Positions 1-57,082 of a DNA stretch of 57,082 nt are shown piece by piece. Positions within the stretch are counted from its first letter, which is position 1. Each line of letters opens with the position of its first letter. The position numbers and the translations under genes were made by a program. The stretch comes from Prorocentrum cordatum (Eukaryota): positions 62,001 to 119,082 of the forward strand of contig CAUYUJ010000047.1 of assembly GCA_963575745.1 (NCBI GenBank), given 5' to 3'. The notes under the pieces were generated by a model that saw only the letters and a list, made by a program, of their open reading frames with translations, did not search any database and was not told where the DNA came from.

Positions 1-348
1 GAACGACCACACCCCAGCACGACCCCACCCAAGCACGACCCCACCCCAGCACGACCACACCCCAGCACGACCACACCCCAGCACGACCCCACCCCAGCAC
101 GACCCCACCCCAGCAAGACCACACCCCAGCACGACCACACCCCAGCACGACCTCACCACAGCACGACCACACCCAGCACGACCACGCCCCAGCACGACCA
201 CGCCCCAGCACGACCACGCCCCAGCACGACCACCCCCCAGCACGACCACCCCCCAGCACGACCACCACCCCAGCACGACCACACCCCAGCACGACCACCC
301 CCCAGCACGACCACACCCCAGCACGACCACTCCCCAGCACGACCACAC
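1..348. repeat. ~17-bp tandem minisatellite (CAGCACGACCACACCCC)n
   Basis: About 20 imperfect units are directly visible; the array is truncated by the window start. Confidence 0.9.
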
Positions 349-372
349 CGCCTTGGTTGAGTGGTTGCCTGT

Positions 373-516
373 CGTCGTGGAATGTTTCGTGGGGTGTCTC
401 GTGGAATGTTTCGCGGGGTGTCTCGTGGAATGTTTCGTGAGGTGTCTCGTGGAATGTTTCGTGAGGTGTCTCGTGGGATGTTTCGTGAAGTGTCTTGTGG
501 GATGTTTCGTGAGGTG
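373..516. repeat. 24-bp tandem repeat (TCGTGGAATGTTTCGTGAGGTGTC)n
   Basis: About 6 units, seen as the 8-aa periodic VECFVRCL in ORF 353. Confidence 0.85.
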
Positions 517-860
517 TTGCCCAGTTGGGTATCGTGAAAACGTGTCCATGCTCCACATGTCTATATCCCTTTCCGGGTTCGTGGGTCCATCATGTTGGTT
601 TTCGGCACATAGGACCCTCGGCGGACCCCAGGACCTTCGAAAAGCGACTCAGGAGGAAATGCCAGTCCCTGCAGAGACTTCCGGAAAACCCACAATGAAA
701 AATTCAAGACATCGGATTTCTGGGTCCCCGCATATATGCCGCTGCCGCCCCCATCGACCATCCGGGAGAGGGGCCAGCGCCGGTGAAAACCTGCCGCCGG
801 CGGACGCCCTAAGCAACACAGATCTCTTTCCGCTGTGGTGTCCTCTGGCCTCCCGCGCCA

Positions 861-3800
861 GCGCCCCGAAACTGCACCCGCTGGACCTGCTGGACGACGA
901 GGGCTCTGGCCCCTGGACGGCGCGCTCGTCCGTAGCGCCGCTGGCGGCGCAGCCGCCGGACGGCGCCCGCGGCGCCGCGCAGCTGCAGGGTGTCCTGGAG
1001 CGGCTGCAGCACCTGTCGCAGCAGCTGGGGCCGCTGGAGCAGCTGCCGCGGCAGCTGGCGGGCGTGGCCGGCAGCCAGGGGCGGCTGGAGAGGGCGCTGG
1101 GCCAGCTGCAGCAACAGCTCAGGACTCCGGCTGCACGTCAGCGCGGCCCTGCGGCGGAGTGGCCTTCTTGGCGCTGGCCCGCGGGGGTGCCCCCAGCACT
1201 GGCCCGCGCGCTCGGAGGGGGCCGCCCCGTGGCCCCCGAGGGTCGCGCACCAACGGTCGCTCTTGCCCAGGGCCGCTCCTAAGCGTGCACTCCGAGCTTC
1301 TGCAGAAGCGTCGGGGGGGCGTCGCCCCCGCCGACAGCCCCACATCGACCGGCGCGTCGCGGGCAGCCGCCGCGCGCCGAAGGCGCTCGGACCCCCGTCG
1401 CGGCGCGACGACGAGGCGAGGTGGACCCCCGTCGGGAGTGTACCCCCCCACGCTTATGAAGAAGCCCGGAGTCGCCGAAGGATGTCCTCCGCGGCGGCCG
1501 CGGCGGGGACCCGCGGCGCCGCCCCCCCGGCGAGGCGGGCGGGCGAGGACGGCACGCCCGCCGTCCCGGCGCAGACGGGCGACTGCGAGTGGGAGTTCGA
1601 CAACGACGAGCCAGGCCTCCGCGCCGGCGCCGAGCGGGCCCCCGCGCCGGACGCGGACGAGCAGGCCTCAAGCAGTGGCGAAGCGTCCCGGCTCGCCTGT
1701 AGCCCTACCAAACAGTGTCCTGAGAACCTGTTTCTGTGGTTCCCACGACATGTTCTCAGAACATGCCTGGTGGATCTTGTCTTGCTTTAACACATCGGGT
1801 TCATGTTCTAAGAACCTGGTTCTTTCTTCTTAGAACAGCTTTGGGTTCTAAGAACGTTTCGTGGTAGGACTATAGTCAGGAGGAAAAGAAACACACAGAC
1901 ACAATTAATCCTGGATTCCCCAGAAAATATGGGAAAATATGGGAAGTGGGCGGGAAGACAGAAACCCAGAAAATATGGGGAAATATGGGGCACATTTCTA
2001 TTTGTGTGTATTTATTTGTGTGTCCTGGGGCCCCTTCATATAGGAATGCCGGGGCGGCCGGTCCCTGCTCCAAGGCCAGCTGGGAGCGCACCCCGCTCAT
2101 CGGCAGGGAGGAGGGCAGCGTCCGGGGCCCGATGACCGCCCACGTGCAGGGGCGCGCTGGCCGCCCTGGCGAGGCGTCTCCGCGGCCCTCCGAGCGCGCC
2201 GAGGCGCCCGAGCTCTCGAGGGGCGCGGTCGTCGGAGGGGGGGGCCTAAAAGCGTATGTCGGGGGAGAAAAAGATACGGATACGTGTTGTCCCCCTTCGT
2301 TTTCGGCCTTTCCTGGTCCTCCTGGGGAATCCTCGTTGTCACCGCTGGATTCGCCTCGAAATTCTTGTCAGAACGCACCCCAAGAGAGGTCCGGGGACAA
2401 CACGTATCCGTATCTTTCCGCCCCCCAACTAAAAACGTATGGTGACCCCACCGTGTGACGAGTCAGTGGGGGTTCGGGTTCACCGCGCGCTCTGGGACGC
2501 GGGCCGTTCTCCGAGGGCGTCTCGGACGACGGGGGCATCCCGGGTCTCAAAACCGTGCGTTGGCGGACCGCGCGCTGCGGTCGCTGGGGATTCCGAGGTC
2601 ACCACGCGATCCGTCACCACGCGGTTTTTCTGCGGGCGAAGAACGGTATGAAATAAACTTTTCCGCCGTCTGGGACGCCTGCCCCCTAGGCGGCTGGAAA
2701 GTTTATACCCATGCGGTGCCACGTAGGGGTTGAAACTTTCTGGCCGCCCGGGGGGCAGGCGTCCTCGACGGTGGAAAAAATAATCTTACACAGTTCTTCG
2801 CCCACGAAGTTTTGGCACCTCCCAGGTCAGCCCCGGCAGGTCGCCTGCGGCGGTGAGCGCGGCGCAGGGCTCGCAAGGCAGGCGGTCGTCCGGCTCGCCG
2901 CGCTCGAGTGCCCCGTCCACGCCTTCCGACGGCCCAGCCGCAGAGGCGCCGTGGGGCCGCCAGGCCACGACGGGCGCGCGCGGGGCCGCGGTCGGCCGCA
3001 GGAAGGGCTGCGTGGAACTTTTGGCGCTCCGCGTGGGTTTCTTGGATCCGCGCTGGGGACCCCCCTGACGGCGCCTCTGGCGCCGCCTCTGGCGCGCTCC
3101 GCGCGCCAGGGAGGGGGGGTCCAGCGCCGATCCGAGAAATCCGCGCGGACCTCCGAGTGTTAATGTTCATGCTATTGTAGTGGCCTCCGGCCAGTGCCGC
3201 CGATCCGGGGCGCTCCGCAAGATGATGATCAGGATGATGCTGCAGGGGAGGGGGCAGGGGATGATGCTGCAGGGGAGGGGGCAGGGGAGGGGGTCTGCTC
3301 TGCAGGGGGAGTCCGATTGGCAGAGGGAGGAGACTGCAGGGGAGAGGGGTGCTCCGCTCTGAAGGAGGGGGGGGACCACTTGGCAGGACGACCACTGGAC
3401 GGACTGGAAGGGGGGCAGCAGGGCGAGGGGGGGGGGCCCCGTCTTCCGCTCTGCAGGGGGGGGGGCCTGCACGGAGCGGGGTCCGCTCTGCATCGGGGGG
3501 CGGGGGGGCTGGGCTGCAGGGGAGGGGGGGGGGGGGCGGGCGCTTTCCGCTTCGGAGGGGGGGGGGTCCCGCTTTTTCTTGGAGGAGGGGGGGCTGCAGA
3601 TGAGGGCGGGGGTTCTGTCTGCAGAGGGGGGGGACGAGGGAGGGCAGGGGGGAGGGGGGGTGGATCGCTCTACGGGAGGGGTGGGGGGGGGGGGGGCGCA
3701 GGAAGGAGCTCCGTTCTGCAAGGGGGGGGGTGCTCTGCAGGGGGTCGGGTGGGGGGGGCGCTTCTGCCAGTGGGGCGGGGGGGCTACAGGGGCGATGTCC

Positions 3801-4644
3801 GCTCTGCAGGGGGTGGGGGGGGGGGGAGGGGGCAGGGGGGAGCGTCCGCTTCTGCGGGGGGGGCGGATGCACGGAGCGGGGCTCCGCTCTGCAGCGGCGG
3901 GGGGGGCTGGGCTGCAGGGTAGGAGAGGGGGGGGGGGGGGCTGCGGGTCCGTTGCAGGGGAAGGGGGGTCCCGCTCATGGTAGGAGGAGGGAGCTGCAGG
4001 GAGGACGGGTGGGCTGGTCTGCAGGAGGGGGGGGAGATAGGGAGCAGGGGAGGAGAGGGGGATCCGCTCTGCAGGGGGGGTGGGGGGGGCTGCAGGGAGG
4101 AGGTCCGCTCTGCAGGGGGGGGGGGTGCTCTGCAGGGGGGGGTGGTGCAGGGGGAGGGGGGGTTCGCTCTGCAGTGGGGCGGGGGGGCTACAGGGGCGAG
4201 GTCCGCTCTGCAGGAAGGGGGGGGGGCAGGAAGCGGGAGGGGGCGTTCTGCAGGGGATGGGGGGTTCCGCTCTGGGAGGGGGGGGGGGCGAAGCACTGAA
4301 TTTGGTCGGGGGGAATTGAAGGTTCCCCCCCTCCTCCCCCCGAAGCACTGCTGAATTAGGTCGGAATGAGGTCGGGGAAAAAATGAGGTCCCCCCCTCCC
4401 CCCCGCAGAGCGAAGCTTGAGCGAGCTCAAGCCTACGCTCTCAGAAACTCACACGCCGGATCGGCGGATTTTTCGTTCCCCTAAGGAAGAGCTGCATGAA
4501 GGACGCGCCGCGAGGTCCTGACCCAGGAGCAGCGCCAGACATAGAAGCGGGTGGTGAGATGGATCGTATGCGCTCTATCGCACAGTCCCCAGTAGCTCGC
4601 AGCATCGTGCTGCGGCAGCGTCAAGATCTGGACAATGTGAAAGG
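861..4644 (+). CDS. Putative short N-terminal exons of the channel gene (approx. 861-1122, 1530-1664, 2075-2173, 2840-2945, 4486-4644)
   Basis: GC3-rich coding-like segments (LQGVLERLQHLSQQLGPLEQL; DCEWEFDNDEPG; ASWERTPLIGREEG; MDRMRSIAQSPVARSIVLRQRQDLDNVK), mostly bounded by AG acceptors and AG|GC or AG|GA donors. Phases were not fully reconciled. Confidence 0.3.
2255..2430. mobile_element. MITE with terminal inverted repeats
   Basis: AAAGATACGGATACGTGTTGTCCCC ... GGGGACAACACGTATCCGTATCTTT is a perfect inverted pair. The interior resembles 25713-25785. Confidence 0.75.
3015..3160. mobile_element. Palindromic MITE family (other copies ~32250-32380 and ~33575-33712)
   Basis: Three dispersed copies share the core CTGGCGCGCTCCGCGCGCCAGGG, flanked by inverted CGCGCGGATTT/AAATCCGCGCG-like arms. 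Confidence 0.65.
3175..4469 (-). mobile_element. Helentron/DINE-like non-autonomous element with CTGCAGGGGG tandem cargo
   Basis: Hairpin TGGCC-TCC-GGCCA (3181-3193); subTIR CCGCCGATCCGG (3197-3208) with perfect inverse CCGGATCGGCGG (4456-4467); ends GGAT|T. Confidence 0.7.
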
Positions 4645-4804
4645 CTTCGCCCTCTCCCACTGGCCGCAGCGGGAAGGGGTGGGTGGGAGGGGGCAGGATG
4701 CCAGGTATGGCGCGAGTGCATCCAGCTTGACTGCAAAATCTCTCTGCTCTCTCCCTCCCTCCCTCCCCCTCCCTCCCTCTCCCCCTCTCTCTCTCTCTCT
4801 CTCC

Positions 4805-4847
<43 letters not shown>

Positions 4848-6429
4848 TCAACGTATGTTTGTATGCGTATGCATGTGCATGTTTGTACATGCTTTAATGT
4901 GTACACAAATGTGCTTGCACAAATATATAAAGATACAGGCACACTAGTTCTACGCCTCCCGTCCTTTCTTACATCCCTGTCCCTTATTACTACTTACTCC
5001 CACTCTGGGCCTCTGCCGACCGATGGCCGCCCAATCCGGGTGGGTCCCAGCCTTCGTGCAAGAAGTCAGCGACGGGCGAGGGGCGAAGTGATAAGGAGAA
5101 GGTTTTCGCAGGAGGTGGCGGGGACTCCTCAGAGGCCCTCGCGCCTTCTGCCCGATCGTATCGCATCGTTACATCACGGCCCGAGGTTCTGCCCCTCAGA
5201 CCTGCTCTGCTCTTGCCCGTGCCCGGGGCCATCACCGATCTTCGCGGTGTGACACTGATCCCCGTCTCATTGGCCTCTTCGGTGTCCGTTCCCATCTCCT
5301 GCGCCTTCAACACAACACAAAAGCCCTCGCGCCTTCTGAGAGGTGTTGCGTCTTCCGGGAAGGCTTCTAAAACTCTTCAAAAGGGCCGGGGGACTCCCGC
5401 GCCTTCTGAGAAGACCCGCCCCTGCGCACTTCCCCACTGCGCTCGCCGCCAAAAAGACAGTACAACATCGACGATGATCGTTTCAAGATGGACGCTGTGT
5501 CGTTCATGTTGCAAAATGCGTGGCGGGGATGGAACGGGGCGCACATCCCGCGCGAAAGGCCGAAATGCCGCCCTCGCCTCGCGCCACGCACGTGTTCCTG
5601 GAGAGTCGGGCTCCCGCTGCGGCGCGGCGCAAATGTTCTGCACGCCGCCCCGTCGACGCACGAGCGGGCAAAGGCGTAGCTCTCGCTCCGGCGCCGCGCA
5701 GCATTCGCCTGCAGGTGGCGATCCCGCCCCGACGCGGCGCCGGCCTGTTGCCCGCCAGTTGGGGAGGGCCCGCGCGGGCGGGCGGCCTGTCACCCGCGCC
5801 CGAGCTCCGTGCGCACGTCGCTCGGAAGCGTGGTGTCCTGCGCGGGCGCGGCGCCTGGCTTTTGGCCGCCGGGCCGCGCGCGGGCGGCAGCGGCAGCCGG
5901 GCCGCGCGAGAGCGGGCGAAAGGCTGTCCTCCTCGCCCTCCTCCTCCTCCTCCTCCTCCTCCTCCTCCTCCTTCTCCTCCTCCTCCTCCTCCTCCTCCTG
6001 CAGTGTGTCAGTGCAGTTGGCAGTGTCGTGTCAGCGCGGCGCCTGCTGCGGCCTCGCCGCGCCCGCCTGAGGCCCCGTCCCGCCCCTGCGCGGCCCGCGT
6101 GGCGTGCCCTTTCGCCACGTCGTGGGACGCGGGGCCGCGCGCGAGGGCCTTCCTTCTGCAAGGTGGGAGCGCGCTCCGCTCCCAATGTCAAGTTGTGCCA
6201 CGAATGGTCATGATTCTTCGTATGTCGTGGGAGGACCGGCGGGAATAGAGGGGGCCCTGTGACTTGCTTGGCATGGCGAACTTGAGGATATCCCTATTCT
6301 TTTTGTTCCCGGGAAGGGCGTGGGCCCAGGGCTCTCTTTTAGTGGGTTTACCCCCGGGTCTGACGGGAAGAGGGCCGGCGGATTTCTCTTGCGATAGATA
6401 ACGAGTGGGAAGAGGGCCGGCGAATTAAA

Positions 6430-7360
6430 TTTTGAGGATGTCCCTAGCGAAACGCTTGTTTTTCAGAATTTGTTGAGGATGTCTCGAGCGAAACGCTTGT
6501 TTTGTGGTATAGATTGTCTTCTCCTGGGGACCAGCATTTAGAGGATCTCTCAAGTGAAATGCTTGGTTTCACGTGCCCAGGTCTTGAGGATGTCTCGAGC
6601 GAGACGCTTGGTTTCACGCCTCCAGGTTGCCCAGGCAGAGGTCAAGCGCCAGGATGTGTTGAGGATGTCTCGAGCGAGCCGCTTGGTTTCACGCGTCCTC
6701 GTCGCCCAGGCAGATGTCTAGCATGAGGAGGTGTTGAAAACGTCTCGAGCGAAACGCTTGTTTTCATGTGCCCAAGTCACCCAGGCGGACGTCTCAAATG
6801 AATATGTGTTGAGGATGTCTCGAGCGAACTACTTGTTTTCACGTGTGAAGTTCGCCCAGGCGGATGTCTAGCATGAGGAGGTGTTGAGGAAGTCTCGATC
6901 GAGATGCTTGTTTGCACGTGTCCAGGTTGCCCAGGCGGATGCCAAGCATGAGGATGTGTTGAGAATGTCTCGAGAGATACGCTTGTTTTCACGTGTCCAG
7001 GTCGCCCAGGCGGATGTCTAACATGAAGATGTGTTGAGGATGTCTCGAGCGAGACGTTTGCTTTCACGTGTACAGGACGCCAAGGCGGATGTCTAGAGTG
7101 AGGAGGTGTTGAAAACGTCTCGAGCGAAACGCTTGTTTTCATGTGCCCAAGTCACCCAGGCGGACGTCTCAAATGAATATGTGTTGAGGATGTCTCGAGC
7201 GAACTACTTGTTTTCACGTGTGAAGTTCGCCCAGGCGGATGTCTAGCATGAGAATGTGTTGAGGTGTTGAGCGAAACGTTTGTTTTCACGTGTCCAGGTC
7301 GCTCAGGCGGATGTCTAGAATGAGGATTTTGACAGGATGTCTCGAGCGAAACGCTTGTCC
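6430..7360. repeat. 75-bp satellite array (GAGGATGTCTCGAGCGAAACGCTTGTTTTCACG...)
   Basis: About 12 diverged units with 25-aa periodicity in ORF 6777-7142. Confidence 0.85.
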
Positions 7361-7828
7361 CCAGCACGTTCCGTAGCGCGTCCCCTTGGCACGTCCTACG
7401 GTGCGACCCCATGGCACGTCCCCTGGCACGTCGCCTGGCGCGTCCCTTGGGACGTTTCGCGGCGCGTCCTCCTGGCATGTCCCCCTGTCAATTAGCTCTG
7501 GGGCAGCTTCTATGTGTTCAGGCAGCTCGAGCTTAAGATCCAGATCAGTTCGGTCAGGACTCGGATGCAAAGGAAGACTCGATCCACGACGCCATAGAGC
7601 ACAACCGCAGCATGGCACATCGCAATTCAGCACGGTGCAGCACAGCAGAGTCCTCGGCACGGTACATCAAGATCGATACAAGCAGCATTGCACTTGCCCG
7701 TCACCCAATCAGGTGTCTTTGAAAACGCTGCCATGCGTTAAATTTCTATATTCCTTTCCGGGGTCGTGGGTCGATCATGTTTGTTTTTGTTTCTCTGTCT
7801 CTCTCTCTCTCTCTCTTTCTCTCTACTC

Positions 7829-9063
7829 TTAAGTCGGGCCTGTTCCTCTACAGGAGGAATATTCAAAAATAGTCTGGGGACGATTCTTGGATCATGTTTG
7901 ACTGTTTATGAATATCCAGAAGGGGTTCGCCCCCTGCCGCCGGCCCCCTCTATCGGAGAATGGGCAATGCAAGAGCGAAATCGTGAGGCCTTGGCGCCGC
8001 TGTGAAGCAGCGTCGGGACTTCACGCGAAGACGATGAGTAATCGGCAAGACAAATTGAGATCCTGATGATATTGTTGAATTCGGTGTTGTATTTCGAGCT
8101 TGCTCGCGTATGCTGTGCAAGAAGATTTTCCACGAAGTATTGAATTGTTGCGAATACCGTGTGTTGTTTGACCCTGACCCCACCGATCTGCGTGATGGGT
8201 GCCACCGAATTTCAAGACATGTGGCAAAACCCGTTGGTTTTTCGACCCTGACCCCGCCGATCTGCATGAGGAGTGTCACCGAATTTCAGAAATGAACAAA
8301 TCCCTTGTGTTTTTGGACCCCGACCCCGCCGATCTGCGTGAGGGGGGCCACCGAATTTCAAGACATGTGGCAAATCCCATTGGTTTTTCGACCCTGACCC
8401 CGCCGATCTGCATGAGGAGTGTCACCGAATTTCAAAAAAAAAAAAAAAAATCCTTTGTTTGTTTGGACCCTGACCCCGCCGATCTGCAAGAGGGGTGCCA
8501 CCGAATTTCAGGCATGTAGCAAATCCCTTGTGTTTTTGGACCCTGACCCCGCCGATCTGCGTGAGAGGTGTCACCGAATTTCAAAAATGTGGCAAATCCC
8601 ATGTGTCTTTAGACCCTGACCCCGCCGATCTGCGAGAGACGTGTCGCCGGATTTCAGAAATGTGGCAAATCCCTTGTTTGTTTGAACCCTGACCCTGCCG
8701 ATCTGCGTGAGGGGTGCCACCGAATTTCAGGCATGTAGCAAATCCCTTGTGTTTTTGGACCCTGACCCCGCCGATCTGCGTGAGGGGTGTCAAGTTCGAC
8801 CCCCCCTCAGAAATTTTGATGCCCCTCCTGGGAGGTGCTAACCAGGGCGGTTTTTGGCTCCCCCCCTCGCGCGGTCTACAACAAGGAACAGTAAGCAGCA
8901 AGAAGCAGAACTGTAACAGTGGAAACTAGAAACTGGAACTGGCGCAGGGAACAGCAAACCCTGAGCCTACGGCCTGGTGGCCCCACAAGGGGGCCGGTGG
9001 ATTTGTTGACTATTTTCGTTTTTCCATCCACAATCCGCCTGAAGGGGGACATGCCCGACCTAA
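7829..9063. mobile_element. MITE (TIR AAGTCGGGCNTGTYCCYCTACAGG) split by a nested element
   Basis: Left TIR at ~7830; right TIR CCTGAAGGGGGACATGCCCGACCTAA at ~9038-9063. An uninterrupted copy lies at 52892-53052. Confidence 0.7.
7907..9002 (-). mobile_element. Helentron/DINE-like element carrying a 73-bp satellite
   Basis: Hairpin AGGGG-TTCG-CCCC(C)T (7921-7935); subTIR CCGCCGGCCCCCT (7937-7949) and AGGGGGCCGGTGG (8988-9000); 73-bp array ~8165-8790. Second copy at 18210-19304. Confidence 0.75.
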
Positions 9064-10089
9064 CTCTACTCTCCGCGCTGGGGGCCGGGAAGCCTAGGCA
9101 CGCAGGAATCGGCAGAAAGCTCGAACCAGGACCCAAAAACGGGAACCCCAGCAATTGACCGCCCAACGAAGTCGTCGGCACAATCTCACCAAATATGCAT
9201 AACATTGGGAAGCCATGACCTGGACCGAGGAACCCGGAAACTTTGGGAAAGCTTGCCGTTGTCCGGCACTGGCACACAACTTACATTAAATTGTGATTAC
9301 AATATTCGTGATTTTCATGTCATTACAAACACGGATTGGGGAACGCACCATGCATCACCACGGTGTCACAAACAGCAGCATTGAGCCAGTGTGTGATTGG
9401 CATTGCCTCGTGGCATTGTCAAAGCGCACCGATATGTCAAACATTGCTTCATCATTAGAAACAGAGCCATCATGAAACATGACTGCCAATATACGCTGGT
9501 AGATGCACATTTGCAGACAGCAAAGTGTCAGAGCCAGGTATCAAAAGCATCAACCAAGGACACCTTCTGCCCAGCAATGCAATACCACCATGTGCTCAGA
9601 AATTGCTCAATAATTCACGCAGTTTTGCTTCCACGAACATCAAATTATGTTGGGACCACCCTAACACGGGCGAGCACATCGTAATTGGTTCCGAGTCACA
9701 AGTTGTGTGATGTTTGATTATGATCACAGGTCCGCATTGTACCAGACCGGCGTCCAGTAGCTTCAGTACCACCGAGAGCACACAGAAGTGAGCAAACATA
9801 AGAAAGAAAGAAAAGCGACGGACAGCAGGGATGTCAAACGTGAGGTCCCAGGAGAAGAAACAGGGCTCATGCTGGTGGGTCCCTGTGAGGCCTTCAATGG
9901 TGGTTCTGAAGACCCCTCCGGCACACCCTGGCTGAGAAAGGTCTTTGTAGCGTCGCTAGTTCCACAGCGGTGTCTTGCTACTTGCATGTTAAAAGTGACC
10001 ATAGGCATTGAAACGTGCACGCGTTCTACAGTACATACGCACGCTCGCATTCACATGCGCGCAACCAGACATTAAGTTGGTCTTCGCAG

Positions 10090-10858
10090 GCTGGTGCCCC
10101 GACAAGGTGGGCTGTCGGGTAGCAGCCATGCGCCCAGCCGCGTGAACGTTCGCAGGGCCACGACGACGACAGGGGACAGCTACACGATGTTGCCGCACCA
10201 ACGGCTGTGCCCCATGCACCCAGACCACAAACCGCGGATGATATTGGATCTCGTTTTCGTCTTTATGACGGCGTATGACTGCTGGGCGGTGCCGTACCAG
10301 ATGTCCTGGCGCGTCGAGTACACGGGGTGGTTCGCCGTGTGGACATATTTCACTTTGGTGTGGTGGACGATCGATATGTTCCTTGGGTTCTTCTTCGGGT
10401 ATTACCGCAAGAGTCGCATCGAAATGCGACTGAATAAGATTGCTTGGCGCTACTTGAGAAAAGATTTTGGCTTCAACCTGGTTGCCGTCGTCGCGGATTT
10501 CATCGTCCTCGCGATGGTGAGCCGTCGGCAGTATTTGGGGAAGGAAGGGTTCGGTCTCCAAGTGGAGAACGTTGCCAGGATATGTAAGGTCAGCCGCCTC
10601 ATCCGCATGATAACGTTGCTGTTGCAGCGCGGAGGGTTGAGCCAGTTCTACAACCGCGTGGTGAACTGGTTGCAGGAGCGCGGACTCAGTCGTCAGTTCC
10701 AAGCCTTCAACACAGTCATGCAGCTAGTCTTTCTCATCTTCTGGGTAAGTCACTTAGGTGCTTGTTTCTGGCACTACGTTGGGAGAAACGCCATCGCTAC
10801 TTGGTACACCAGTACGGAGATAGACAATGCCAGTCCAGGTTTCGATTATTTATTGTGT
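10090..10858 (+). CDS. CNBD-family (KCNH/HCN/CNG-like) cation channel, exon encoding S1-S5
   Basis: TTCGCAG|G acceptor. Motifs MHPD..PRMILDL, YDCWAVP, WWTIDMFLGFFFGYY, IAWRYLRKDF, S4-like RICKVSRLIR and S5 FWVSHLGACFWHYVG are typical of the CNBD channel ion-transport domain. Confidence 0.9.
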
Positions 10859-10981
10859 TAGCCAAGAGGCGTACGTACGCCATCCCGTCGACCCCCAGAC
10901 GAAGTGAGAATCCCTTGGACCTTGCTAGGGCGAGGTCAGGCGGGGCTTGAGTGCCGTTCGTGACGATCTGGATTTTGGGAA

Positions 10982-12488
10982 ATGCGCCGCCCCCTGTCGA
11001 TTCATCACAGGGGTGCCTGGTTTGCTAGATGATTTTGGTTTTGGTTTTGGTTCTTTTCCAAAAGAACTCCCCCTGGGGCTCCGGCGCGTCCCGCCGGCCA
11101 CCCGGAAGACCCGGTTGTAAACGGGTTTCCTGCCCCAGACGGCCCCAAGATGGCCCAAGATGGCCCAAGATGGTTTCCAAGACGGCTAAGATGGCCCCAA
11201 TATGCCTCGAAGACGGCCCAAGATGCACCCAAGACGGCCTAAAGTAGCCTCAAAATGGCCTAAGACGGCCCAAGGCCCCCAAGAGGCCTCCCAGACGCTC
11301 CAAGAGCTCGTCCAGGAGGGCCCGACGAAGCCAAAATCATTGATTCTCCTTACGTGTTTGAAGGATTTTGGCATTTGCGTCTTTTCGGCCTTCCGACGGC
11401 TGAAGACAGCATAAGAGGCCCCCAAGATCGCCCCAAGATCGCCCAAGAGGCTTCCAAGAGCGCCCCATGACGGCCCAAGAGGCCTCCAAGACGGCCCGAA
11501 GAGGGCCCCAAGGCGGCCCAAGAGGCCTCCAAGACGCCCAAGATGGCTTCCAAGACGGCCCCGAAGCGCCCCAAGAGGGCCCCAAATCGGTTCAGAGAAG
11601 TCCCCAAGACGGCCCCCGACGGCGTCAGACGGGCCAGGAACCCACCAAGATGGCCGAAGTTGGCTCGAAGCTAGCCCAAGAAGGCCCAAGAGGCCTCCAA
11701 GAGGGCCTCCAGGAAGGCCAGGAAATGCCAAGCACCACTGATGTTCCGCAGGTTTTTGAAGGATTTGGGCATGTGCTTCTTTTCGGCCTTCCGACGGCCC
11801 GAGACGACCCAAGAGCCCCCAAAGATCGCCCAAAGATCGCCCAAGAGGCCTCCAAGATGGCTCCAGAGCGGCCCAAGAGCCCCCAAGACGGCCCCGAGAG
11901 GCCCCCAAGACGGCCCAGGAGGCCTTTAAGACGCCCAAGATGGCCTCCAACATGGCCCTGGAGCATTCCAAGAGGGCCCCAGGTCGGCCCAGAGAGGCGC
12001 CCCAAACGGCTTCCGACGGCGTCAGACGCCAGGAGAGATGGCCCAAGACGGTCCACGAGGCCTCCAAGAGGGCTTCCAGAAGTCATTGATTTCCTCTGGG
12101 TTTTTTGATGGATTGTGGCATTTGCTTTTTTGTCGGCCTTCCGACGGCCCGAGACGGCCCAAGTACCCCCAAAGATCGCCCAAGAGGCCCAAGACGGCCC
12201 CAAGAGGCCCCCAAGATGGCCCAAGAGGTCTCCAAGACGCTCAAGATGGCTTCCAAGACGGCCCAAGAGCCTTCCAAGACGTCCTCCGAGAAGGCCCGAA
12301 ATGGTCAAAATGGCCTCCAGACGAACAAGATGACCTTCAAGATGCACACGGGTTCCCCGAAGGCTTTCCAAACCGCTTCGGGGAACACATGGCCCGATAA
12401 CTTGGCAGGTCTGGCCTCAACGTTCGGCCACATAGGCGCTTCCAAAAAGGCAGGGGGCGGCGGTGATTCGCCGTAGGCGTCTTCGATC
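10982..12488 (+). mobile_element. Nested Helentron/DINE-like element with CCAAGA-based tandem cargo
   Basis: subTIR CGCCGCCCCCTG (10985-10996) and perfect inverse CAGGGGGCGGCG (12451-12462), followed by hairpin CGCC-GTA-GGCG. The interior is ~10-bp GGCCCAAGA-type repeats in higher-order units. Confidence 0.7.
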
Positions 12489-12497
12489 AGGAGACAG

Positions 12498-12611
12498 AGA
12501 AGAGGAGGACGAGGAGGAGGAGAAGGAGGAGGAGGAGGTGGAGGAGGGGACGAAGGATGATGATGATGCTGATGCTGATGCTGATGATGATGATGATGAT
12601 GATGATGATGC

Positions 12612-12666
<55 letters not shown>

Positions 12667-13230
12667 CATGATCATGCTCATGATCATGATCATGATCATG
12701 ATCATGATCATGATCATGATCATGATGAGGATGAGGATGAGGAGGAGGAGGAGGAGGAGGAGGAGGAGGTGAGGACGCACGCACGCGAGGTCCACCCACC
12801 CAGAGAGGGAACATGTCAACGTGGGAGGCTTTTTCGAGCCTCTTGGGGACATGCTCGGGGCGTTTGAAGCTTCTGCTGGGCCTGCTGGTGGTCTCTCGAG
12901 GCCTCCTGGGGGGTTCTGAGGCGCCTGCTGGCGGTCTCGGGGCCCCCTTGGAACGGAGGGGCTCGACATGTCAATTCGAGTCACAACTCTCTCTCTCTCT
13001 CTCCCTCTCTCGAGGAGGAAGGGGAGGAGGAGGAGGAGGAGGACGAGGACGAGGAGGAGGAGGAGGAGGAAGAGGAGGAAGAGGAAGAGGAGGACGAGGT
13101 GCAGGAGGAGGAGGAGGAGGAAGAGGAGGAAGAGGAGGAAGAGGAGGAGGAGGAGGAGGAGGAGGAGGGGGAGCGGAAGGGGGAGGGGGAGGAGGAGGCG
13201 GAGGAGGAGGTGGAGGAGGAGGAGGAGGAG
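12498..13230. repeat. (GGA)n and (GAT)n microsatellites
   Basis: Directly visible. Confidence 0.9.
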
Positions 13231-13548
13231 TGGCCCTTTGGGGCCATCTTGAGGTTCTCTCGGAGGCTTGTTGGGCTGCTTTGTGGCGACCTGACGGGCC
13301 TCTTGAGCAGTTATGGAGGGTGTCAAGACCAAAAAGGCGAGCATGCAAAACCCAAAAAAACAATTGGGACGATTCTGCTTCTTGGGACACGGAGTGTCGA
13401 TTTGGAGGATCTGAAGGCCACGGGAGTGTTGAATAGTTCTGTCCCCCACGCGTCCCTTTCGCTCTAACAGGATGTTAGACCCCAGGGGAGGGAGAAAGGG
13501 AAGGGGGGATTGCGCCTTGCACCCCCCCGCAAGTGGGGATCGGCGGAT

Positions 13549-14424
13549 TATTGGTCAGTCAGTGCGCTCATATCGGGAGGCAGCATCATGGAGGTGACCC
13601 AATCGTCTGAGGTTCTTTGCCTCTGCGTGTTCATCATATTCGGGCTCCTCTTCCTCAGCATTCTCATATCGGCCCTTGCTGCTACTGTCATGGACCTGAA
13701 CATGTCCAACAAAGAGCGCAAAGACAAGCTGCGGATGCTTCGTCGGTACTTCTACCAGCATCAGGTGGAAGCACCGGTAGCCATTCCCATCGAGAAGCAG
13801 GCCATCGAGCGCATGGGAAATGTGGCGCGCATCCGCGCTGGGGATGTCGACGTCTTGGCGTTTGTGTCGCCTGCCATGCGAGCGGAGCTCCGTTGCTGTG
13901 TCTACGGCCCGGGCCTCTCTCGCAATGCGTTCATCAGGGCCGTCAATGCGGTCGACAGCGGTATAATTAAGGATCTCTGCTTCAACGAGAGAGCACTGAT
14001 GCAGATGAACTACGATCCAGGCAACTCCGTCTTCGAGCCGGACACGGATGCGCCTGGTGCTTACTTCATCAACTTTGGCTCCCTCGAGTACACGAACGCC
14101 TGGACAGCTGAGGAGAGGTCGAACGCCACGGGTGCCACGGGCAACACCAGGACCAACGGCCAGGTGCAGGAGGTGGCCCAGGGCCAGTGGGTCTGCGAGC
14201 TGGCCCTGCACACGCAGTGGATGCACTGCGGCTGGATGGAGGCGTCCACCGTGTGCGAGCTGCTGGCGGTGGCCGCGGACGGCCTGATGAAGGTGCTCGG
14301 CAGCAGGAAGGAGCTCCTGACCATCGCGCAGCACTACGGAGAGGCGATCATCACGGCAACCAGGCGGGAGGCGCTTGGCATGTTGAGCGACCTGCGCATG
14401 GCCATAGACCACGAGAGTATTATC
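13549..14424 (+). CDS. Channel exon: pore loop, S6, C-linker and cyclic-nucleotide-binding(-homology) domain
   Basis: YWSVSALISGGS pore; S6 EVLCLCVFIIFGLLFLSILISALAA; C-linker LRMLRRYFYQHQV...SPAMRAEL; CNBD VFEPDTDAPGAYFINFGSLEY...GQWVCELAL...EASTVCELLAV. Confidence 0.9.
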
Positions 14425-14574
14425 TGATGGGCCTGTTTTCCACCACCGCCACCTTAAGTTGGATGGGGGGGAGGAGCAGGAGGACGAAGAGGAGGACGAA
14501 GAGGAGGAGGAGGAGGAGGAGGACCCCCATCCCCCTCCAACTTATGGTGGTGGTAGTGGAAAACATGCCCATCA
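14425..14574. mobile_element. MITE inserted in a coding exon
   Basis: TIRs TGATGGGCCTGTTTTCCACCACCGCCACC-TTAAGTTGGA and TCCAACTTATGGTGGTGGTAGTGGAAAACATGCCCATCA; flanked by TTATC/TCATC (probable 5-bp TSD); (GGA)n core. Confidence 0.8.
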
Positions 14575-14579
14575 TCATC

Positions 14580-14630
14580 ACGTCCATGCCGCTCAAGTCC
14601 CGCATCGCTCTCTCCCAGGGAGCCCTGAAG
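14580..14630 (+). CDS. Channel gene exon segment (TSMPLKSRIALSQGALK)
   Basis: Continues DHESII seamlessly once the MITE plus one TSD is removed; ends at an AAG|GC donor. Confidence 0.7.
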
Positions 14631-15259
14631 GCGTCGGTGGCGCGCCAGCCGGGACTGCGACCGCAGAGCCAGCGTTCAAGGTTGAGCGCCGCTAGAAGAG
14701 GAGGAGGAGGAGGAGGAGGATGCAGAACGATTTGCGCTCGCGAAGAGGGGCCATCTCTCGAGGTTGGACGATCCACGGGGTCAGGAGCCAGCGCCGCTGT
14801 CATCGCGACGCGAACCTGCGGTGAAAGGCAGGGGGTTCCTCAGAAGCCCTCCCGCTGTCGACGAAGCGTTCCAGGAGGCCTCCGTTCTCTTCGAAGATGC
14901 ACCCTGCCTACTGAGAAGGCTACCCAAAGCAAATCCGCTCAACATGGGTACCCGAACCCCTCCTAGTATCTGTCCAGGTCAGTGCTCAGTTTTTCGAGCT
15001 GCGCCAAACGACGTCATCCTGTGAGATTCGACGCCAAAAATAGATGCACATCAAAAACGTCAACCGGAGCAGGTACATAATCTTTCTGCCACCTTTTTCG
15101 AGCTGAATCGATCCGTGAGGATCGAGGGGCGCGAAGCAAGGCAAAATCGCCCGTTGTGGAAAAAATGGATTGAAAGAAAAACGACGCCATGATCTCAGGG
15201 TCGTCGTTGGGGTCGTCGTCCCCCCTCGCGGCACCCCCCCTTCGTGCGCGCCGACAGAG

Positions 15260-15373
15260 GCCCTGGACACGAGCCAGCACTGGGGCTTCCTCGCGGGCAT
15301 GCAGCCGCGGCGCGACCTGTACCAGCTTGAGCAGGAGCTGAGGAAGGGCAAGTGCGATATTGTGATCAGCGAG
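15260..15373 (+). CDS. Channel gene exon (ALDTSQHWGFLAGMQPRRDLYQLEQELRKGKCDIVISE)
   Basis: AG|GCC acceptor and GAG|GA donor, phase 0 on both sides; coding-like GC3. Confidence 0.75.
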
Positions 15374-15765
15374 GAGCCTGCTCCTGCTATCCTCGGGTGA
15401 ACATGGGTGTTACCTGGGGAGGGGGGGGGGCAGTCATCCAGCGTCTTGAATAATCGGGACTGAGGGCTATCAGAAAAAAAATCAGGATGAACAACCCGTC
15501 CCAGGTAATGGGTCGAGACTTCCAGGGACCTCGTATCGATTAACCGAGGTAAGTCTCTAGTTTTGAGGACCCTCCTCCTCCTCCTCTTCCTCCTCCCCCC
15601 CCTCCTTCTCTGTCGTTGTTGCGCGGCGGTTGCCGCGGAGAAATAGTTCTTTGCCACCATCGGTAGACCCCAGTCCGTCGAGAAGGGTGTTGACTTGATA
15701 ACTAGTTTCCACCATTGGGGGGGGGGCCCTTCTGAAGACCTGCCTTGGCCCAGCCAAGACATCGG

Positions 15766-15797
<32 letters not shown>

Positions 15798-16019
15798 GGA
15801 GGGGGGAGCGACGAGGGCCAGCGGGCGCCAGTGCGAAGCGTGGCGCGAGGGAAGGGAAGGCGGGGAATCGGTAGCGGAACGTGTCGCGATTTGCACAGGC
15901 GAGCTCTAACGGGGAGGGGCGGAGTTGCCCAGTCGTTGGGATGCCCGCTCTCCTCCGAGGAACCGCAGAAGTGGCCTTCGATTCGATGGAGCGGAGTAGC
16001 AGCTCTGTGAGGGTGGGAA

Positions 16020-16086
16020 AAAGAGAACGAGAGAGAGAAAGAGAGAGTGAGAGAGAGACACAGACACAGACACAGACACAGACACA

Positions 16087-16123
<37 letters not shown>

Positions 16124-16410
16124 ACACACACACACACACACACCCACACACACACACACACACACACCCACACACACCCACACACACCCACACCCCCCCC
16201 CACACACCCACACCCACCCACACACACCCACACACCCCCACACACACCCACACACCCCCACACACCCCCACACACACCCACACACCCCAACACACCCCCA
16301 CACACCCCCACACACCCCCACACACCCCCACACACCCCACACGCACACGCACACGCACACGCACACGCACACGCACACGCACACGCACACGCACACGCAC
16401 ACGCACACGC

Positions 16411-16499
<89 letters not shown>

Positions 16500-16552
16500 C
16501 ACGCACACACACACACACACACACACTCTCACACACACACACACACACACAC
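16020..16552. repeat. (GA)n/(CA)n/(CACACG)n microsatellite
   Basis: Directly visible. Confidence 0.95.
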
Positions 16553-16995
16553 TCTGCGGCGTTGCATTTTCCCGGTTCTGGCGTTGCCTCAGGGCTTCTA
16601 TTGTGTGAATAATCGGTGGGTGCAGGCCTGCGCCAGCTGACGTCCCCCAGGATTGTTTGGTGTTACTTGTTCATTGTGGCGCTCCCTGGGGGTGCTTGGT
16701 CTTGTTTGCTTACTGCCCCCCCTTGGGTTTCCTGGTTTTGTTTCCTTGCTGCATTCCCTGGGTTGTTTGGCATCGTTTTCTTGATGTTGTCCCGGGTAGT
16801 CTGCTCTTGTTTTCTCACTGCATGTTCCGTGTTTCTTGGTCTTATTTCAGCATTGGTTACCTCGGGTTGCTAGGTATTGTTTTCTCATTGCGTTTCCCGT
16901 GCCATAATGCAAAGCAGCGCCGCGCAGCGATGCCTAGCTATGCCAGGCAAGGCAAGAAGGTGCCAAGCAAAGCAAAGCATTGCACGCGCTGCTTA

Positions 16996-17365
16996 CTCCG
17001 GATTCCATAATAAAGTGGGGGGGGGGGGTCACATTTTTGGGGGGGGTCTGATTTGAGCCGTCTTGGAGGGTTCGGGGGGGTCTGGGCAGAGGGCCGCCCT
17101 TTCATGGATGGTCTCGGGGGGGGTCTAAAACTTCTCGTCTGGGAGGGTTGTGACCCCCTCCCCTTTTGTTACGACATCTGGAGTACTCCAGATTTCGTAA
17201 TAAAAGGGAGGGGGTCTGGACCCTCCAAGACAAGCCATTTCAGACCCCCCCCCGTGGGAGAACCCTCCAAAACACCGTCCCCAGACCCCCCCAGGCCCTC
17301 CAAGATAGCCGAAATGAGACCCCCCCCGAAATGAGACCCCCTCCCTTTTGTTACGAAATCTGGAG
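16996..17365. mobile_element. TA-flanked MITE dimer forming a large palindrome
   Basis: A TIR resembling CTCCAGATTTCGTAAYAAAAGGGAGGGG occurs four times in alternating orientation, with TA at 16994-95, 17184-85 and 17366-67. Confidence 0.7.
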
Positions 17366-17481
17366 TAGTCATTGATGCGCATCCGATGGGAGTCGCGCCG
17401 GGGGCGAATGGTTGCTTGCGACGCGGGCCCCCGCGGATCTCGACACCCCGTCCCGGAGGCTGGCTGTCCACGTTTGGGCTC

Positions 17482-17850
17482 GAGTCGGGCGTGTCCCTTT
17501 ACTCTGGACGCCCGACATGGGTACCGAAAGAATGGGTACAATGCCCAACAGCAGTTCCTGTTCATTCTGAACAGGACTCGCTGTCCGCGCCGCCGCGGCC
17601 TGTGTCCATTCGAGACAGAAGGCCGCCTGCCAAACAGCGGCTGCTGTTGGTTTGGGACAACATTTGTTGTTGGGCATTGTACCCATTCTTTCGGTACCCA
17701 TTTCGGGCGTCCAAATTTACAGGAGGACTATTCAAACATGGAGAGAAAATAGTCTGGGGACGAGTGTTTGAGCATTTATTGCATATATTTTGGGGGTCTT
17801 CTTAATTTTTCGTCCAAAACCCTCCTGTAGGGGGACATGCCCGACCTAAT
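17482..17850. mobile_element. AAGTCGGGC-family MITE with a second MITE (17502-17717) nested in its left TIR
   Basis: The inner element has ~45-bp TIRs (TGGACGCCCGAMATGGGTACCGAAAGAATGGGTACAATGCCCAACA) and a TA duplication at 17500-01 and 17718-19. Confidence 0.8.
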
Positions 17851-18209
17851 TTTACGCATGTCTTGGCGGCCCTGGCATCGGGAACCCGTCCCCAGGGGCC
17901 GGAAACGTTGAAACAGTGTCGTCGCGATGTTCTTGTTCCGCCGAGATCTGAGGGCACCACGCAGTCGGGCCCCCGGGCATCCGACGAAGTGTTTCTTTTC
18001 CATCTCGGGGCCTCCATAGAGGCCCCAACCCCTTCTCCTGGGAGCAGTTGCTCATTCCAGACGTTTGAGATGATGGGCCCGCCGCCTCACAGCGGCTCCG
18101 CGAAGAGGCCACGCCTAGACGGGGCATCGGCCGAAGATAGTATAGAACAAAAGGTAAGGAAGCTCCCGTGAGATCCGACGTTGCGAGGAAGTGCAACATC
18201 GCGAAAAAT

Positions 18210-19304
18210 TATGCGTAAGGGCTTCGCCCCATGCCGCCGGCCCCCTGTCTCGGATAATAGGAGATGCAAAAGCCAAATAATGAGGTCTGGGCGCCGCCGT
18301 GAAGCAGTGTCGGGACCTGTTTGTTTTTCGACCCTGATCCTATGGATCTGCGTGAAGGGTGCCACCGAATTTCAGAAATGTTGCAAATCCTTTGTGTTTT
18401 TTTACCCTGACCCTGCGGATCTGCGTGAGGGGTGCCGCCGAATTTCAAACATATGGCAAATCCCATATGTTTTTGGACCCTAACCCTGTCGGTCCTTGTG
18501 AGAGGTGCCACCGAATTTCAGAAATGTTGCAAATCCCCTAGGTTTTCGGACCCTGACCCCGCCGATCTGCGTGAGGGGTGTTATCGAATTTTAGAAATGT
18601 CGCAAATCCTATGTATTTGTGGACCCTGATCCCGCCGATCTGCGTGAGGGGTGCCATCGAATTTCAGAAATGTTGCAAATCCCTTGTGTTTTTGCACCCT
18701 GACCCCGCCGATCTGCGCGAGGGGTGCCACCGGATTTCAGAAATGTAGCAAATCCCTTCTGTTTTTGCAGCCTGACCCCGCCGATCTGCGTGAGGGGTGC
18801 CATCGAATTTCAGAAATGTTGCAAATCCTTTGTGTTTTTGCACCCTGACCCCGCCGATCTGCGTGAGGGGTGCCATCGAATTTCAGAAGTGTAGCAAATC
18901 GTATGTGTTTCTGGACCCTGACCCCGCCGATCTGCGCGAGGGGTGCCATCGAATTTCAGGAATGCGGCAAACCCTTTGTGTGTTTGCAACTTGACCCCGC
19001 CGATCTGCGTGAGGGGGGCCACCGAATTTCGGAAATGTAGCAAATCCTTTGTGCTTCTGGACCCTGACCCCGCCGATCTGCGTGAGGGGTGTCAATTGTT
19101 CCCACCCCAGCAATTCAGAGCACACGCTCAGGGCGTGCTAAACCTGCCCGTTTGGGCCTCCCCCCCCTCGCGCGGTCCATCAACAAGGAACAGCAAGCAG
19201 CAAGAAGCAGAATTGTAACAGTGGAAACTGGAAGCTGCAACTGGCACAGGAAACTGCGAACCTTTGCCCTACAGCCTGGTGGCCCCACAAGGGGGCTGGC
19301 GGAT
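18210..19304 (-). mobile_element. Helentron/DINE-like element with 73-bp satellite (same family as 7907-9002)
   Basis: Hairpin GGG-CTTCG-CCC; subTIR 18234-18246 and 19290-19302; ~10 units of 73 bp (ORF starts offset by 73). Shares the 3' block AACAAGGAACAG...GGCCCCACAAGGGGG. Confidence 0.78.
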
Positions 19305-19913
19305 TACCGGAGCCCGAGACCCCATTTCTCGGCTTCATGATCGAGCTGAATCGATACGTGATGGTCCCAGGATCCGAAACCAAACGAAAATGCCCAGTGT
19401 GAAGAAACGGCAACGCTCAGATCTCAGGGTCCTGCTCAAGCTTGACTGCGGCTCCCAGATGCCAAGATCCACGGAAGCACGCATGGGTCGAAAGAGACGG
19501 TCCGCCAGAGCTCTCAGGAGGGGCACTTTCCGTTAAAACAAACATACATGCACGCACACAAAAAGAACAGTTGCCGACCCCAAGAGGTGTGGATCCCTTC
19601 CCTGGGACTGGTTTCTCATCCTGAGTCGTTTGCTGACGGTCCCGGGGCCCGGTAGAGGTCCTCGGAAGCCGAAAATAACTAGCAAAAATCCTTTCTACGT
19701 TTTTTGGTCACGACACGAGGGGGCCTGGGAAGCACGCCAGGATCGCAAAAGGCTGTTCGCCAGAGCTGTCAGAGAGGGGCACTCCAACCAAACAACACGT
19801 ACAGGCACACACCACGACGCGAGGGAGCCTGGGAAGAGCGCCAGGATCGGAAAAGGCAGTCCGCCGGAGCTGTCAGAGAGGGGCACTCCAGCCTAAAAAC
19901 ACGCACCGGCACG

Positions 19914-19956
<43 letters not shown>

Positions 19957-20333
19957 ACGCACGCACACGCACACGCACACACACACACACACACCCGCAC
20001 ACACACACACACACACACCCGCACACACACACACACACACACACACACCTTTTGCGTCGGCGGCTAGGCAGAAGGACTGCGCTGGCGGATAGGGCGTTGG
20101 TAGGGCATACGACCGCGAATTCAGCCGCGGCGCACGAGGGGGGAAGGAGGAGGCGCCCGGCGGTGGCGGGAGGGAGGCGGAAGCCGGGCCCGCTCAGAGC
20201 ACACACACATACCCGCCAAGCGCGGGGCGCCCACGAGGCGCCCACGCGCGCCTTCCATACAGCTTCATGAGGAAGCACAGCGAGAGTCCCCCACGTGAGT
20301 GTAAGCACTGCTTGGGGAGGGGATCGAGAGCAG

Positions 20334-20465
20334 GAGGGGCGGGTGCTGCGCGTGGTCTCCCTGTGCCTCGCGCGCCTCACGCGCGCGGACGGCCGCGTCC
20401 TGGCCGAGCTCGGCGACATGAAGGACGGCAGGCTCTCCATGGGCTGCAAGCTGCCCGGCACAAAG
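20334..20465 (+). CDS. Channel gene exon ([44 protein letters not shown])
   Basis: CAG|GAG acceptor and AAG|GC donor, phase 0; resembles the N-terminal strands of a Nudix fold. Confidence 0.8.
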
Positions 20466-20490
20466 GCGCCGCGGAGAAGTCCGACCCCCG

Positions 20491-20496
20491 ATGATT

Positions 20497-20538
<42 letters not shown>

Positions 20539-20605
20539 TTGATGATGATGATGTTGATGCTGATGATCATGATCATGATCATGATCATGATCATGATCAT
20601 AATGG

Positions 20606-20643
<38 letters not shown>

Positions 20644-21191
20644 GTGATGGTGATGGTGATGGTGATGGTGATGATGATGATGGTGGTGATGATGGCAAAA
20701 CGGAGAAGTCCGGCCCCCTCGTGTCGTGTCAGAGCGGAACACACGGCTGGATCAGCAGGTCGACCGTGCCAGATCGAGGGTGCCCCTGTGTCCTGCGTAA
20801 ATGATGATGATGCTGATTATGATGATGATGCTGATGATGATAATGATGCTGATGATGATGATGATGACGATGATGCTGATGCTGATGCTGATGCTGCTGC
20901 TGCTGCTGCTGCTGATGCTGCTGATGATGAGGATGCTGATGGTGATGCTGATGCTGGTGATGATGAGGATGCTAATAATGCTAATGATGCTGATGCTGAT
21001 GAGGAGGATGAGGATGATGTGGATGATGCTGATGCTGATGCTGATGCTGATGCTGATGCTGATTATGATGCTGCTGATGACGATGATGATCATGATGGTG
21101 ATGATGATGATGGTGGTGGTGTTGGTGGTGATGTTGATGATGGCTATGATGATGATGATGATGATGACGATGATGATGATGACGATGATGG

Positions 21192-21229
<38 letters not shown>

Positions 21230-21232
21230 GTA

Positions 21233-21301
<69 letters not shown>

Positions 21302-21356
21302 GTGATGGTGATGGTGATGGTGATGATGATGATGATGGTGGTGGTGATGATGATGG
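20491..21356. repeat. (GAT)n/(GCTGAT)n microsatellite with a duplicated spacer
   Basis: Directly visible; the spacer GGCAAAACGGAGAAGTC... is duplicated at ~20694 and ~21355. Confidence 0.9.
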
Positions 21357-24033
21357 CAAAACGGAGAAGTCTGGCCCCGTTGTGTCGTGTCAGAGCGGAA
21401 AAACACGGCGGGAGGTGTTTGGATACGGTCGGCCCTTGGTCAGCAGGTCGACCGTGCCAGGCCGAGGGTGCCCCCTGTGTCCTGCGCAAATCCCGACCTG
21501 GGCAACCCGCACGTCCTTGGTTGTTCTGGGGCCACGTTGCCGTCGGAGGAGTCGTCTGCCCTCGCGGGTGTCCGGTCCAATCCACCCCGTCGGTATGTTC
21601 GGCCTCCGGGCGGGCCTGCAGGCGGGCCTGGGGACCGTCGGCAAACGGCTCGGGACGAAGAGCCGCTCACGCGGAGTGGTCCAGACTTCTGGAGGTCCAC
21701 GTCGGCCGAGCATTTTCGTTGGGTGGAGGGCAAAGGGTGAAATCCGAAGTGACGTTTCGATGGATTTTCGAGGCTCGAATCTTTTGAAAGGTGGATCACC
21801 AGACGGATTGATCTTCGAGGTGCAGAAGCCCACATGGATTTCACCCTGAGCCGTCTACCCTAAGAAAGTGATCAGGTCGGGAGGGGTCCGCCAATCTAGG
21901 CTTGTTCCAACCTACTTTAGCTTTGGCCACCAGCAAGAATTTCGAGCACCAAGAAAATGTCGAAACTGGGTGGTTTTCACGTGTCGGCCCCAGGAGGCGA
22001 TACTCGTTCGACACTGCTTCGACACGTTTCTGGGTTCTCGAATTCATTTCTGGAATGTGGTCCTTAAGTACGATGGGAGCTACATAGATCTAGGCCTCCC
22101 AGATGGGATCCCCGAGTAAGTGGGGTCGAAGGATCGCGCCGCATCGCCGATGCATCGACGAAGCGGCTGGATGCTGAAGCAAAGTTTCTCCACGCCGACA
22201 GCGCCGATGCATCGCCGACGTCGCATATGCGCATATGCATCGGCAACGCATGGCCGATGCATCGGCGACACATTGACGATGCAGCGCGATCCTCCCCATC
22301 TACTCAGACCCCTCAGACACATCTGGGAGGCCTCTACTAAACCAGTGCCTAGACCAGTCGAAGGAGGGCCAGTCGAGACAGCCCTGAGATCCGGGCGTTG
22401 CCATTTTCCACAGCGGGCGTTTCTGTTTTCGTTTCGGGCCCTGGGACTATGACAGTTCGAGCCAGCTTGAAAAATGCCGAAGAACAATGTGGTCCAGGAA
22501 TCCAGTTATGAGTTTTCGCAATGCTTCATGTTTTCGCGACGTCCCGGCTGCTCATCGTCGAACTCTTCGGCGTCTGAACGTCCCTTCTCCCTCTCGGCCG
22601 TCCCCCCCTCTCCTTGCCCGCCGGCCAATTCGCAAGCTTGTGCTCCGCTCTAGCTTCTCGCTGGAGCGGAGTTCGCCGCCTCGCCGCTGACGAAACATGT
22701 TCTCGCGACGTCGGATCTCAGGGGTCGAGACATCAGCGACCCTCCCTCGGCTTGTCCGTCCCTTCCTGGGCCCCCCGGAGACTTCTCGTCGCCACGGCCA
22801 GGTCCGCTTCGAAAGACGCGTCGGGATGGGCCCCGGGAGAGGTCCGGGGGCCGATGTTGGGCCGGTGTGGGCCCGGCGGGAGAGCCGCCGTTGTCTCAGC
22901 CGGTCCTTCTCCGGGTCAGGGCCCCCCTAAACCAGGACGCTGCCAGCCAGGAGCGGAGGCTCCAGCCGGAGAGAGTTGCTGCCGTTTTCTCGGACGCGCC
23001 ACCGTCCTGGTCTGCCCGGAAGCCATCTTTTTTTTCGGAGCCCTGGAGAGGGAGAAATCTGGGGCGCGGAAGAGGGGTGGGGTCCTCCAATGCGGTAACA
23101 GGGGGGTCGTTTGGGCGTCCCTCATCCCTCCTCCGCCTCCCTCCTCCTCCTCCTCATCCCCCCTCTTTCCTCCTCCATGCTCCATGCTCCTCTTCTCCTT
23201 CTCCCTTTTCCCTTCTCCTCTTCCTCCTTCTCCTCCTGCTCCTCCTCCGCATCCTGGGGGGTGAGGATCGGGGGTGTACGTGCGTGTGGGGATCACGGCC
23301 TGGGAGATGAACTCTCCCAGCGGACAGGGCCCTTTCTTCTCATCATGATCATCATTGTCTTCTCCCTTGTGGTATGATTGATTGTGTTAATAATGTGATT
23401 CCCAGCGCGCTTATTCCCGTAAGCTATAATGAGTATCCCACTGCATCCCCTTGCCCCCCCTCCCCGGTCCGCGCACACGCCTCGGGCCGTGGTGCGCTAC
23501 CCCCCCCGTTCCTGGCCCCCCTCTCTTCCGCACACCCGACGGAGGGATAGAGGAACACGGCTCGAGGAGCAGTGATCTCAAGGTTGTTGGACGTGCTCTG
23601 CCGCTGGGACTTCTGCTTCTCCTCAGCTTCGGCCGTCGCAGCCCGGTTTCCGGCCCTGGGACCGACCAGCATCAACCTGGGATGAAGCACGTCATTGAGA
23701 ACAAGAGTTTGGAGCTCTGGTGGCCGAGGATCGAGGATCTAGGCATCGGGGTCTTCTCACCTTTTGGGGGACCGCTGGTTCCTCTTCGCCATGGCTGGCC
23801 CCGCCTCGAGATTCTGGTCAAAACGCGCCCCCAGGACAGGTCCAGAAGCCTGTTTCTGATGAGTCGCCATGAAGAGAAGGTGTCTTCGTGGAAAAGGGTC
23901 CCGAGGTCTTTCGCCAGTTTAGGCCCCTGGGGGCTCTTCTAGGGCCACTGCACCGTCCAAACATCTTCCTGGATGAGAGACTGATGCCTGGAAGCACCGC
24001 TGCCTTCAGAACCCATGTCCCTCATGCTGCGAG

Positions 24034-24207
24034 GTGCGCAGCCAGGAGCTCCCGCACGATGCGCTCAGGCGGTTCATCAGGAAGCAGTTCGCCCATCTGG
24101 AGCCGGAGAAGCTTGTGGAGCTGGAGGAGTCCCTGATCAGCCAGGCGACGCGGGAGGTCAACAGCGAGGAGAAGGTGTCGCAGAACTACGGGATCAACTC
24201 CCGGTAT
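24034..24207 (+). CDS. Channel gene exon (VRSQELPHDALRRFIRKQF...SQNYGINSRY)
   Basis: GAG|GTG acceptor in phase 0; completes the LPGTK-VRSQE...ALRR Nudix-box-like motif. Confidence 0.8.
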
Positions 24208-24460
24208 CCACTTGCGTTGCCGCGCGATTCCGCCACCGCGCTCGGGCGGGCGCCAGGGTGGCGGGGTGGTGAGGCGTCGGGGGGGGCGACATGCCACGGG
24301 GCATGGCCACCTGCGCCGTCGTTTTTGGGACGGGCGTTTGGGTCGGAAGGCAAAGTCATGTGGACGTGCTGGGAAAGCAACAAGAAACGTCGGGTTCGAG
24401 GCGCCGGGGGGCCTCGGTTGTTGCTCCAGAAGGAGCGCGAGGAACGTAAAGCGAGGGCCC

Positions 24461-24505
<45 letters not shown>

Positions 24506-24827
24506 ACGCACACTCACACGCACACGCACACGCACACGCACACGCACACGCACACGCACACGCACACGCACACGCACACGCACACGCACACGCACACGCA
24601 CACGCACACGCACACGCACACGCACACGCACACGCACACGCACACGCACACGCACACGCACACGCACGCACACGCACACGCACACGCACACGCACACGCA
24701 CACGCACACGCACACGCACACGCACACGCACACGCACACGCACACGCACACGCACACGCACACGCACACGCACACGCACACACGCACACGCACACGCACA
24801 CACACAACACACACACACACACGCACA

Positions 24828-24901
<74 letters not shown>

Positions 24902-25236
24902 ACGCACACACACACACACACACGCACACGCACACGCACACGCACACACACACGCACACACACGCACAAACACGCACACGCACACGCACACTCACACGCA
25001 CACGCACACGCACGCGCACACGCACGCGCACGCGCATGCGCACGCGCACGCGCACGCGCACGCGCACGCGCACGCGCTCGCGCTCGCGCACGCGCACGCG
25101 CACGCGCACGCGCACGCACGCACCCCTCACCCGCACACGCCACGCACACAAACACAAACACAAACGCAAACACGCATCAACACACACGCACAGACTACAC
25201 GCAACACACACACACACACACACACACACGCACGCA

Positions 25237-25293
<57 letters not shown>

Positions 25294-25443
25294 ACACACA
25301 CACATACACACTCAAAGTTTTACTTCGGCAGCGAGGCAGAGGCAGTCCGCTCCAGCGTGTGGCTATTCGGGGCAATCAAAAGGCGAATTGTCCAGCGTGC
25401 AAGAGGGAGACACACACCTATCGCTGCAAGCGCGATGGCGGGC
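24208..25443 (-). mobile_element. Helentron/DINE-like element with (CA)n/(CACACG)n cargo inserted in an exon
   Basis: subTIR CCGCCACCGCGCT (24230-24242) versus AGCGCGATGGCGG (25429-25441), 12/13 match. Removal joins TAT|TTG to give SRYLRNEF. Confidence 0.7.
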
Positions 25444-25652
25444 TTGCGCAACGAGTTCCGGATGCAGATCGAGTCCGAGTTGTTCTCTCAAGACGGGTCC
25501 AGGGCCCTCGCGAGAAGCTCCAGCAGGACCTCTGGCCGCTTCGGGTTCCGGAGGATCCAGGGAGAGTCCGCGGAGTCGCTCCAAGTGGCCCAGTACGAGG
25601 CGTTTGCCAAGATCGACCCCGAGGAGCCCGACAAGGTGACTGTGATGGCCTG
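25444..25652 (+). CDS. Channel gene exon (LRNEFRMQIESELF...PDKVTVMAW)
   Basis: Coding-like and in frame with the preceding exon; TG|GA donor. Confidence 0.75.
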
Positions 25653-25656
25653 GATC

Positions 25657-25824
25657 TCAGAGGAGGAAAAAATGCCGACACCGCTACCCTCGCCTCGGCT
25701 TCGCCCTGCAAGGCCTCCTGGGAGGCCCTCGTCGCCACTGCTGGGTTCGCTTCAAAATTCTGGTCAGAACGCACCCCGGGAGGGGTCCAATGCGTCGCGG
25801 TATCGGTACCCTGTGGTTTCCCCA
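25657..25824. mobile_element. MITE-derived intron (introner-like) with GGATC target-site duplication
   Basis: GGATC at 25652-56 and 25825-29; interior homologous to the MITE at 2255-2430; a GA...AG intron 25653-25825 restores W-I-D. Confidence 0.7.
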
Positions 25825-25825
25825 G

Positions 25826-25877
25826 GATCGACCCCGGGGCGCTCGCCTTTCTCAGCTCCAGCGCCGGGGATGCCAAG
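25826..25877 (+). CDS. Channel gene exon (IDPGALAFLSSSAGDAK)
   Basis: CCCCAG|G acceptor and AAG|GT donor. Confidence 0.65.
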
Positions 25878-25938
25878 GTTCGAAGAAGCGCAACCATTGG
25901 GTTAGAAGGCCTTCTCCTCCTTTTCCTCCTCCTCCTCC

Positions 25939-25960
25939 TCCGTAGCCATTTTGGCTCAAG
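25939..25960 (+). other. Dinoflagellate spliced-leader sequence (relict SL)
   Basis: TCCGTAGCCATTTTGGCTCAAG is an exact match to the 22-nt DinoSL consensus DCCGTAGCCATTTTGGCTCAAG. Confidence 0.95.
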
Positions 25961-28900
25961 ATCCCAATGCTGGCTGGCACAGCGCCAGCAGGCTTTCCAT
26001 GGATACCGCAAGTCCGCGGCCAGCTCTGGGGTTTCTTTTGGATCCTCCTTTTACAGACTCACGCGGAATATTCCCGAGGTGCCGCGGCCTCTCTCCGCAT
26101 TCGTTCGCCTGCTGAAGTTCAAGAAGAAGGATTGTTCACATGCCCGAGCACGTCAGGGACCGCCCTCCTCGAGGTGGTAGAGATCCATGGCATGAGGCAG
26201 CTACTGGCAAGAAGCTGGATTCCATCAAGGCCGAGTTGGAACAGCTCCTCTCCGCCCAGGTCGCCGCCGCCTCAGCCAAGTTCCAAACTACGGCCGAGAG
26301 AGTCACGGCCGATGCTCAAGCCGCCTTCCTCGCCCAAGTTCAAAGAGTTGCAGATGTTGCCGCAGCCAGACAAGACGCTTGTGATAATGACATTGCTGAG
26401 CTCAAACGCAGGGTGGCCAACGCTGAAGTTGCACGTCAAAAGCTCAACAAATCGGTCGAAGAGATCAATTCCACGTTCACCGTCGCCGAGGCCAAGATAC
26501 CCAACTTGGACATCCCTAACATTGGAGACTGGAATCGACCTGGACACATTGGCACATGGTGGTGCGGTTCTACGGTCGACATCACCAAAGATCAACTACA
26601 ACAAGTTCCCACCCCATGTTTTTCAAGCTGCTGGGGTGGACCTGGCAAAAGTGCGCTTCAACTGCGCTGCTCCTGGCAAGCGCGTTTCCATCAGTCTCAT
26701 GGGAGACGACACCGTCGCTCGACCGCGTGGTCAAGCTCTTCACAACCATCTTCGAATCGGGCGAGACTGGCGGAAACGCGTCATATCCAATGGTAACATC
26801 GACCACGGCCTCTTCGTCAGCGCAGACAAAGGCCCAAGTTGGCACGACAAGAAGTGCAACCAACTCAAGCGTCTCGCCAAGCTCACCGCCACCGCCTTCC
26901 CCGCGCTCGACATCCGCGCGCACAGGACTGACGCATTCCTCTCAGTCGACAACGAGCCAATTGTCCGCATTTATGTGGGTAGCTCTCCATCGGGGCCGAC
27001 AAGAGCCCAATGGTCTGACGCAGCCGTTCGCCATGGAGCTTTTTGAACACCGCAATGACTCGGGCGCGGCCCTCGCCAGCTCCCTTGGCAACGCACTGGA
27101 AGCAGCACCGTGGCTTTAGCACCCGCTGAACGCCGTGGATGCATTCAGATTGAATACGGACTCCTCCATTGCCAGCTGGAACGCACAGGCACCCGTACAC
27201 CGCGACCCTCGCAGAAGGGACATCAAGCGGAATATCTTGGAACCGCACCTCAAGAAGTCCTCTATCATCGCTCTTCAGGAGACGCATGGGACCAGGACCT
27301 CCCTGCGCCAAAAGGCCAACTCCACGGAGATCAAGTACCAGGCGCTGCGCAGCCCTATCCCTCGCAACCTCGCCGCGGGCGGCGCTGCCTTTTTCGCGCC
27401 TAAGTGCCCCCCCCCCCCCCCCCCACCCTCCCCCCCAAGCCTGGAGACATCGACCAGACGGCCAAGCCCGACATGCATGTCTCTGCTTTCGTTCCTGGCC
27501 GCGCCGCTCTCCTTCGCATCGCCGGTGTCACGGGGCAGCATGCGCGCGCCTATCTGAATATCCACAATCACGACCTTTGCGCCGCCGACCGGGCTGCCAT
27601 CAAGCACGCTTGCTTATCCGCGAACAACGAGGCGCTGGCCGAGCCCGACCACGCACTGTTCCCCAGGCTCGGGGACTTCAATATCGCCGAGCACCCAGCG
27701 CGCAGTCTTACTCGACCTATTGACATACATGAGAATGAGCGATCTCCGGATAAGCCGACATGTTGGAAGCAGCTTTTCCGCCAGCTAACCGAGATCACCA
27801 CCGCATCGACTACTCACCGTTGTGCAGCGAACTCCACGGAATCCTGCATTTACCGCTTCTTCACGCCTTTCGCCGCACACAACACCCCGCTGATCGAGAC
27901 CGCCATGGTTATTGATGACTCTCCTCTGGAACGCGGCGGCAGCCCTGCCAGCGAGCACAAGCTCACGCAGGTTCGAATCCGACATCGCGCACAAAGCCCA
28001 CATGCTGAGCGAGCCATGCCCGCTTATCTTTTCCAGCCCAAGTTCTACGCGAGCGCCATCGAGCACCTGCCCCCGAACGCAGACTACGACAACCTCGCCC
28101 CGATCGGCAAGTAGAAAGCCCTCAAGGAGAACATGATTACTGCTGCTTCCCAAGCTCGCGACGCACTCGCGCGCCTCCATCCTGACGCCCCCGAGTCCGA
28201 CCACAACGCCATCTCCAAGGAGGTCAACTCCATGACCACGCGCGGCATTGCCCGAGCGGCGTGGCACCAAAACGCCAAACTCGCCCGCATTCTCATCGAC
28301 AAGTCGACATTGGGCGCGAAGTACCCGCAGATGAACGCGACCCCAGCATCCCCGCATTGCTACTCTGTCATCGTGCTGAAGGACCCTGCGCTCTCCGCGA
28401 CTGACGCCGCCACCTACCACGCCGCGGCCTCTGGCGAGCGACGCGCTCAGGCTGCTGCCGCTGCTCGCCAAGCTTTTCAATAACCACGGCAGCTACGAGG
28501 CGACAGGTGGCGGAAACGAGTCAACACTGAGCGGGGGGAAGGTGAGCTTTGGAAGCCCTTTTCCAAGCGCCTGGTGCTCGCTGGTATCCGAGTGTCCCAC
28601 GGCGCGCCCAACGCGTTGCTCAAGGACCCAAAGGACACGCACTCCGCCATTCAAGCCCACTGCATTCCGATCTTCATCGACAAGCCAGTAGACACCAACG
28701 CCATGAACTCACACCTTGACCCCCCCCCCCCCGCATGCCGACCTTTGACGCCGCGATTCCCGACGAGCACGACCTCTATCTGGCAGCGAAGAACGCTTCT
28801 GATTCCGCACCTGGACCCGGCGGTCTTCCTTATCGTGCCTGGCTTGCCCCTCCCAACAGTTTCTCCATCTTCGCCGAGCTCGCCACTCATCTACCCAGCG

Positions 28901-31897
28901 GCCTCGCTTTCCCGCGCGCGCCACACCATGCCACGATGGCAATATTACCGAAAGGGGGCGAACCTGCCGTGCAAACAGCGCGCGCCCGTAAACCTGGAAA
29001 GTTATGCCCCCTCGCCACGAAGAACACTGACGTGGATATCACCACTTCCGCCACGAACAGAAAGCTCAAGCCGCTGATGCAAACTATTGCGCCCATCCAG
29101 CGTGGCTCTGCCCCTGGGCGACAGTTTTTGGACAGCATTGTCGAGGTCGACACAGAGAGCCGCAAGTATAACACCCTTCCTGATGCCCAAGCGCTTCAAC
29201 CATGCTTTCTGAGCTTGGACAATGCGGCCGCCTTCCCGAGCCTCTCGCACACCTGGATGTGAAACGCCCTACAGAGGTGGGGTATGCACGGCCGAATATT
29301 CACCCTGATACAAGCGTTTCACCACACGCCGATCGCGCTGCTCGAAATGGGAGGCACGCGCCGACCGCTCTTCCTCGCATCAAGTGGGGTCGCGCAAGGT
29401 TGCCCCCTTCAGTGGCGCCATCTTGGCATTAATCTTCGGTCCCCCACTGGCCGGCATCAACGACTACTTCAAGACAGTCCAAAGGGGTATTGCCACAGCA
29501 TGCGCGGATGATCTAGGATGCGTTCTTGTTTGTCTCCGTGACATTGAAGGATTACGACCTCACTCGTTTGCGAGGTTCCAATATGTTGGCCTTCACCTTC
29601 AACCACGCAACTGCATGTTGGCCCCCGTCTGGACCATTGCCTCTTCCGACCTGGTCGACAGCATGAAAGACATTCTTGCTCACATCCACGCCGATTAGGC
29701 CCTCTTTAAGGTCGAGTCCACAGCCAAGTACCTCGGCGTCTTCATGGGGCCTGGAGCTGACGCACGTACCCAATGGTCTGGCCCTGCCGCCAAGTGGCTG
29801 CACCGTGCCCAGATCCTCGGCGAATCTTACGCACCGACCCAGCAGAACACCAAGTCGTACAACTCCTCTGCGCTGACGGCGCTATCCTACTTTGGCCAAC
29901 TCTTCCCTGTACCTGAACTGATTCTCGGCCGCGAGATTCACGCCCCCCACAAGATAATCCGCTCGCCGCCCTCGGCCTTCGCCAAGCTGGGCAGATTGGG
30001 CATGGCGAATTGGGCTGGAGCTGACATCCCCACTGGCGCAGAAGTGCTGATGAGTGCGACGCTGTGGAGAGCTACTGCCACTACCATCAAGAGTTTCCCC
30101 CCCCCCCCCCCCTGATAGACATGCCCAACGGGCCCGTCATGGAGAACCCCCCATAGTCGCTACAGTGAATGCGCACTGGTCTGCCGAGTGTTGGGCTGCG
30201 CCCTTCTCGATTGTCCAACATCTCCAAGCGGCGAAGAATGGCGCCGCTTTCCCAACGGGCAAGGTCCCCATACTCGTGACTCTAAAAAGAATAAAGAGCG
30301 CAGGCTACGCGCGACGGCAACTTCTGGGTGCTCGCCGCAATGCTGCAGCCTCGGCGCTCTTACCGCCACGTCGTCCCGTTCCTGCTCCTGCGAGGAGCGC
30401 ACATCGACACAGTGCACCTCAATCGAAGTACTTGGCCACCCTCCAGACCCACCTTTACGAGGACAACTTCGACATCACCATCGTGAAGAGGCTGAAGTCC
30501 TGGCCCCCGTACATCCCCATGGCTGCTGACGGGCATGGCCCCACAGCAGGGGGGGGGGGCACCAACTACTCAGCCCTGCTACCCAAGCATTACTGAGCTC
30601 TACGTTTTCGACTTCTCCGCAGACGACATCGACTCCTGGCACCTTTTCTTCTGCGCCCGCACCTGATGAGGGCCAAGGCGACCATATCGCTGTTGCTCGT
30701 GAATTTCATGTTCTTGCTGAAGCACGCACGCATTGGGCCGCGGATTGGCCCCCCGTCTTGTACATCGACAACTGGGGCCGCACTCTACGTCGAGACAACG
30801 ATTGGATGGACTGGCGCGAACAATATGTGCTCCGTCATCTTCGCCCATGGAGTTTCCGCATCCTCTACACCGCCGCATCGGAAGAAGACCTTCGTCGCCG
30901 CGCTCACAGCATACGCCGACAGGAGTGGCGCGACTCAGACGCCAACCGCAACGGCTGGGCGGTATACATGACGAGGGTGCCGCGACCAAATGACATACAA
31001 GCGGCGTGCAACCTTGCGGCCGGGGAGCGCCGTCTTCGTCGCCAGTGGATACACATGGCCGACTTCGTCTCTGACCCGTCCGGCAACACTTACATCGAGG
31101 AGATCAATGAGAATATTCATCCAGAAGCTGGCTCGTTCAACGACCTGACCGCAGTGTACAGCTTCCGAACAGTGCCAAGACCCATTGGCGGCGCACGCGA
31201 GCAGTTATCGCCCGCATGCCCCCTGCACGATTCTGGCCCACGATGAAGACCCTGGCTGGCGCCTGGTCAACGTCATGCCGTCTTCATTTACAACCTGATT
31301 GCCGCCCTGCATATACGGGTGCAACGCGAACTACGCAACGGATAGCATCGCGCACTACCTCATCTGCCCTAGACAGCGGCACGCATGGCATATCCCAGGG
31401 GTTGCCTGTCGAACTGCTTACTGGCCCGCCTCGGGATGCACGAGAGCTGCCACAATGTCGACCCGAACAGAGAGAACCACGTCTCCCACGCGACGGTCCG
31501 CCTGGCCGTCGCCTACCGCATGTACCACACATACAAGGGTTATCAGGCTTCCTCCGTCGACGTGAACGCGTTCGAGGCCTCGGCGTACAACCATATGAAT
31601 GAAGCGCAGCGCGTGCCGCCGCACGCCAGGCCCTCCGTCTCGGCGCATCGCCGCACGGAGGCAGTAGCGCGGGCCTGCCGCCAGCCGCTGGTCAGCCTGT
31701 CTCTCCTCCCGACCGTCCGCCGCCCCGCTCGTCCTCACGTGTTCCTCTCTTCCGGCCGCCCGACCGTCCGTCTCTTCCGCTTCGAAACGTAATCTACGCA
31801 GAATGCACGCCGCCTGTGCCGCCCCGCGCGCCACCTGACGCAGCCAGCGCAGGTGACGGCCGCTGGACGTTGATTCGCCCCCTCCAGGATTCGTTCG
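25939..31897 (+). mobile_element. Full-length but degenerate non-LTR retrotransposon (LINE: ORF1, APE, RT, zinc knuckle)
   Basis: Coiled-coil ORF1 ~26140-27117. APE motifs SWNA, ALQETH, LGDFN, SEH (27135-28114). RT motifs SAPGPGG, LPKG, QRG..PGRQ, LDNAAAFPSL, SGVAQGCP, ADD, KYLG (28735-29800). C-terminal CIYGC...HYLICP. Many frameshifts and stops; (CCT)n on both flanks. Confidence 0.9.
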
Positions 31898-31907
31898 CTC
31901 CTCCTCC

Positions 31908-31942
<35 letters not shown>

Positions 31943-34900
31943 CTCCACGTCCTCCTGTTCCTCCTCCTCCTCCTCCACCTTCTCTTCTTCCTCCTTTTCC
32001 TTTTCCTTCTCCTCGTCCTCCTCCTCCTCCTCCTCCTCCTCCTCCTCCTCCTCCACCTCCTCCTCCTCCTCCTCCTCCTCCTCCTCCCCCTTGAGGTCTG
32101 GACCCCATCCCGAGGACCTGTTTTTCATCCCACGAGTTGTCTTTCGACGGTCCCCAGGTTCAGTGAGGGCCCCCAGAAGCAGAAAATCAGCAGAAGTTCC
32201 CCGTCGTGGTTGTCCAGGAAACCAAACGAAGGCATAAACAGAAGAACCCGGAGGTTCGCGCGGATTTTTTGGATCGGCGCTGGACCCTCCTAGCGGCGCC
32301 TGTGGCGCCGCCCCTGGCGCGCTCCGCGCGCCAGGGGGGGGGTCCAGCGCCAATCCAAGGAACCTGCGCGGACCCCCGACTCATTATGTTTATTATACCG
32401 ATTCATTATTGAGTTAGTAGTTAGTTTTCCATGTTCACAACGAGAGGCGGTATGGCTAGCGCGCGCCCGAAAGGTGAGGGATTGGGTGTACAGCCTCCAG
32501 CACGAGCTCGCGGAACTCTTCGAGGGCACTCCTGCGAGCAGCAGCGCCGGCAACATGGCCCGACAAGGCTCCTTAATCGGCCGGCGGCTCTCGCGGAAAC
32601 CCCCGCCCATGATGGCGGTGTGAGGCTTCGCCCAGCGTCGCGGTTTCCACGCGGCGTTTTCTTGCACGGCCTCCTCGTCAATCCGCCCTCCTTCCGTCCT
32701 CCTTGTTTGCCTGCTCACCCTGCCGCTTCTCCACCTTAATTTGGCGATAATGCCCCATCGGGCCGTCCTCCCTTTCGAGTCCTTCTTCTTATTGTTATTA
32801 TTCCTATTCTTCTTATTGTTGTTATCATTGTTATTAGTATTATTATTCTTCGTATTCTTATTATTAGTATTAGTCTTGTTATTTTTCTTAGTATTCGTAT
32901 GATTGTCATTAGTATTGGTACGTTTCTTATGTATCGTCTTCGCCCTCTTCCACTAATTATTAGTGTTGCTAGTATTCTTCTTCGGCCTCCTCGTATTCGT
33001 CGCCATGCTCAAGCCCGACGGCACGGTCGGGGACCTGGCACCTCGTCCCCCTCCTCCTCCTGCCCCTCCTCTTGCTCCTCCTCCCCCTCCTCCTCCTCCT
33101 CCTCCTTCTCCTCCTCCTCCTCCTCCTCCTCCTCCTCCCCCTCCTCCTCCTCCTCCTCCTCCTCCTCCTCTTCCTCCTCCTCCCCCTCCTCCTCCTCCTC
33201 TCCCTCCTCCTCCTCCTCCTCCTCCTCCTTTCCTCCCTCCTCCTCCCTCCTCCTCCTCCTCCCTCCTCCTCCTTCTCCTCCTCCTCCTCCTCCTCCTCCT
33301 CCTCCTCCTCCTCCTCCTCCTCCCCCTCCTCCTCCTGCTAATCCTCACCATCATGCTCCTCCTTCTCCTGCGCCCACTCGCTCCCCTCCTCCACAGTAGG
33401 GCCGCGGGCAGATCTGCCCATGGGCGCGTCCTCTGCGCGCGCCCTCGCTCGCTCCAGCGTGGGCAGGGCACGTGCGGCGCGAGTCCCCCGAAGTGACCCC
33501 ATCTTGGCATCGCCCTCCCTCGCCCTCCCTCGCCTCCTCTCCCCTTCTCGAAGGAGAAAGAAGACATAAACATAAACTTTCGGCGTTCCGCGCGGATTTC
33601 TTTGCCGCGCTGGGCCCCCCTGGCGGCGCCTCCGGCGCCGCCCCTGGCGCGTTCCGCGCGCCAGGGAGGGGGGTCCAGCGCAGATCCAAGAAATTCGCGC
33701 GGAGCGCCAAAAGTTCATGTTATGTTATTGTTCTACCTTCGCCCACATCTCTTCGAGCGGTTCCCGCGTGCGGCTGAAGAGGAGTCCTTCAGGCCGTCCG
33801 CCCGAGGTCTGCTCATCATTAGCAGCAGCAGCTGCGGCACAGACATCATGGCCATCACCATCATCCGTCACCATCATCACGACCACCATCATCCGGCACC
33901 GTCGTCACCCCTTCCGCGCCCACTGGCGCTCAGAGTGTTGACGCTTCGTGGGCGGTCGAAGTCTGGACGCTTCGTGGATGCCGACCAGCGTCGGGTCGCC
34001 TTTGCCGGGGAAGCGTAGGAACGCACAGCGGCACGGAGAGGGGGCAGCCGCCCCACCGTGTCACCACACGCACCTCCTCTGCTTCGCGTGTCGCTCGGCA
34101 GAAGCTTGCGGGCCGCTGATCGGAGAGTGCCGCAAAACAAAACGGCCTGCGTGATGAGCCAGCGCTGCTCCTGCCGGGCGGAGCGGGGGAGCAGCGGGGG
34201 GGGACACGGCAGGGGCGGAGCGTTTTTGTTGGGAGGGGGAGGGGGCCGTCCAGAGAAGAGGGGGGGAGAAGGAGGAGAAAGAGGAGGAGGAGGAGGAGGA
34301 GGAGGAGGAGGAGAAGGAGGGGGAGGAGGGAGGAGGAGGAGGAGAAGGAGGTGGAGGAGGAGGAGGAGGAGGAGGAGAGGAGGAGAAGGAGGGGGAGGAG
34401 GAGGAGGAGAGTGGGGGGAAAAGAGGAGGAGGAGGAGGAGGAGGGGCGAGGAAAAGAAGGAGGGGGGGCGAGGAGGAGGAGGAGGAGGAGGAGGGGGAGG
34501 AGAAGGGGGGGGCGACGAGGAGGAGGAGGAGGAGGACGAGGACGAGGACGAGGAGGAGGAAGGGAAGCCAGAGTTGTATGTCGGATCTCGGTTCGTCGCT
34601 CCCCCCCCCCAAGAAAAGAAACGAACAAAACATAGTTGCACGCATGTTCGAATAAGATGTGTAAGTATATATGTGATGTACATACACACCTTATATATGT
34701 ATGTGTGTGTGCGTACATACAGATATACATGCATGCACATACGACCATATTTAGATAAATGTGTTTACATCGATATGCCATCGCGGGTTTGCCATTCCGG
34801 TTCCTACGTTCTCTGCCACGCATCTTGCGTGTTGCGCCCACCTAGGTCTTTCATTATATTACAACAACCACTTCACCGAGGTCAATTGTTCCGTTTCGTT

Positions 34901-35099
34901 GTTGTTTGCCGCATAGACGTTCCAGTTCGATTGCTCACTCCTCGCAAAGTAAAATTGAGGACCTCTTCCTCCTCATCCCTCCTCCCTCCTAAGTCCTCCG
35001 TCCTCGTCCTCCTCCCCCTCCTCCTCCTCCTCCTCCTCCTCGTCCGCCTCCTCCTCCTCCTCCTCCTCCTCCTCCTCCTCCTCCTCCCACGTGCCTATG

Positions 35100-36130
35100 T
35101 TGCACGACCATTTTGGCGCGATGGTCGTCAACGGGGAGGTTGGTTGGGACATCGTTGTCTACGCACCTCCTTGTAAGTCCATCAGGCACCGGCCTACCCG
35201 CAAACAGCCCCGGCAGCCGAGCACATCGCGGTGCTCGCGGCCATGGAGCATTGCCCGCGTGCCACTTCCATCTACTCCGATTTCCTAGGCCTCGTGAAGT
35301 TGTCCTCTGCCCCCTGGGGAAGGGTAGCGGCCAGATAACAGTTTTACGCTGGGCTGTGCATTCAAATTCGAGGGGGCCCATCCTGGGATCTGGACTTTCA
35401 GATTCTCAAGGTCCCTGCCCACGTAGACCCGGAGTCCCTGCCCCCTCCCACGCATGAGTGGTACTTGACGGTTGGGAACGATCTGGCAGACCGGTGGCGC
35501 AGGGTCGGTGGCCCAGCCGTCGGAGACGGAATTGCAGAATTGGGTTGACGAAGCAGCCTCACTTACGCGATTCCTGTTGTACGCCGTCCAGGCGTTGCTT
35601 CTCTTCCCCGAAATTGCACCGACCAAAGAGATGCGGTCGCAATTCGACAAAACGAATTGGCAGGAAGGTTTTGCAACCAGCGTCGGCGCGGCCAGGCAAC
35701 TCCTCCCCTGTCCTCCCCCGCCCCCGCCCCAAGGGCGCCCCTCCAGGAGGGTAACCCAAGCAGAGCCGCCCTGGCCCGCCCAGAGCCACCAATGGAGCTG
35801 GAAGCGCACACGCTGGGTCTGTGAGGTCTGCCTCGCAGTTGCCCAGGCCACAGCGCTGCTTTCGCTGAGCTTGCCCGCAACCCGCGCAAGCATACCATCC
35901 ACCTGTCCAATCATGCATTGGGGGTGGTCTTCATATGCAGCACTTGCGGGGCGTACTCGGAATCGAGGATCCTTAGGAAACTAGGCGAGGGGTGCAAGCC
36001 ACGCTTCGCCTCCAACGGGGCGCGATACTCTTCGGACAGGTTCTCGAAGGGCCAGCGTCCTGATTTCAAGAAAGGGCCAGCGAGGTGCATGGAGGAGTAC
36101 ATGTCCCTTGCCACCCTGTTGCGTTCGTAG
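35100..36130 (+). mobile_element. Probable 3' fragment of another retroelement (Cys/His-rich C-terminus)
   Basis: H.W......WVCEVC and FICSTCGAY...LGEGC motifs with frameshifts; no RT is visible. Confidence 0.4.
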
Positions 36131-36636
36131 TTCCGTGCCGTCCTTCTTCTCTAGTCTTCTTATAGGGAAGGGCCCAGCCCTTCTTCCCCGTCTCCTCGCC
36201 TGTATCCACATCCCTCCAGCCTTGCTGTCGCCTGACTTCCCCTTCCCCCTCATCTTGCTTCGTTCCCATCCTGCCCCCCCTCTGTCCCCTGCCCCTCGCT
36301 GGTACCCACGTCCATCCATCCTTGCCCCGGTGCTTCCCCATCCCGTGTCCCTGGCCACAACGTGCACGGCCAAGTGTCCGTGGGGCGCGCGCCCCTCAGC
36401 AACACAGCGCATGCGATCTCCAGATAGCGGCCACGACACCCATTCAAGCAGGAGCGATCCGAGGCTCGCTGCGGGCCGCCAGGCCCGCAAAAGCGGCTGC
36501 TCGTGCAATGCCCAACCACCTGGGGACCCTCCACCCCTCAAGGAAGCGTAGAGTCTCAGAGTCCCCCTCCTCCCCCTACTCCCCCTCCCCCTCCTCCTCC
36601 TCCCTCTCCTTCCTCCTCCTCCTCATCATCATCATC

Positions 36637-36667
<31 letters not shown>

Positions 36668-36786
36668 CATCATCATCAATCTCATCGCCTCCTCCTCCTC
36701 CCTCCTCCTCCTCCTCCTCCTCCTCCTCCGCCTCCTCCTCCTCCTCCTCCTCCTCTTCCTCCTCCTCGTCCTCCTCCTCCTCCTCC

Positions 36787-36821
<35 letters not shown>

Positions 36822-37039
36822 CCCCCTCCTCCTCCCCCTCCTCCTCCTCCTCCTCCTCCTCCGATGCCCCGCCTCGGCACCCCCTCTGTGAGCCCCACTC
36901 CCGCCTCTAGCGAGCGCCGCGCGCTCGGCAGGAGCGGCGCCCGACCTGCGCGGCGCCGGCGGGCGCCCGCCGCCGAGCGGCGAGGCCTGCGCCGAGCCAA
37001 CCCCGAGCCCCTGCGCGGGGTGAGCGGGTCGAGGGAGAG

Positions 37040-37310
37040 CGATCGGGGGGGGGGGGGGGATCGAGGATCGAGGAGGAGCAGCGACGATCGAGGAGAAAAG
37101 GAGCGAGGGTAGATGGATCGGGGAGGAGGATCGAGGATCGAGGAGGAGCATCGAGGGTCGAGGAGGCGCATCGAGGATCCAGGAGGAGGATCGAGGATCC
37201 AGGAGGAGGGTCGATGATCGAGGCGGATCGAGAAGGATCGAGGATCGAGGAGGAGGGTCGAGGAGGGGGGCGGCGAGGATCGAGGAGGGATCGAGGATCG
37301 AGGATCGATC
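37040..37310. repeat. (GAGGATC)n-type minisatellite
   Basis: Directly visible. Confidence 0.8.
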
Positions 37311-37624
37311 CTGTGACAGGCCTCGGTCAGGAGAGGGGTGAAAGGTGGGGGGGCCTGACAGGATCCGACGCTGCGAAAGCAGGCGGCGGCGGTCGCCCCT
37401 GAGATCCTAGCCCCCCCCCCCCGGGCCATAAAAACAGAGCGGCGAGAGTCATTTGTTCGCTGTGTTCGGCGCTCGCCGAGCCCCGGGACCGTCAAAAAAG
37501 TGCCTGGGATGAAAAGCAGGAGGTCCCAGGAAATGGGTCGGCCCCCCACGGCGAAACTCCACGCTCTTGGGCGGGGTGGGCGCACCTTGAAAACAAACAG
37601 TTCGCCAAACGTCGACGTGGAGGC

Positions 37625-38680
37625 GTCGGGAGCCTTGAGACGGGGGTCAATGCAAACGGGGGGTCAGCCAGAGCGCCGGATCTTGCAGGATCCTGCAGAG
37701 CCAAGGTCTCATTGACCGGGCTTGGAAGCAGGATCCTGCAGGATCTTGCAGGACCCAGACCCCCGACGTCATGTTTTTTTCCTCCTCCTCCTCCTCCTCC
37801 TCCTCCTCCTCGTCCGCTCCTCCTCCCTCGTCCCTCCTTCTCCTCCTCCTCCTCCTCCTCCTCCTCCTCCTCCTCCTCCTCCTGCTCCTCCTCCTGCTGC
37901 TGCTGCTCCTCCTGCTCCTCCTCCTCCTCCTCCTCCTCCTCCTCCTCCTCCTCCTCCTCCGCCTCCTCCTCCTCCTCCTCCTCCTGCTCCTCCTCCTCCT
38001 CCTCCCTCTCTTCCTCCTCCTCCTCCTCCTCCTCCTCCCTCCTCCTCCTCCTCCTCCTCCTCCTCCTCCTCGTCCTCGTCCTCCTCCTCCTCCTCCTCCT
38101 CCTCCTCCTCCTCCTCCTGCTCCTCCTGCTCCTCCAATCGCCCATTAATCGCCGATAGGGGCCCGATAGCCCCAACCTGCCCAGTAGGATGCGGATCCAC
38201 CATCGGAGGCCTATCGCCGATCTATCGGCGATGTATCGCCGATTCCAGGTCGATGCATCCCCCCTGTGCCAGTCCCCCCTATCGTCGCCCCTCATTGCGT
38301 AAGACCCTTTTTTGTTCGTCGCTCGCCTGGTTCCGGCGTGAGTCGCCCGCGGGTCGCTGCGCCGTCCCCATTCAGATATCCACGCCTCCGGAGAAGCACG
38401 CGGCGGCCGGGGCTTGGTTCTCCTCGAGTTCGGCGTCGGGGGGGGGGGGCGCGGGGGGGGGGGGGGGGCGTTTGTCGCGGCACCGGGGCCGCCCAACGAC
38501 GGCCCAGTCGGGAGCCTTGAGACGGGAGTCAATGCAAAACGGGGGTCAGCCAGAGCGCCCGATCTTGCAGGATCCTGCAGAGCCAAGGTCTCATTGACCG
38601 GGCTTGGGTGCAGGATCCTTCAGGATCTTTCACATGGACCCTGGCTTGGGTGCAGGACCTTGCAGGATTCTGCAAGACCT
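37625..38680. repeat. ~125-bp direct duplication (37625-37750 and 38507-38630) rich in CAGGATCCTG, flanking (CCT)n
   Basis: GTCGGGAGCCTTGAGACGGG...GCCAAGGTCTCATTGACCGGGCTTGG is present twice. Confidence 0.75.
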
Positions 38681-39133
38681 GACTGACCCGGGTCTGGATT
38701 GACCCAGGTCAGAAGGTCCCCGACCCAGGACCTCACGAGAGGCCGGCCCCAGGGAACTTGGGCCACGCGCAGAGGGAGCGTATCGGTACGATTGGATTGG
38801 GTACGGAAAGAGCTCGGGTTTGCCAGCGCTTTCTGGCGAGCGCGTCCTGGATGTTGACGGTCCAGTTTTCGTGGGCCGGGATGTCTGCAGCGGAAGTTCG
38901 CGTCAAATTCCAGATTGGGTCTCGTCATTTTCATGATGGCCCCGTGAGGCCAACCCATGTCCCCGAGCAGAGGGGGAGGGAGGAAGGTTTCTTAGAAGCA
39001 CCCCTGCTTCTCAGAAGGCGCGGGCCTTGTCTATAGGGCCAGCGGCGTTCGAAGAAGCAGCCTCCTTCCAAGAAGTCCTCCCCCTCCCCCTACCCCCCTC
39101 CCAGACCCCCGAAGTCACGAGTTCGTTCCCAAT

Positions 39134-40233
39134 GTCGACCCTCGACCCCTTCCTCTGGACCGGTCCTTCATCCTGAGTCGTTTCTGGCGGCCCCGAGGCC
39201 CGGTAAGGGCCCCCAGAGGCCGACGATAGCCAAAAGCTTCCCGTCGCGAGTTGTTCATGACTCCAGGGGGTCTGGGTCCTCCTCCTCCTCTTCTTCCTCC
39301 TCCTCTTCCTCCTCTTCCTCCTCCTCCTCCTCCTCCTCCTCCTCCTCCTCCTCCTCGTGATGTTCTCCCTCGTCGTGATTTCCTAACTAACAACCTTCCG
39401 TCGCGATTTTCTCACGACGCGAGGGTTTTTTAACGGTCCCGCGGCGCGCCGCCACGCACTGGTCGAGGCCCCCGCGGAGAGGGGGACCACGTCGCGAGCA
39501 CGCAGCGCAGCGCCGGAGGAGAAGGTCCGCTCTCAGAGGGAGGCGCCTGCGCGTGAGAGAGACCCTTCGCCGGAGGGGAGGGGCCTTTGGTGCGGGCACA
39601 CCCCGGGCCCCCTCGCGCTGTGAAAAAAACACGACGGGAGGAGGAGGAAGAGGAGGAGGAGGAGGAGGAGGCGGCGGAGGAGGCGGAGGAGGCGGAGGAG
39701 GAGGCGGAAGAGGAGGCGGAGGAGGGAGGAGGAGAGGAGGAGGAGGAGCGAGGCGGAGGCGGAGGCGGGAGGCGGAGGGAGGAGGCGGAGGGAGATGGAG
39801 GAGGCGGAGGAGGAGGCGGAGGAGGAGGAGGAGGCGGAGGGACGAGAAGGAGGAGGCGAAGGAGGAGGTGGATGCGGAAGGAGGACGAGGAGGAGGAGGC
39901 GGAGGAGGAAGAGGCGGCGGGGACGCGGAGAGACGAAGGAGGAGGCGGAGGAGGAGGCGGAGGAGGAGGCGGAGGAGGAGACAGAGGAGAGGAGGAGAGG
40001 AGGAGAGGAGGAGGAGGATGAGGAGGAGGAGGAAAGGAGGAGGAGGAGGAGGAGGAGGGGGAGGAAGAGGAGGACCCAGACCCCCTCGCGCCGTGAGAAA
40101 AAAACACGACCGGAGGGCTTTCGCAATTTTCGGCCTTCGGGGGGCCCCTAACGGGCCTCGGGACAGTCAAAAAACGGACTCAGAATGAAACACTGGTCTT
40201 GGGGAAGGGGTCCTCCAGATTTCTTGGGTCGAC
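39134..40233. mobile_element. Foldback/MITE element with ~100-bp TIRs
   Basis: CCCTTCC...TCATCCTGAGTCGTTT... is mirrored by ...GACTCAGAATGAAA...GGAAGGGG. Solo arms occur at ~19590, 32100, 37490, 46800 and 53150. Confidence 0.65.
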
Positions 40234-41911
40234 GCTGCGAAAAAAAAACACAATTTCTGGGGTCCCCCGATCGCCTCTTGTAGATCCGCCCCACTCTCCG
40301 GGCCCCCCGCCTCCCCGCTCGGCCCAGAAAAGGCCCAGACGCTCAAGGCATCGTTATGTGTTTTCTTGACGTCGCCCCCCCAGAGGTCTCCACATGAGGC
40401 GTTCGAAGAAGGGCCTTGCTTTCGAAAGAGTTGCTGTCTCTTCCTCGGCGGAAGGCGGCGATACTAAAACAAGGCCGGCTCCGCTGGCGGATCCAGAATC
40501 GGTCACATGTCTCGACCCCCTACCACATGACCAGCTCTTTCTTCTGCGTCTTCTTTTTGACGGCCCCAAGCCCTATGTGGGGCCCCCCCGGAGGCCGAAA
40601 GCAGCGAGACGCCTCCCGTCGCGATCTGTTCTTGGCCCGAGGGGTCTAGGCCCAGGCCTCCTGGCAGGGTTCAGGGGAGACGGGGTCGGGGGATCGCGCG
40701 GATTCGAGGACGAGGAGAGGGAGAGTAAGGGAAGTAGTGAGGGAGCAGCCCGCCTCTAGGAGGACGCCAGAGGTCTGCGCGGAGGCTTCGAGAGGGAGAG
40801 TTCCCAGCGAGGTAAGAGAGGAGGAGGAGGAGGAGGAGAGGAGGAGGAGGAGGAGGAGGAGGAGGAGGAGGAGGAGGAGGAGGAGGAGGAGGAGGAGGAG
40901 GAGGAGGAGAGGAGGAGGAGAGGGAGGGGGAGGAGGAGGAGGAGAGGAGGGAATGGAGAGGAAAAGGAGGAGGAGGAGGAGGAGGAAAAGGAAAAGTAGG
41001 AGGAAGCTGGAGGAGGCTAGAGGAGGAGCAGGAGTAAGAGCTGGCGGAGGAGCCCTGGGCGGGGGAGCCAAGAGGAGGGTAGCCACGAAGCTGCGAAGCT
41101 CAGCGGAGGACGGGCGTAGCGGCAGACGAGCGGCAAGAGATGGCCCAGGCCGCGGTTCCAGCCACCACGGTGCTGGAGGAGGGCGCGACGCCGAGGAAGC
41201 GGCCAGGGCCTCGTGCCCCCTATCGTCCCTCCTCCTCGTCCTCCTCCTTCTCCTCCTCCTCCTCCTCCTCCTCCTCCTGCTCCTCCTCCTCCTGCTCCTC
41301 CTCCTCCTCCTCCTCCTCCTCCTCCTCCTCCCCCTCCTCCTCCCCCTCATCCTCCCCCTTCGCCTCTGCCCCCTCGAGGTTCCAGCACACAGGAGCAAAG
41401 TGGTGACAGCGGCCTGCCATCTTGGGGGGGGGTCCTCCAGGGATCTCTGGCGGCGCCGGGCCTCCTCGAGGTCCGATGGTCGAGGATCACAGTGCTGATG
41501 GTCGTTTGCTCTTTCGGGCTGGGGTGGCGGAGGGGTCCTCCAGGGACGAAGGAGGAGGAGGAGGAGGAGGAGGAGGAGGAGGAGGAGGAGGCGAGGGGGA
41601 GGGGAAGGGGGAGGGGGAGGAGGAGGAGGAGGAGGCGAGGAGGAGGAGGAGGAGGAGGGGGAGGAGGAGGAGGAGAAGGAGGAGGACCTCTTGGAGGCTT
41701 CAGGGAACTCTTGGGGACATCCGGAGATCGCTCAGGACCCCGCCAGCGTCTTGCTCTATGCTCCTCTGCCTCGTCATCGTCGCTCTCGCCCTCCACTTCC
41801 TCATCCCCGTTCTCTTCTGTCCCGCCGCAACTTTTGGCGAAGTCTGGCGTATCTCCTCCCGCCTATCCTTCCTCCTGGTCCTTCTCCTCCTCCTCCTTCT
41901 GCTCTTCCTCC

Positions 41912-41930
41912 TACTACTCTTATTACTATA

Positions 41931-41964
<34 letters not shown>

Positions 41965-41972
41965 ATACTACA

Positions 41973-42030
<58 letters not shown>

Positions 42031-42100
42031 TAACTACTACTACTAATACTACTACACTACTACGACTACGACTACGACTACGACTACGACTACGACTACG

Positions 42101-42137
<37 letters not shown>

Positions 42138-42350
42138 ATTCTAACTTTCTCTACTACTATTCTTACGTCTACTACTACTACTAACCAACACTTACTACTA
42201 CTATCTTACTTCTACTAAGTTATTTTCTTACTACTACTACTACTACTACTTCTACTGCTACTTACTAAATATATACTTACTACTAACTACGAACTTAATA
42301 CGACTAGACTACGACGACGACGACGGCGTACTACTACTACTTTTACTTAC
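41912..42350. repeat. (CTA)n microsatellite
   Basis: Directly visible. Confidence 0.95.
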
Positions 42351-42599
42351 TTACTTAATCCAGGGTCAACACGCGGCTGCCTACTAGTCCCACTCCTCCT
42401 CTCCGTCCTCCTCCTCCTGCTCCTGCTCCTCTCCCTCCCCCTCCTCCTCATGCTCCTCCTCCTCCTCTTCCTCCTCTTCCTCCTCCTCCTTCTTCTTCTC
42501 TTCCTCCTTCTCCATCCCGTTCCCTTATAGATAACTCAGCCCTGTCGCACCCCCAGATGTGCCAGTATAGGGCGGGCCAGGCGTTTTGCTTGAGACTTC

Positions 42600-43120
42600 C
42601 TCACCCCTTATGATCCTGAATGTGCGACCTGTGGCAGACGCTGAAGCAGTGGAGCCTAGGCCCCTTGGAGAGCGAGCGCGTCCTGGTTTGCAAAAGGACA
42701 ACGAAGACGCTGCCCAAGCGGATCGCACCTCGAATCCGCGCTGCCGTCCTCTGCACCTGGCTGAACGGGTGGTGCACGGCTCGACGTTTTGGCTCACGCG
42801 GGCACGCCTGCCGGCTGGGGTGCGCCGCAGGCGAGGACTGCCTCCGCCATGATGTACGCTGCCCAGTCCTGTGGGAGTTCGGTTCACGCCATCTCGGCCC
42901 GCATGACTTGGGGAACCCTGACGGGCGCACGCAGGCAACCCTGCTGTGGGAGACGGGGTGCTCGCAAGAACGCTTCGTGCAGTTGGCGACGCTCGTGGCC
43001 GTCGCCTACCAGACGCACAGCATGCTTCGGCATCGCCGCGGGGACCCGCTTCAGGCCTGGCAGCGACACGTCCAGGTGTTGCGGGAGATGCGCGTGCAGA
43101 CGGTGGCGAGCGTACGATGA
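42600..43120 (+). mobile_element. 5'-truncated LINE 3' end (zinc-knuckle region)
   Basis: TWLNGWCTARRF...CRLGC...EDCLRHDVRCPVLW follows the same pattern as the C-terminus of the LINE at ~31243-31370. Confidence 0.75.
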
Positions 43121-45620
43121 ACACAAGGCTGGGTTCTTGTTTATGAATTTGGCACCCGTCGCCCCCCCCCCTTCCCCTCCTGTGCTTCCCCTTCCTTCCC
43201 CTCCTCTCCTTCCCCTCCCCCCTTCCCCTTCCATGCTGGGGTTGTTATGACCTTCCCCTCCTCTCCTTCACCATCCCCCTACCATTAGGCCCCATCGTTG
43301 CCAGACCTCCGCAGGTCCCTCCAGCTCGGCCTTCTGGGCGACCTCCTGCGGTCCGTTGCCCGGTTGGCTTGGCGGCACTCGGGAACGTTTCATTTGTTGC
43401 GTGCCACTTGGAGGTCTCAAGGGCGTCATTTGCTTATAACAGTGGTCTGATTTGCATTGTTTCACTCGTCGCACTGATCGGGGTCGTGCGCGTTTCGCGT
43501 CTCCTTTCCCTCCTCCTCCTTCGTCACCTCCTTCCTCTCTCCCCTTCATTCTCTGTTGGCTATCCCTGCGCAACGAAAACCGGTGCTAGGAGCCCGCGCC
43601 TTTCGCACCCGCATCGTTTCCCCAGTCCTGGATTTTTGTTTCGGGCCTGGCGGGTTGCGTGAATCTGCGTGCGATCGGCTGCTCTTGAGTGGCGGATGCT
43701 ACGCGGTACTCGAGTCCGGGGCTGTTGCAAGATTTTGTTGTCACTGTCTTGCGGTCGACGTCGTGCGGGGTGTGCGCTCAGGCTAGCCCTCTTGAGGGGT
43801 AGCGGATTTCTTCCTTCCTCTCCCCTGCCTCGCTGCCGCTGGGAAGAAATAGCTTCAAGGGTGGATGGCAGCACTTGTTCAACACGTGGCCCTTGCTGTA
43901 GCGTCACGCGCATGCATGTCAAAAGTGTGCAACAGGTTCAAGATGGAGGGCAGGTCGACTGTTTAACGTGGCGCTCCCTGCAGCGCCGCGCACATTCGTT
44001 TTTCAAGTTTGGAACAGCTTCAAGGACGGAGGGCCGTTCGGTTTGAAGATGTGGCTCTCGCTTTGGCGCCGCGCAAGTTATTTCAACGTGATGCAGTTTC
44101 ATGGAGTCGTGTGGCTCAAGTCCCAGGAACGCTGTTCCAGCACGATCCAGGACTGTCAGGACGCAACAGTTGCGTTGATTCGCGGTGTTGCAGTCCCAGG
44201 ACTAGCGTTCTGGGACGATTCTGGACGGTCAGGGCGCAACAGTCGTGTTGATTCGCGGCGTTGAAATCCTAGGAATTGTGTTTCGGCACGGCCGAAGATT
44301 CTCGAGCTGTTGTCTTCCAACTGGGCACGTTCAGCAATGAAACAAACAACGCAAGGACCGATAAAGAGGGAATGTGGAGGGAGGGTGTATGACAACATTG
44401 TTGATGCGCCGTGGGTTTACATTGGTCCTCCGCCTCCTCCTCCTCCTCCTCAGACCTCCTCCTCCTCCTCCTCCTCCTCCTCCTCCTCTCCCTTGTGCTC
44501 CTCCTCTTCCTCCTCCTCCTCCTCCTCCTCCTCCTCCTCCTCCTCCTCCTCCTCCTCCTCCTCCTCCTCCTCCTCCTCCTCCTCTCCCTTATCCTCCGTG
44601 CCGGGCGACTGCCAGGGAGACCCAGGCTTCGGCGAAGCGAATGAGGCGCGTAGTTACAGGGCTGTTCGCGTGTGGCATGTTGATCACGGTTCTGCGCTGG
44701 TTCGTGTGCTACCGTTTGTTTAGATTGGTGTGGTATGGTGTTGTGCCTATGCTTACTTCGGACACGCACGCTCAAGTCGCCATCGCATGGCACTCCCTGG
44801 CACGGCCGTGGGAGCCTGGCACATGTGGCGCACGCAAGGGAAAGCAAAAGCACGGCGGCGTCGCGAGTCTGCCGGCCCCGGCGTGGGAGCCGCCTCGCGG
44901 GGGAGATGCCCCGTCTTCTCACTCGGCGTGCACCCCATCAGAGGCCGCTGGGCAAGATATCCTGGCGATGGGCCCACAGGACGTGTGAGGGGCGTGCTGG
45001 TGTCGATCACGGCAAAGATGAGGATGCCGACGATAACGACGATGCTGGTGATGATGACACACGGAAGGCAGAGGCAGGGATGGGAGGAGGGAGGAGGTTC
45101 AGCGGGAGGGAAGACAGGAGAAGCGGGGCGCCGTCTCTTCAGAACGAGGACCCAACACCACAGGACGGCTGGGAAGAAGAGAAAAAGACGTTGCTTCAGG
45201 TCCCCACGGTCTCCCCTTGCATTTCAGCCGCAGCTGGGGGAGCTGCGATCCTTACCCCTTTGGGGGCCCTTCGTCTTCGACGCGAGGGTGCAAAAAGCTC
45301 AAGGGTACAAAAAACCGAGGGTATGGAAAAAAACGGGAGTCTGACACTACCTCGGGGGTAAAACACATGTTTTTGTTCTTGACAAACAACAAAAAACCAA
45401 AAACGTCTGGGCTGGTATATACCCTCGTTGCTGTGTAGCGTCGGGTGTTTGTTTGATTCCTTCGGTTTCCCCCATCGATGGATCGAAAATACCTCGCGTT
45501 GGTTGTACACCCTTGTGGTTTCATTACATCGGTTGTTTAGTCCTTCGGTTTTGTATATCGCCTCGAGAAATGGGAATCATGTTTTTTTCTTATATCCTCG
45601 GGTTCTTTATATTGTCGGCT

Positions 45621-46563
45621 TTCCCCAACCATCCTGTGGTGTTGGGTCCTCGGTTTGAAGAGACTGCGCCTCGCGTTCTCTTTCGTCCTTCCTCCTCCCC
45701 CTCCTCCCTTCTCCCATCATCACCATCATCAGCATCATCATCATCATCCTCATCAGCATCATCATCATCGTCATCGTCATCGTCAGCGTCATCATCGTCA
45801 TCATCGTCCACGTCATCATCATCACCAGCATCATCGTCGTCATCAGCAGACTCATCATCATGGCTGTCATCATCACCATCATCGTCATCACCGCCGTCAT
45901 GGTCACCATCATCGCCGTCAGCTTCGGCGTGCTGCTTACACGCTTCGTGGCTCCATAGGGAGCTCCAGTTAAGGTCCCAGTGGCACCGTCCGCATGTGGG
46001 CGTCAGCCCCGTTTCGACACACCCCTCACACGCTTCGTGGCTCCACAGGGAGCTCCAGCTGAGGCCCCAGTGGCACCGTCCGCATGTGGGCGTCACCCCC
46101 GATTCGGCACACCCCTCACACGTTTCGTGGCCCCAAAGGGAGCTCCAGCTGAGGCCTCAGTGGCACCGTCCGCATGCGTCCGCCACGCCCATTTCGGCAC
46201 ACCCCTAATTCGTTCCGTGGCCCCAAAGGGAGCTCCACCGAAGGCCTCAGTGGCCGGGCCCGCATGCGTCGCACCACACAGTCCTGCACCCTCACACGCT
46301 GTGTGGCCCCTCAGGGAGCTCCACCGAAGCCCCGGGGCTCGCTCGCACGCAGAATCATTAACAATCAGACTCACTCGCGCTCAGACTCACCCGCGCTCGG
46401 TCTCTCGTACTCAGACCTGTCGGCTTCGTTCGCGCTGTGTACCCCGCCACGCATGTCGGCACACACCTCACATGTTTCGTGGCCTCATGGGGAGCGCCAC
46501 CGAAGACTATCTTCAGAACTGCGGTACTCACAGCTGCATATGGTTGGGTCCTTCGCCAGGCTA
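45621..46563 (+). mobile_element. Helentron/DINE-like element (CCCAACCA family) with 89-bp satellite and (CAT)n
   Basis: 5' CCCAACCATCCTGTGGTGTTGGG; 3' TGGTTGGG followed by hairpin CCT-TCGCC-AGG. Inverted homologues lie at 47783-52040. Confidence 0.65.
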
Positions 46564-46907
46564 ATTGTTATAACCTCGGGTCTTTAACCCCCTCGAGAGA
46601 TCGCCGACACGACGAGCTCTCCCAACGGGGGGGGCAAGGAAGCACAGCTCCCCGGCTGTGGCTGGCCGGCTCCTCCCAGAGGCCAGGATCCGGCTTTTTC
46701 CATCGCGTCGCACCGCCAGCGGCACGAAAGCTCTCTGACCTATCCCAGGTCCCCTCGCCCTGCAAAACAAAAACAAGACTGGAGGTTTTGCGCTGTCTTC
46801 GGCCTCCAGGGGCCCATGGGGGGCCTCGGGGCCGTCAAATAATTATTCAGGATGAGAAAACGGTCCTGGGCAAGCGGTCCAGACCTTTTGGGGTCTTTAA
46901 TTATATA

Positions 46908-46944
<37 letters not shown>

Positions 46945-49382
46945 GCATATACACATAGTCGCCAGGGGTGGGCCTAGGTCTCTGAGCTGTCATGAGGGCA
47001 CCTTGGCGCCTGGTGGCAAGCATCTGGACGCTTGCGGCTTCTTACATGTGCAGCCCAGAGCCGTGTGGTTTCACCATGGTTGGCTCCACGAGTTTACGCT
47101 CCAGCTGGCGTTCATCCGTAGTCGTTGTTTCACCGTCCCGGGGCCGGGGACAGGCCTCCAGAGTCCATGGTCCTCAGGACGCGTTGCAGCCGCGTGTGTG
47201 TTTATCCAGTTCAGCTCCAGGGAGAGCAAGCAGCCTGTCCTGGCGCGATCACACGTTTGCACTAACACACGTTCGAGGATCATCGACGGAGGCAGAAGAC
47301 GTCGAAAAGACAGCCGCCACGATTTTGCTGGCCTCGCTGAACCACGGACCCCTCGCGGCATCAGGGGCAACTTTAGGGGGGGATCGGCTGAGGGGGCCAT
47401 GCATCGACCCCCTTCATCGCCACCTGGTCGCCGGTGGCGGGCCTGATGGCCCTCCCCCCCACGAGCGTGGAGGAAGAGGAGGAGGAGGAGGAGCAGGAGG
47501 AGGAGGAGGAGGAGGAGGTTTTGTTTTTCGTTTGGGCCTGGAGGGGACCGTCCCCCCCTCGTCGTTCCCCCGCGGGCCCACCCACCCCCCCGCGACATCG
47601 TCATCCTGCGCGAGAGGCCCCGACCGCCTCCCTGCCGGGCTTTTTTTTCCCCGCCGCCCCGGAATCCGCTTCTGAGGCACCCCTGGGGCCTGATAGCGGG
47701 CCCTCAGTGGCCGAAGTCGAGGAGAGATTTAAGTCGCGCGCGTCCTTCTACAGGAGGAATCTTCAAAAATAACAAAAAAATAATATCCAGGCAAAGGACC
47801 CAACCATACGCGAATGTGAGAACCGCAGGACGAAGCAAGGGGAATCCCCAATGGGGACGCGAACCGTGTGAGGGGTCCGCCAAATTTGGGCGGGGCCGCC
47901 ATGCGAACCCTGCCACTGGGGCCTTCGGTGGAGCCCCCTATGAGGCCACGAACCGTGTGAGGGGTCCGCCAAAATGGAGCGGGGCCGCCATGCGAACCTT
48001 GCCACTGAGGCCTTCGGTGGAAATCCCTGTGGGGCCACGAACCGCGTGAGGGGTGCGCCACACTGGGGCTGGACCGCCATGCGAACCCTGCCACTAAAGC
48101 CTTTGGTGGAGCTCCCTATGGGGCCGCAAATCGTGTGAGGGATGCGCCAGAATGGCGCGGGGCCGCCATGCGAACCTTGCTACTGGGGCCTTCGGTGGAG
48201 CTCCCGATGGGGCCACGAACCGTTTGAGGGGTGCGCCAAAATGGAACGGTTCCTCCATGCGAACCCTGCCACTGTGGCCTTCGGTGGAGCTCACTTTGGG
48301 ACTGCGAACCGTGTGAGGGGTGCGCCAAAATTGAGCGGGGCCGCAACGCGAACCCTGCCACTAAAGCCTTTGGTGGAGCTCCCGATGGGGCCACGAACCG
48401 TGTGAGAGGTGCGCCAAAAGGACGCTGGGCCGCCATGCGAACCCTGCCACTGGGGCCTTCGGTGGAGCTCCCTGTGGGGCCACGAACCGTGTGAGGGGTG
48501 CGCCAAGATGGCGCGGGGCCGCCATGCGAACCCTGCCACTGGGGCCTTCGGTGGAGCTCCCTATGGGGCCACGAAACGCTGTGCTGGGTGGGTGAAACGC
48601 AGGGAGGAGGGGGAGGAGGGCGGAGGGGGAGGAGGAAGGAGGAAGGGGGGAGGAGGGACGCGGGGACCGTTTCTTCAAAACGAGGACTCAACACCACAGG
48701 ACGGTTGGGAATTATCTTGGAGAAGGACCCAACCAGATGCAGTTGTGAGTAACGCGTTGTGGGTGCCGCTTTCGGTGGAGCTCCATAGGTGTCCACGAAA
48801 CGCGTGGGCAACGTGCCGTAATGGGTGAGGGAGACGCATGAGGGCGGTGGGGCCTTCGGTGGGGCTCCCTATGGGCACCGAAACGCTGTACTGGGTGTGG
48901 CTGACGCGTGTGGGCGGTGCCCCTCGCTGGAGCTCCCGATGAGGCCACGAAACGTTGTATGTACGTGTTGGGGGAAACGCATGCGGGCGGTGCCGCTGAG
49001 GTTTTCCTGTGGAGCCCCCCACGGGGCCACGAAACGTTGTACTGGGCGGTGGCCGACGCATGCGGGCGGTGCCATAGGGACATTCGGTGGAGCTTCCTGT
49101 GGGGCCACGGGAGGTGGGACGCATGCGGGCGGTACCACTGGGGCCTTCGGTGGAGCTACCTATTGGCCAACGAAACGCTGTATTGGGTGGGGGGTCGCAT
49201 GTGGGCGGGCCACTGGGTCCCCCTACGGGGCCACGAAGCGCTGTACTGGGTGGGGGGGGCGCATGCGGGCGGTGCCACTGGGTTTTTCCCAACCCTCCGT
49301 GTGTTGGGTATTCGTTTTGAAAAGAGAACTGTGGTATCCACCTTCCGCCCGCTCTTCCTTCTTCTCTCCTGTGTTCGCGGTG

Positions 49383-49850
49383 CCCTGCGGGGCTGCGATC
49401 TGCGCAACTGTCGCCACTTTCGTGGGTTCCTGGGAGGCCCAGCGGAGGTACGTCATACGCAGATCATTTTGAGGCCTCCCTGTCCCCTGCGGGGCTGCGA
49501 TCTGCGCAACTGTCGCCACTTTCGTGGGTTCTTGGGGGGCCCAGCGGAGGTACGTCATACGCAGATCACTTTGGGGCCTCCCTGTCCCCTGCGGGACTGC
49601 GATCTGCGCAACTGTCGCCACGTTCCCGGGTTCCTGGGAGGCCCAGCGGAGGTACGTCATACGCAGATCATTTTGAAGCCTCCTTGTCCCCTGCGGGACT
49701 GCGATCTGCGCAACTGTCGCCACTTTCGCGGGTTCCTGGGAGGCCCAGCGGAGGTACGTCATACGCAGATCACTTTGAGGCCTCCTTTCCTGGGAGTCCC
49801 AGCGGAGGTACGTCTTACGCAGACCACTTTGAAGCCTCCCTGTCCCCTTG
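49383..49850. repeat. 102-bp tandem repeat
   Basis: About 4.5 units; 34-aa periodicity in ORF 48908. Confidence 0.9.
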
Positions 49851-50775
49851 GCGCACCTGGCGCGCACCTGGCGCGCTGGGCGCACCTGACGCACCTGACG
49901 CGCTGGGCGCACCTGGCGCGCACCCGGCGCACCTGGCGCACCTGGCGCACCTGGCGCACCTGGCGCACCTGGCGCACCTGGCGCGCACCTGGCGCGCACC
50001 TGGCGCCCACCTGGCGCGCACCTGGCGCGCACCTGGCGCGCACCTGGCGCGCTGGGCGCACCTGACGCACCTGACGCGCTGGGCGCGCACCTGGCGCACC
50101 TGGCGCACCTGGCGAACCTTGCGCATCTGGCGCACCTGGCGCACCTGCCACACCTGGCGCACCTGGCGCACCTGGCGCACCTGGCGCGCACCCGGCGCAC
50201 CTGGCGCACACCTGGCGCACACCTGGCGCACCTGGCTCCTTCGGCGCGCCTGGCGCACCTGGCGCACCTGGCGCGCCTGGCGCGCCTGGCTCGCACCTGG
50301 CGCATACCTGTCGCACCTGGCGCACCTTGCGCATCTGGCGCACCTGGGGCACCTGGCACACCTGGCGCACCAGGCGCACCTGGCGCACCTGGCGCCTGGC
50401 GCGCTAGGCGCACCTGGCGCACACCTGGCGCACACCTGGCGCACCTGGCTCACTTGGCGCGGCTGTCGCACCTGGCGCGCCTGGCGCGCCTGGCGCACCT
50501 GGCGCACCTGGCGCGCCTGGCGCACCTGGCGTACCTGGCGCATCTGGCGCACCTGGCGCACCTGGCGCGCTGGGCGCACCTGGCGCACCTGGCACACCGG
50601 GCGCACACCTGGCGCACACCTGGCGAACACTTGGCGCACCTGGCGCGCCTGGCGCATCTGGCGCACCTGGCGCGCCTGGCGCGCCTGGCGCACCTGGCGC
50701 ACGTGGCGCACCTGGCGCACCTGGCGCACCTGGCGAACCTGGCGCGCCTGGCGCGCCTGGCGCACCTGGCGCGCA
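49848..50775. repeat. 9-bp minisatellite (CCTGGCGCA)n
   Basis: Directly visible. Confidence 0.95.
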
Positions 50776-52891
50776 TGGGCTTCTGGGAGGCTCAGCGGAG
50801 GTACGTCCTACGCAGATCACTGCTATACCATGGCGCCGAAATGTCCTTCGGTATTGCGCGGTCCTGAATGCAATTGTCACTTGTGTAGAAAGGGGTTGGG
50901 TACGTCGCAGGATAATTTTCTGTGGGGCTCCCTACGGGGCCACGAAACGCTGTACTGGGTGGTGGCTGACGCATACGGGCGATCCCACTGAGACCATCGG
51001 TGGAGTTTCCCATTGGGGCCACGAAGCGCTGTACTGGATGGTGGCTGACGCATGCGGGGGGTCCCACTGGGACCTTCGGTGGAGCTCCATATGGGGCCAC
51101 GAAACGCTGTGATGGGTGGTGGTTTTCGTATGCGGGCGATACCCCTGGGGGCTTCGGTGGAGCTCCCTATGGGGCCACGAACGCTGTGCTGGGCGATGGT
51201 TGACGCATGCGGGCGGTCTCTCTGCGACCCTCGGTGGAGTTCCCTATGGGGCCACGAAACGGTTGATTGGGCGGGTGAAGCGCAGGGAGGAAGGGCTGTG
51301 CTGGGTGGTGGTTGACGCACGCGGGCGGTCTCAGTGGGACCTTCGGTGGAGTTCCCGAAGCGTTGTATTTGGTATGTGAAACGCAGGGAGGAATGGCTGT
51401 GCTGGGTGGTGGTTGACGCATGCGGGCGGTCCCACTGGGTCCTTCGGTGGAGTTCCCTATGGGGCCACGAAACGCTGTACTGGGTATGTGAAAAGCAGGG
51501 AAGAAGGGCCTTGTTGTTGGGTGGTGGTTGACGCATGTGGGCGTTCCCAATGGGACCTTCGGTGGAGTTCCCTATTCGGCCACGAAGCGCTGTACTGTGT
51601 GGGTGAAACGCAGGGAGGAAGGGCTGTGCTGGGTGGTGGTTGGTGCATGCGGGCGGTCTCACTGGGACCTTCGGTGGAGCTCCCTATGGGGCCACGAAGC
51701 GCTGTACGGGTGGGCGAAACGCAGGGAGGAAGGGCTATGCTGGGTGGTGGTTGGCGCATGCGGGCGGTCCCACTGGGACCTTCGGTGGAGCTCCCTCTGG
51801 GGCCACGAAGCGCTGTACTGTGTGGGCGAAACGCAGGGAGGAAGGGCTGTGCTGGGTGGTGGCTGGCGCATGCGGGCGGTACCACTGGGGGGGTCGGTGG
51901 AACTTCGTATGGGCCCACGAAACGCTGTACTAGGTGGGTGAAACGCAGGAAGGAGGGAGGATGGGGAGGAGCAGGGAGGAGGAGGAACGCGGGGATCGTT
52001 TCTTCAAAACGAGGACCCACCACCACAGGACGGTTGGGGAAAAATAGTCTGGGGACGATGGTTAGCCTATTTTGTGGCTGTGTTCGAATATGCTTTGACT
52101 AATTCAATTTGTCTCGCAAATCCGCCAATTGCCCTGGGGACCTTTCTCATGCCGGGTAGTTTTGTTAGAGACCATTTTCCTCTAGCTTCTGGCAAGTTTA
52201 CTTGCATGGAGGGGGAGGGGGGGGCTGGGGGGCGAGGGGGGGAAGGACAAAATCCCATGCAAGTGAACTTGCCACTAGAATTCGTTCAACATCATGGCCC
52301 CGGCCAGGGCCTCTGGAAGCCGAGCATTGGCAAACACCTCCGGGAGGGTTGCTTCGCAGCGACCTTTGCAGCCGCCGCTCGTGCTCCCTCTTCCCTCTCT
52401 TATAGTGCACCTCATGTTCGGCGGCGAGCGAGGGGAGGAAGGGAGGAGGAGGAGGAGGAAGGGAGGAGGAGGAGGAGTAAAGGAGGGAGGAGGAGAAGGA
52501 AGAGGAGGACGAGAAGCTCTCCTTCTCAGAAGGCGGCGAGACTTCTCAGAGCCCCTCGCGCCTTCGAGAAGCCGCTTGTGTCTCCAGGGAAGGCTGAGAA
52601 CACCTTTTCAGGAGGCTGGGGGACTTCCGAGCCTTCTGAGAGGGCCCACCCCTTGTCCCCTGACCTTCCAGAGTGTTCTAAATTAGCCCTCCAGACCGAT
52701 AGACCAATCTGGACTGCCTAAAACCCCGACTGGATTTTTTCGGTGTCGAGGTCCTGGTGCTATTTTTTAGCCCTCCTGGGAGGTCAGGGTCACTTCCCTC
52801 CGGGCTCGCCGCCGCTCATTCGCTGCACAGGGACTGACCTGACCGCCCGACCGACCTGTGCGGGCGCCAGGCCCGCGGACGAAAAACTACT

Positions 52892-53052
52892 CTTAAGTCG
52901 GGCGTGTCCCTCTACAGGAGGAATATGCAAACATAGTACAACATAGTTTGGGGACGATTGTTTGAGCATTGTTGTTGCTACCGTTGTGCATGGTTTGAAT
53001 GTTTTTAATGTTTCGCCCCAAATCCGTCTGTAGGGGACATGCCCGACCTGAA
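52892..53052. mobile_element. Intact AAGTCGGGC-family MITE
   Basis: TTAAGTCGGGCGTGTCCCTCTACAG ... CTGTAGGGGACATGCCCGACCTGAA. Confidence 0.75.
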
Positions 53053-53727
53053 ATTCGACGGTCTTCCCCTGAGACCCGAGCGCTGCAATCTTTTAACCCA
53101 GACCCCCTCGCGATGTGAAAAATTCACCACGGGGGAAGTTGCCCTGCTTGGGGCCTCCGGGGGCCCCTACTGGGCCTCGGGGCCCTCAAAAGAAATCATT
53201 CAGGATGAGAAAACGGTCCCAGGGAAGGGGTCCAGACCTTGGGGGATTGACGTTCTGAAAAAATAACGACGCCAGGGGGCCTGGTGTTTGCTGCATTCTT
53301 CGAGCTGGATCGATGTGTGATGCTGCCTGGCCTCAAGGCAAAGACCCCCAGGGGAAGCTGCTGGAGCAGCAGCTTCTCCTGGGGGTCTTTGACTTGAGGT
53401 GCCCATCCTGCCGCGGCCGTGGGGCCATTGACTCGTGGGCAGATAATGGATCAGGAGGGAAAACCACACAGACACAATTAATCGTCGATTCCCAGAAAAT
53501 ATTGGAAAATATGGGAAGGGGGGGGGAGACGAATCCTAAAAATATGGAAACAGATGGGGAATATTGTTCTTTGTGTGTATTTGTTGTGTGTCCTTGGGCC
53601 CCTTCACTGGAGAGGTGCCCCGAACGGGGGGAGAACGTGGGAAGAAGTGCGCCGGCGCGCCCCAACGAAAGTTGCCGCAAGGCGGCGGAAGCCTCCACGC
53701 CGGAGCCCCCGCGGCAAGGGGCTCGAA

Positions 53728-53749
53728 CTTCAGCCAAAGTGGCTACAGA
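53728..53749 (-). other. Degenerate spliced-leader relict
   Basis: The reverse complement TCTGTAGCCACTTTGGCTGAAG matches DinoSL at 19/22. Confidence 0.65.
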
Positions 53750-55812
53750 CTCCTCCTCCTCCTCCTCCTCCTCCTCCTCCTCCTCCTCCTCCTCCTCCTC
53801 CTCCTCCTCCTCCTTCCTCCTCCTCCTCCTCCTCCTCCTTCCTCTTCCTCCTGCTCCCTCCTCCCTCCTCCTTCCCTGTCCTCTCCTCCCTCCTCCTGTC
53901 TCCTCCTCCTCCTCCTCCTCCTCCTCCTCCTCCTCCTGCTCCTCCTCCTCCTGCTCCTCCTCCTCCTCCTGCTCCTCCTCCTCCTCCTCCTCCTGCTCCT
54001 CCTGCTCCTCCTCCTCCTCCTCCTCCTCCTCCTCCTCCTGCTCCTCCTGCTCCTGCTCCTCCTGCTCCTCCTGCTCCTCTTCCTGATGTAGTGCTTCGCT
54101 GCGCCCTCTGTTCTCCGATGGCGTCGGGGAGAAGAAGGAGAAGAAGAGGGAGGAGAAGGAGGAGGAGGAGGAGGAGAATAATAAGGAGAATAAGGAGAAG
54201 AAGGAGAAGAAGGAGAAGGAGAAGAATAATCAGGAGAAGGAGAAGGAGAAGAAGGAGGAGGAGAAGAAGGAGAAGAAGAAGAAGAAGAGCGAACACACAC
54301 ACACACACACATTTCGCTGACGTGTTCGACCGGCTTGCTCCACCGGCTTGCTCGATCGATTCATGAGGGCCCTCGCCTGGCCTGCTCGCAGAGCTCGGCG
54401 GCACGCGGGCCCTGGCACGCTCCGAGGGCGCCGTGCCCCCGCGGCGACCTCTGGCCCGGCCTCGGGAGAGGGGGAGGGGGGAGGAGACGAGGAGGGAGGG
54501 CGGGGCGCGGAGGGGGGGGAGGAGACGAGGAGACGACGAGGGAGGAGGGAGGAGGGGGGAGGCGACGAGGAGGGACAGCGGAGGACACGGACGGAGGGAG
54601 GTGGCGAGGGGAGGACAGGCGGTGGCGGGGGAGGGACGGGGACAGAGGAGGAGCGAGAGCGGGAGCAGAGGGGGGGGGGGGGGCAGGAGCACGGAGTGGG
54701 GCAGGAGCAGGGAGGTGAGGGAGGGAGGGGGGGAGGCAAAGCAGGAGGAGGAGCAGGAGAATAGGAGGACGCGGAGGAGGAGGAGGAGGAGGAGGAGGAG
54801 GAGGAGGAGGAGGTAGCGGAGGAGGAGGAGGAGGAGGAGGGAAGGCGAGGAGGAGGTAGCAGCAGGCGAGAGGAGGAGGAGGAGGAAAGAGGAAGACTGA
54901 GGAGGAGGGAGCAGGAGGAGGAGGAGGGGTAGGACGGAGCGGGGGGATGGTGGGAGGAGGAGGAGGAGGAGGAGGAGGAGGAGGAGGAGGAGGAGGAGGA
55001 GGACTAAGAGGAGGATTAGGAGGAGGAGAGGGAGGAGTAGGTAGTTCCGCCTGTCCATCTTTTCTTATGCTTCCTCGCGCGTTGCCTTATGTGCCATTTC
55101 GCCGTGTTGCGGCGCCCGCTCTCGCCGAGCAAAGATGAGGAGGAGGAGGAAGAGGAGGACCACGAGGAGGAGGAGGAGGAGGAGGAGGAGGAGGACGACG
55201 ACGAGGAGGAGGAGCAGGAGGAGCAGGAGGAGCAGGAGGAGCAGGAGGAGCAGGAGGAGTAGGAGGAGGAGGAGGGAAGCGGAGGAGGAGGAGGAGGAGG
55301 AATCACGAGCCAGAACAATTGCGAGGCAGCAGAAGCTGGAGGAGGAGAAGGGAGGCACGAGGAGGGAAGAGAGGGGGGGAGGGAGGGGCGGCCACGGATG
55401 AGGCCCTTCCCGCCAGGAGCTCCCCCCGGCTGTTCGCGCTGTCGCCCGTCCTCCAGAGGGAGGTCGCCGACGCGCCCACGGGCGAGGGCGAGGGCAGGCT
55501 GGCCTCGGACGGCCCCTCGTCGTCGCCGTCGCCGTCCTCGGCGGGGGGCGGGGGGAAGGAGGTGGAGGAGAGGGCGAGGAGGAGGGCGTGGAGGAGGAGG
55601 AGGAGGAGGGGGATTGATTGGTGGTGGTGGAGGAGGAGGAGGAGGAGGAGGAGGAGGAGGAGGAGGAGGAGGAGGGAGGAGGAGGAGGAGGAGGAGGAGG
55701 AGGAGGAGGAGGAGGAGGGAGGAGGAGGAGGAGGAGGAGGAGGAGGAGGAAAAGGAGGAGGAGGAGGAGGAGGGGGAGAAGGGAGGAGGAAGGAGGAGGA
55801 GGAGGAGGAGGG
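53750..55812. repeat. (CCT)n/(GGA)n microsatellite tracts
   Basis: Directly visible. Confidence 0.9.
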
Positions 55813-56534
55813 GGACTGATTGGTGGCACATACTTCGAATTGGGGCCCCGCCCCTTTGCCCCTACTTCGGGGGAATTGCTGGGCAGTGCCCTCTCAGCCT
55901 CAGCCTGACAGGGCCCTCCTTATGCGGGAGAAAAGTTGGGTGCGCTCTAAGCTTTCCAGTTCCCCCCCACTTCGAGTGAAAAGTTGGGCGATCGGACGTG
56001 ATGCGTGAAGAATGGAACGTTGCGTACAGTGATGGGCATTCCTAGCCGATCACCGGAACACTTGCTGAGAGGCAGGGTTCGGAGTGACGCGATGATCGGT
56101 GGTGTATATTTCGAGCGAGAGACCCCCTGGGCATCAGGAAAGCAGAGGAAAAGGGAGGAAGTGAGGAGGGGGAGGGGGACAAGCAGGAGGGGGAGGATGG
56201 AGGGAGGGGCACACGAGACGGCAGAGAGTGAAAGGATGGATGGGGGGGCGGGGGCAGCAGCAGCAGGTCGATACGTGAGGGAGAGGAGGTTGGAGACAGC
56301 GTGGTCCCTGCTGCTGTTTAGCTCTACCCCCGCGGCGGGGCACGGACGTGCGGCGAGGGACGCCAGTGACTGCGCGCATAGCGCGGGCCAGGACAGGAGG
56401 TGGAGGACGGAGAGAGAGCGAGGCAACTTTTTCTCCTTTCCATCACCGCTTGCTGTAAACGTCTTCGACATCGCCTTACTCCCCCACACCTGCTCAGAGC
56501 ACTACCGCGAATGGTTGCAGAAATACCACATCAG

Positions 56535-56539
56535 CTACG

Positions 56540-56583
<44 letters not shown>

Positions 56584-56619
56584 CACTACTACCACTACTA
56601 CTATTATTACTACTACTAT

Positions 56620-56682
<63 letters not shown>

Positions 56683-56888
56683 GGCTACTACTACTACTAC
56701 TACTACTACACCCCACCACCCACTACTACTACTACTACTTACTACTACTACTTACTACTTCTACTATACTACTTCTTAACACTAGTTACTACTACTACTA
56801 CTTTCTAATATTACTTACTACTTACTACTTATTACTACTATACTACTACTACTTACTACCGATGCCACGGAAACGTTTTTTTTTTATT

Positions 56889-56921
<33 letters not shown>

Positions 56922-56935
56922 TACTACTACTACTA

Positions 56936-56989
<54 letters not shown>

Positions 56990-57047
56990 GACTACTACTA
57001 CTACTACTACTACGACTACTACTACTACTACTACAACTACTATTACG

Positions 57048-57082
<35 letters not shown>
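56535..57082. repeat. (CTA)n microsatellite
   Basis: Directly visible. Confidence 0.95.

What the first reader, a model, noticed from the sequence alone, without database searches (positions are those of the whole stretch)
3175..52040. Hidden superfamily of Helentron/DINE-1-like rolling-circle elements with one end grammar but unrelated cargo
Seen: at least nine elements (3175-4469, 7907-9002, 10859-13548, 10982-12488, 18210-19304, 24208-25443, 45621-46563, and two in 47783-52040) share one layout. Each has a 5' terminal motif (ATCCGCC-like, or TTCCCAACC), its inverse copy near the other end, and then a short hairpin 5-25 nt from the terminus. No TSD is evident, and insertion is at T|T where the host can be reconstructed. 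The paired subTIRs differ between elements but co-vary within each one (CCGCCGATCCGG, CCGCCGGCCCCCT, CGCCGCCCCCTG, CCGCCAYCGCGCT). Known: this is the layout of non-autonomous Helentron derivatives such as Drosophila DINE-1. Inference: a diversified HUH-mobilised family shapes this genome. I do not know of a description in dinoflagellates but cannot verify novelty.
Basis: partly seen in the sequence, partly recalled or inferred. Interest (0 to 1): 0.8.

Follow-up and report, generated by a model that had tools for sequence, protein, structure and literature searches.

The report
Helitron2-like mobile elements in a dinoflagellate
The window holds real, high-copy, non-coding mobile elements whose ends look like those of rolling-circle (Helitron2/Helentron-type) transposons, sitting inside one very long dinoflagellate gene, and two of them fill gaps in its coding sequence exactly.

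Summary
Six elements (E1 3175-4469, A1 7907-9002, E3 10861-13547, E4 10982-12488, A2 18210-19304, E6 24208-25443) share one asymmetric layout. A 12-13 nt arm with a CCGCC core lies 0-2 nt from one end inside its own hairpin. Its inverse lies 20-45 nt from the other end, followed by a GC hairpin and a short tail.

Boundaries are confirmed independently. A1/A2 and four metagenome copies stop being alike at ...GGCGGA(T). DNA contigs of the same organism pile up thousands-fold on the A and E4 ends. E3 and E6 are exactly the pieces missing from the coding sequence of a + strand ion-channel gene. Flanks are T-rich and show no clear duplication.

The three B copies (45621-52040) are a real family with a head-to-tail junction. 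Their inverted repeat is only 7 nt, and a 7-bp duplication is not excluded.

The generic grammar alone is common by chance (309 hits). No Rep-helicase lies in the window and no genome is held.

The best reading is non-autonomous Helitron2-type elements, confidence 0.55. For the CCGCC group the hairpin stands at the opposite end from canonical HLE2 relative to the T|T strand. Helitron2-like elements and 'introner elements' are already reported in dinoflagellates, so this is a new member of a known kind.

The parts
3175..4469 (-). E1. Terminal arm CCGCCGATCCGG at 4456-4467, inverse arm at 3197-3208, outer hairpin TGGCC-TCC-GGCCA at about 3181-3193, G-rich degenerate repeat core. The left end is uncertain (3175-3179).
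   Evidence: The neighbouring P-family copy ends at about 3173-3178.
5840..6383 (-). Weak tenth candidate. It ends ...GAGGGCCGGCGGA|ttt at 6383, with a partner arm of 2 mismatches about 506 nt away.
   Evidence: Not verified further.
7907..9002 (-). A1, an A-family copy. Terminal arm at 8988-9000 inside the hairpin GGCCCC/GGGGCC, inverse arm at 7937-7949, outer hairpin GGGG-TTCG-CCCC, 73-bp tandem core at 8142-8792.
9027..9063 (+). D1, a very high-copy 37-nt module holding AATCCGCC. In other copies the upstream sequence is T-rich and unlike, and the downstream sequence is variable. It is also present in RNA contigs.
   Evidence: depth 11977; loose ends at 9027 and 9063. No partner arm within 6 kb.
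10861..13547 (-). Terminal arm at 13534-13547, degenerate inverse arm at 10882-10895, outer hairpin GGCGTAC/GTACGCC at 10868-10881. It is exactly the piece missing between two coding exons. E4 is nested inside it.
10982..12488 (+). E4. Terminal arm GCGCCGCCCCCTG from 10984 inside a 7-bp hairpin, inverse arm at about 12449-12463, outer hairpin CGCC-GTA-GGCG, degenerate repeat core.
   Evidence: (depth rises from 5.7 to 1307 and then 7903 at about 10982)
18210..19304 (-). A2, the second A-family copy, with a 73-bp tandem core at 18322-19091. It lies inside a GA-AG intron.
24208..25443 (-). E6. Terminal arm at 25429-25443, inverse arm at 24229-24243, (CA)n core. Removing exactly this piece restores colinearity with homologues (SRY|LRNEF).
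45079..45175 (-). B0, a solitary B-family 5' end.
45621..46563 (+). B1. The 5' end is TTCCCCAACC with hairpin CCCAAC/GTTGGG. The 3' end has GGTTGGG, a weak stem-loop and TA. The core holds (CAT)n and a 90-bp tandem repeat. The 3' end may run to GTTAT at about 46571.
47783..48710 (-). B2, with an 89-bp tandem core. Its 5' end abuts the 3' end of B3.
48711..52040 (-). B3, with several tandem arrays as cargo. It joins B2 head to tail (...CCAAGATAA|TTCCCAACC).
848..32599 (+). Host gene, an ion-transport-domain channel. Exon matches lie at 848-1126, about 2802-3004, 4484-4636, 10120-10860, 13548-14424, 15242-15376, 20331-20465, 24031-24207, 25444-25677 and 32471-32599.
   Evidence: RNA contigs cover 10120-10860.

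Best explanation
The CCGCC-group elements (E1, A1, A2, E4, E6 and an older E3), and probably the B family, are non-autonomous elements of the Helitron2 (HLE2) kind, which includes the Helentron-derived HINE/DINE-1 elements. They sit in a dinoflagellate genome, most likely Prorocentrum or a close relative.

Shown:
- They carry only end signals.
- One end is a 12-13 nt arm (CCGCC plus a family-specific 7-8 nt) that also forms a local hairpin.
- The other end is the inverse arm, followed by a GC-rich stem-loop and a 2-20 nt tail.
- Anything can lie between the ends, such as tandem repeats, microsatellites or unrelated DNA.

Inferred mechanism:
- A Rep-helicase (HUH, Y2) transposase encoded elsewhere nicks one strand at the T-flanked end.
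- It peels off a single strand.
- It recognises the other end through the hairpin and through pairing of the two arms.
- It pastes the copy between two T's without duplicating the target.
- Read-through or end-adjacent insertion yields the head-to-tail pairs.

Relative to the T|T strand, the CCGCC group has the stem-loop at the upstream end, the 'HLE2-reverse' arrangement. B has the canonical arrangement.
For: - Asymmetric inverted repeats with both hairpins occur in six elements.
- Five of seven tested elements pass a test that only 1.3% of random boundary pairs pass.
- Boundaries were set independently of the motif. These are the A1/A2 alignments, four of six metagenome loci ending at GGCGGA(T), two of which also carry the matching left end, and the depth steps in a DNA run of the same organism.
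- E6 and E3 coincide with gaps in coding colinearity.
- The same ends enclose unrelated insides. L004, L005 and L006 are unlike the A family immediately inside the 31-nt end module, and L002 has a different tandem core.
- Head-to-tail junctions: B3 to B2 and L004, where ...GGCGGA is followed directly by the next left end.
- Flanks: tt follows the terminal arm in 6 of 6 window elements and t in 3 of 3 complete metagenome ends. The last base of the left flank is t in 4 of 6 window elements.
- Removing E6 gives CGG TAT|TTG CGC, in frame, with no duplicated bases.
- The arms differ between elements but stay complementary within each.
- The layout matches published definitions: PMC3627910, PMC4067079 and HLE2-reverse in PMC11417382.
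- Helitron-class repeats and a Helitron2-like RepHel are on record for dinoflagellates.
Against: - There is no Rep, helicase or endonuclease ORF of this kind in the window: 0 of 102 ORFs, with only a sub-threshold Exo_endo_phos hit in a LINE-like stretch.
- No autonomous partner could be sought because no genome is held.
- The generic grammar occurs 309 times in the window.
- ATCCGCC is barely enriched.
- Short T-rich direct repeats flank several copies: TTA at E3 and A2, TTT at A1, and TATTTTT at the B tandem. A 2-7 bp target duplication by a DDE enzyme is therefore not excluded.
- E3 has A, not T, on one side if the homologue-length argument is right.
- E3's hairpin end is not multi-copy.
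- The B arms are only 7 nt.
- Two of six metagenome loci (L001 and L003, the same sequence) hold the 23-nt motif but do not end there.
Confidence: 0.55

Rival explanations
1. They are MITE-like, cut-and-paste DNA transposons, the 'introner elements' already counted in Prorocentrum and other dinoflagellates. A DDE transposase mobilises them and makes a short target duplication such as TTA/TWA. The extra hairpin and tail are merely family-specific sequence outside an internalised inverted repeat.
For: - Direct repeats TTA (E3, A2), TTT (A1) and TATTTTT (B tandem) stand at the junctions.
- P. cordatum introns are reported as enriched in elements with 8-20 nt inverted repeats and 3-5 nt direct repeats, read as non-autonomous DNA transposons (PMC10666404).
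- Dinoflagellate introners with 4-nt duplications are described.
- A true palindromic MITE family (P) lies in the same window.
Against: - The inverted repeat is terminal at one end only. The 20-45 nt beyond the other arm are conserved among A1, A2 and L002 and belong to the element.
- E6 and A2 show no duplication beyond a single T.
- Direct-repeat length is inconsistent, from 1 to 7 nt.
- Head-to-tail junctions lack spacers.
Confidence: 0.2
2. The shared layout is mainly an RNA feature, not a transposition signal. The arms and hairpins would bring the two ends of non-canonical introns together for removal from pre-mRNA, as proposed for Amoebophrya introners. Elements outside coding gaps would be decayed or dispersed copies.
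For: - E3 and E6 are exactly the pieces missing from the coding sequence.
- RNA contigs of three runs end at 10860 and start at 10120, with no AG or GT/GC/GA pattern that keeps the frame. All 8 in-frame AG acceptors examined run into stops.
- Non-canonical introns with inverted and direct repeats are known in Amoebophrya (PMC7789003).
Against: - A1, A2, E1 and E4 lie inside larger introns with ordinary GA/GC-AG ends, or nested in E3, and are not introns themselves.
- Metagenome copies are flanked by (AT)n and other non-genic DNA.
- Thousands-fold depth points to spread as DNA.
- The RNA may come from an allele or strain that lacks the insertions.
- This reading does not exclude the main one.
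Confidence: 0.1
3. There is no single superfamily. The A family, and perhaps the E4 family, are real repeats. The likeness of E1, E3, E6 and B to them is what short GC-rich inverted repeats and hairpins give by chance in 60% G+C, repeat-rich DNA.
For: - 309 chance-level hits to the generic grammar.
- 1.3% of random boundary pairs pass the asymmetric inverted-repeat test.
- E3's arm is degenerate and its end is single-copy.
- The B arm is 7 nt.
Against: - E6's boundaries come from protein colinearity alone, yet it shows the full layout with a CCGCC arm 0-2 nt from the end.
- All six elements have tt after the terminal arm and the same order of parts.
- B has four aligned 5' ends and three aligned 3' ends.
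Confidence: 0.15

Closest known systems
Helitron2 / HLE2 non-autonomous elements, including Helentron-derived HINEs and Drosophila DINE-1
   Same: - Arms of 12-15 nt, one 0-4 nt from an end and the other 20-60 nt from the other end.
- A stem-loop between the subterminal arm and the terminus.
- A hairpin formed by the terminal arm with its neighbours.
- A core of microsatellite or tandem repeats.
- T-rich insertion sites without clear duplication.
- Far more non-autonomous than autonomous copies (definitions read).
   Different: - For the CCGCC group the stem-loop end lies upstream on the strand where the flanks read T|T, the reverse of the canonical order.
- No RepHel or endonuclease partner was seen.
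- The ends are GC-rich with a CCGCC core.
- Two copies sit exactly in gaps of a coding sequence.
'HLE2-reverse' (FoHeli3-5 of Fusarium oxysporum) and proto-Helentron of Phytophthora
   Same: [quoted passage not shown]
   Different: - Those are 9-11 kb autonomous fungal or oomycete elements with other end sequences (TGCCT...CTCCTGT).
- No insertion preference could be set for them.
- The elements here are 1-3 kb and non-coding.
Introner elements of dinoflagellates (Amoebophrya, Polarella, Symbiodinium, Prorocentrum cordatum)
   Same: Repeated intronic elements with 8-20 nt inverted repeats near both intron ends. In Amoebophrya the splice boundaries are non-canonical.
   Different: - Published definitions ask for 3-5 nt direct repeats and read the elements as TIR or MITE-like.
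- Here the repeat is asymmetric and direct repeats are 1-3 nt or absent.
- Most copies are not introns by themselves.
Helitron2-like autonomous element of Symbiodinium microadriaticum (Heringer and Kuhn 2021)
   Same: A dinoflagellate host, a Helitron2-type structure and no endonuclease domain (passages read).
   Different: That report is of a RepHel-encoding element.

Membership tests
Helitron2 / HLE2 (incl. Helentron, HINE, DINE-1) | Short asymmetric terminal inverted repeats: one arm 0-4 nt from one end, the other 20-60 nt from the other end. | tested here: met
   E1, A1, A2, E4 and E6 meet it at 1 mismatch or fewer in 12 nt, E3 at 2, and B1 not at 12 nt (7-nt arms only). L002 and L004 carry both arms.
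Helitron2 / HLE2 (incl. Helentron, HINE, DINE-1) | A stem-loop between the subterminal arm and the terminus, and a hairpin formed by the terminal arm. | tested here: met
   DNA folds of both ends. Clear in E1, A1, A2, E3 and E4. The outer hairpin is weak in E6 and B.
Helitron2 / HLE2 (incl. Helentron, HINE, DINE-1) | Insertion between T and T without target duplication, in the orientation terminal arm to stem-loop. | tested here: inconclusive
   T flanks are present. E6's site is exact and unduplicated. For the CCGCC group the T|T strand is the one on which the stem-loop comes first. Direct repeats of 1-3 nt occur, and 7 nt at the B tandem.
Helitron2 / HLE2 (incl. Helentron, HINE, DINE-1) | Multi-copy, with copy boundaries at the terminal motifs. 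| tested here: met
Helitron2 / HLE2 (incl. Helentron, HINE, DINE-1) | An autonomous partner encoding Rep-helicase (plus an AP endonuclease for Helentron) with the same ends. | not testable with these tools
   No genome is held. None found among 102 window ORFs. The metagenome contigs are too short.
TIR-type MITE (e.g. PIF/Harbinger Tourist-like) | Inverted repeats terminal at both ends. | tested here: not met
   The second arm lies 20-45 nt inside, and the outer stretch is conserved among copies.
TIR-type MITE (e.g. PIF/Harbinger Tourist-like) | Target site duplication of fixed length. | tested here: inconclusive
   TTA at E3 and A2, TTT at A1, T only at E6 and E4, TATTTTT at the B tandem.
Introner element (definition of Farhat 2021 and Dougan 2023) | An intron with an 8-20 nt inverted repeat and a 3-5 nt direct repeat within 30 nt of each end. 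| tested here: inconclusive
   E3: inverted repeat and TTA present, left boundary seen in RNA contigs, right boundary inferred from homologues. E6: inverted repeat present, direct repeat 1 nt, intron status inferred from colinearity only.

The most novel reading that the evidence does not exclude
In this free-living dinoflagellate, Helitron2-type elements would act as introners of a new sort. After landing in an exon they would be removed from the pre-mRNA at or within 1-2 nt of their own termini. No GY-AG boundaries would be used. The paired arms and hairpins would bring the exon ends together. This would link rolling-circle transposition to the non-canonical introns so far known from parasitic Amoebophrya.
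Probability: 0.2. Interest if true: 0.8.

Novelty: new member of a known kind. Interest (0 to 1): 0.5.

Why it matters
About 46% of the repeats in the P. cordatum assembly are unclassified, and its 'introner elements' have no assigned mechanism. If the abundant CCGCC-ended elements are Helitron2-type, that would do three things:
- It would name a major unclassified repeat class of a bloom-forming dinoflagellate.
- It would give a search rule for them, namely the two end modules.
- It would supply a mechanism for very long introns, dispersed satellite-like arrays and possibly intron gain.

The two copies that exactly fill coding gaps make a concrete test of non-canonical intron removal possible in a free-living dinoflagellate.

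Tried and rejected
- The whole-genome search was not possible because no genome is held.
- Earlier findings of this scan were empty by place, by sequence and by words.
- Rfam found no family in the window.
- A Pfam scan of 102 ORFs found no Rep or helicase.
- The bare motif counts and the generic structural scan were too unspecific, so I dropped them as evidence of significance.
- I looked for partner arms at 14 trial start positions around nine further ATCCGCC-type sites. None was convincing except a weak one at 6383.
- I looked for a canonical GC/GT-AG reading of the E3 gap. All 8 in-frame AG acceptors between 13000 and 13560 hit stop codons. For E6 a GT-AG alternative (24204-25430) stays in frame but adds four residues (AMAG) in place of the Y that homologues keep, a net gain of three, so it is not excluded.
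- I could not fix the splice sites of the 14425-15241 intron.
- Two protein searches for the window's own product across the junctions found only paralogues at 33-74% identity.
- In the read laying no joint was reported. The stretch ended at 11140, so the far side of E3 was not covered. Bins without cover say nothing.
- L001 and L003 were left out of the end alignment because they do not end at the motif.


Full report
SETTING

The window is 51-70% G+C and full of microsatellites and tandem arrays. It carries a perfect relic of the dinoflagellate spliced leader at 25940-25960 (the identity of that motif is recalled). No genome is held for it.

A coding exon at 10120-10860 has its best named relative in Prorocentrum cordatum, at 58% identity. 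I therefore take the organism to be Prorocentrum or a near relative. This is an inference, and the G+C content fits the 59.7% reported in PMC10666404.

By tblastn with two homologues, one + strand ion-transport-domain gene runs from about 848 to 32599 in at least ten exon blocks.

THE OBSERVATION

I printed both ends of all listed elements and put the six with a CCGCC-type arm in one register. Read with the hairpin end on the left, each runs in this order:
- flank
- a tail of 2-20 nt
- a GC-rich hairpin
- 2-3 nt
- the arm CCGCC plus 7-8 nt
- cargo
- the inverse arm, ending ...GGCGGA (GGCGGGC in E6, GGCGCA in E4)
- a flank beginning tt

The tt flank is seen in 6 of 6.

The arms are CCGCCGATCCGG (E1), CCGCCGGCCCCCT (A1, A2), GCGCCGCCCCCTG (E4) and CCGCCAYCGCGCT (E6), with a degenerate pair in E3.

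DNA folding finds a hairpin over the terminal arm and a second one outside the subterminal arm in all six. Arm-to-arm duplex energies run from -12.9 to -22.4 kcal/mol.

The three B copies share TTCCCCAACC, which forms CCCAAC/GTTGGG, at one end. At the other end they share GGTTGGG plus a weak stem-loop. The repeat is only 7 nt.

IS IT MORE THAN CHANCE?

The motif alone is not. ATCCGCC occurs 19 times against 10.8 expected, and six of those lie in one tandem array. GGCGGATT occurs 7 times against 2.7 expected.

A generic scan for a 12-nt inverted repeat (at most 1 mismatch, 300-5000 nt apart) with both hairpins passes 309 times among 3794 inverted-repeat pairs.

What carries weight is that boundaries fixed without reference to the motif show the layout:
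- With random boundary pairs the asymmetric 12-nt repeat appears in 759 of 60000 cases, 1.3%. E1, A1, A2, E4 and E6 have it, E3 only at 2 mismatches, and B1 does not.
- A1 and A2 are 82-84% alike over their whole length. They lose likeness just after ...GGYGGAT and just before TATG.
- A scan of metagenome contigs with 23 nt of the A end returned six loci.
  - L004, L005 and L006 end at ...GGCCGGCGGAT and then differ completely.
  - L002 ends two or three bases earlier in a T run.
  - L001 and L003 are one and the same sequence and do not end there.
  - L002 and L004 also have the left end, with the hairpin and the arm CCGCCGGCCCCCT.
- Inside the 31-nt end module, L004, L005 and L006 are unlike the A family and unlike each other. 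L002 has a different tandem core. So 'same ends, unrelated cargo' holds.
- Contigs of a DNA run that matches unique parts of the window without a difference (depth about 3) sum to 7000-12000 over 8872-9108. They rise from 5.7 (10847-10925) to 1307 and then 7903 from about 10982 on. The tool warns that these sums are not copy numbers, but the steps place high-copy boundaries at the A1 end and the E4 start.
- E3's own hairpin end is not multi-copy.

THE CODING GAPS

RNA contigs of three runs cover 10120-10860 with 0-2 differences and then run on into other sequence.

Homologues continue ...FDYLLSYYWSVS (P0003, 74% identity) where the window reads FDYLLC at 10858 and YWSVS from 13549. None of the 8 in-frame AG acceptors between 13000 and 13560 gives an open frame. 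Exon 2 starting at 13548 gives YYWSVS, and starting at 13551 gives YWSVS.

The missing piece is therefore 10861-13547, or 10859-13548 if one Y is dropped. That is E3 to within two bases, and it has no GY-AG pair.

Likewise SRY at 24207 and LRNEF from 25444 are colinear with SRYARNEF of P0002 only if 24208-25443, exactly E6, is taken out. That leaves CGG TAT|TTG CGC with nothing duplicated. A GT-AG alternative (24204-25430) stays in frame but puts AMAG in place of the Y that homologues keep.

The exon start at 10120 also lacks an AG.

Other introns are ordinary for dinoflagellates. The 15377-20336 intron is GA-AG and holds A2. The 20466-24030 intron is GC-AG. The roughly 3005-4483 intron is GA-AG and holds E1 and a P-family element (and my reading).

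I cannot tell whether E3 and E6 are removed from RNA or are absent from the DNA that gave the RNA. The laid stretch stopped at 11140 and no joint was reported.

TARGET SITES

For the CCGCC group:
- The base after ...GGCGGA is T in 6 of 6 window copies and 3 of 3 complete metagenome ends.
- The base before the left end is T in A1, A2, E4, E6 and L002. It is A in E1 and E3 as I placed them.
- Direct repeats at the junctions are TTA (E3, A2), TTT (A1), TT (E1) and T (E4, E6). A 2-3 bp duplication cannot be excluded for some. E6 shows none.

For the B family:
- The B3-B2 tandem sits in a copy of another repeat (C). An uninterrupted C copy at 7820-7900 shows the site ACTATTTTTGAA.
- TATTTTT stands at both junctions.
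- This is either a 7-bp duplication or an insertion into a T run. The second applies if the element ends at GTTAT, as the B1 end hints.

HOW IT MOST LIKELY WORKS

The layout is that of Helitron2 as defined by Bao and Jurka (passages read):
- a 5' arm 0-2 bp from the end that pairs with its neighbours in a 5' hairpin
- a 3' arm 20-30 bp from the end, just upstream of a hairpin

It is also that of Helentron-derived HINEs and DINE-1 (passages read):
- 12-15 bp subterminal repeats, 2-4 nt from one end and 38-60 nt from the other
- a palindrome near the far end
- central microsatellites or tandem repeats
- T-rich targets with no target change

HLE2 elements insert between T and T. On the strand where our flanks read T...T, the CCGCC group has its stem-loop first. 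That is the arrangement HELIANO's authors call HLE2-reverse and liken to proto-Helentron. The B family has the canonical order.

Head-to-tail junctions without spacer are what rolling-circle read-through or end-adjacent insertion gives, as discussed for FoHeli and Metarhizium. Here they are B3 to B2, and in L004 ...GGCGGA followed at once by the next left end.

I therefore commit to trans-mobilised, single-strand, HUH-type transposition. The shown steps are the end anatomy, the copy boundaries, the T flanks, the shared ends with unrelated cargo and the tandem junctions. The enzyme, the nick site and the strand are inferred.

WHAT ARGUES AGAINST

No Rep-helicase was found. None of 102 ORFs hit one, and three sub-threshold Pfam hits were unrelated. 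No autonomous partner could be sought. Short T-rich repeats at the junctions leave room for a DDE enzyme. E3 and B fit less well. Lumping B with the CCGCC group rests on layout only.

COMPARISON WITH PRINT

[quoted passage not shown] It says helitron repeats make up 1.2% of the assembly and 46% of repeats are unclassified. Its main text never mentions Helitron.
- PMC8788227 (passages) reports a Helitron2-like RepHel element in Symbiodinium microadriaticum.
- PMC12130899 (passages) finds helitron-derived introners in about 1% of classified cases, with a fungus as the example, and does not mention Prorocentrum.
- PMC7789003 (passages) describes non-canonical introns with inverted and direct repeats in Amoebophrya.
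- Searches for Helitron with dinoflagellate, Prorocentrum or Symbiodinium and for Prorocentrum genome, intron and transposable turned up no description of these CCGCC-ended families.
- I did not see the published Current Biology version of the dinoflagellate introner paper (only passages of the 2020 preprint), the Mobile DNA III Helitron chapter (recalled), or the large supplements of the P. cordatum paper. Any of these may bear on novelty.

VERDICT

- The kind is known, including in dinoflagellates.
- The families, their reversed polarity and their exact fit to two coding gaps are new details.
- Interest 0.5.

Noticed in passing
window 848-32599 (+): One ion-transport-domain channel gene spans at least 32 kb in about ten exon blocks. 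Its introns hold most of the listed elements.
   Followed up: partly
window 10119/10120 and 10860/10861: RNA contigs of three runs start and end an exon here. Neither boundary has an AG or a GT/GC/GA that keeps the frame, which suggests non-canonical introns or insert-free alleles.
   Followed up: partly
window 25940-25960 (+): A perfect 21-nt dinoflagellate spliced-leader relic lies inside an intron of the channel gene and is followed by a long ORF (25946-27043). This looks like a retroposed copy.
   Followed up: no
window 9027-9063 (+): A 37-nt module containing AATCCGCC has the highest summed depth of the laid stretch. It occurs in RNA contigs of several runs with differing flanks. Upstream of it other copies are T-rich. 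No partner arm lies within 6 kb.
   Followed up: partly
window 3016-3173, 32234-32393, 33565-33731: A palindromic, MITE-like family of about 150 bp (P) with ...CATAAACATAAAC/GTTTATGTTTATG-type ends. One copy abuts E1.
   Followed up: partly
window 2999-3016 and 4484-4501: An 18-nt direct repeat AGGAAG(G/A)GCTGC(G/A)TG(G/A)A stands at both ends of the intron that holds P and E1. Both copies read as the same codons of the channel protein.
   Followed up: no
window 7846-7906 plus 9003-9026, and 47745-47782 plus 52041-52118: A further repeat (C) with a T-rich tail has been hit by A1 in one copy and by the B3-B2 tandem in the other. This suggests a T-rich hot spot for insertion.
   Followed up: partly
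window 27120-31800 (+): A run of broken ORFs with a sub-threshold endonuclease/exonuclease/phosphatase match (17.1 bits against a cut-off of 24.5). This is probably a decayed LINE.
   Followed up: no
window 2634-2803, 16994-17367, 17505-17713, 53331-53399: Long imperfect palindromes (self-inverse BLAST matches of 69-394 nt) of unknown nature.
   Followed up: no
L004:140-180: In a metagenome contig an element end ...GGCGGA is followed at once by the left end of the next element, a head-to-tail pair outside the window's organism or locus.
   Followed up: partly

What the first reader, a model, noticed from the sequence alone, without database searches (positions are those of the whole stretch)
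10850..13560. 2.7-kb element sits in the pore-helix codons with no clean splice sites
Seen: the S5-pore ORF stops at TAG 10859-61, exactly where the element starts. It resumes at YWSVSAL right after the element's GGAT end. Precise removal gives DYLLC-YW or DYLLC-YYW. A GC donor exists at 10861, but the matching 3' end is GGA rather than AG. The canonical alternative (GT at 10839 to AG at 13557-58) deletes pore-helix residues. Inference: either a recent gene knock-out or a non-canonical intron defined by end pairing. The flanking exons have no other stops or frameshifts.
Basis: partly seen in the sequence, partly recalled or inferred. Interest (0 to 1): 0.72.

Follow-up and report, generated by a model that had tools for sequence, protein, structure and literature searches.

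The report
Non-canonical intron in dinoflagellate channel gene
A 2.7-kb stretch of repeats that interrupts the pore-helix codons of a dinoflagellate ion-channel gene is exactly missing from the messenger RNA although its ends lack the usual splice signals, so it behaves as an unusual intron rather than a gene knock-out.

Summary
The ORF ends at TAG 10859-61 and resumes at TAT TGG (YW) at 13549. No G[T/C/A]..AG pair restores the pore helix.

RNA-derived contigs from 4 runs of 4 studies (one poly(A) RNA-seq) all join 10859 to 13547. This skips 2687 nt whose ends read AG..GG or, one base on, GC..GA. The product is DYLLC-YY-WSVSAL, the same length as in homologues (P0019 has DYLLSYYWSVSAL). This junction ranks 1 of 1477 candidate junctions by homology; the best canonical one ranks 248.

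The same contigs also skip an ordinary GC..AG intron (14631-15259) and a 155-nt near-perfect hairpin (14422-14576) that cannot have canonical ends. The gene spans more than 32 kb. Its closest named relative is a Prorocentrum cordatum ion-transport protein.

Best reading (about 0.6): a real intervening sequence removed from RNA through non-canonical junctions, as in Amoebophrya, here in a Prorocentrum-like dinoflagellate.

Main rival (about 0.25): the transcripts come from an identical copy or allele that lacks both inserts. No DNA run was available to decide between these.

The parts
10120..10860 (+). Exon (S1-S5 and the start of the pore helix) of a 6-TM ion-channel gene. The last codons are GAT TAT TTA TTG TGT TA.
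   Evidence: RNA contigs of 4 of 4 runs lie on 10120-10859 with 0-2 differences (table 8). ORF 10076..10861. 54-58% identical to P0151 and P0001.
10859..10861 (+). In-frame TAG that ends the ORF if the element is kept. In the mRNA its T and A become part of a TAT (Tyr) codon.
10861..13547 (+). The element under study: a 2687-nt intervening sequence absent from RNA contigs. Its ends read GC..GA, or equally 10860-13546 with ends AG..GG.
   Evidence: table 5: joint 10859->13547, skips 2687, 'both' = 1, one contig in each of X1, X5, X10 and X15, with 255 letters or more on each side. No RNA cover at 10926-11139 or 12638-13493 (table 2).
10868..10881 (.). 14-nt perfect palindrome GGCGTACGTACGCC, 8 nt inside the 5' end of the element.
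   Evidence: Read. No function shown.
11132..12281 (.). Arrays of a 10-11-nt unit (consensus about CCCAAGACGG), arranged in three higher-order units of about 350-400 nt.
   Evidence: periods 10, 11, 21, 32, 43. (families D7, D8 and D10; spacing 398 and 349-350).
12341..12487 (.). Dispersed repeat inside the element. It matches abundant RNA contigs from elsewhere (11 other letters and 3 gaps over this stretch; depth 252 in X1) and holds an 11-bp inverted repeat, GTTCCCCGAAG / CTTCGGGGAAC.
   Evidence: table 8 (records 2 and 9) and table 3. Sequence.
12502..12769 (.). (GAG)n, (GAT)n and (GATCAT)n microsatellites.
13012..13230 (.). (GAG)n microsatellite.
13548..14421 (+). Exon covering the pore helix (Y)YWSVSAL, filter region ISGGS, S6, C-linker and a weak cyclic-nucleotide-binding-like domain.
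   Evidence: RNA contigs lie on 13547-14421. 67% identical to P0151 and P0152. Pfam cNMP_binding E 0.023, below the cut-off.
14422..14576 (+). Second non-canonical intron: 155 nt, a near-perfect hairpin (14424-14478 pairs with 14520-14575) with a 3-nt boundary repeat ATC. The possible ends are AT..TC, TC..CA, CT..AT or TG..TC.
   Evidence: table 5 (joint 14421->14577, 'both' = 3, in X1, X5 and X15; the X10 contig stops at 14424). (dG -57.8 and -80.2 against -15.7 and -31.7 in shuffles). (its two arms are the only matches in the window).
14577..14630 (+). Small exon.
   Evidence: table 8 (14577-14628 plus the shared AGGC).
14631..15259 (+). Ordinary dinoflagellate intron: GC..AG with boundary repeat AGGC (AG|GC ... 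AG|GC).
   Evidence: table 5 (joint 14628->15258, 'both' = 4, 4 of 4 runs). Sequence. The pattern is as in Mendez 2015 (PMC5032977, sections 11 and 15 read).
15260..15373 (+). Exon. The next intron is most simply GA..AG (15374-20333).
   Evidence: RNA contigs reach 15376. Homology scoring (the canonical option ties with the top score).
863..32599 (+). Extent of the whole gene by homology to P0151. Exon matches lie at 863-1135, 4484-4636, 10136-10855, 13549-14424, 14574-14648, 15242-15376, 20328-20465, 24031-24207, 25447-25677 and 32471-32599.
   Evidence: tblastn.

Best explanation
The 2687-nt element (10861-13547, or equally 10860-13546) is a genuine intervening sequence of a multi-exon (more than 32 kb) 6-TM / cyclic-nucleotide-binding-like channel gene of a Prorocentrum-like dinoflagellate. 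It is transcribed with the gene and removed from the RNA exactly. TGT TA is joined to T TAT TGG, which restores the conserved pore helix DYLLC-YY-WSVSAL.

The removal does not use the dinoflagellate rule (G[T/C/A] at the 5' end, AG, usually AG|G, at the 3' end). The 5' end can be read as the common GC donor, but the 3' end is GA or GG. Only 1 nt is shared between the two boundaries.

Shown: precise absence from RNA-derived contigs of 4 studies; agreement of the junction with homologues; a second, hairpin-type non-canonical intron 875 nt downstream in the same transcripts; an ordinary GC..AG intron removed from the same contigs.

Inferred: that the removal happens on RNA of this very locus, and that the machinery is either a spliceosome with relaxed 3' site choice or a separate pathway of the kind proposed for Amoebophrya and euglenid non-conventional introns. 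The element itself is minisatellite and microsatellite filler. It has no transposase, no terminal inverted repeat and no target-site duplication longer than 1 nt.
For: (1): the joint 10859->13547 appears in one long contig in each of X1, X5, X10 and X15 (4 of 4 runs laid, 4 studies; X15 is poly(A) RNA-seq). Each contig has at least 255 letters on both sides. The same contigs skip the GC..AG intron 14631-15259, so they are RNA-derived. X1 has 0 differences over 10120-10859, 13547-14421 and 15258-15376.
(2): the 16 holder runs X1-X16 (5 studies) hold 0.30-0.35 of the sampled words of 10300-14300. That is about the exonic share, and no run holds half or more.
(3): 6 of 7 homologues fetched have [DES]YLL-x-x-[YF]W at this place (P0001 has DYALSLYW). 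The RNA junction ranks 1 of 1477 candidates and the best canonical one ranks 248.
(4): the 155-nt intron 14422-14576 in the same transcripts has no possible canonical ends. Its removal also restores homologue length (DHESIITSMPLKSR against DHESIVSAMPLESR in P0002). So non-canonical removal is not a one-off in this gene.
(5) Precedent: more than 60% non-canonical introns in Amoebophrya A25 and A120, some with 8-20-nt inverted and 3-5-nt direct repeats (PMC7789003, sections 11 and 16 read).
(6) Gene models of core dinoflagellates, including P. cordatum, were built allowing only G[TCA] donors (PMC10666404, passages), so such introns would have been missed.
(7) No protein more than 74% identical to this exon is in the 5.8-billion-protein collection. 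This is what one would expect if the locus could not be modelled, though the genome may simply not be in that collection.
Against: All RNA evidence is from assembled contigs. Contigs cannot show that the transcripts come from this locus rather than from an identical copy without the element. No DNA run holding the stretch was listed, no whole genome is held, and two metagenome scans found nothing. So neither the filled nor the empty site could be checked in independent DNA.

No unspliced contig crosses either boundary (table 2). That fits efficient removal but also fits a silent copy.

No signal that could define the ends was found. There is no end pairing above shuffles, no AG at the 3' end, several unused AGs between a CTAAC at 13465-13469 and the 3' end, and no second copy of either end region in the window. 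The one exception is an 11-13-nt motif at 4458-4470 of unknown meaning. Arbitrary ends are what a DNA-level insertion would give.
Confidence: 0.6

Rival explanations
1. DNA-level difference. The window's copy carries two recent insertions, the 2687-nt repeat block and the 155-nt hairpin (MITE-like) element, and is a dead or silent copy or allele. The transcripts come from an otherwise identical paralogue or allele with empty sites. That copy still has the ordinary introns, which are spliced normally.
For: Arbitrary boundaries are exactly what an insertion gives: only 1 shared nt, no AG, no end pairing. The 155-nt element looks like a MITE, with 29-nt inverted ends (26 of 29 matching, read) and a 3-nt flanking repeat. 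No RNA contig covers the unique parts of the element or crosses its boundaries (table 2). Dinoflagellate genes are commonly multi-copy (PMC11453091, passages).
Against: It needs two independent insertions within 1 kb of coding sequence of one copy, while 1734 exonic nt stay identical to the X1 transcripts (table 8). The three internal higher-order units of the element are only 78-91% alike (families D7, D8 and D10), which fits either age in place or insertion of an already old block. RNA contigs from elsewhere match parts of it only at about 90-95%, so no near-identical donor is seen. Hairpin elements with 3-5-nt boundary repeats are removed from RNA in Amoebophrya (PMC7789003).
Confidence: 0.25
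2. Assembly or base error. Either one base is wrong or missing at the 3' end, so that the true intron is GC..AG (an AG directly before TTATTGG). Or the 2.7-kb repeat block was wrongly placed into the gene by the assembler.
For: A single base change or indel at 13545-13547 would turn GC..GA into the commonest donor class of P. cordatum (GC 51.4%; PMC10666404, Table 2 passage). The element is rich in tandem repeats that are hard to assemble. No independent DNA could be consulted.
Against: The exons on both sides are letter-perfect against X1 RNA (0 differences in 1734 nt), so the local base quality appears high. The neighbouring 155-nt intron cannot be made canonical by any single change; all four possible end pairs are non-canonical. 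An acceptor AG|T would in any case be of the minority type (AGG 79.7% in P. cordatum).
Confidence: 0.08
3. Library artefact. Reverse transcriptase jumped across the element (template switching), so the real mRNA keeps it.
For: Template switching is known to give false non-canonical 'introns' at direct repeats and across stable hairpins (recalled, not from a call). The 155-nt hairpin with its ATC repeat is the kind of structure where this happens.
Against: For the 2.7-kb element only 1 nt is shared between the boundaries and there is no hairpin. The joined form is the only one assembled in 4 studies. The unjoined form would truncate the protein at TAG 10859-61 (or at TGA 14425-27 for the hairpin), ahead of about 600 conserved residues.
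Confidence: 0.02

Closest known systems
Non-canonical introns (NCIs) and introner elements of Amoebophrya sp. A25/A120 (Syndiniales), Farhat et al. 2021, PMC7789003
   Same: Dinoflagellate lineage. The introns are validated by RNA, have no fixed terminal dinucleotides, and sit in genes that also hold canonical introns. The 155-nt neighbour (14422-14576) has both hallmarks of their 'introner elements': inverted repeats that pair the two ends, and a 3-nt direct repeat across the boundaries. Most Amoebophrya NCIs (70-89%) lack such repeats, like the 2.7-kb element.
   Different: The organism here is a GC-rich (about 60%) Prorocentrum-like core dinoflagellate, not a parasitic syndinean. The element is 2687 nt, whereas their analysis kept introns of 40-1000 nt. 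It has no inverted repeat above chance and only a 1-nt boundary repeat. No second copy was found in the 57-kb window, and the rest of the genome could not be searched.
Standard dinoflagellate introns: GT/GC/GA donor, AG (mostly AG|G) acceptor, identical repeated intron boundary (IRIB) of 2-9 nt (Mendez 2015, PMC5032977; Table 2 of PMC10666404)
   Same: The 5' end can be read as A|GC, and GC is the commonest donor in P. cordatum (51.4%). Length and repeat content are typical (mean intron 4709 bp in P. cordatum). The intron 14631-15259 of the same gene follows the rule exactly.
   Different: The 3' end is GA or GG, not AG. The boundary repeat is 1 nt and has no GG. Several AGs upstream of the 3' end are not used.
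Non-conventional introns of euglenids (as reviewed in PMC11282704, passages read)
   Same: Non-canonical junctions. Lengths from dozens to thousands of nt. They occur beside conventional introns in one gene. The removal mechanism is unknown.
   Different: Euglenid introns pair +4..+6 with -8..-6 to bring the ends together and tend to have pyrimidine|purine at both junctions. Here +4..+6 is CAA or AAG and -8..-6 is ATC or TCG, which are not complementary, and no end pairing exceeds shuffles. The lineages are unrelated.
Introners (transposon-derived introns) of Polarella and Symbiodinium (Roy et al. 2023, not read; known only through citing passages in PMC11282704 and PMC11453091)
   Same: Dinoflagellate introns created by inserted elements.
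   Different: Those are described with GC-AG type borders and as multi-copy families. This element has a non-AG 3' end, and no family could be shown.

Membership tests
Standard dinoflagellate spliceosomal intron | 5' end G followed by T, C or A | tested here: met
   GC at 10861-62 under one of the two equivalent placements of the RNA joint. Under the other placement the intron starts AG.
Standard dinoflagellate spliceosomal intron | 3' end AG (usually followed by G) | tested here: not met
   The last two bases are GA (13546-47) or GG (13545-46), and the next base is T or A.
Standard dinoflagellate spliceosomal intron | Identical repeated intron boundary of 2-9 nt containing GG (Mendez 2015) | tested here: not met
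   'both' = 1, and the shared base is A.
Amoebophrya-type introner element (NCI with IR and DR) | Non-canonical ends confirmed by RNA | tested here: met
   4 of 4 runs. The evidence is contigs, not raw reads.
Amoebophrya-type introner element (NCI with IR and DR) | 8-20-nt inverted repeat pairing the 5' and 3' ends | tested here: not met
   The best helix, 10885-10897 with 13534-13546 (12 bp including a G-U pair, plus one mismatch), is weaker than the mean of shuffles (z +0.58, 155 of 200 shuffles as good). The 155-nt neighbour does meet this feature (z -13).
Amoebophrya-type introner element (NCI with IR and DR) | 3-5-nt direct repeat overlapping the boundaries | tested here: not met
   1 nt for the 2.7-kb element. 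The 155-nt neighbour has 3 nt, ATC.
Amoebophrya-type introner element (NCI with IR and DR) | Many related copies in the genome | not testable with these tools
   No other copy of the unique parts in the 57-kb window (0 hits outside the element for 5 segments). No genome is held.
Euglenid non-conventional intron | Pairing of +4..+6 with -8..-6, and pyrimidine|purine at both junctions | tested here: not met
   Read: CAA or AAG against ATC or TCG. The junctions are T|A and G|A, or A|G and A|T.
U12-type (minor spliceosome) intron | 5' consensus RTATCCTT (recalled from general knowledge) | tested here: not met
   The intron starts GCCAAGAGG or AGCCAAGAG.
Transposable-element insertion | Target-site duplication, terminal inverted repeats or LTRs, or a transposase/RT ORF | tested here: not met
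   At most 1 nt duplicated. No terminal pairing. 0 Pfam families above their cut-offs in the 6 ORFs tested from both strands (5 within the element, 1 across its 5' end).
Voltage-gated-like 6-TM channel with C-terminal cyclic-nucleotide-binding-like domain (host gene) | Ion_trans (PF00520) and cNMP_binding (PF00027) domains | tested here: inconclusive
   The window's own exons give no Pfam hit for 10190-10858 and only a sub-threshold cNMP_binding hit (E 0.023; 15.1 bits against a cut-off of 27.5) for 13534-14424. Homologues P0151 and P0002 carry PF00520 (precomputed), and UniRef names P0001 'Ion transport domain-containing protein'.

The most novel reading that the evidence does not exclude
Free-living, photosynthetic core dinoflagellates (here a Prorocentrum-like species) have a second route of intron removal that needs neither G[T/C/A]..AG ends nor, for some introns, any terminal hairpin. 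It can excise kilobase-sized repeat blocks exactly from essential codons. Such introns would then be systematically missing from published gene models, which allow only G[T/C/A]-AG. A short 3'-terminal motif (GGATCGGCGGA|TT, present both at the end of this intron and 16 nt before the start of homology to an upstream exon of the same gene) could be part of the signal.
Probability: 0.3. Interest if true: 0.8.

Novelty: new member of a known kind. Interest (0 to 1): 0.55.

Why it matters
If the removal is at the RNA level, non-canonical introns are not a peculiarity of the parasitic Amoebophrya. They would also occur in bloom-forming core dinoflagellates. The annotations of those multi-gigabase genomes (P. 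cordatum, Symbiodiniaceae, Polarella, Amphidinium) accept only GT/GC/GA-AG introns, so genes like this one would be truncated, split or lost from the catalogues.

The locus offers one gene with three kinds of intron side by side: ordinary GC-AG, hairpin-type non-canonical, and large non-canonical without a hairpin. That makes it a compact test case for asking whether one machinery or two remove them.

If the rival is true, this is simply a dead copy, and the finding is a caution about reading insertions as introns.

Tried and rejected
- Whole-genome search of the window's own assembly: none is held.
- Copies of the element in the window: BLAST of 5 non-microsatellite segments gave 0 hits outside the element. 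The unfiltered search returned only microsatellite matches.
- Independent DNA for the filled site: an exact 34-nt pattern across the 5' boundary found nothing in metagenome contigs. A profile-based search for related loci in the same collection gave 403 pattern matches, none confirmed by tblastn.
- Rfam over 10000-15500: 16 matches at E up to 1, all on microsatellite palindromes or low-complexity sequence, and none near its gathering score.
- Pfam on 6 ORFs (5 within the element, 1 across its 5' end): only sub-threshold low-complexity hits.
- Stepwise (recursive or nested 'stwintron') splicing: rejected by reading the sequence. Whatever is removed first, the last step must still end at GA|T or GG|A, and no inner intron with G[TCA]..AG ends can rebuild an AG there.
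- A false de Bruijn join in the contigs: rejected. The two exon ends share only 6-7-nt words (GATTATT, TTATTG), far below an assembler's word length.
- A shared 5' motif: TAGCCAAGAGGCG has no second good match. The one hit with 2 mismatches, at 41065, is within chance expectation.
- Earlier notes of this scan: nothing for this genome, these words or this protein.
- Species naming: no protein more than 74% identical to the exon is on record. The organism can only be called Prorocentrum-like, from the closest named homologue and a G+C of about 0.6.
- RNA cover of parts of the element (11140-12637) comes from contigs mostly only 90-95% alike and from other records, that is, from related repeats elsewhere. 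It says nothing about this locus.


Full report
**What is in the sequence**

- An ORF (10076..10861) encoding S1-S5 of a channel runs ...NASPGFDYLLC and stops at TAG 10859-61.
- A second ORF (13468..14427) reads ...GSADYWSVSALISGGSIMEVTQSSEV... The TAT of YW is at 13549-51.
- The 2.7 kb between them consists of the following:
  - a unique 270-nt head that includes a 14-nt palindrome (10868-10881);
  - arrays of a 10-11-nt unit (about CCCAAGACGG, 11132-12281), organised in three 350-400-nt higher-order units that are 78-91% alike;
  - a 150-nt dispersed repeat (12341-12487);
  - (GAG)n, (GAT)n and (GATCAT)n tracts (12502-12769 and 13012-13230);
  - unique sequence up to the 3' end.
- Six ORFs (five within it, one across its 5' end) gave no Pfam family above cut-off.
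- Rfam gave nothing near a gathering score.
- No other copy of its non-microsatellite parts lies in the window.

**The host gene and organism**

A full HMMER search with the upstream exon found 1902 relatives.
- The best is P0001 (57% identity), named by NCBI/UniRef as an ion-transport-domain protein of Prorocentrum cordatum.
- P0153 comes from a Protoceratium transcriptome.
- tblastn of the 1169-aa homologue P0151 places ten exon matches between 863 and 32599 on the + strand, so the gene spans more than 32 kb.
- Window G+C is about 0.6, as reported for P. cordatum (59.7%; PMC10666404, passage).
- No protein more than 74% identical to the downstream exon is in the 5.8-billion-protein collection. 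I therefore call the organism only 'Prorocentrum-like'.

**RNA evidence**

The run search listed 16 holder runs (X1-X16, 5 studies) with 0.30-0.35 of the sampled words of 10300-14300. That is about the exonic share. No run held half or more, so no DNA run of this organism was on offer.

I laid four runs of four studies (X1, X5, X10, X15; X15 is poly(A) RNA-seq) on 9000-15400.
- In each run one long contig lies on 10120-10859 and continues at 13547. The joint skips 2687 nt with 'both' = 1, so the removed piece is 10860-13546 (AG..GG) or 10861-13547 (GC..GA).
- The mRNA reads TGT TAT TAT TGG, giving DYLLC-YY-WSVSAL.
- The same contigs skip 14629-15257 ('both' = 4). This can be placed as 14631-15259, GC..AG with the boundary repeat AGGC. 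That is the standard dinoflagellate pattern (Mendez 2015, PMC5032977, sections 11 and 15), and it shows that the contigs are RNA-derived.
- In X1, X5 and X15 the contigs also skip 14422-14576 ('both' = 3).
- X1 is identical to the window over all 1734 exonic bases laid. The other three differ at 1-5 places.
- No contig covers the unique parts of the element or crosses its boundaries.

**Agreement with homologues**

Six of seven homologues read have [DES]YLL-x-x-[YF]W at this place; P0001 has DYALSLYW. P0019 has DYLLSYYWSVSAL and P0004 has DYLLMFYWSVSAV.

I scored all 1477 in-frame, stop-free junctions within +-45 nt against seven homologues.
- The RNA junction ranks first.
- The best of 26 G[TCA]..AG options ranks 248 and deletes or replaces pore-helix residues.

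**Are the ends really non-canonical?**

Yes, given the assembly. Only two placements of the joint are possible, and neither ends in AG.
- Reading the other strand does not help.
- Nested or recursive splicing cannot rebuild an AG before TTATTGG.
- A CTAAC at 13465-13469 is followed by several AGs that are not used.
- The 5' side can be read as a GC donor, the commonest class in P. cordatum (51.4%; PMC10666404, Table 2 passage).

**End pairing**

- The z-scores are +0.58, +0.29 and 0.0.
- A repeat with 50 nt gave 155 of 200 shuffles as good or better.
- In the minimum-energy fold of the whole element, the 5' junction pairs with 13377-13393 and the 3' junction sits in a local hairpin. Neither interaction beats shuffles (z -0.9 to +1.5).

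End pairing is therefore not supported for this element.

**The neighbouring 155-nt intron**

This intron (14422-14576) is a different matter.
- It is a near-perfect hairpin: 14424-14478 pairs with 14520-14575. dG is -57.8 and -80.2 kcal/mol against -15.7 and -31.7 for shuffles, z -12.8 and -10.9.
- It has a 3-nt boundary repeat (ATC).
- Its four possible end pairs (AT..TC, TC..CA, CT..AT, TG..TC) are all non-canonical.
- Keeping it would stop the frame at TGA 14425-27. Removing it gives DHESIITSMPLKSR, the length seen in P0002, P0004 and P0010, and the RNA junction ties for the top of 1445 candidates.
- This is the anatomy of the 'introner elements' of Amoebophrya: 8-20-nt inverted repeats plus 3-5-nt direct repeats over the boundaries (PMC7789003, section 11).

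**Other introns of the gene**

By homology scoring, three further junctions have a canonical option that ties with or comes close to the best score: 15374-20333 GA..AG, 20466-24033 GC..AG and 25666-32446 GA..AG.

The junction 24207/25447 is best fitted by a non-canonical join (for example 24211-25446, CT..TG). That join keeps the conserved spacing SRY-x-RNEF. The best canonical option adds 7 residues. Its ends pair moderately (z -2.6; 2 of 200 shuffles). This is homology only.

**What it most likely is**

The simplest account of all observations is a real intervening sequence that is removed from RNA through non-canonical junctions (about 0.6). The mechanism is not shown. Two are possible: a spliceosome that tolerates a GC 5' end with a non-AG 3' end, or a separate pathway like that proposed for Amoebophrya (where U1 snRNA was not found; PMC7789003, section 16) and for euglenid non-conventional introns (PMC11282704, passages).

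The main rival (about 0.25) is that this copy carries two insertions and is silent, while an identical intact copy is expressed.
- For the rival: arbitrary ends are what an insertion gives, and contigs cannot tell loci apart.
- Against it: it needs two insertions in 1 kb of coding sequence with no point difference in 1734 nt.

Base or assembly error (about 0.08) could hide a GC..AG intron, but it cannot explain the 155-nt intron. A reverse-transcription artefact is unlikely with 1 nt of shared sequence and the same junction in four studies (about 0.02).

**Comparison with what is known**

My searches and the passages read show the following.
- Core dinoflagellate genomes are described and modelled with GT/GC/GA donors and AG acceptors only. 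Sources: PMC10666404; PMC7557087; PMC5177918, which adds some C-starting donors in one species; and the review PMC11453091.
- Introns with other ends are reported for Amoebophrya.
- I found no paper describing them in Prorocentrum or another core dinoflagellate. However, Roy et al. 2023 and the supplements of PMC10666404 were not seen, and the library lacks most subscription journals.

I therefore rate this a new member of a known kind. It is of moderate interest because the decisive DNA control is missing.

Noticed in passing
14422-14576: A 155-nt near-perfect hairpin intron with a 3-nt boundary repeat (ATC) and no possible canonical ends. It is skipped in RNA contigs of 3 of 4 runs (the fourth contig ends at its edge). 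This is Amoebophrya-style 'introner element' anatomy in a Prorocentrum-like genome.
   Followed up: yes
4458-4470 and 13537-13549: The 13-mer GGATCGGCGGATT occurs exactly twice on the + strand. One copy spans the 3' end of the 2.7-kb intron. The other lies 16 nt before the start of homology to an upstream exon of the same gene (4484). Both have CCCCCCCGCA upstream. It could be a shared 3'-terminal signal, the end of a repeat family, or chance. With up to 1 mismatch the 11-mer count (4) is within shuffle expectation, and the exact double match was not separately tested.
   Followed up: partly
10110-10125: The RNA contigs start to match at 10120 (..GGGCTGTCGGG|TAGCAGCC). The upstream intron ends in AG only if the unknown upstream exon ends in TAG. 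If the exon at 4484-4636 (..GACAAT|GTGAAA) is the neighbour, the intron would read GT..GT or TG..GG. The upstream part of the transcript (687 nt in X1) lay outside the stretch laid.
   Followed up: partly
24208-25446: An intron filled with (CA)n that stays open in frame (HTHT/RTRT). The best homology-based junction is non-canonical (for example CT..TG, giving SRY-P-RNEF), while the best GT..AG option adds 7 residues. Its ends pair moderately (24222-24241 with 25430-25449; z -2.6). It is possibly a third non-canonical intron, but there is no RNA evidence.
   Followed up: partly
12341-12487: This segment inside the big intron matches highly covered RNA contigs from elsewhere (depth about 250 in X1; 11 other letters and 3 gaps) and carries an 11-bp inverted repeat. 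It is a transcribed dispersed repeat of unknown kind.
   Followed up: no
13570-13590 (protein ..SALISGGSIMEV..): The position of the K+-channel filter (TxGYG, recalled) is occupied by ISGGS here and by AGES, AGEN or AGGS in the homologues fetched. This dinoflagellate channel family probably has a different selectivity.
   Followed up: no
P0001 (P. cordatum homologue), residues about 690-712: The deposited model follows the family up to ..SPALRAELW and then ends in unrelated sequence (RIASTVLASPATRSSAP). The transcript-derived P0151 continues for about 470 more residues. The model may be cut short at an intron that the annotation rules could not place.
   Followed up: no
9000-9070: Many RNA contigs of all four runs pile up on about 40-60 nt here, with loose ends on both sides (summed depth 33-455). 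This is a short repeat that is widespread in transcripts.
   Followed up: no

What the first reader, a model, noticed from the sequence alone, without database searches (positions are those of the whole stretch)
25652..25829. Scarless introner: the TSD supplies a GA donor and completes the AG acceptor
Seen: GGATC is duplicated around a 168-bp element with decayed TIRs (TGCCGACACCGC / GCGGTATCGGTA). Its interior matches the MITE at 2255-2430. Intron 25653-25825 (GA...AG) removes the element plus exactly one TSD length and restores MAW-IDPG. Inference: completed TE-to-intron conversion made possible by GA donors. With the other three insertions, one gene shows a gradient of intron birth.
Basis: partly seen in the sequence, partly recalled or inferred. 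Interest (0 to 1): 0.7.

Follow-up and report, generated by a model that had tools for sequence, protein, structure and literature searches.

The report
Transposon-made intron in dinoflagellate channel gene
A 168-base miniature transposon that landed in the coding part of a dinoflagellate ion-channel gene is cut out of the messenger RNA exactly, as a 173-base intron whose splice signals come largely from its own insertion scar; this is a clean example of an already known way of making introns.

Summary
Real, but a known mechanism. Window 25657-25824 is a decayed 168-bp MITE flanked by GGATC. In 2 of 4 runs laid, from two studies, a contig skips exactly 173 nt here. The other two, DNA-like, carry the insertion's left junction. 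Homologs read MAW-[LV]-DPE with no indel.

Independent family copies start at 25657 and end near 25824, so GGATC is a target duplication, not element sequence. The element is 68% identical end to end to the MITE at 2259-2428. The only canonical register is GA..AG, with GA from the duplication and AG from the element's last A plus the duplication's G.

Introners with TSD-recruited GA donors are published for dinoflagellates, and GA is 23.8% of donors in Prorocentrum cordatum. 'Made possible by GA donors' holds for this site only: GA adds 3.9 points to 9.1% of usable sites. No GGA target preference was seen, but the family-wide test found no flanks.

More interesting is the intron just upstream: RNA shows its downstream exon starting where no AG lies.

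The parts
25652..25656 (+). Left target-site duplication GGATC; its bases 2-3 give the GA donor
   Evidence: family copies begin aligning at 25657
25653..25825 (+). 173-nt intron (GA..AG register), equal to the element plus one TSD length
   Evidence: contigs of runs X16 and X4 skip 173 nt with 5 ambiguous letters; homolog continuity
25657..25824 (.). 168-bp decayed MITE with T...A ends, member of an abundant family
   Evidence: X16 record 11 aligns 25657-25824 with 29 other letters, 2 gaps and unrelated flanks; 68% to MITE 2259-2428
25675..25687 (+). Left TIR remnant, 18 nt inside the element end
25794..25806 (-). Right TIR remnant, 18 nt inside the element end
   Evidence: family consensus arm in loose ends
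25714..25788 (+). Conserved core shared with very many copies and with three other places in the window
25825..25829 (+). Right TSD GGATC; its first G completes the AG acceptor, its second G starts the exon
25443..25652 (+). Upstream exon of the ion-channel gene (LRNEF...VMAW)
   Evidence: RNA contigs align 25443-25651 with 0-1 differences; tblastn
25826..25877 (+). Downstream exon (IDPG...GDAK), followed by a GT..AG intron to the exon at 32474
2259..2428 (.). Related MITE with the same core, a 25-bp perfect inner TIR and a 13-nt near-repeat flank (12/13)
22736..22845 (+). Partial, older relative of the core (72%)
23781..23844 (+). Partial, older relative of the core (77%)

Best explanation
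A non-autonomous cut-and-paste element (MITE, T...A ends, 5-bp staggered cut) inserted into the coding sequence TG-GATC of a dinoflagellate Ion_trans channel gene and duplicated GGATC (insertion inferred; boundaries shown). That put G|GA at the left end and A+G|G at the right end. The dinoflagellate spliceosome, which accepts GA donors, removes the element plus one TSD, so the mRNA and protein are unchanged (173-nt removal shown; use of the GA..AG register by the spliceosome inferred). The insertion was therefore tolerated, and its TIRs have since decayed (loss of the hairpin shown; age inferred from about 82% identity to the closest listed full-length copy). It is an introner-derived intron of the published kind.
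For: RNA skip of 173 nt in X16 and X4, two studies. Unspliced left junction with 0 differences in X1 and X2. Homologs P0002-P0004 are colinear across the junction. Family ends at 25657 and about 25824. Two other local hairpin elements have T...A ends and exact 5-bp TSDs. The extra ATC match has a chance of 12 in 774. The upstream exon ends TG, not AG as at the four other canonical introns tested. The hairpin is no better than shuffles (z +0.95; MITE z -6.9), so removal is unlikely to rely on strong base pairing now. GA is 23.8% of donors in this species. Retention shifts the frame (173 mod 3 = 2).
Against: Only contigs were laid, one joined contig per run, and X4's kind is not on record, so an intron-less allele or retrocopy is not excluded. 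Neither DNA-like run covers the right junction. No genomic ortholog lacking the intron was seen. The closest local relative (2259-2428) has a 13-nt near-repeat rather than a 5-bp TSD. 4 of 9 listed family pieces reaching the right end run 1-4 bases into GGATC, so a 170-bp CT...AG element with a 3-nt TSD cannot be fully excluded. No second family member was shown to be an intron. No transposase was found.
Confidence: 0.85

Rival explanations
1. The element is TE-derived, but it is (or at first was) removed by a signal-independent route guided by the repeat or hairpin, as proposed for Amoebophrya. The GA..AG register is then a coincidence or a later takeover.
For: 13% of exon positions would look canonical by chance. 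The mRNA cannot resolve the register (5 ambiguous letters). The upstream exon starts at 25443 in both RNA contigs, while the nearest AGs are at 25429 and 25454. Unchecked earlier notes report AG-less hairpin introns in this genome.
Against: A textbook G|GA..AG|G register exists. The hairpin is lost (end duplex z -1.8, against -7 to -14 for three free MITEs), yet splicing is exact.
Confidence: 0.1
2. An older ordinary intron into which a MITE inserted, or which a MITE replaced; GGATC is just a dinoflagellate boundary repeat (IRIB).
For: Boundary repeats of 3-5 nt occur at 4 of 4 other canonical introns tested. IRIBs of 2-11 bp are general in dinoflagellates.
Against: The element fills the intron except for the 5 repeat bases. 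Family copies start and end at those points. The TIR offsets are symmetric to those ends.
Confidence: 0.03
3. The insertion is not spliced; the joined contigs come from another allele, paralog or retrocopy that lacks the element.
For: Contigs are not reads. No DNA run was shown to lack the joined form over both junctions, and the cross-run check of the joined form was not given.
Against: The joined contigs match this locus with 0-1 differences over 209 nt, while the paralog in the same runs differs at 17 of 91 bases. Two DNA-like runs from separate studies carry the insertion. A canonical register exists.
Confidence: 0.02

Closest known systems
Introner-like elements of Polarella glacialis and Symbiodinium (Roy et al., bioRxiv 10.1101/2020.10.14.339549; abstract and results, parts 1-2 of 4 read)
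   Same: TIR element with a TSD, donor recruited from the TSD, GA donors typical of young introns, mRNA length unchanged. Class 9 has splice sites inside the TSD or spanning the element-TSD boundary.
   Different: Here a 5-nt GGHNN TSD has the donor at bases 2-3 and the acceptor spans the boundary. Their 5-nt class 12 takes the AG wholly from the TSD (NAGGH/NNAGG), and class 9 has a 3-nt TSD. Sequence homology to their families was not tested; the bioRxiv supplement is closed.
Introners with TSD-recruited splice sites across eukaryotes (Gozashti et al. 2022, PMC9860276; passages)
   Same: [quoted passage not shown] 2E legend, Florenciella).
   Different: Different lineage and family. This copy is old and decayed, and family-wide intron creation is not shown.
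Introner elements of P. cordatum (Dougan et al. 2023, PMC10666404; passages, Table 2 and supplement passages)
   Same: Same species by the name of the best protein hit. IEs are reported in 2.4% of introns, with 3-5-nt direct repeats; GA donors are 23.8%.
   Different: Those were pattern-defined, with no family or splice-recruitment analysis in the passages seen. The public model P0001 mis-splices this junction.
Non-canonical introner elements of Amoebophrya (Farhat et al. 2021, PMC7789003; passages)
   Same: MITE-like, inverted repeats plus 3-5-nt direct repeats overlapping the boundaries.
   Different: The focal intron has a GA..AG register and no stable hairpin. The neighbouring insertions in this gene resemble them more.

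Membership tests
Introner (TE-derived spliceosomal intron) | Removed precisely from mRNA | tested here: met
   173-nt skip in contigs of 2 of 4 runs laid; homologs have no indel
Introner (TE-derived spliceosomal intron) | Intron is a copy of a dispersed family, with homology running to its ends and not into exons | tested here: met
   924, 5, 60 and 232 contigs laid (most on the element); one aligns exactly 25657-25824; MITE 2259-2428
Introner (TE-derived spliceosomal intron) | Splice sites carried by the element or recruited from the TSD | tested here: met
   Only canonical register of six is GA (TSD) .. A (element) + G (TSD); the actual cut register cannot be seen in mRNA
Introner (TE-derived spliceosomal intron) | Several family members form introns in unrelated genes | tested here: inconclusive
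   No genome held; 0 hits in JGI contigs and IMG/VR
Introner (TE-derived spliceosomal intron) | Intron absent from the orthologous genomic site (gain) | not testable with these tools
   Only proteins of relatives were obtained, no genomic DNA
MITE | Short, non-coding, terminal inverted repeats | tested here: met
   168 bp; decayed arms 11/13 at symmetric offset; intact arm in family consensus
MITE | TSD of fixed length | tested here: inconclusive
   5 bp here and at two unrelated local elements, but a 13-nt near-repeat at the closest local relative
MITE | Autonomous partner or transposase superfamily | not tested
   No search for a partner was possible without the genome
P. glacialis ILE class 12 (5-nt TSD) | 3' splice site AG lies inside the TSD (NAGGH or NNAGG) | tested here: not met
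   TSD is GGATC with no AG (definition)
Amoebophrya-type non-canonical introner | No canonical-type ends in any register; hairpin-forming | tested here: not met
   GA..AG register present; fold z +0.95

The most novel reading that the evidence does not exclude
In this free-living dinoflagellate, T...A-ended, 5-bp-TSD hairpin elements are removed from mRNA whether or not they have splice signals. Copies that happen to have a G[TCA]..AG register, like this one, pass to the ordinary spliceosome and lose their TIRs, while AG-less ones in the same gene (14420-14574, 24207-25442, about 10861-13547) use a second route. One gene would then hold both end states of a non-canonical-to-canonical path of intron birth. 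For: focal hairpin lost while the AG-less 150-bp element keeps a strong one (z -6.4); RNA starts the exon at 25443 with no AG. Against: the RNA-supported AG-less intron has no end duplex (z 0.0), and the 150-bp one is untested on RNA and has an in-frame GT..AG alternative.
Probability: 0.25. Interest if true: 0.7.

Novelty: new member of a known kind. Interest (0 to 1): 0.28.

Why it matters
As it stands it is a well-documented single case of intron gain by a MITE in Prorocentrum, and it corrects a public gene model: P0001 uses a wrong donor and reads the C-terminus in the wrong frame. It would matter more as the canonical control in a genome-wide test of whether AG-less, transposon-derived introns in this species use a separate removal route and later convert to ordinary introns.

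Tried and rejected
No whole genome is held, so family copies with flanks could not be collected. Two family patterns in JGI metagenome contigs and one in IMG/VR found 0 matches, so TSD preference is untested family-wide.

An nhmmer profile found only 4 core copies in the window. Three protein searches found no full-length protein of this species, so the junctions at about 10860 and 14420 have no mRNA check.

I considered whether GGATCTCAG is element sequence, because the relative at about 22712 has it upstream of its core. Rejected: contigs of the family begin aligning at 25657. A 170-bp CT...AG element with a 3-nt TSD is disfavoured, because one full-length copy aligns exactly 25657-25824 and the MITE at 2259 has G/C rather than C/G outer bases; it is not fully excluded.

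Contig depth was not used as copy number. Only 4 of the 24 runs listed were laid. Sequence look-ups in earlier findings gave nothing.

Huff et al. 2016 is not held and was seen only as a citation. A search for 'Prorocentrum cordatum', 'non-canonical', 'intron' and 'hairpin' from 2022 on found 0 papers, and 'Prorocentrum' does not occur in Gozashti 2025 (PMC12130899, passages); these are narrow searches. The gene list of IE-bearing genes (Additional File 3 of PMC10666404) was not among the two supplement files held and may list this gene.

Full report
Context. The window is about 60% GC and carries an exact dinoflagellate spliced-leader motif. The best protein hit is named Prorocentrum cordatum. 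No genome is held. tblastn with four homologs shows that the site lies near the 3' end of one gene running from about 850 to 32650. Homolog P0004 has an Ion_trans domain (E 2.4e-11), and the window's large exon has a weak cNMP-binding hit (E 0.022, below the cut-off).

Observation. GGATC lies at 25652 and 25825 with 168 bp between, and removing 25653-25825 (173 nt, GA..AG) gives VMAW-IDPGAL. Homologs read AMAWLDPEAL, IMAWLDPEAM and IMAWVDPEAM, so the join restores the protein with no indel. The public model P0001 instead joins VM to DRPRG, which implies a donor 5 nt upstream and a wrong frame.

Splicing. Of 24 runs listed I laid four. X16 (RNA on record) and X4 (kind not on record, another study) each have one contig that skips 173 nt with five ambiguous letters; they match the upstream exon with 1 and 0 differences over 209 nt. 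X1 and X2 (guessed DNA, two further studies) each have a 151-nt contig crossing the left exon-element junction with 0 differences and show no joined form, but neither covers the downstream exon. These are contigs, not reads, so efficiency is unknown, and the register cannot be read from mRNA; GA..AG is the only canonical one of six.

The element. It matches the MITE at 2259-2428 end to end (114 of 167 aligned bases; 0 of 2000 shuffles) and two partial copies. The runs hold many relatives (924, 5, 60 and 232 contigs laid). One aligns exactly 25657-25824 with flanks on both sides (29 other letters, 2 gaps), two more start at 25657, and six in X1 diverge behind 25824 with mixed flanks (agreement 0.51). 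So GGATC is outside the element. Against a sharp right end: of nine listed family pieces that reach it (29 pieces shown, 1198 not), four run 1-4 bases into GGATC and three stop 1-2 bases short.

TIR and TSD. The TIR remnant is marginal alone (115 of 2000 shuffles) but is symmetric to the TSD-defined ends (best of 31 offsets), and the family consensus arm is intact. The copy no longer folds better than shuffles (z +0.95; end duplex z -1.8, 12 of 300), unlike the MITE at 2259 (z -6.9). A 5-nt boundary repeat is weak alone: the gene's four other canonical introns tested have 4, 5, 3 and 5 nt, and such repeats are general in dinoflagellates (Mendez et al., PMC5032977, passages). Here, though, only GG follows from the splice consensus, and ATC follows G at 12 of 774 exon positions. 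The closest local relative, however, has a 13-nt near-repeat, which I cannot explain.

Mechanism. Shown: element boundaries, duplication, exact removal, decay. Inferred: transposase-mediated insertion, spliceosomal use of G|GA and AG|G, and relaxed selection on the TIRs. Simulating this element at 2299 exon positions of the gene, 13.0% give a canonical register in either orientation: 9.1% with GT/GC and 3.9% only through GA. So GA tolerance was needed at this site but only modestly widens the target. A GGA preference is better read as a survival filter than as an insertion preference; the family-wide test found no sequence.

Comparison. Roy et al. (abstract and results read) describe 15 introner classes in Polarella, TSD-recruited donors, GA enriched in young introns, and splice sites spanning the element-TSD boundary. 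Gozashti et al. 2022 (passages) list both sites being partly recruited from the TSD. Dougan et al. (passages) report introner elements in 2.4% of P. cordatum introns, 23.8% GA donors and only 79.7% AGG acceptors. The finding works like these and meets the testable membership features. The exact geometry (5-nt GGHNN TSD, boundary-spanning AG) is not one of the classes in the text I read, but it lies within the described range. Supplements that I could not see may list this family or gene.

Beyond the finding. Both RNA contigs start the upstream exon at 25443, where the preceding bases are GG; the nearest AGs (25429, 25454) would start it at 25431 or 25456. Homologs read SRY-[LA]-RNEF, which fits a 24207-25442 intron with TC..GG ends. 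The letters upstream of the joint were not shown, so the donor is inferred. A 150-bp hairpin at 14425-14574 with a 4/5 TSD has no AG register for exact removal, but no RNA was laid there. These fit unchecked earlier notes of AG-less introns in this genome and the Amoebophrya pattern (passages). They keep open the rival that the focal GA..AG is incidental, and they give the novel case. Against a simple hairpin rule, the RNA-supported AG-less intron has no end duplex.

Verdict. A real, spliced, transposon-derived intron; a new member of a known kind; interest 0.28.

Noticed in passing
window 24207-25442: Intron just upstream in the same gene. RNA contigs of two studies start the next exon at 25443, where no AG precedes; the homolog-restoring join has TC..GG ends, and CTTGCG is repeated near both ends. 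No end duplex. Probably an AG-less intron; the public model uses an AG at 25429 that the RNA does not support.
   Followed up: partly
window 14425-14574: 150-bp hairpin element (TGATGGG...CCCATCA, z -6.4) inside the DHESII-TSMP coding stretch, with a 5-bp TSD of 4/5 match. Exact removal (155 nt) has no AG register; an in-frame GT..AG alternative adding a few residues appears possible by eye. No RNA test.
   Followed up: partly
window 10861-13547: About 2.7-kb insertion splitting the channel's FDYLL-YWS stretch. The join that matches homologs (LLSYYWS in P0005) would have GC..GA ends; the canonical joins listed delete or change conserved residues. No RNA test.
   Followed up: partly
window 25939-31850: A full spliced-leader sequence (25939-25960, 0 mismatches, 0 of 100 shuffles) directly precedes a broken LINE-like region (weak Exo_endo_phos E 0.005 and RVT_1 E 0.07, both below cut-off) inside the next intron: apparently a retroposed, trans-spliced retroelement RNA.
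   Followed up: partly
window 2246-2441: The related MITE (2259-2428) is flanked by a 13-nt near-repeat (12/13) instead of a 5-bp TSD, and has a different inner TIR around the same core.
   Followed up: partly
window 25789-25796: Five of eight bases differ from the commonest other letters in family contigs, just inside the right TIR arm and about 35 nt before the AG. Could be one multi-base event or a splice-related change.
   Followed up: no
window 2629-2808 and 17503-17715: Two further hairpin MITEs with T...A ends and exact 5-bp TSDs (GTTTT, TTTAC).
   Followed up: partly
window 8153-8893 and 18239-19195; 47758-48680: Two arrays of one 73-bp tandem repeat about 10 kb apart, and an 89-bp tandem array.
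   Followed up: no
window 25333-25412: A second dispersed repeat sits just before the upstream exon, inside the AG-less intron (raised depth in X1 and X4).
   Followed up: no
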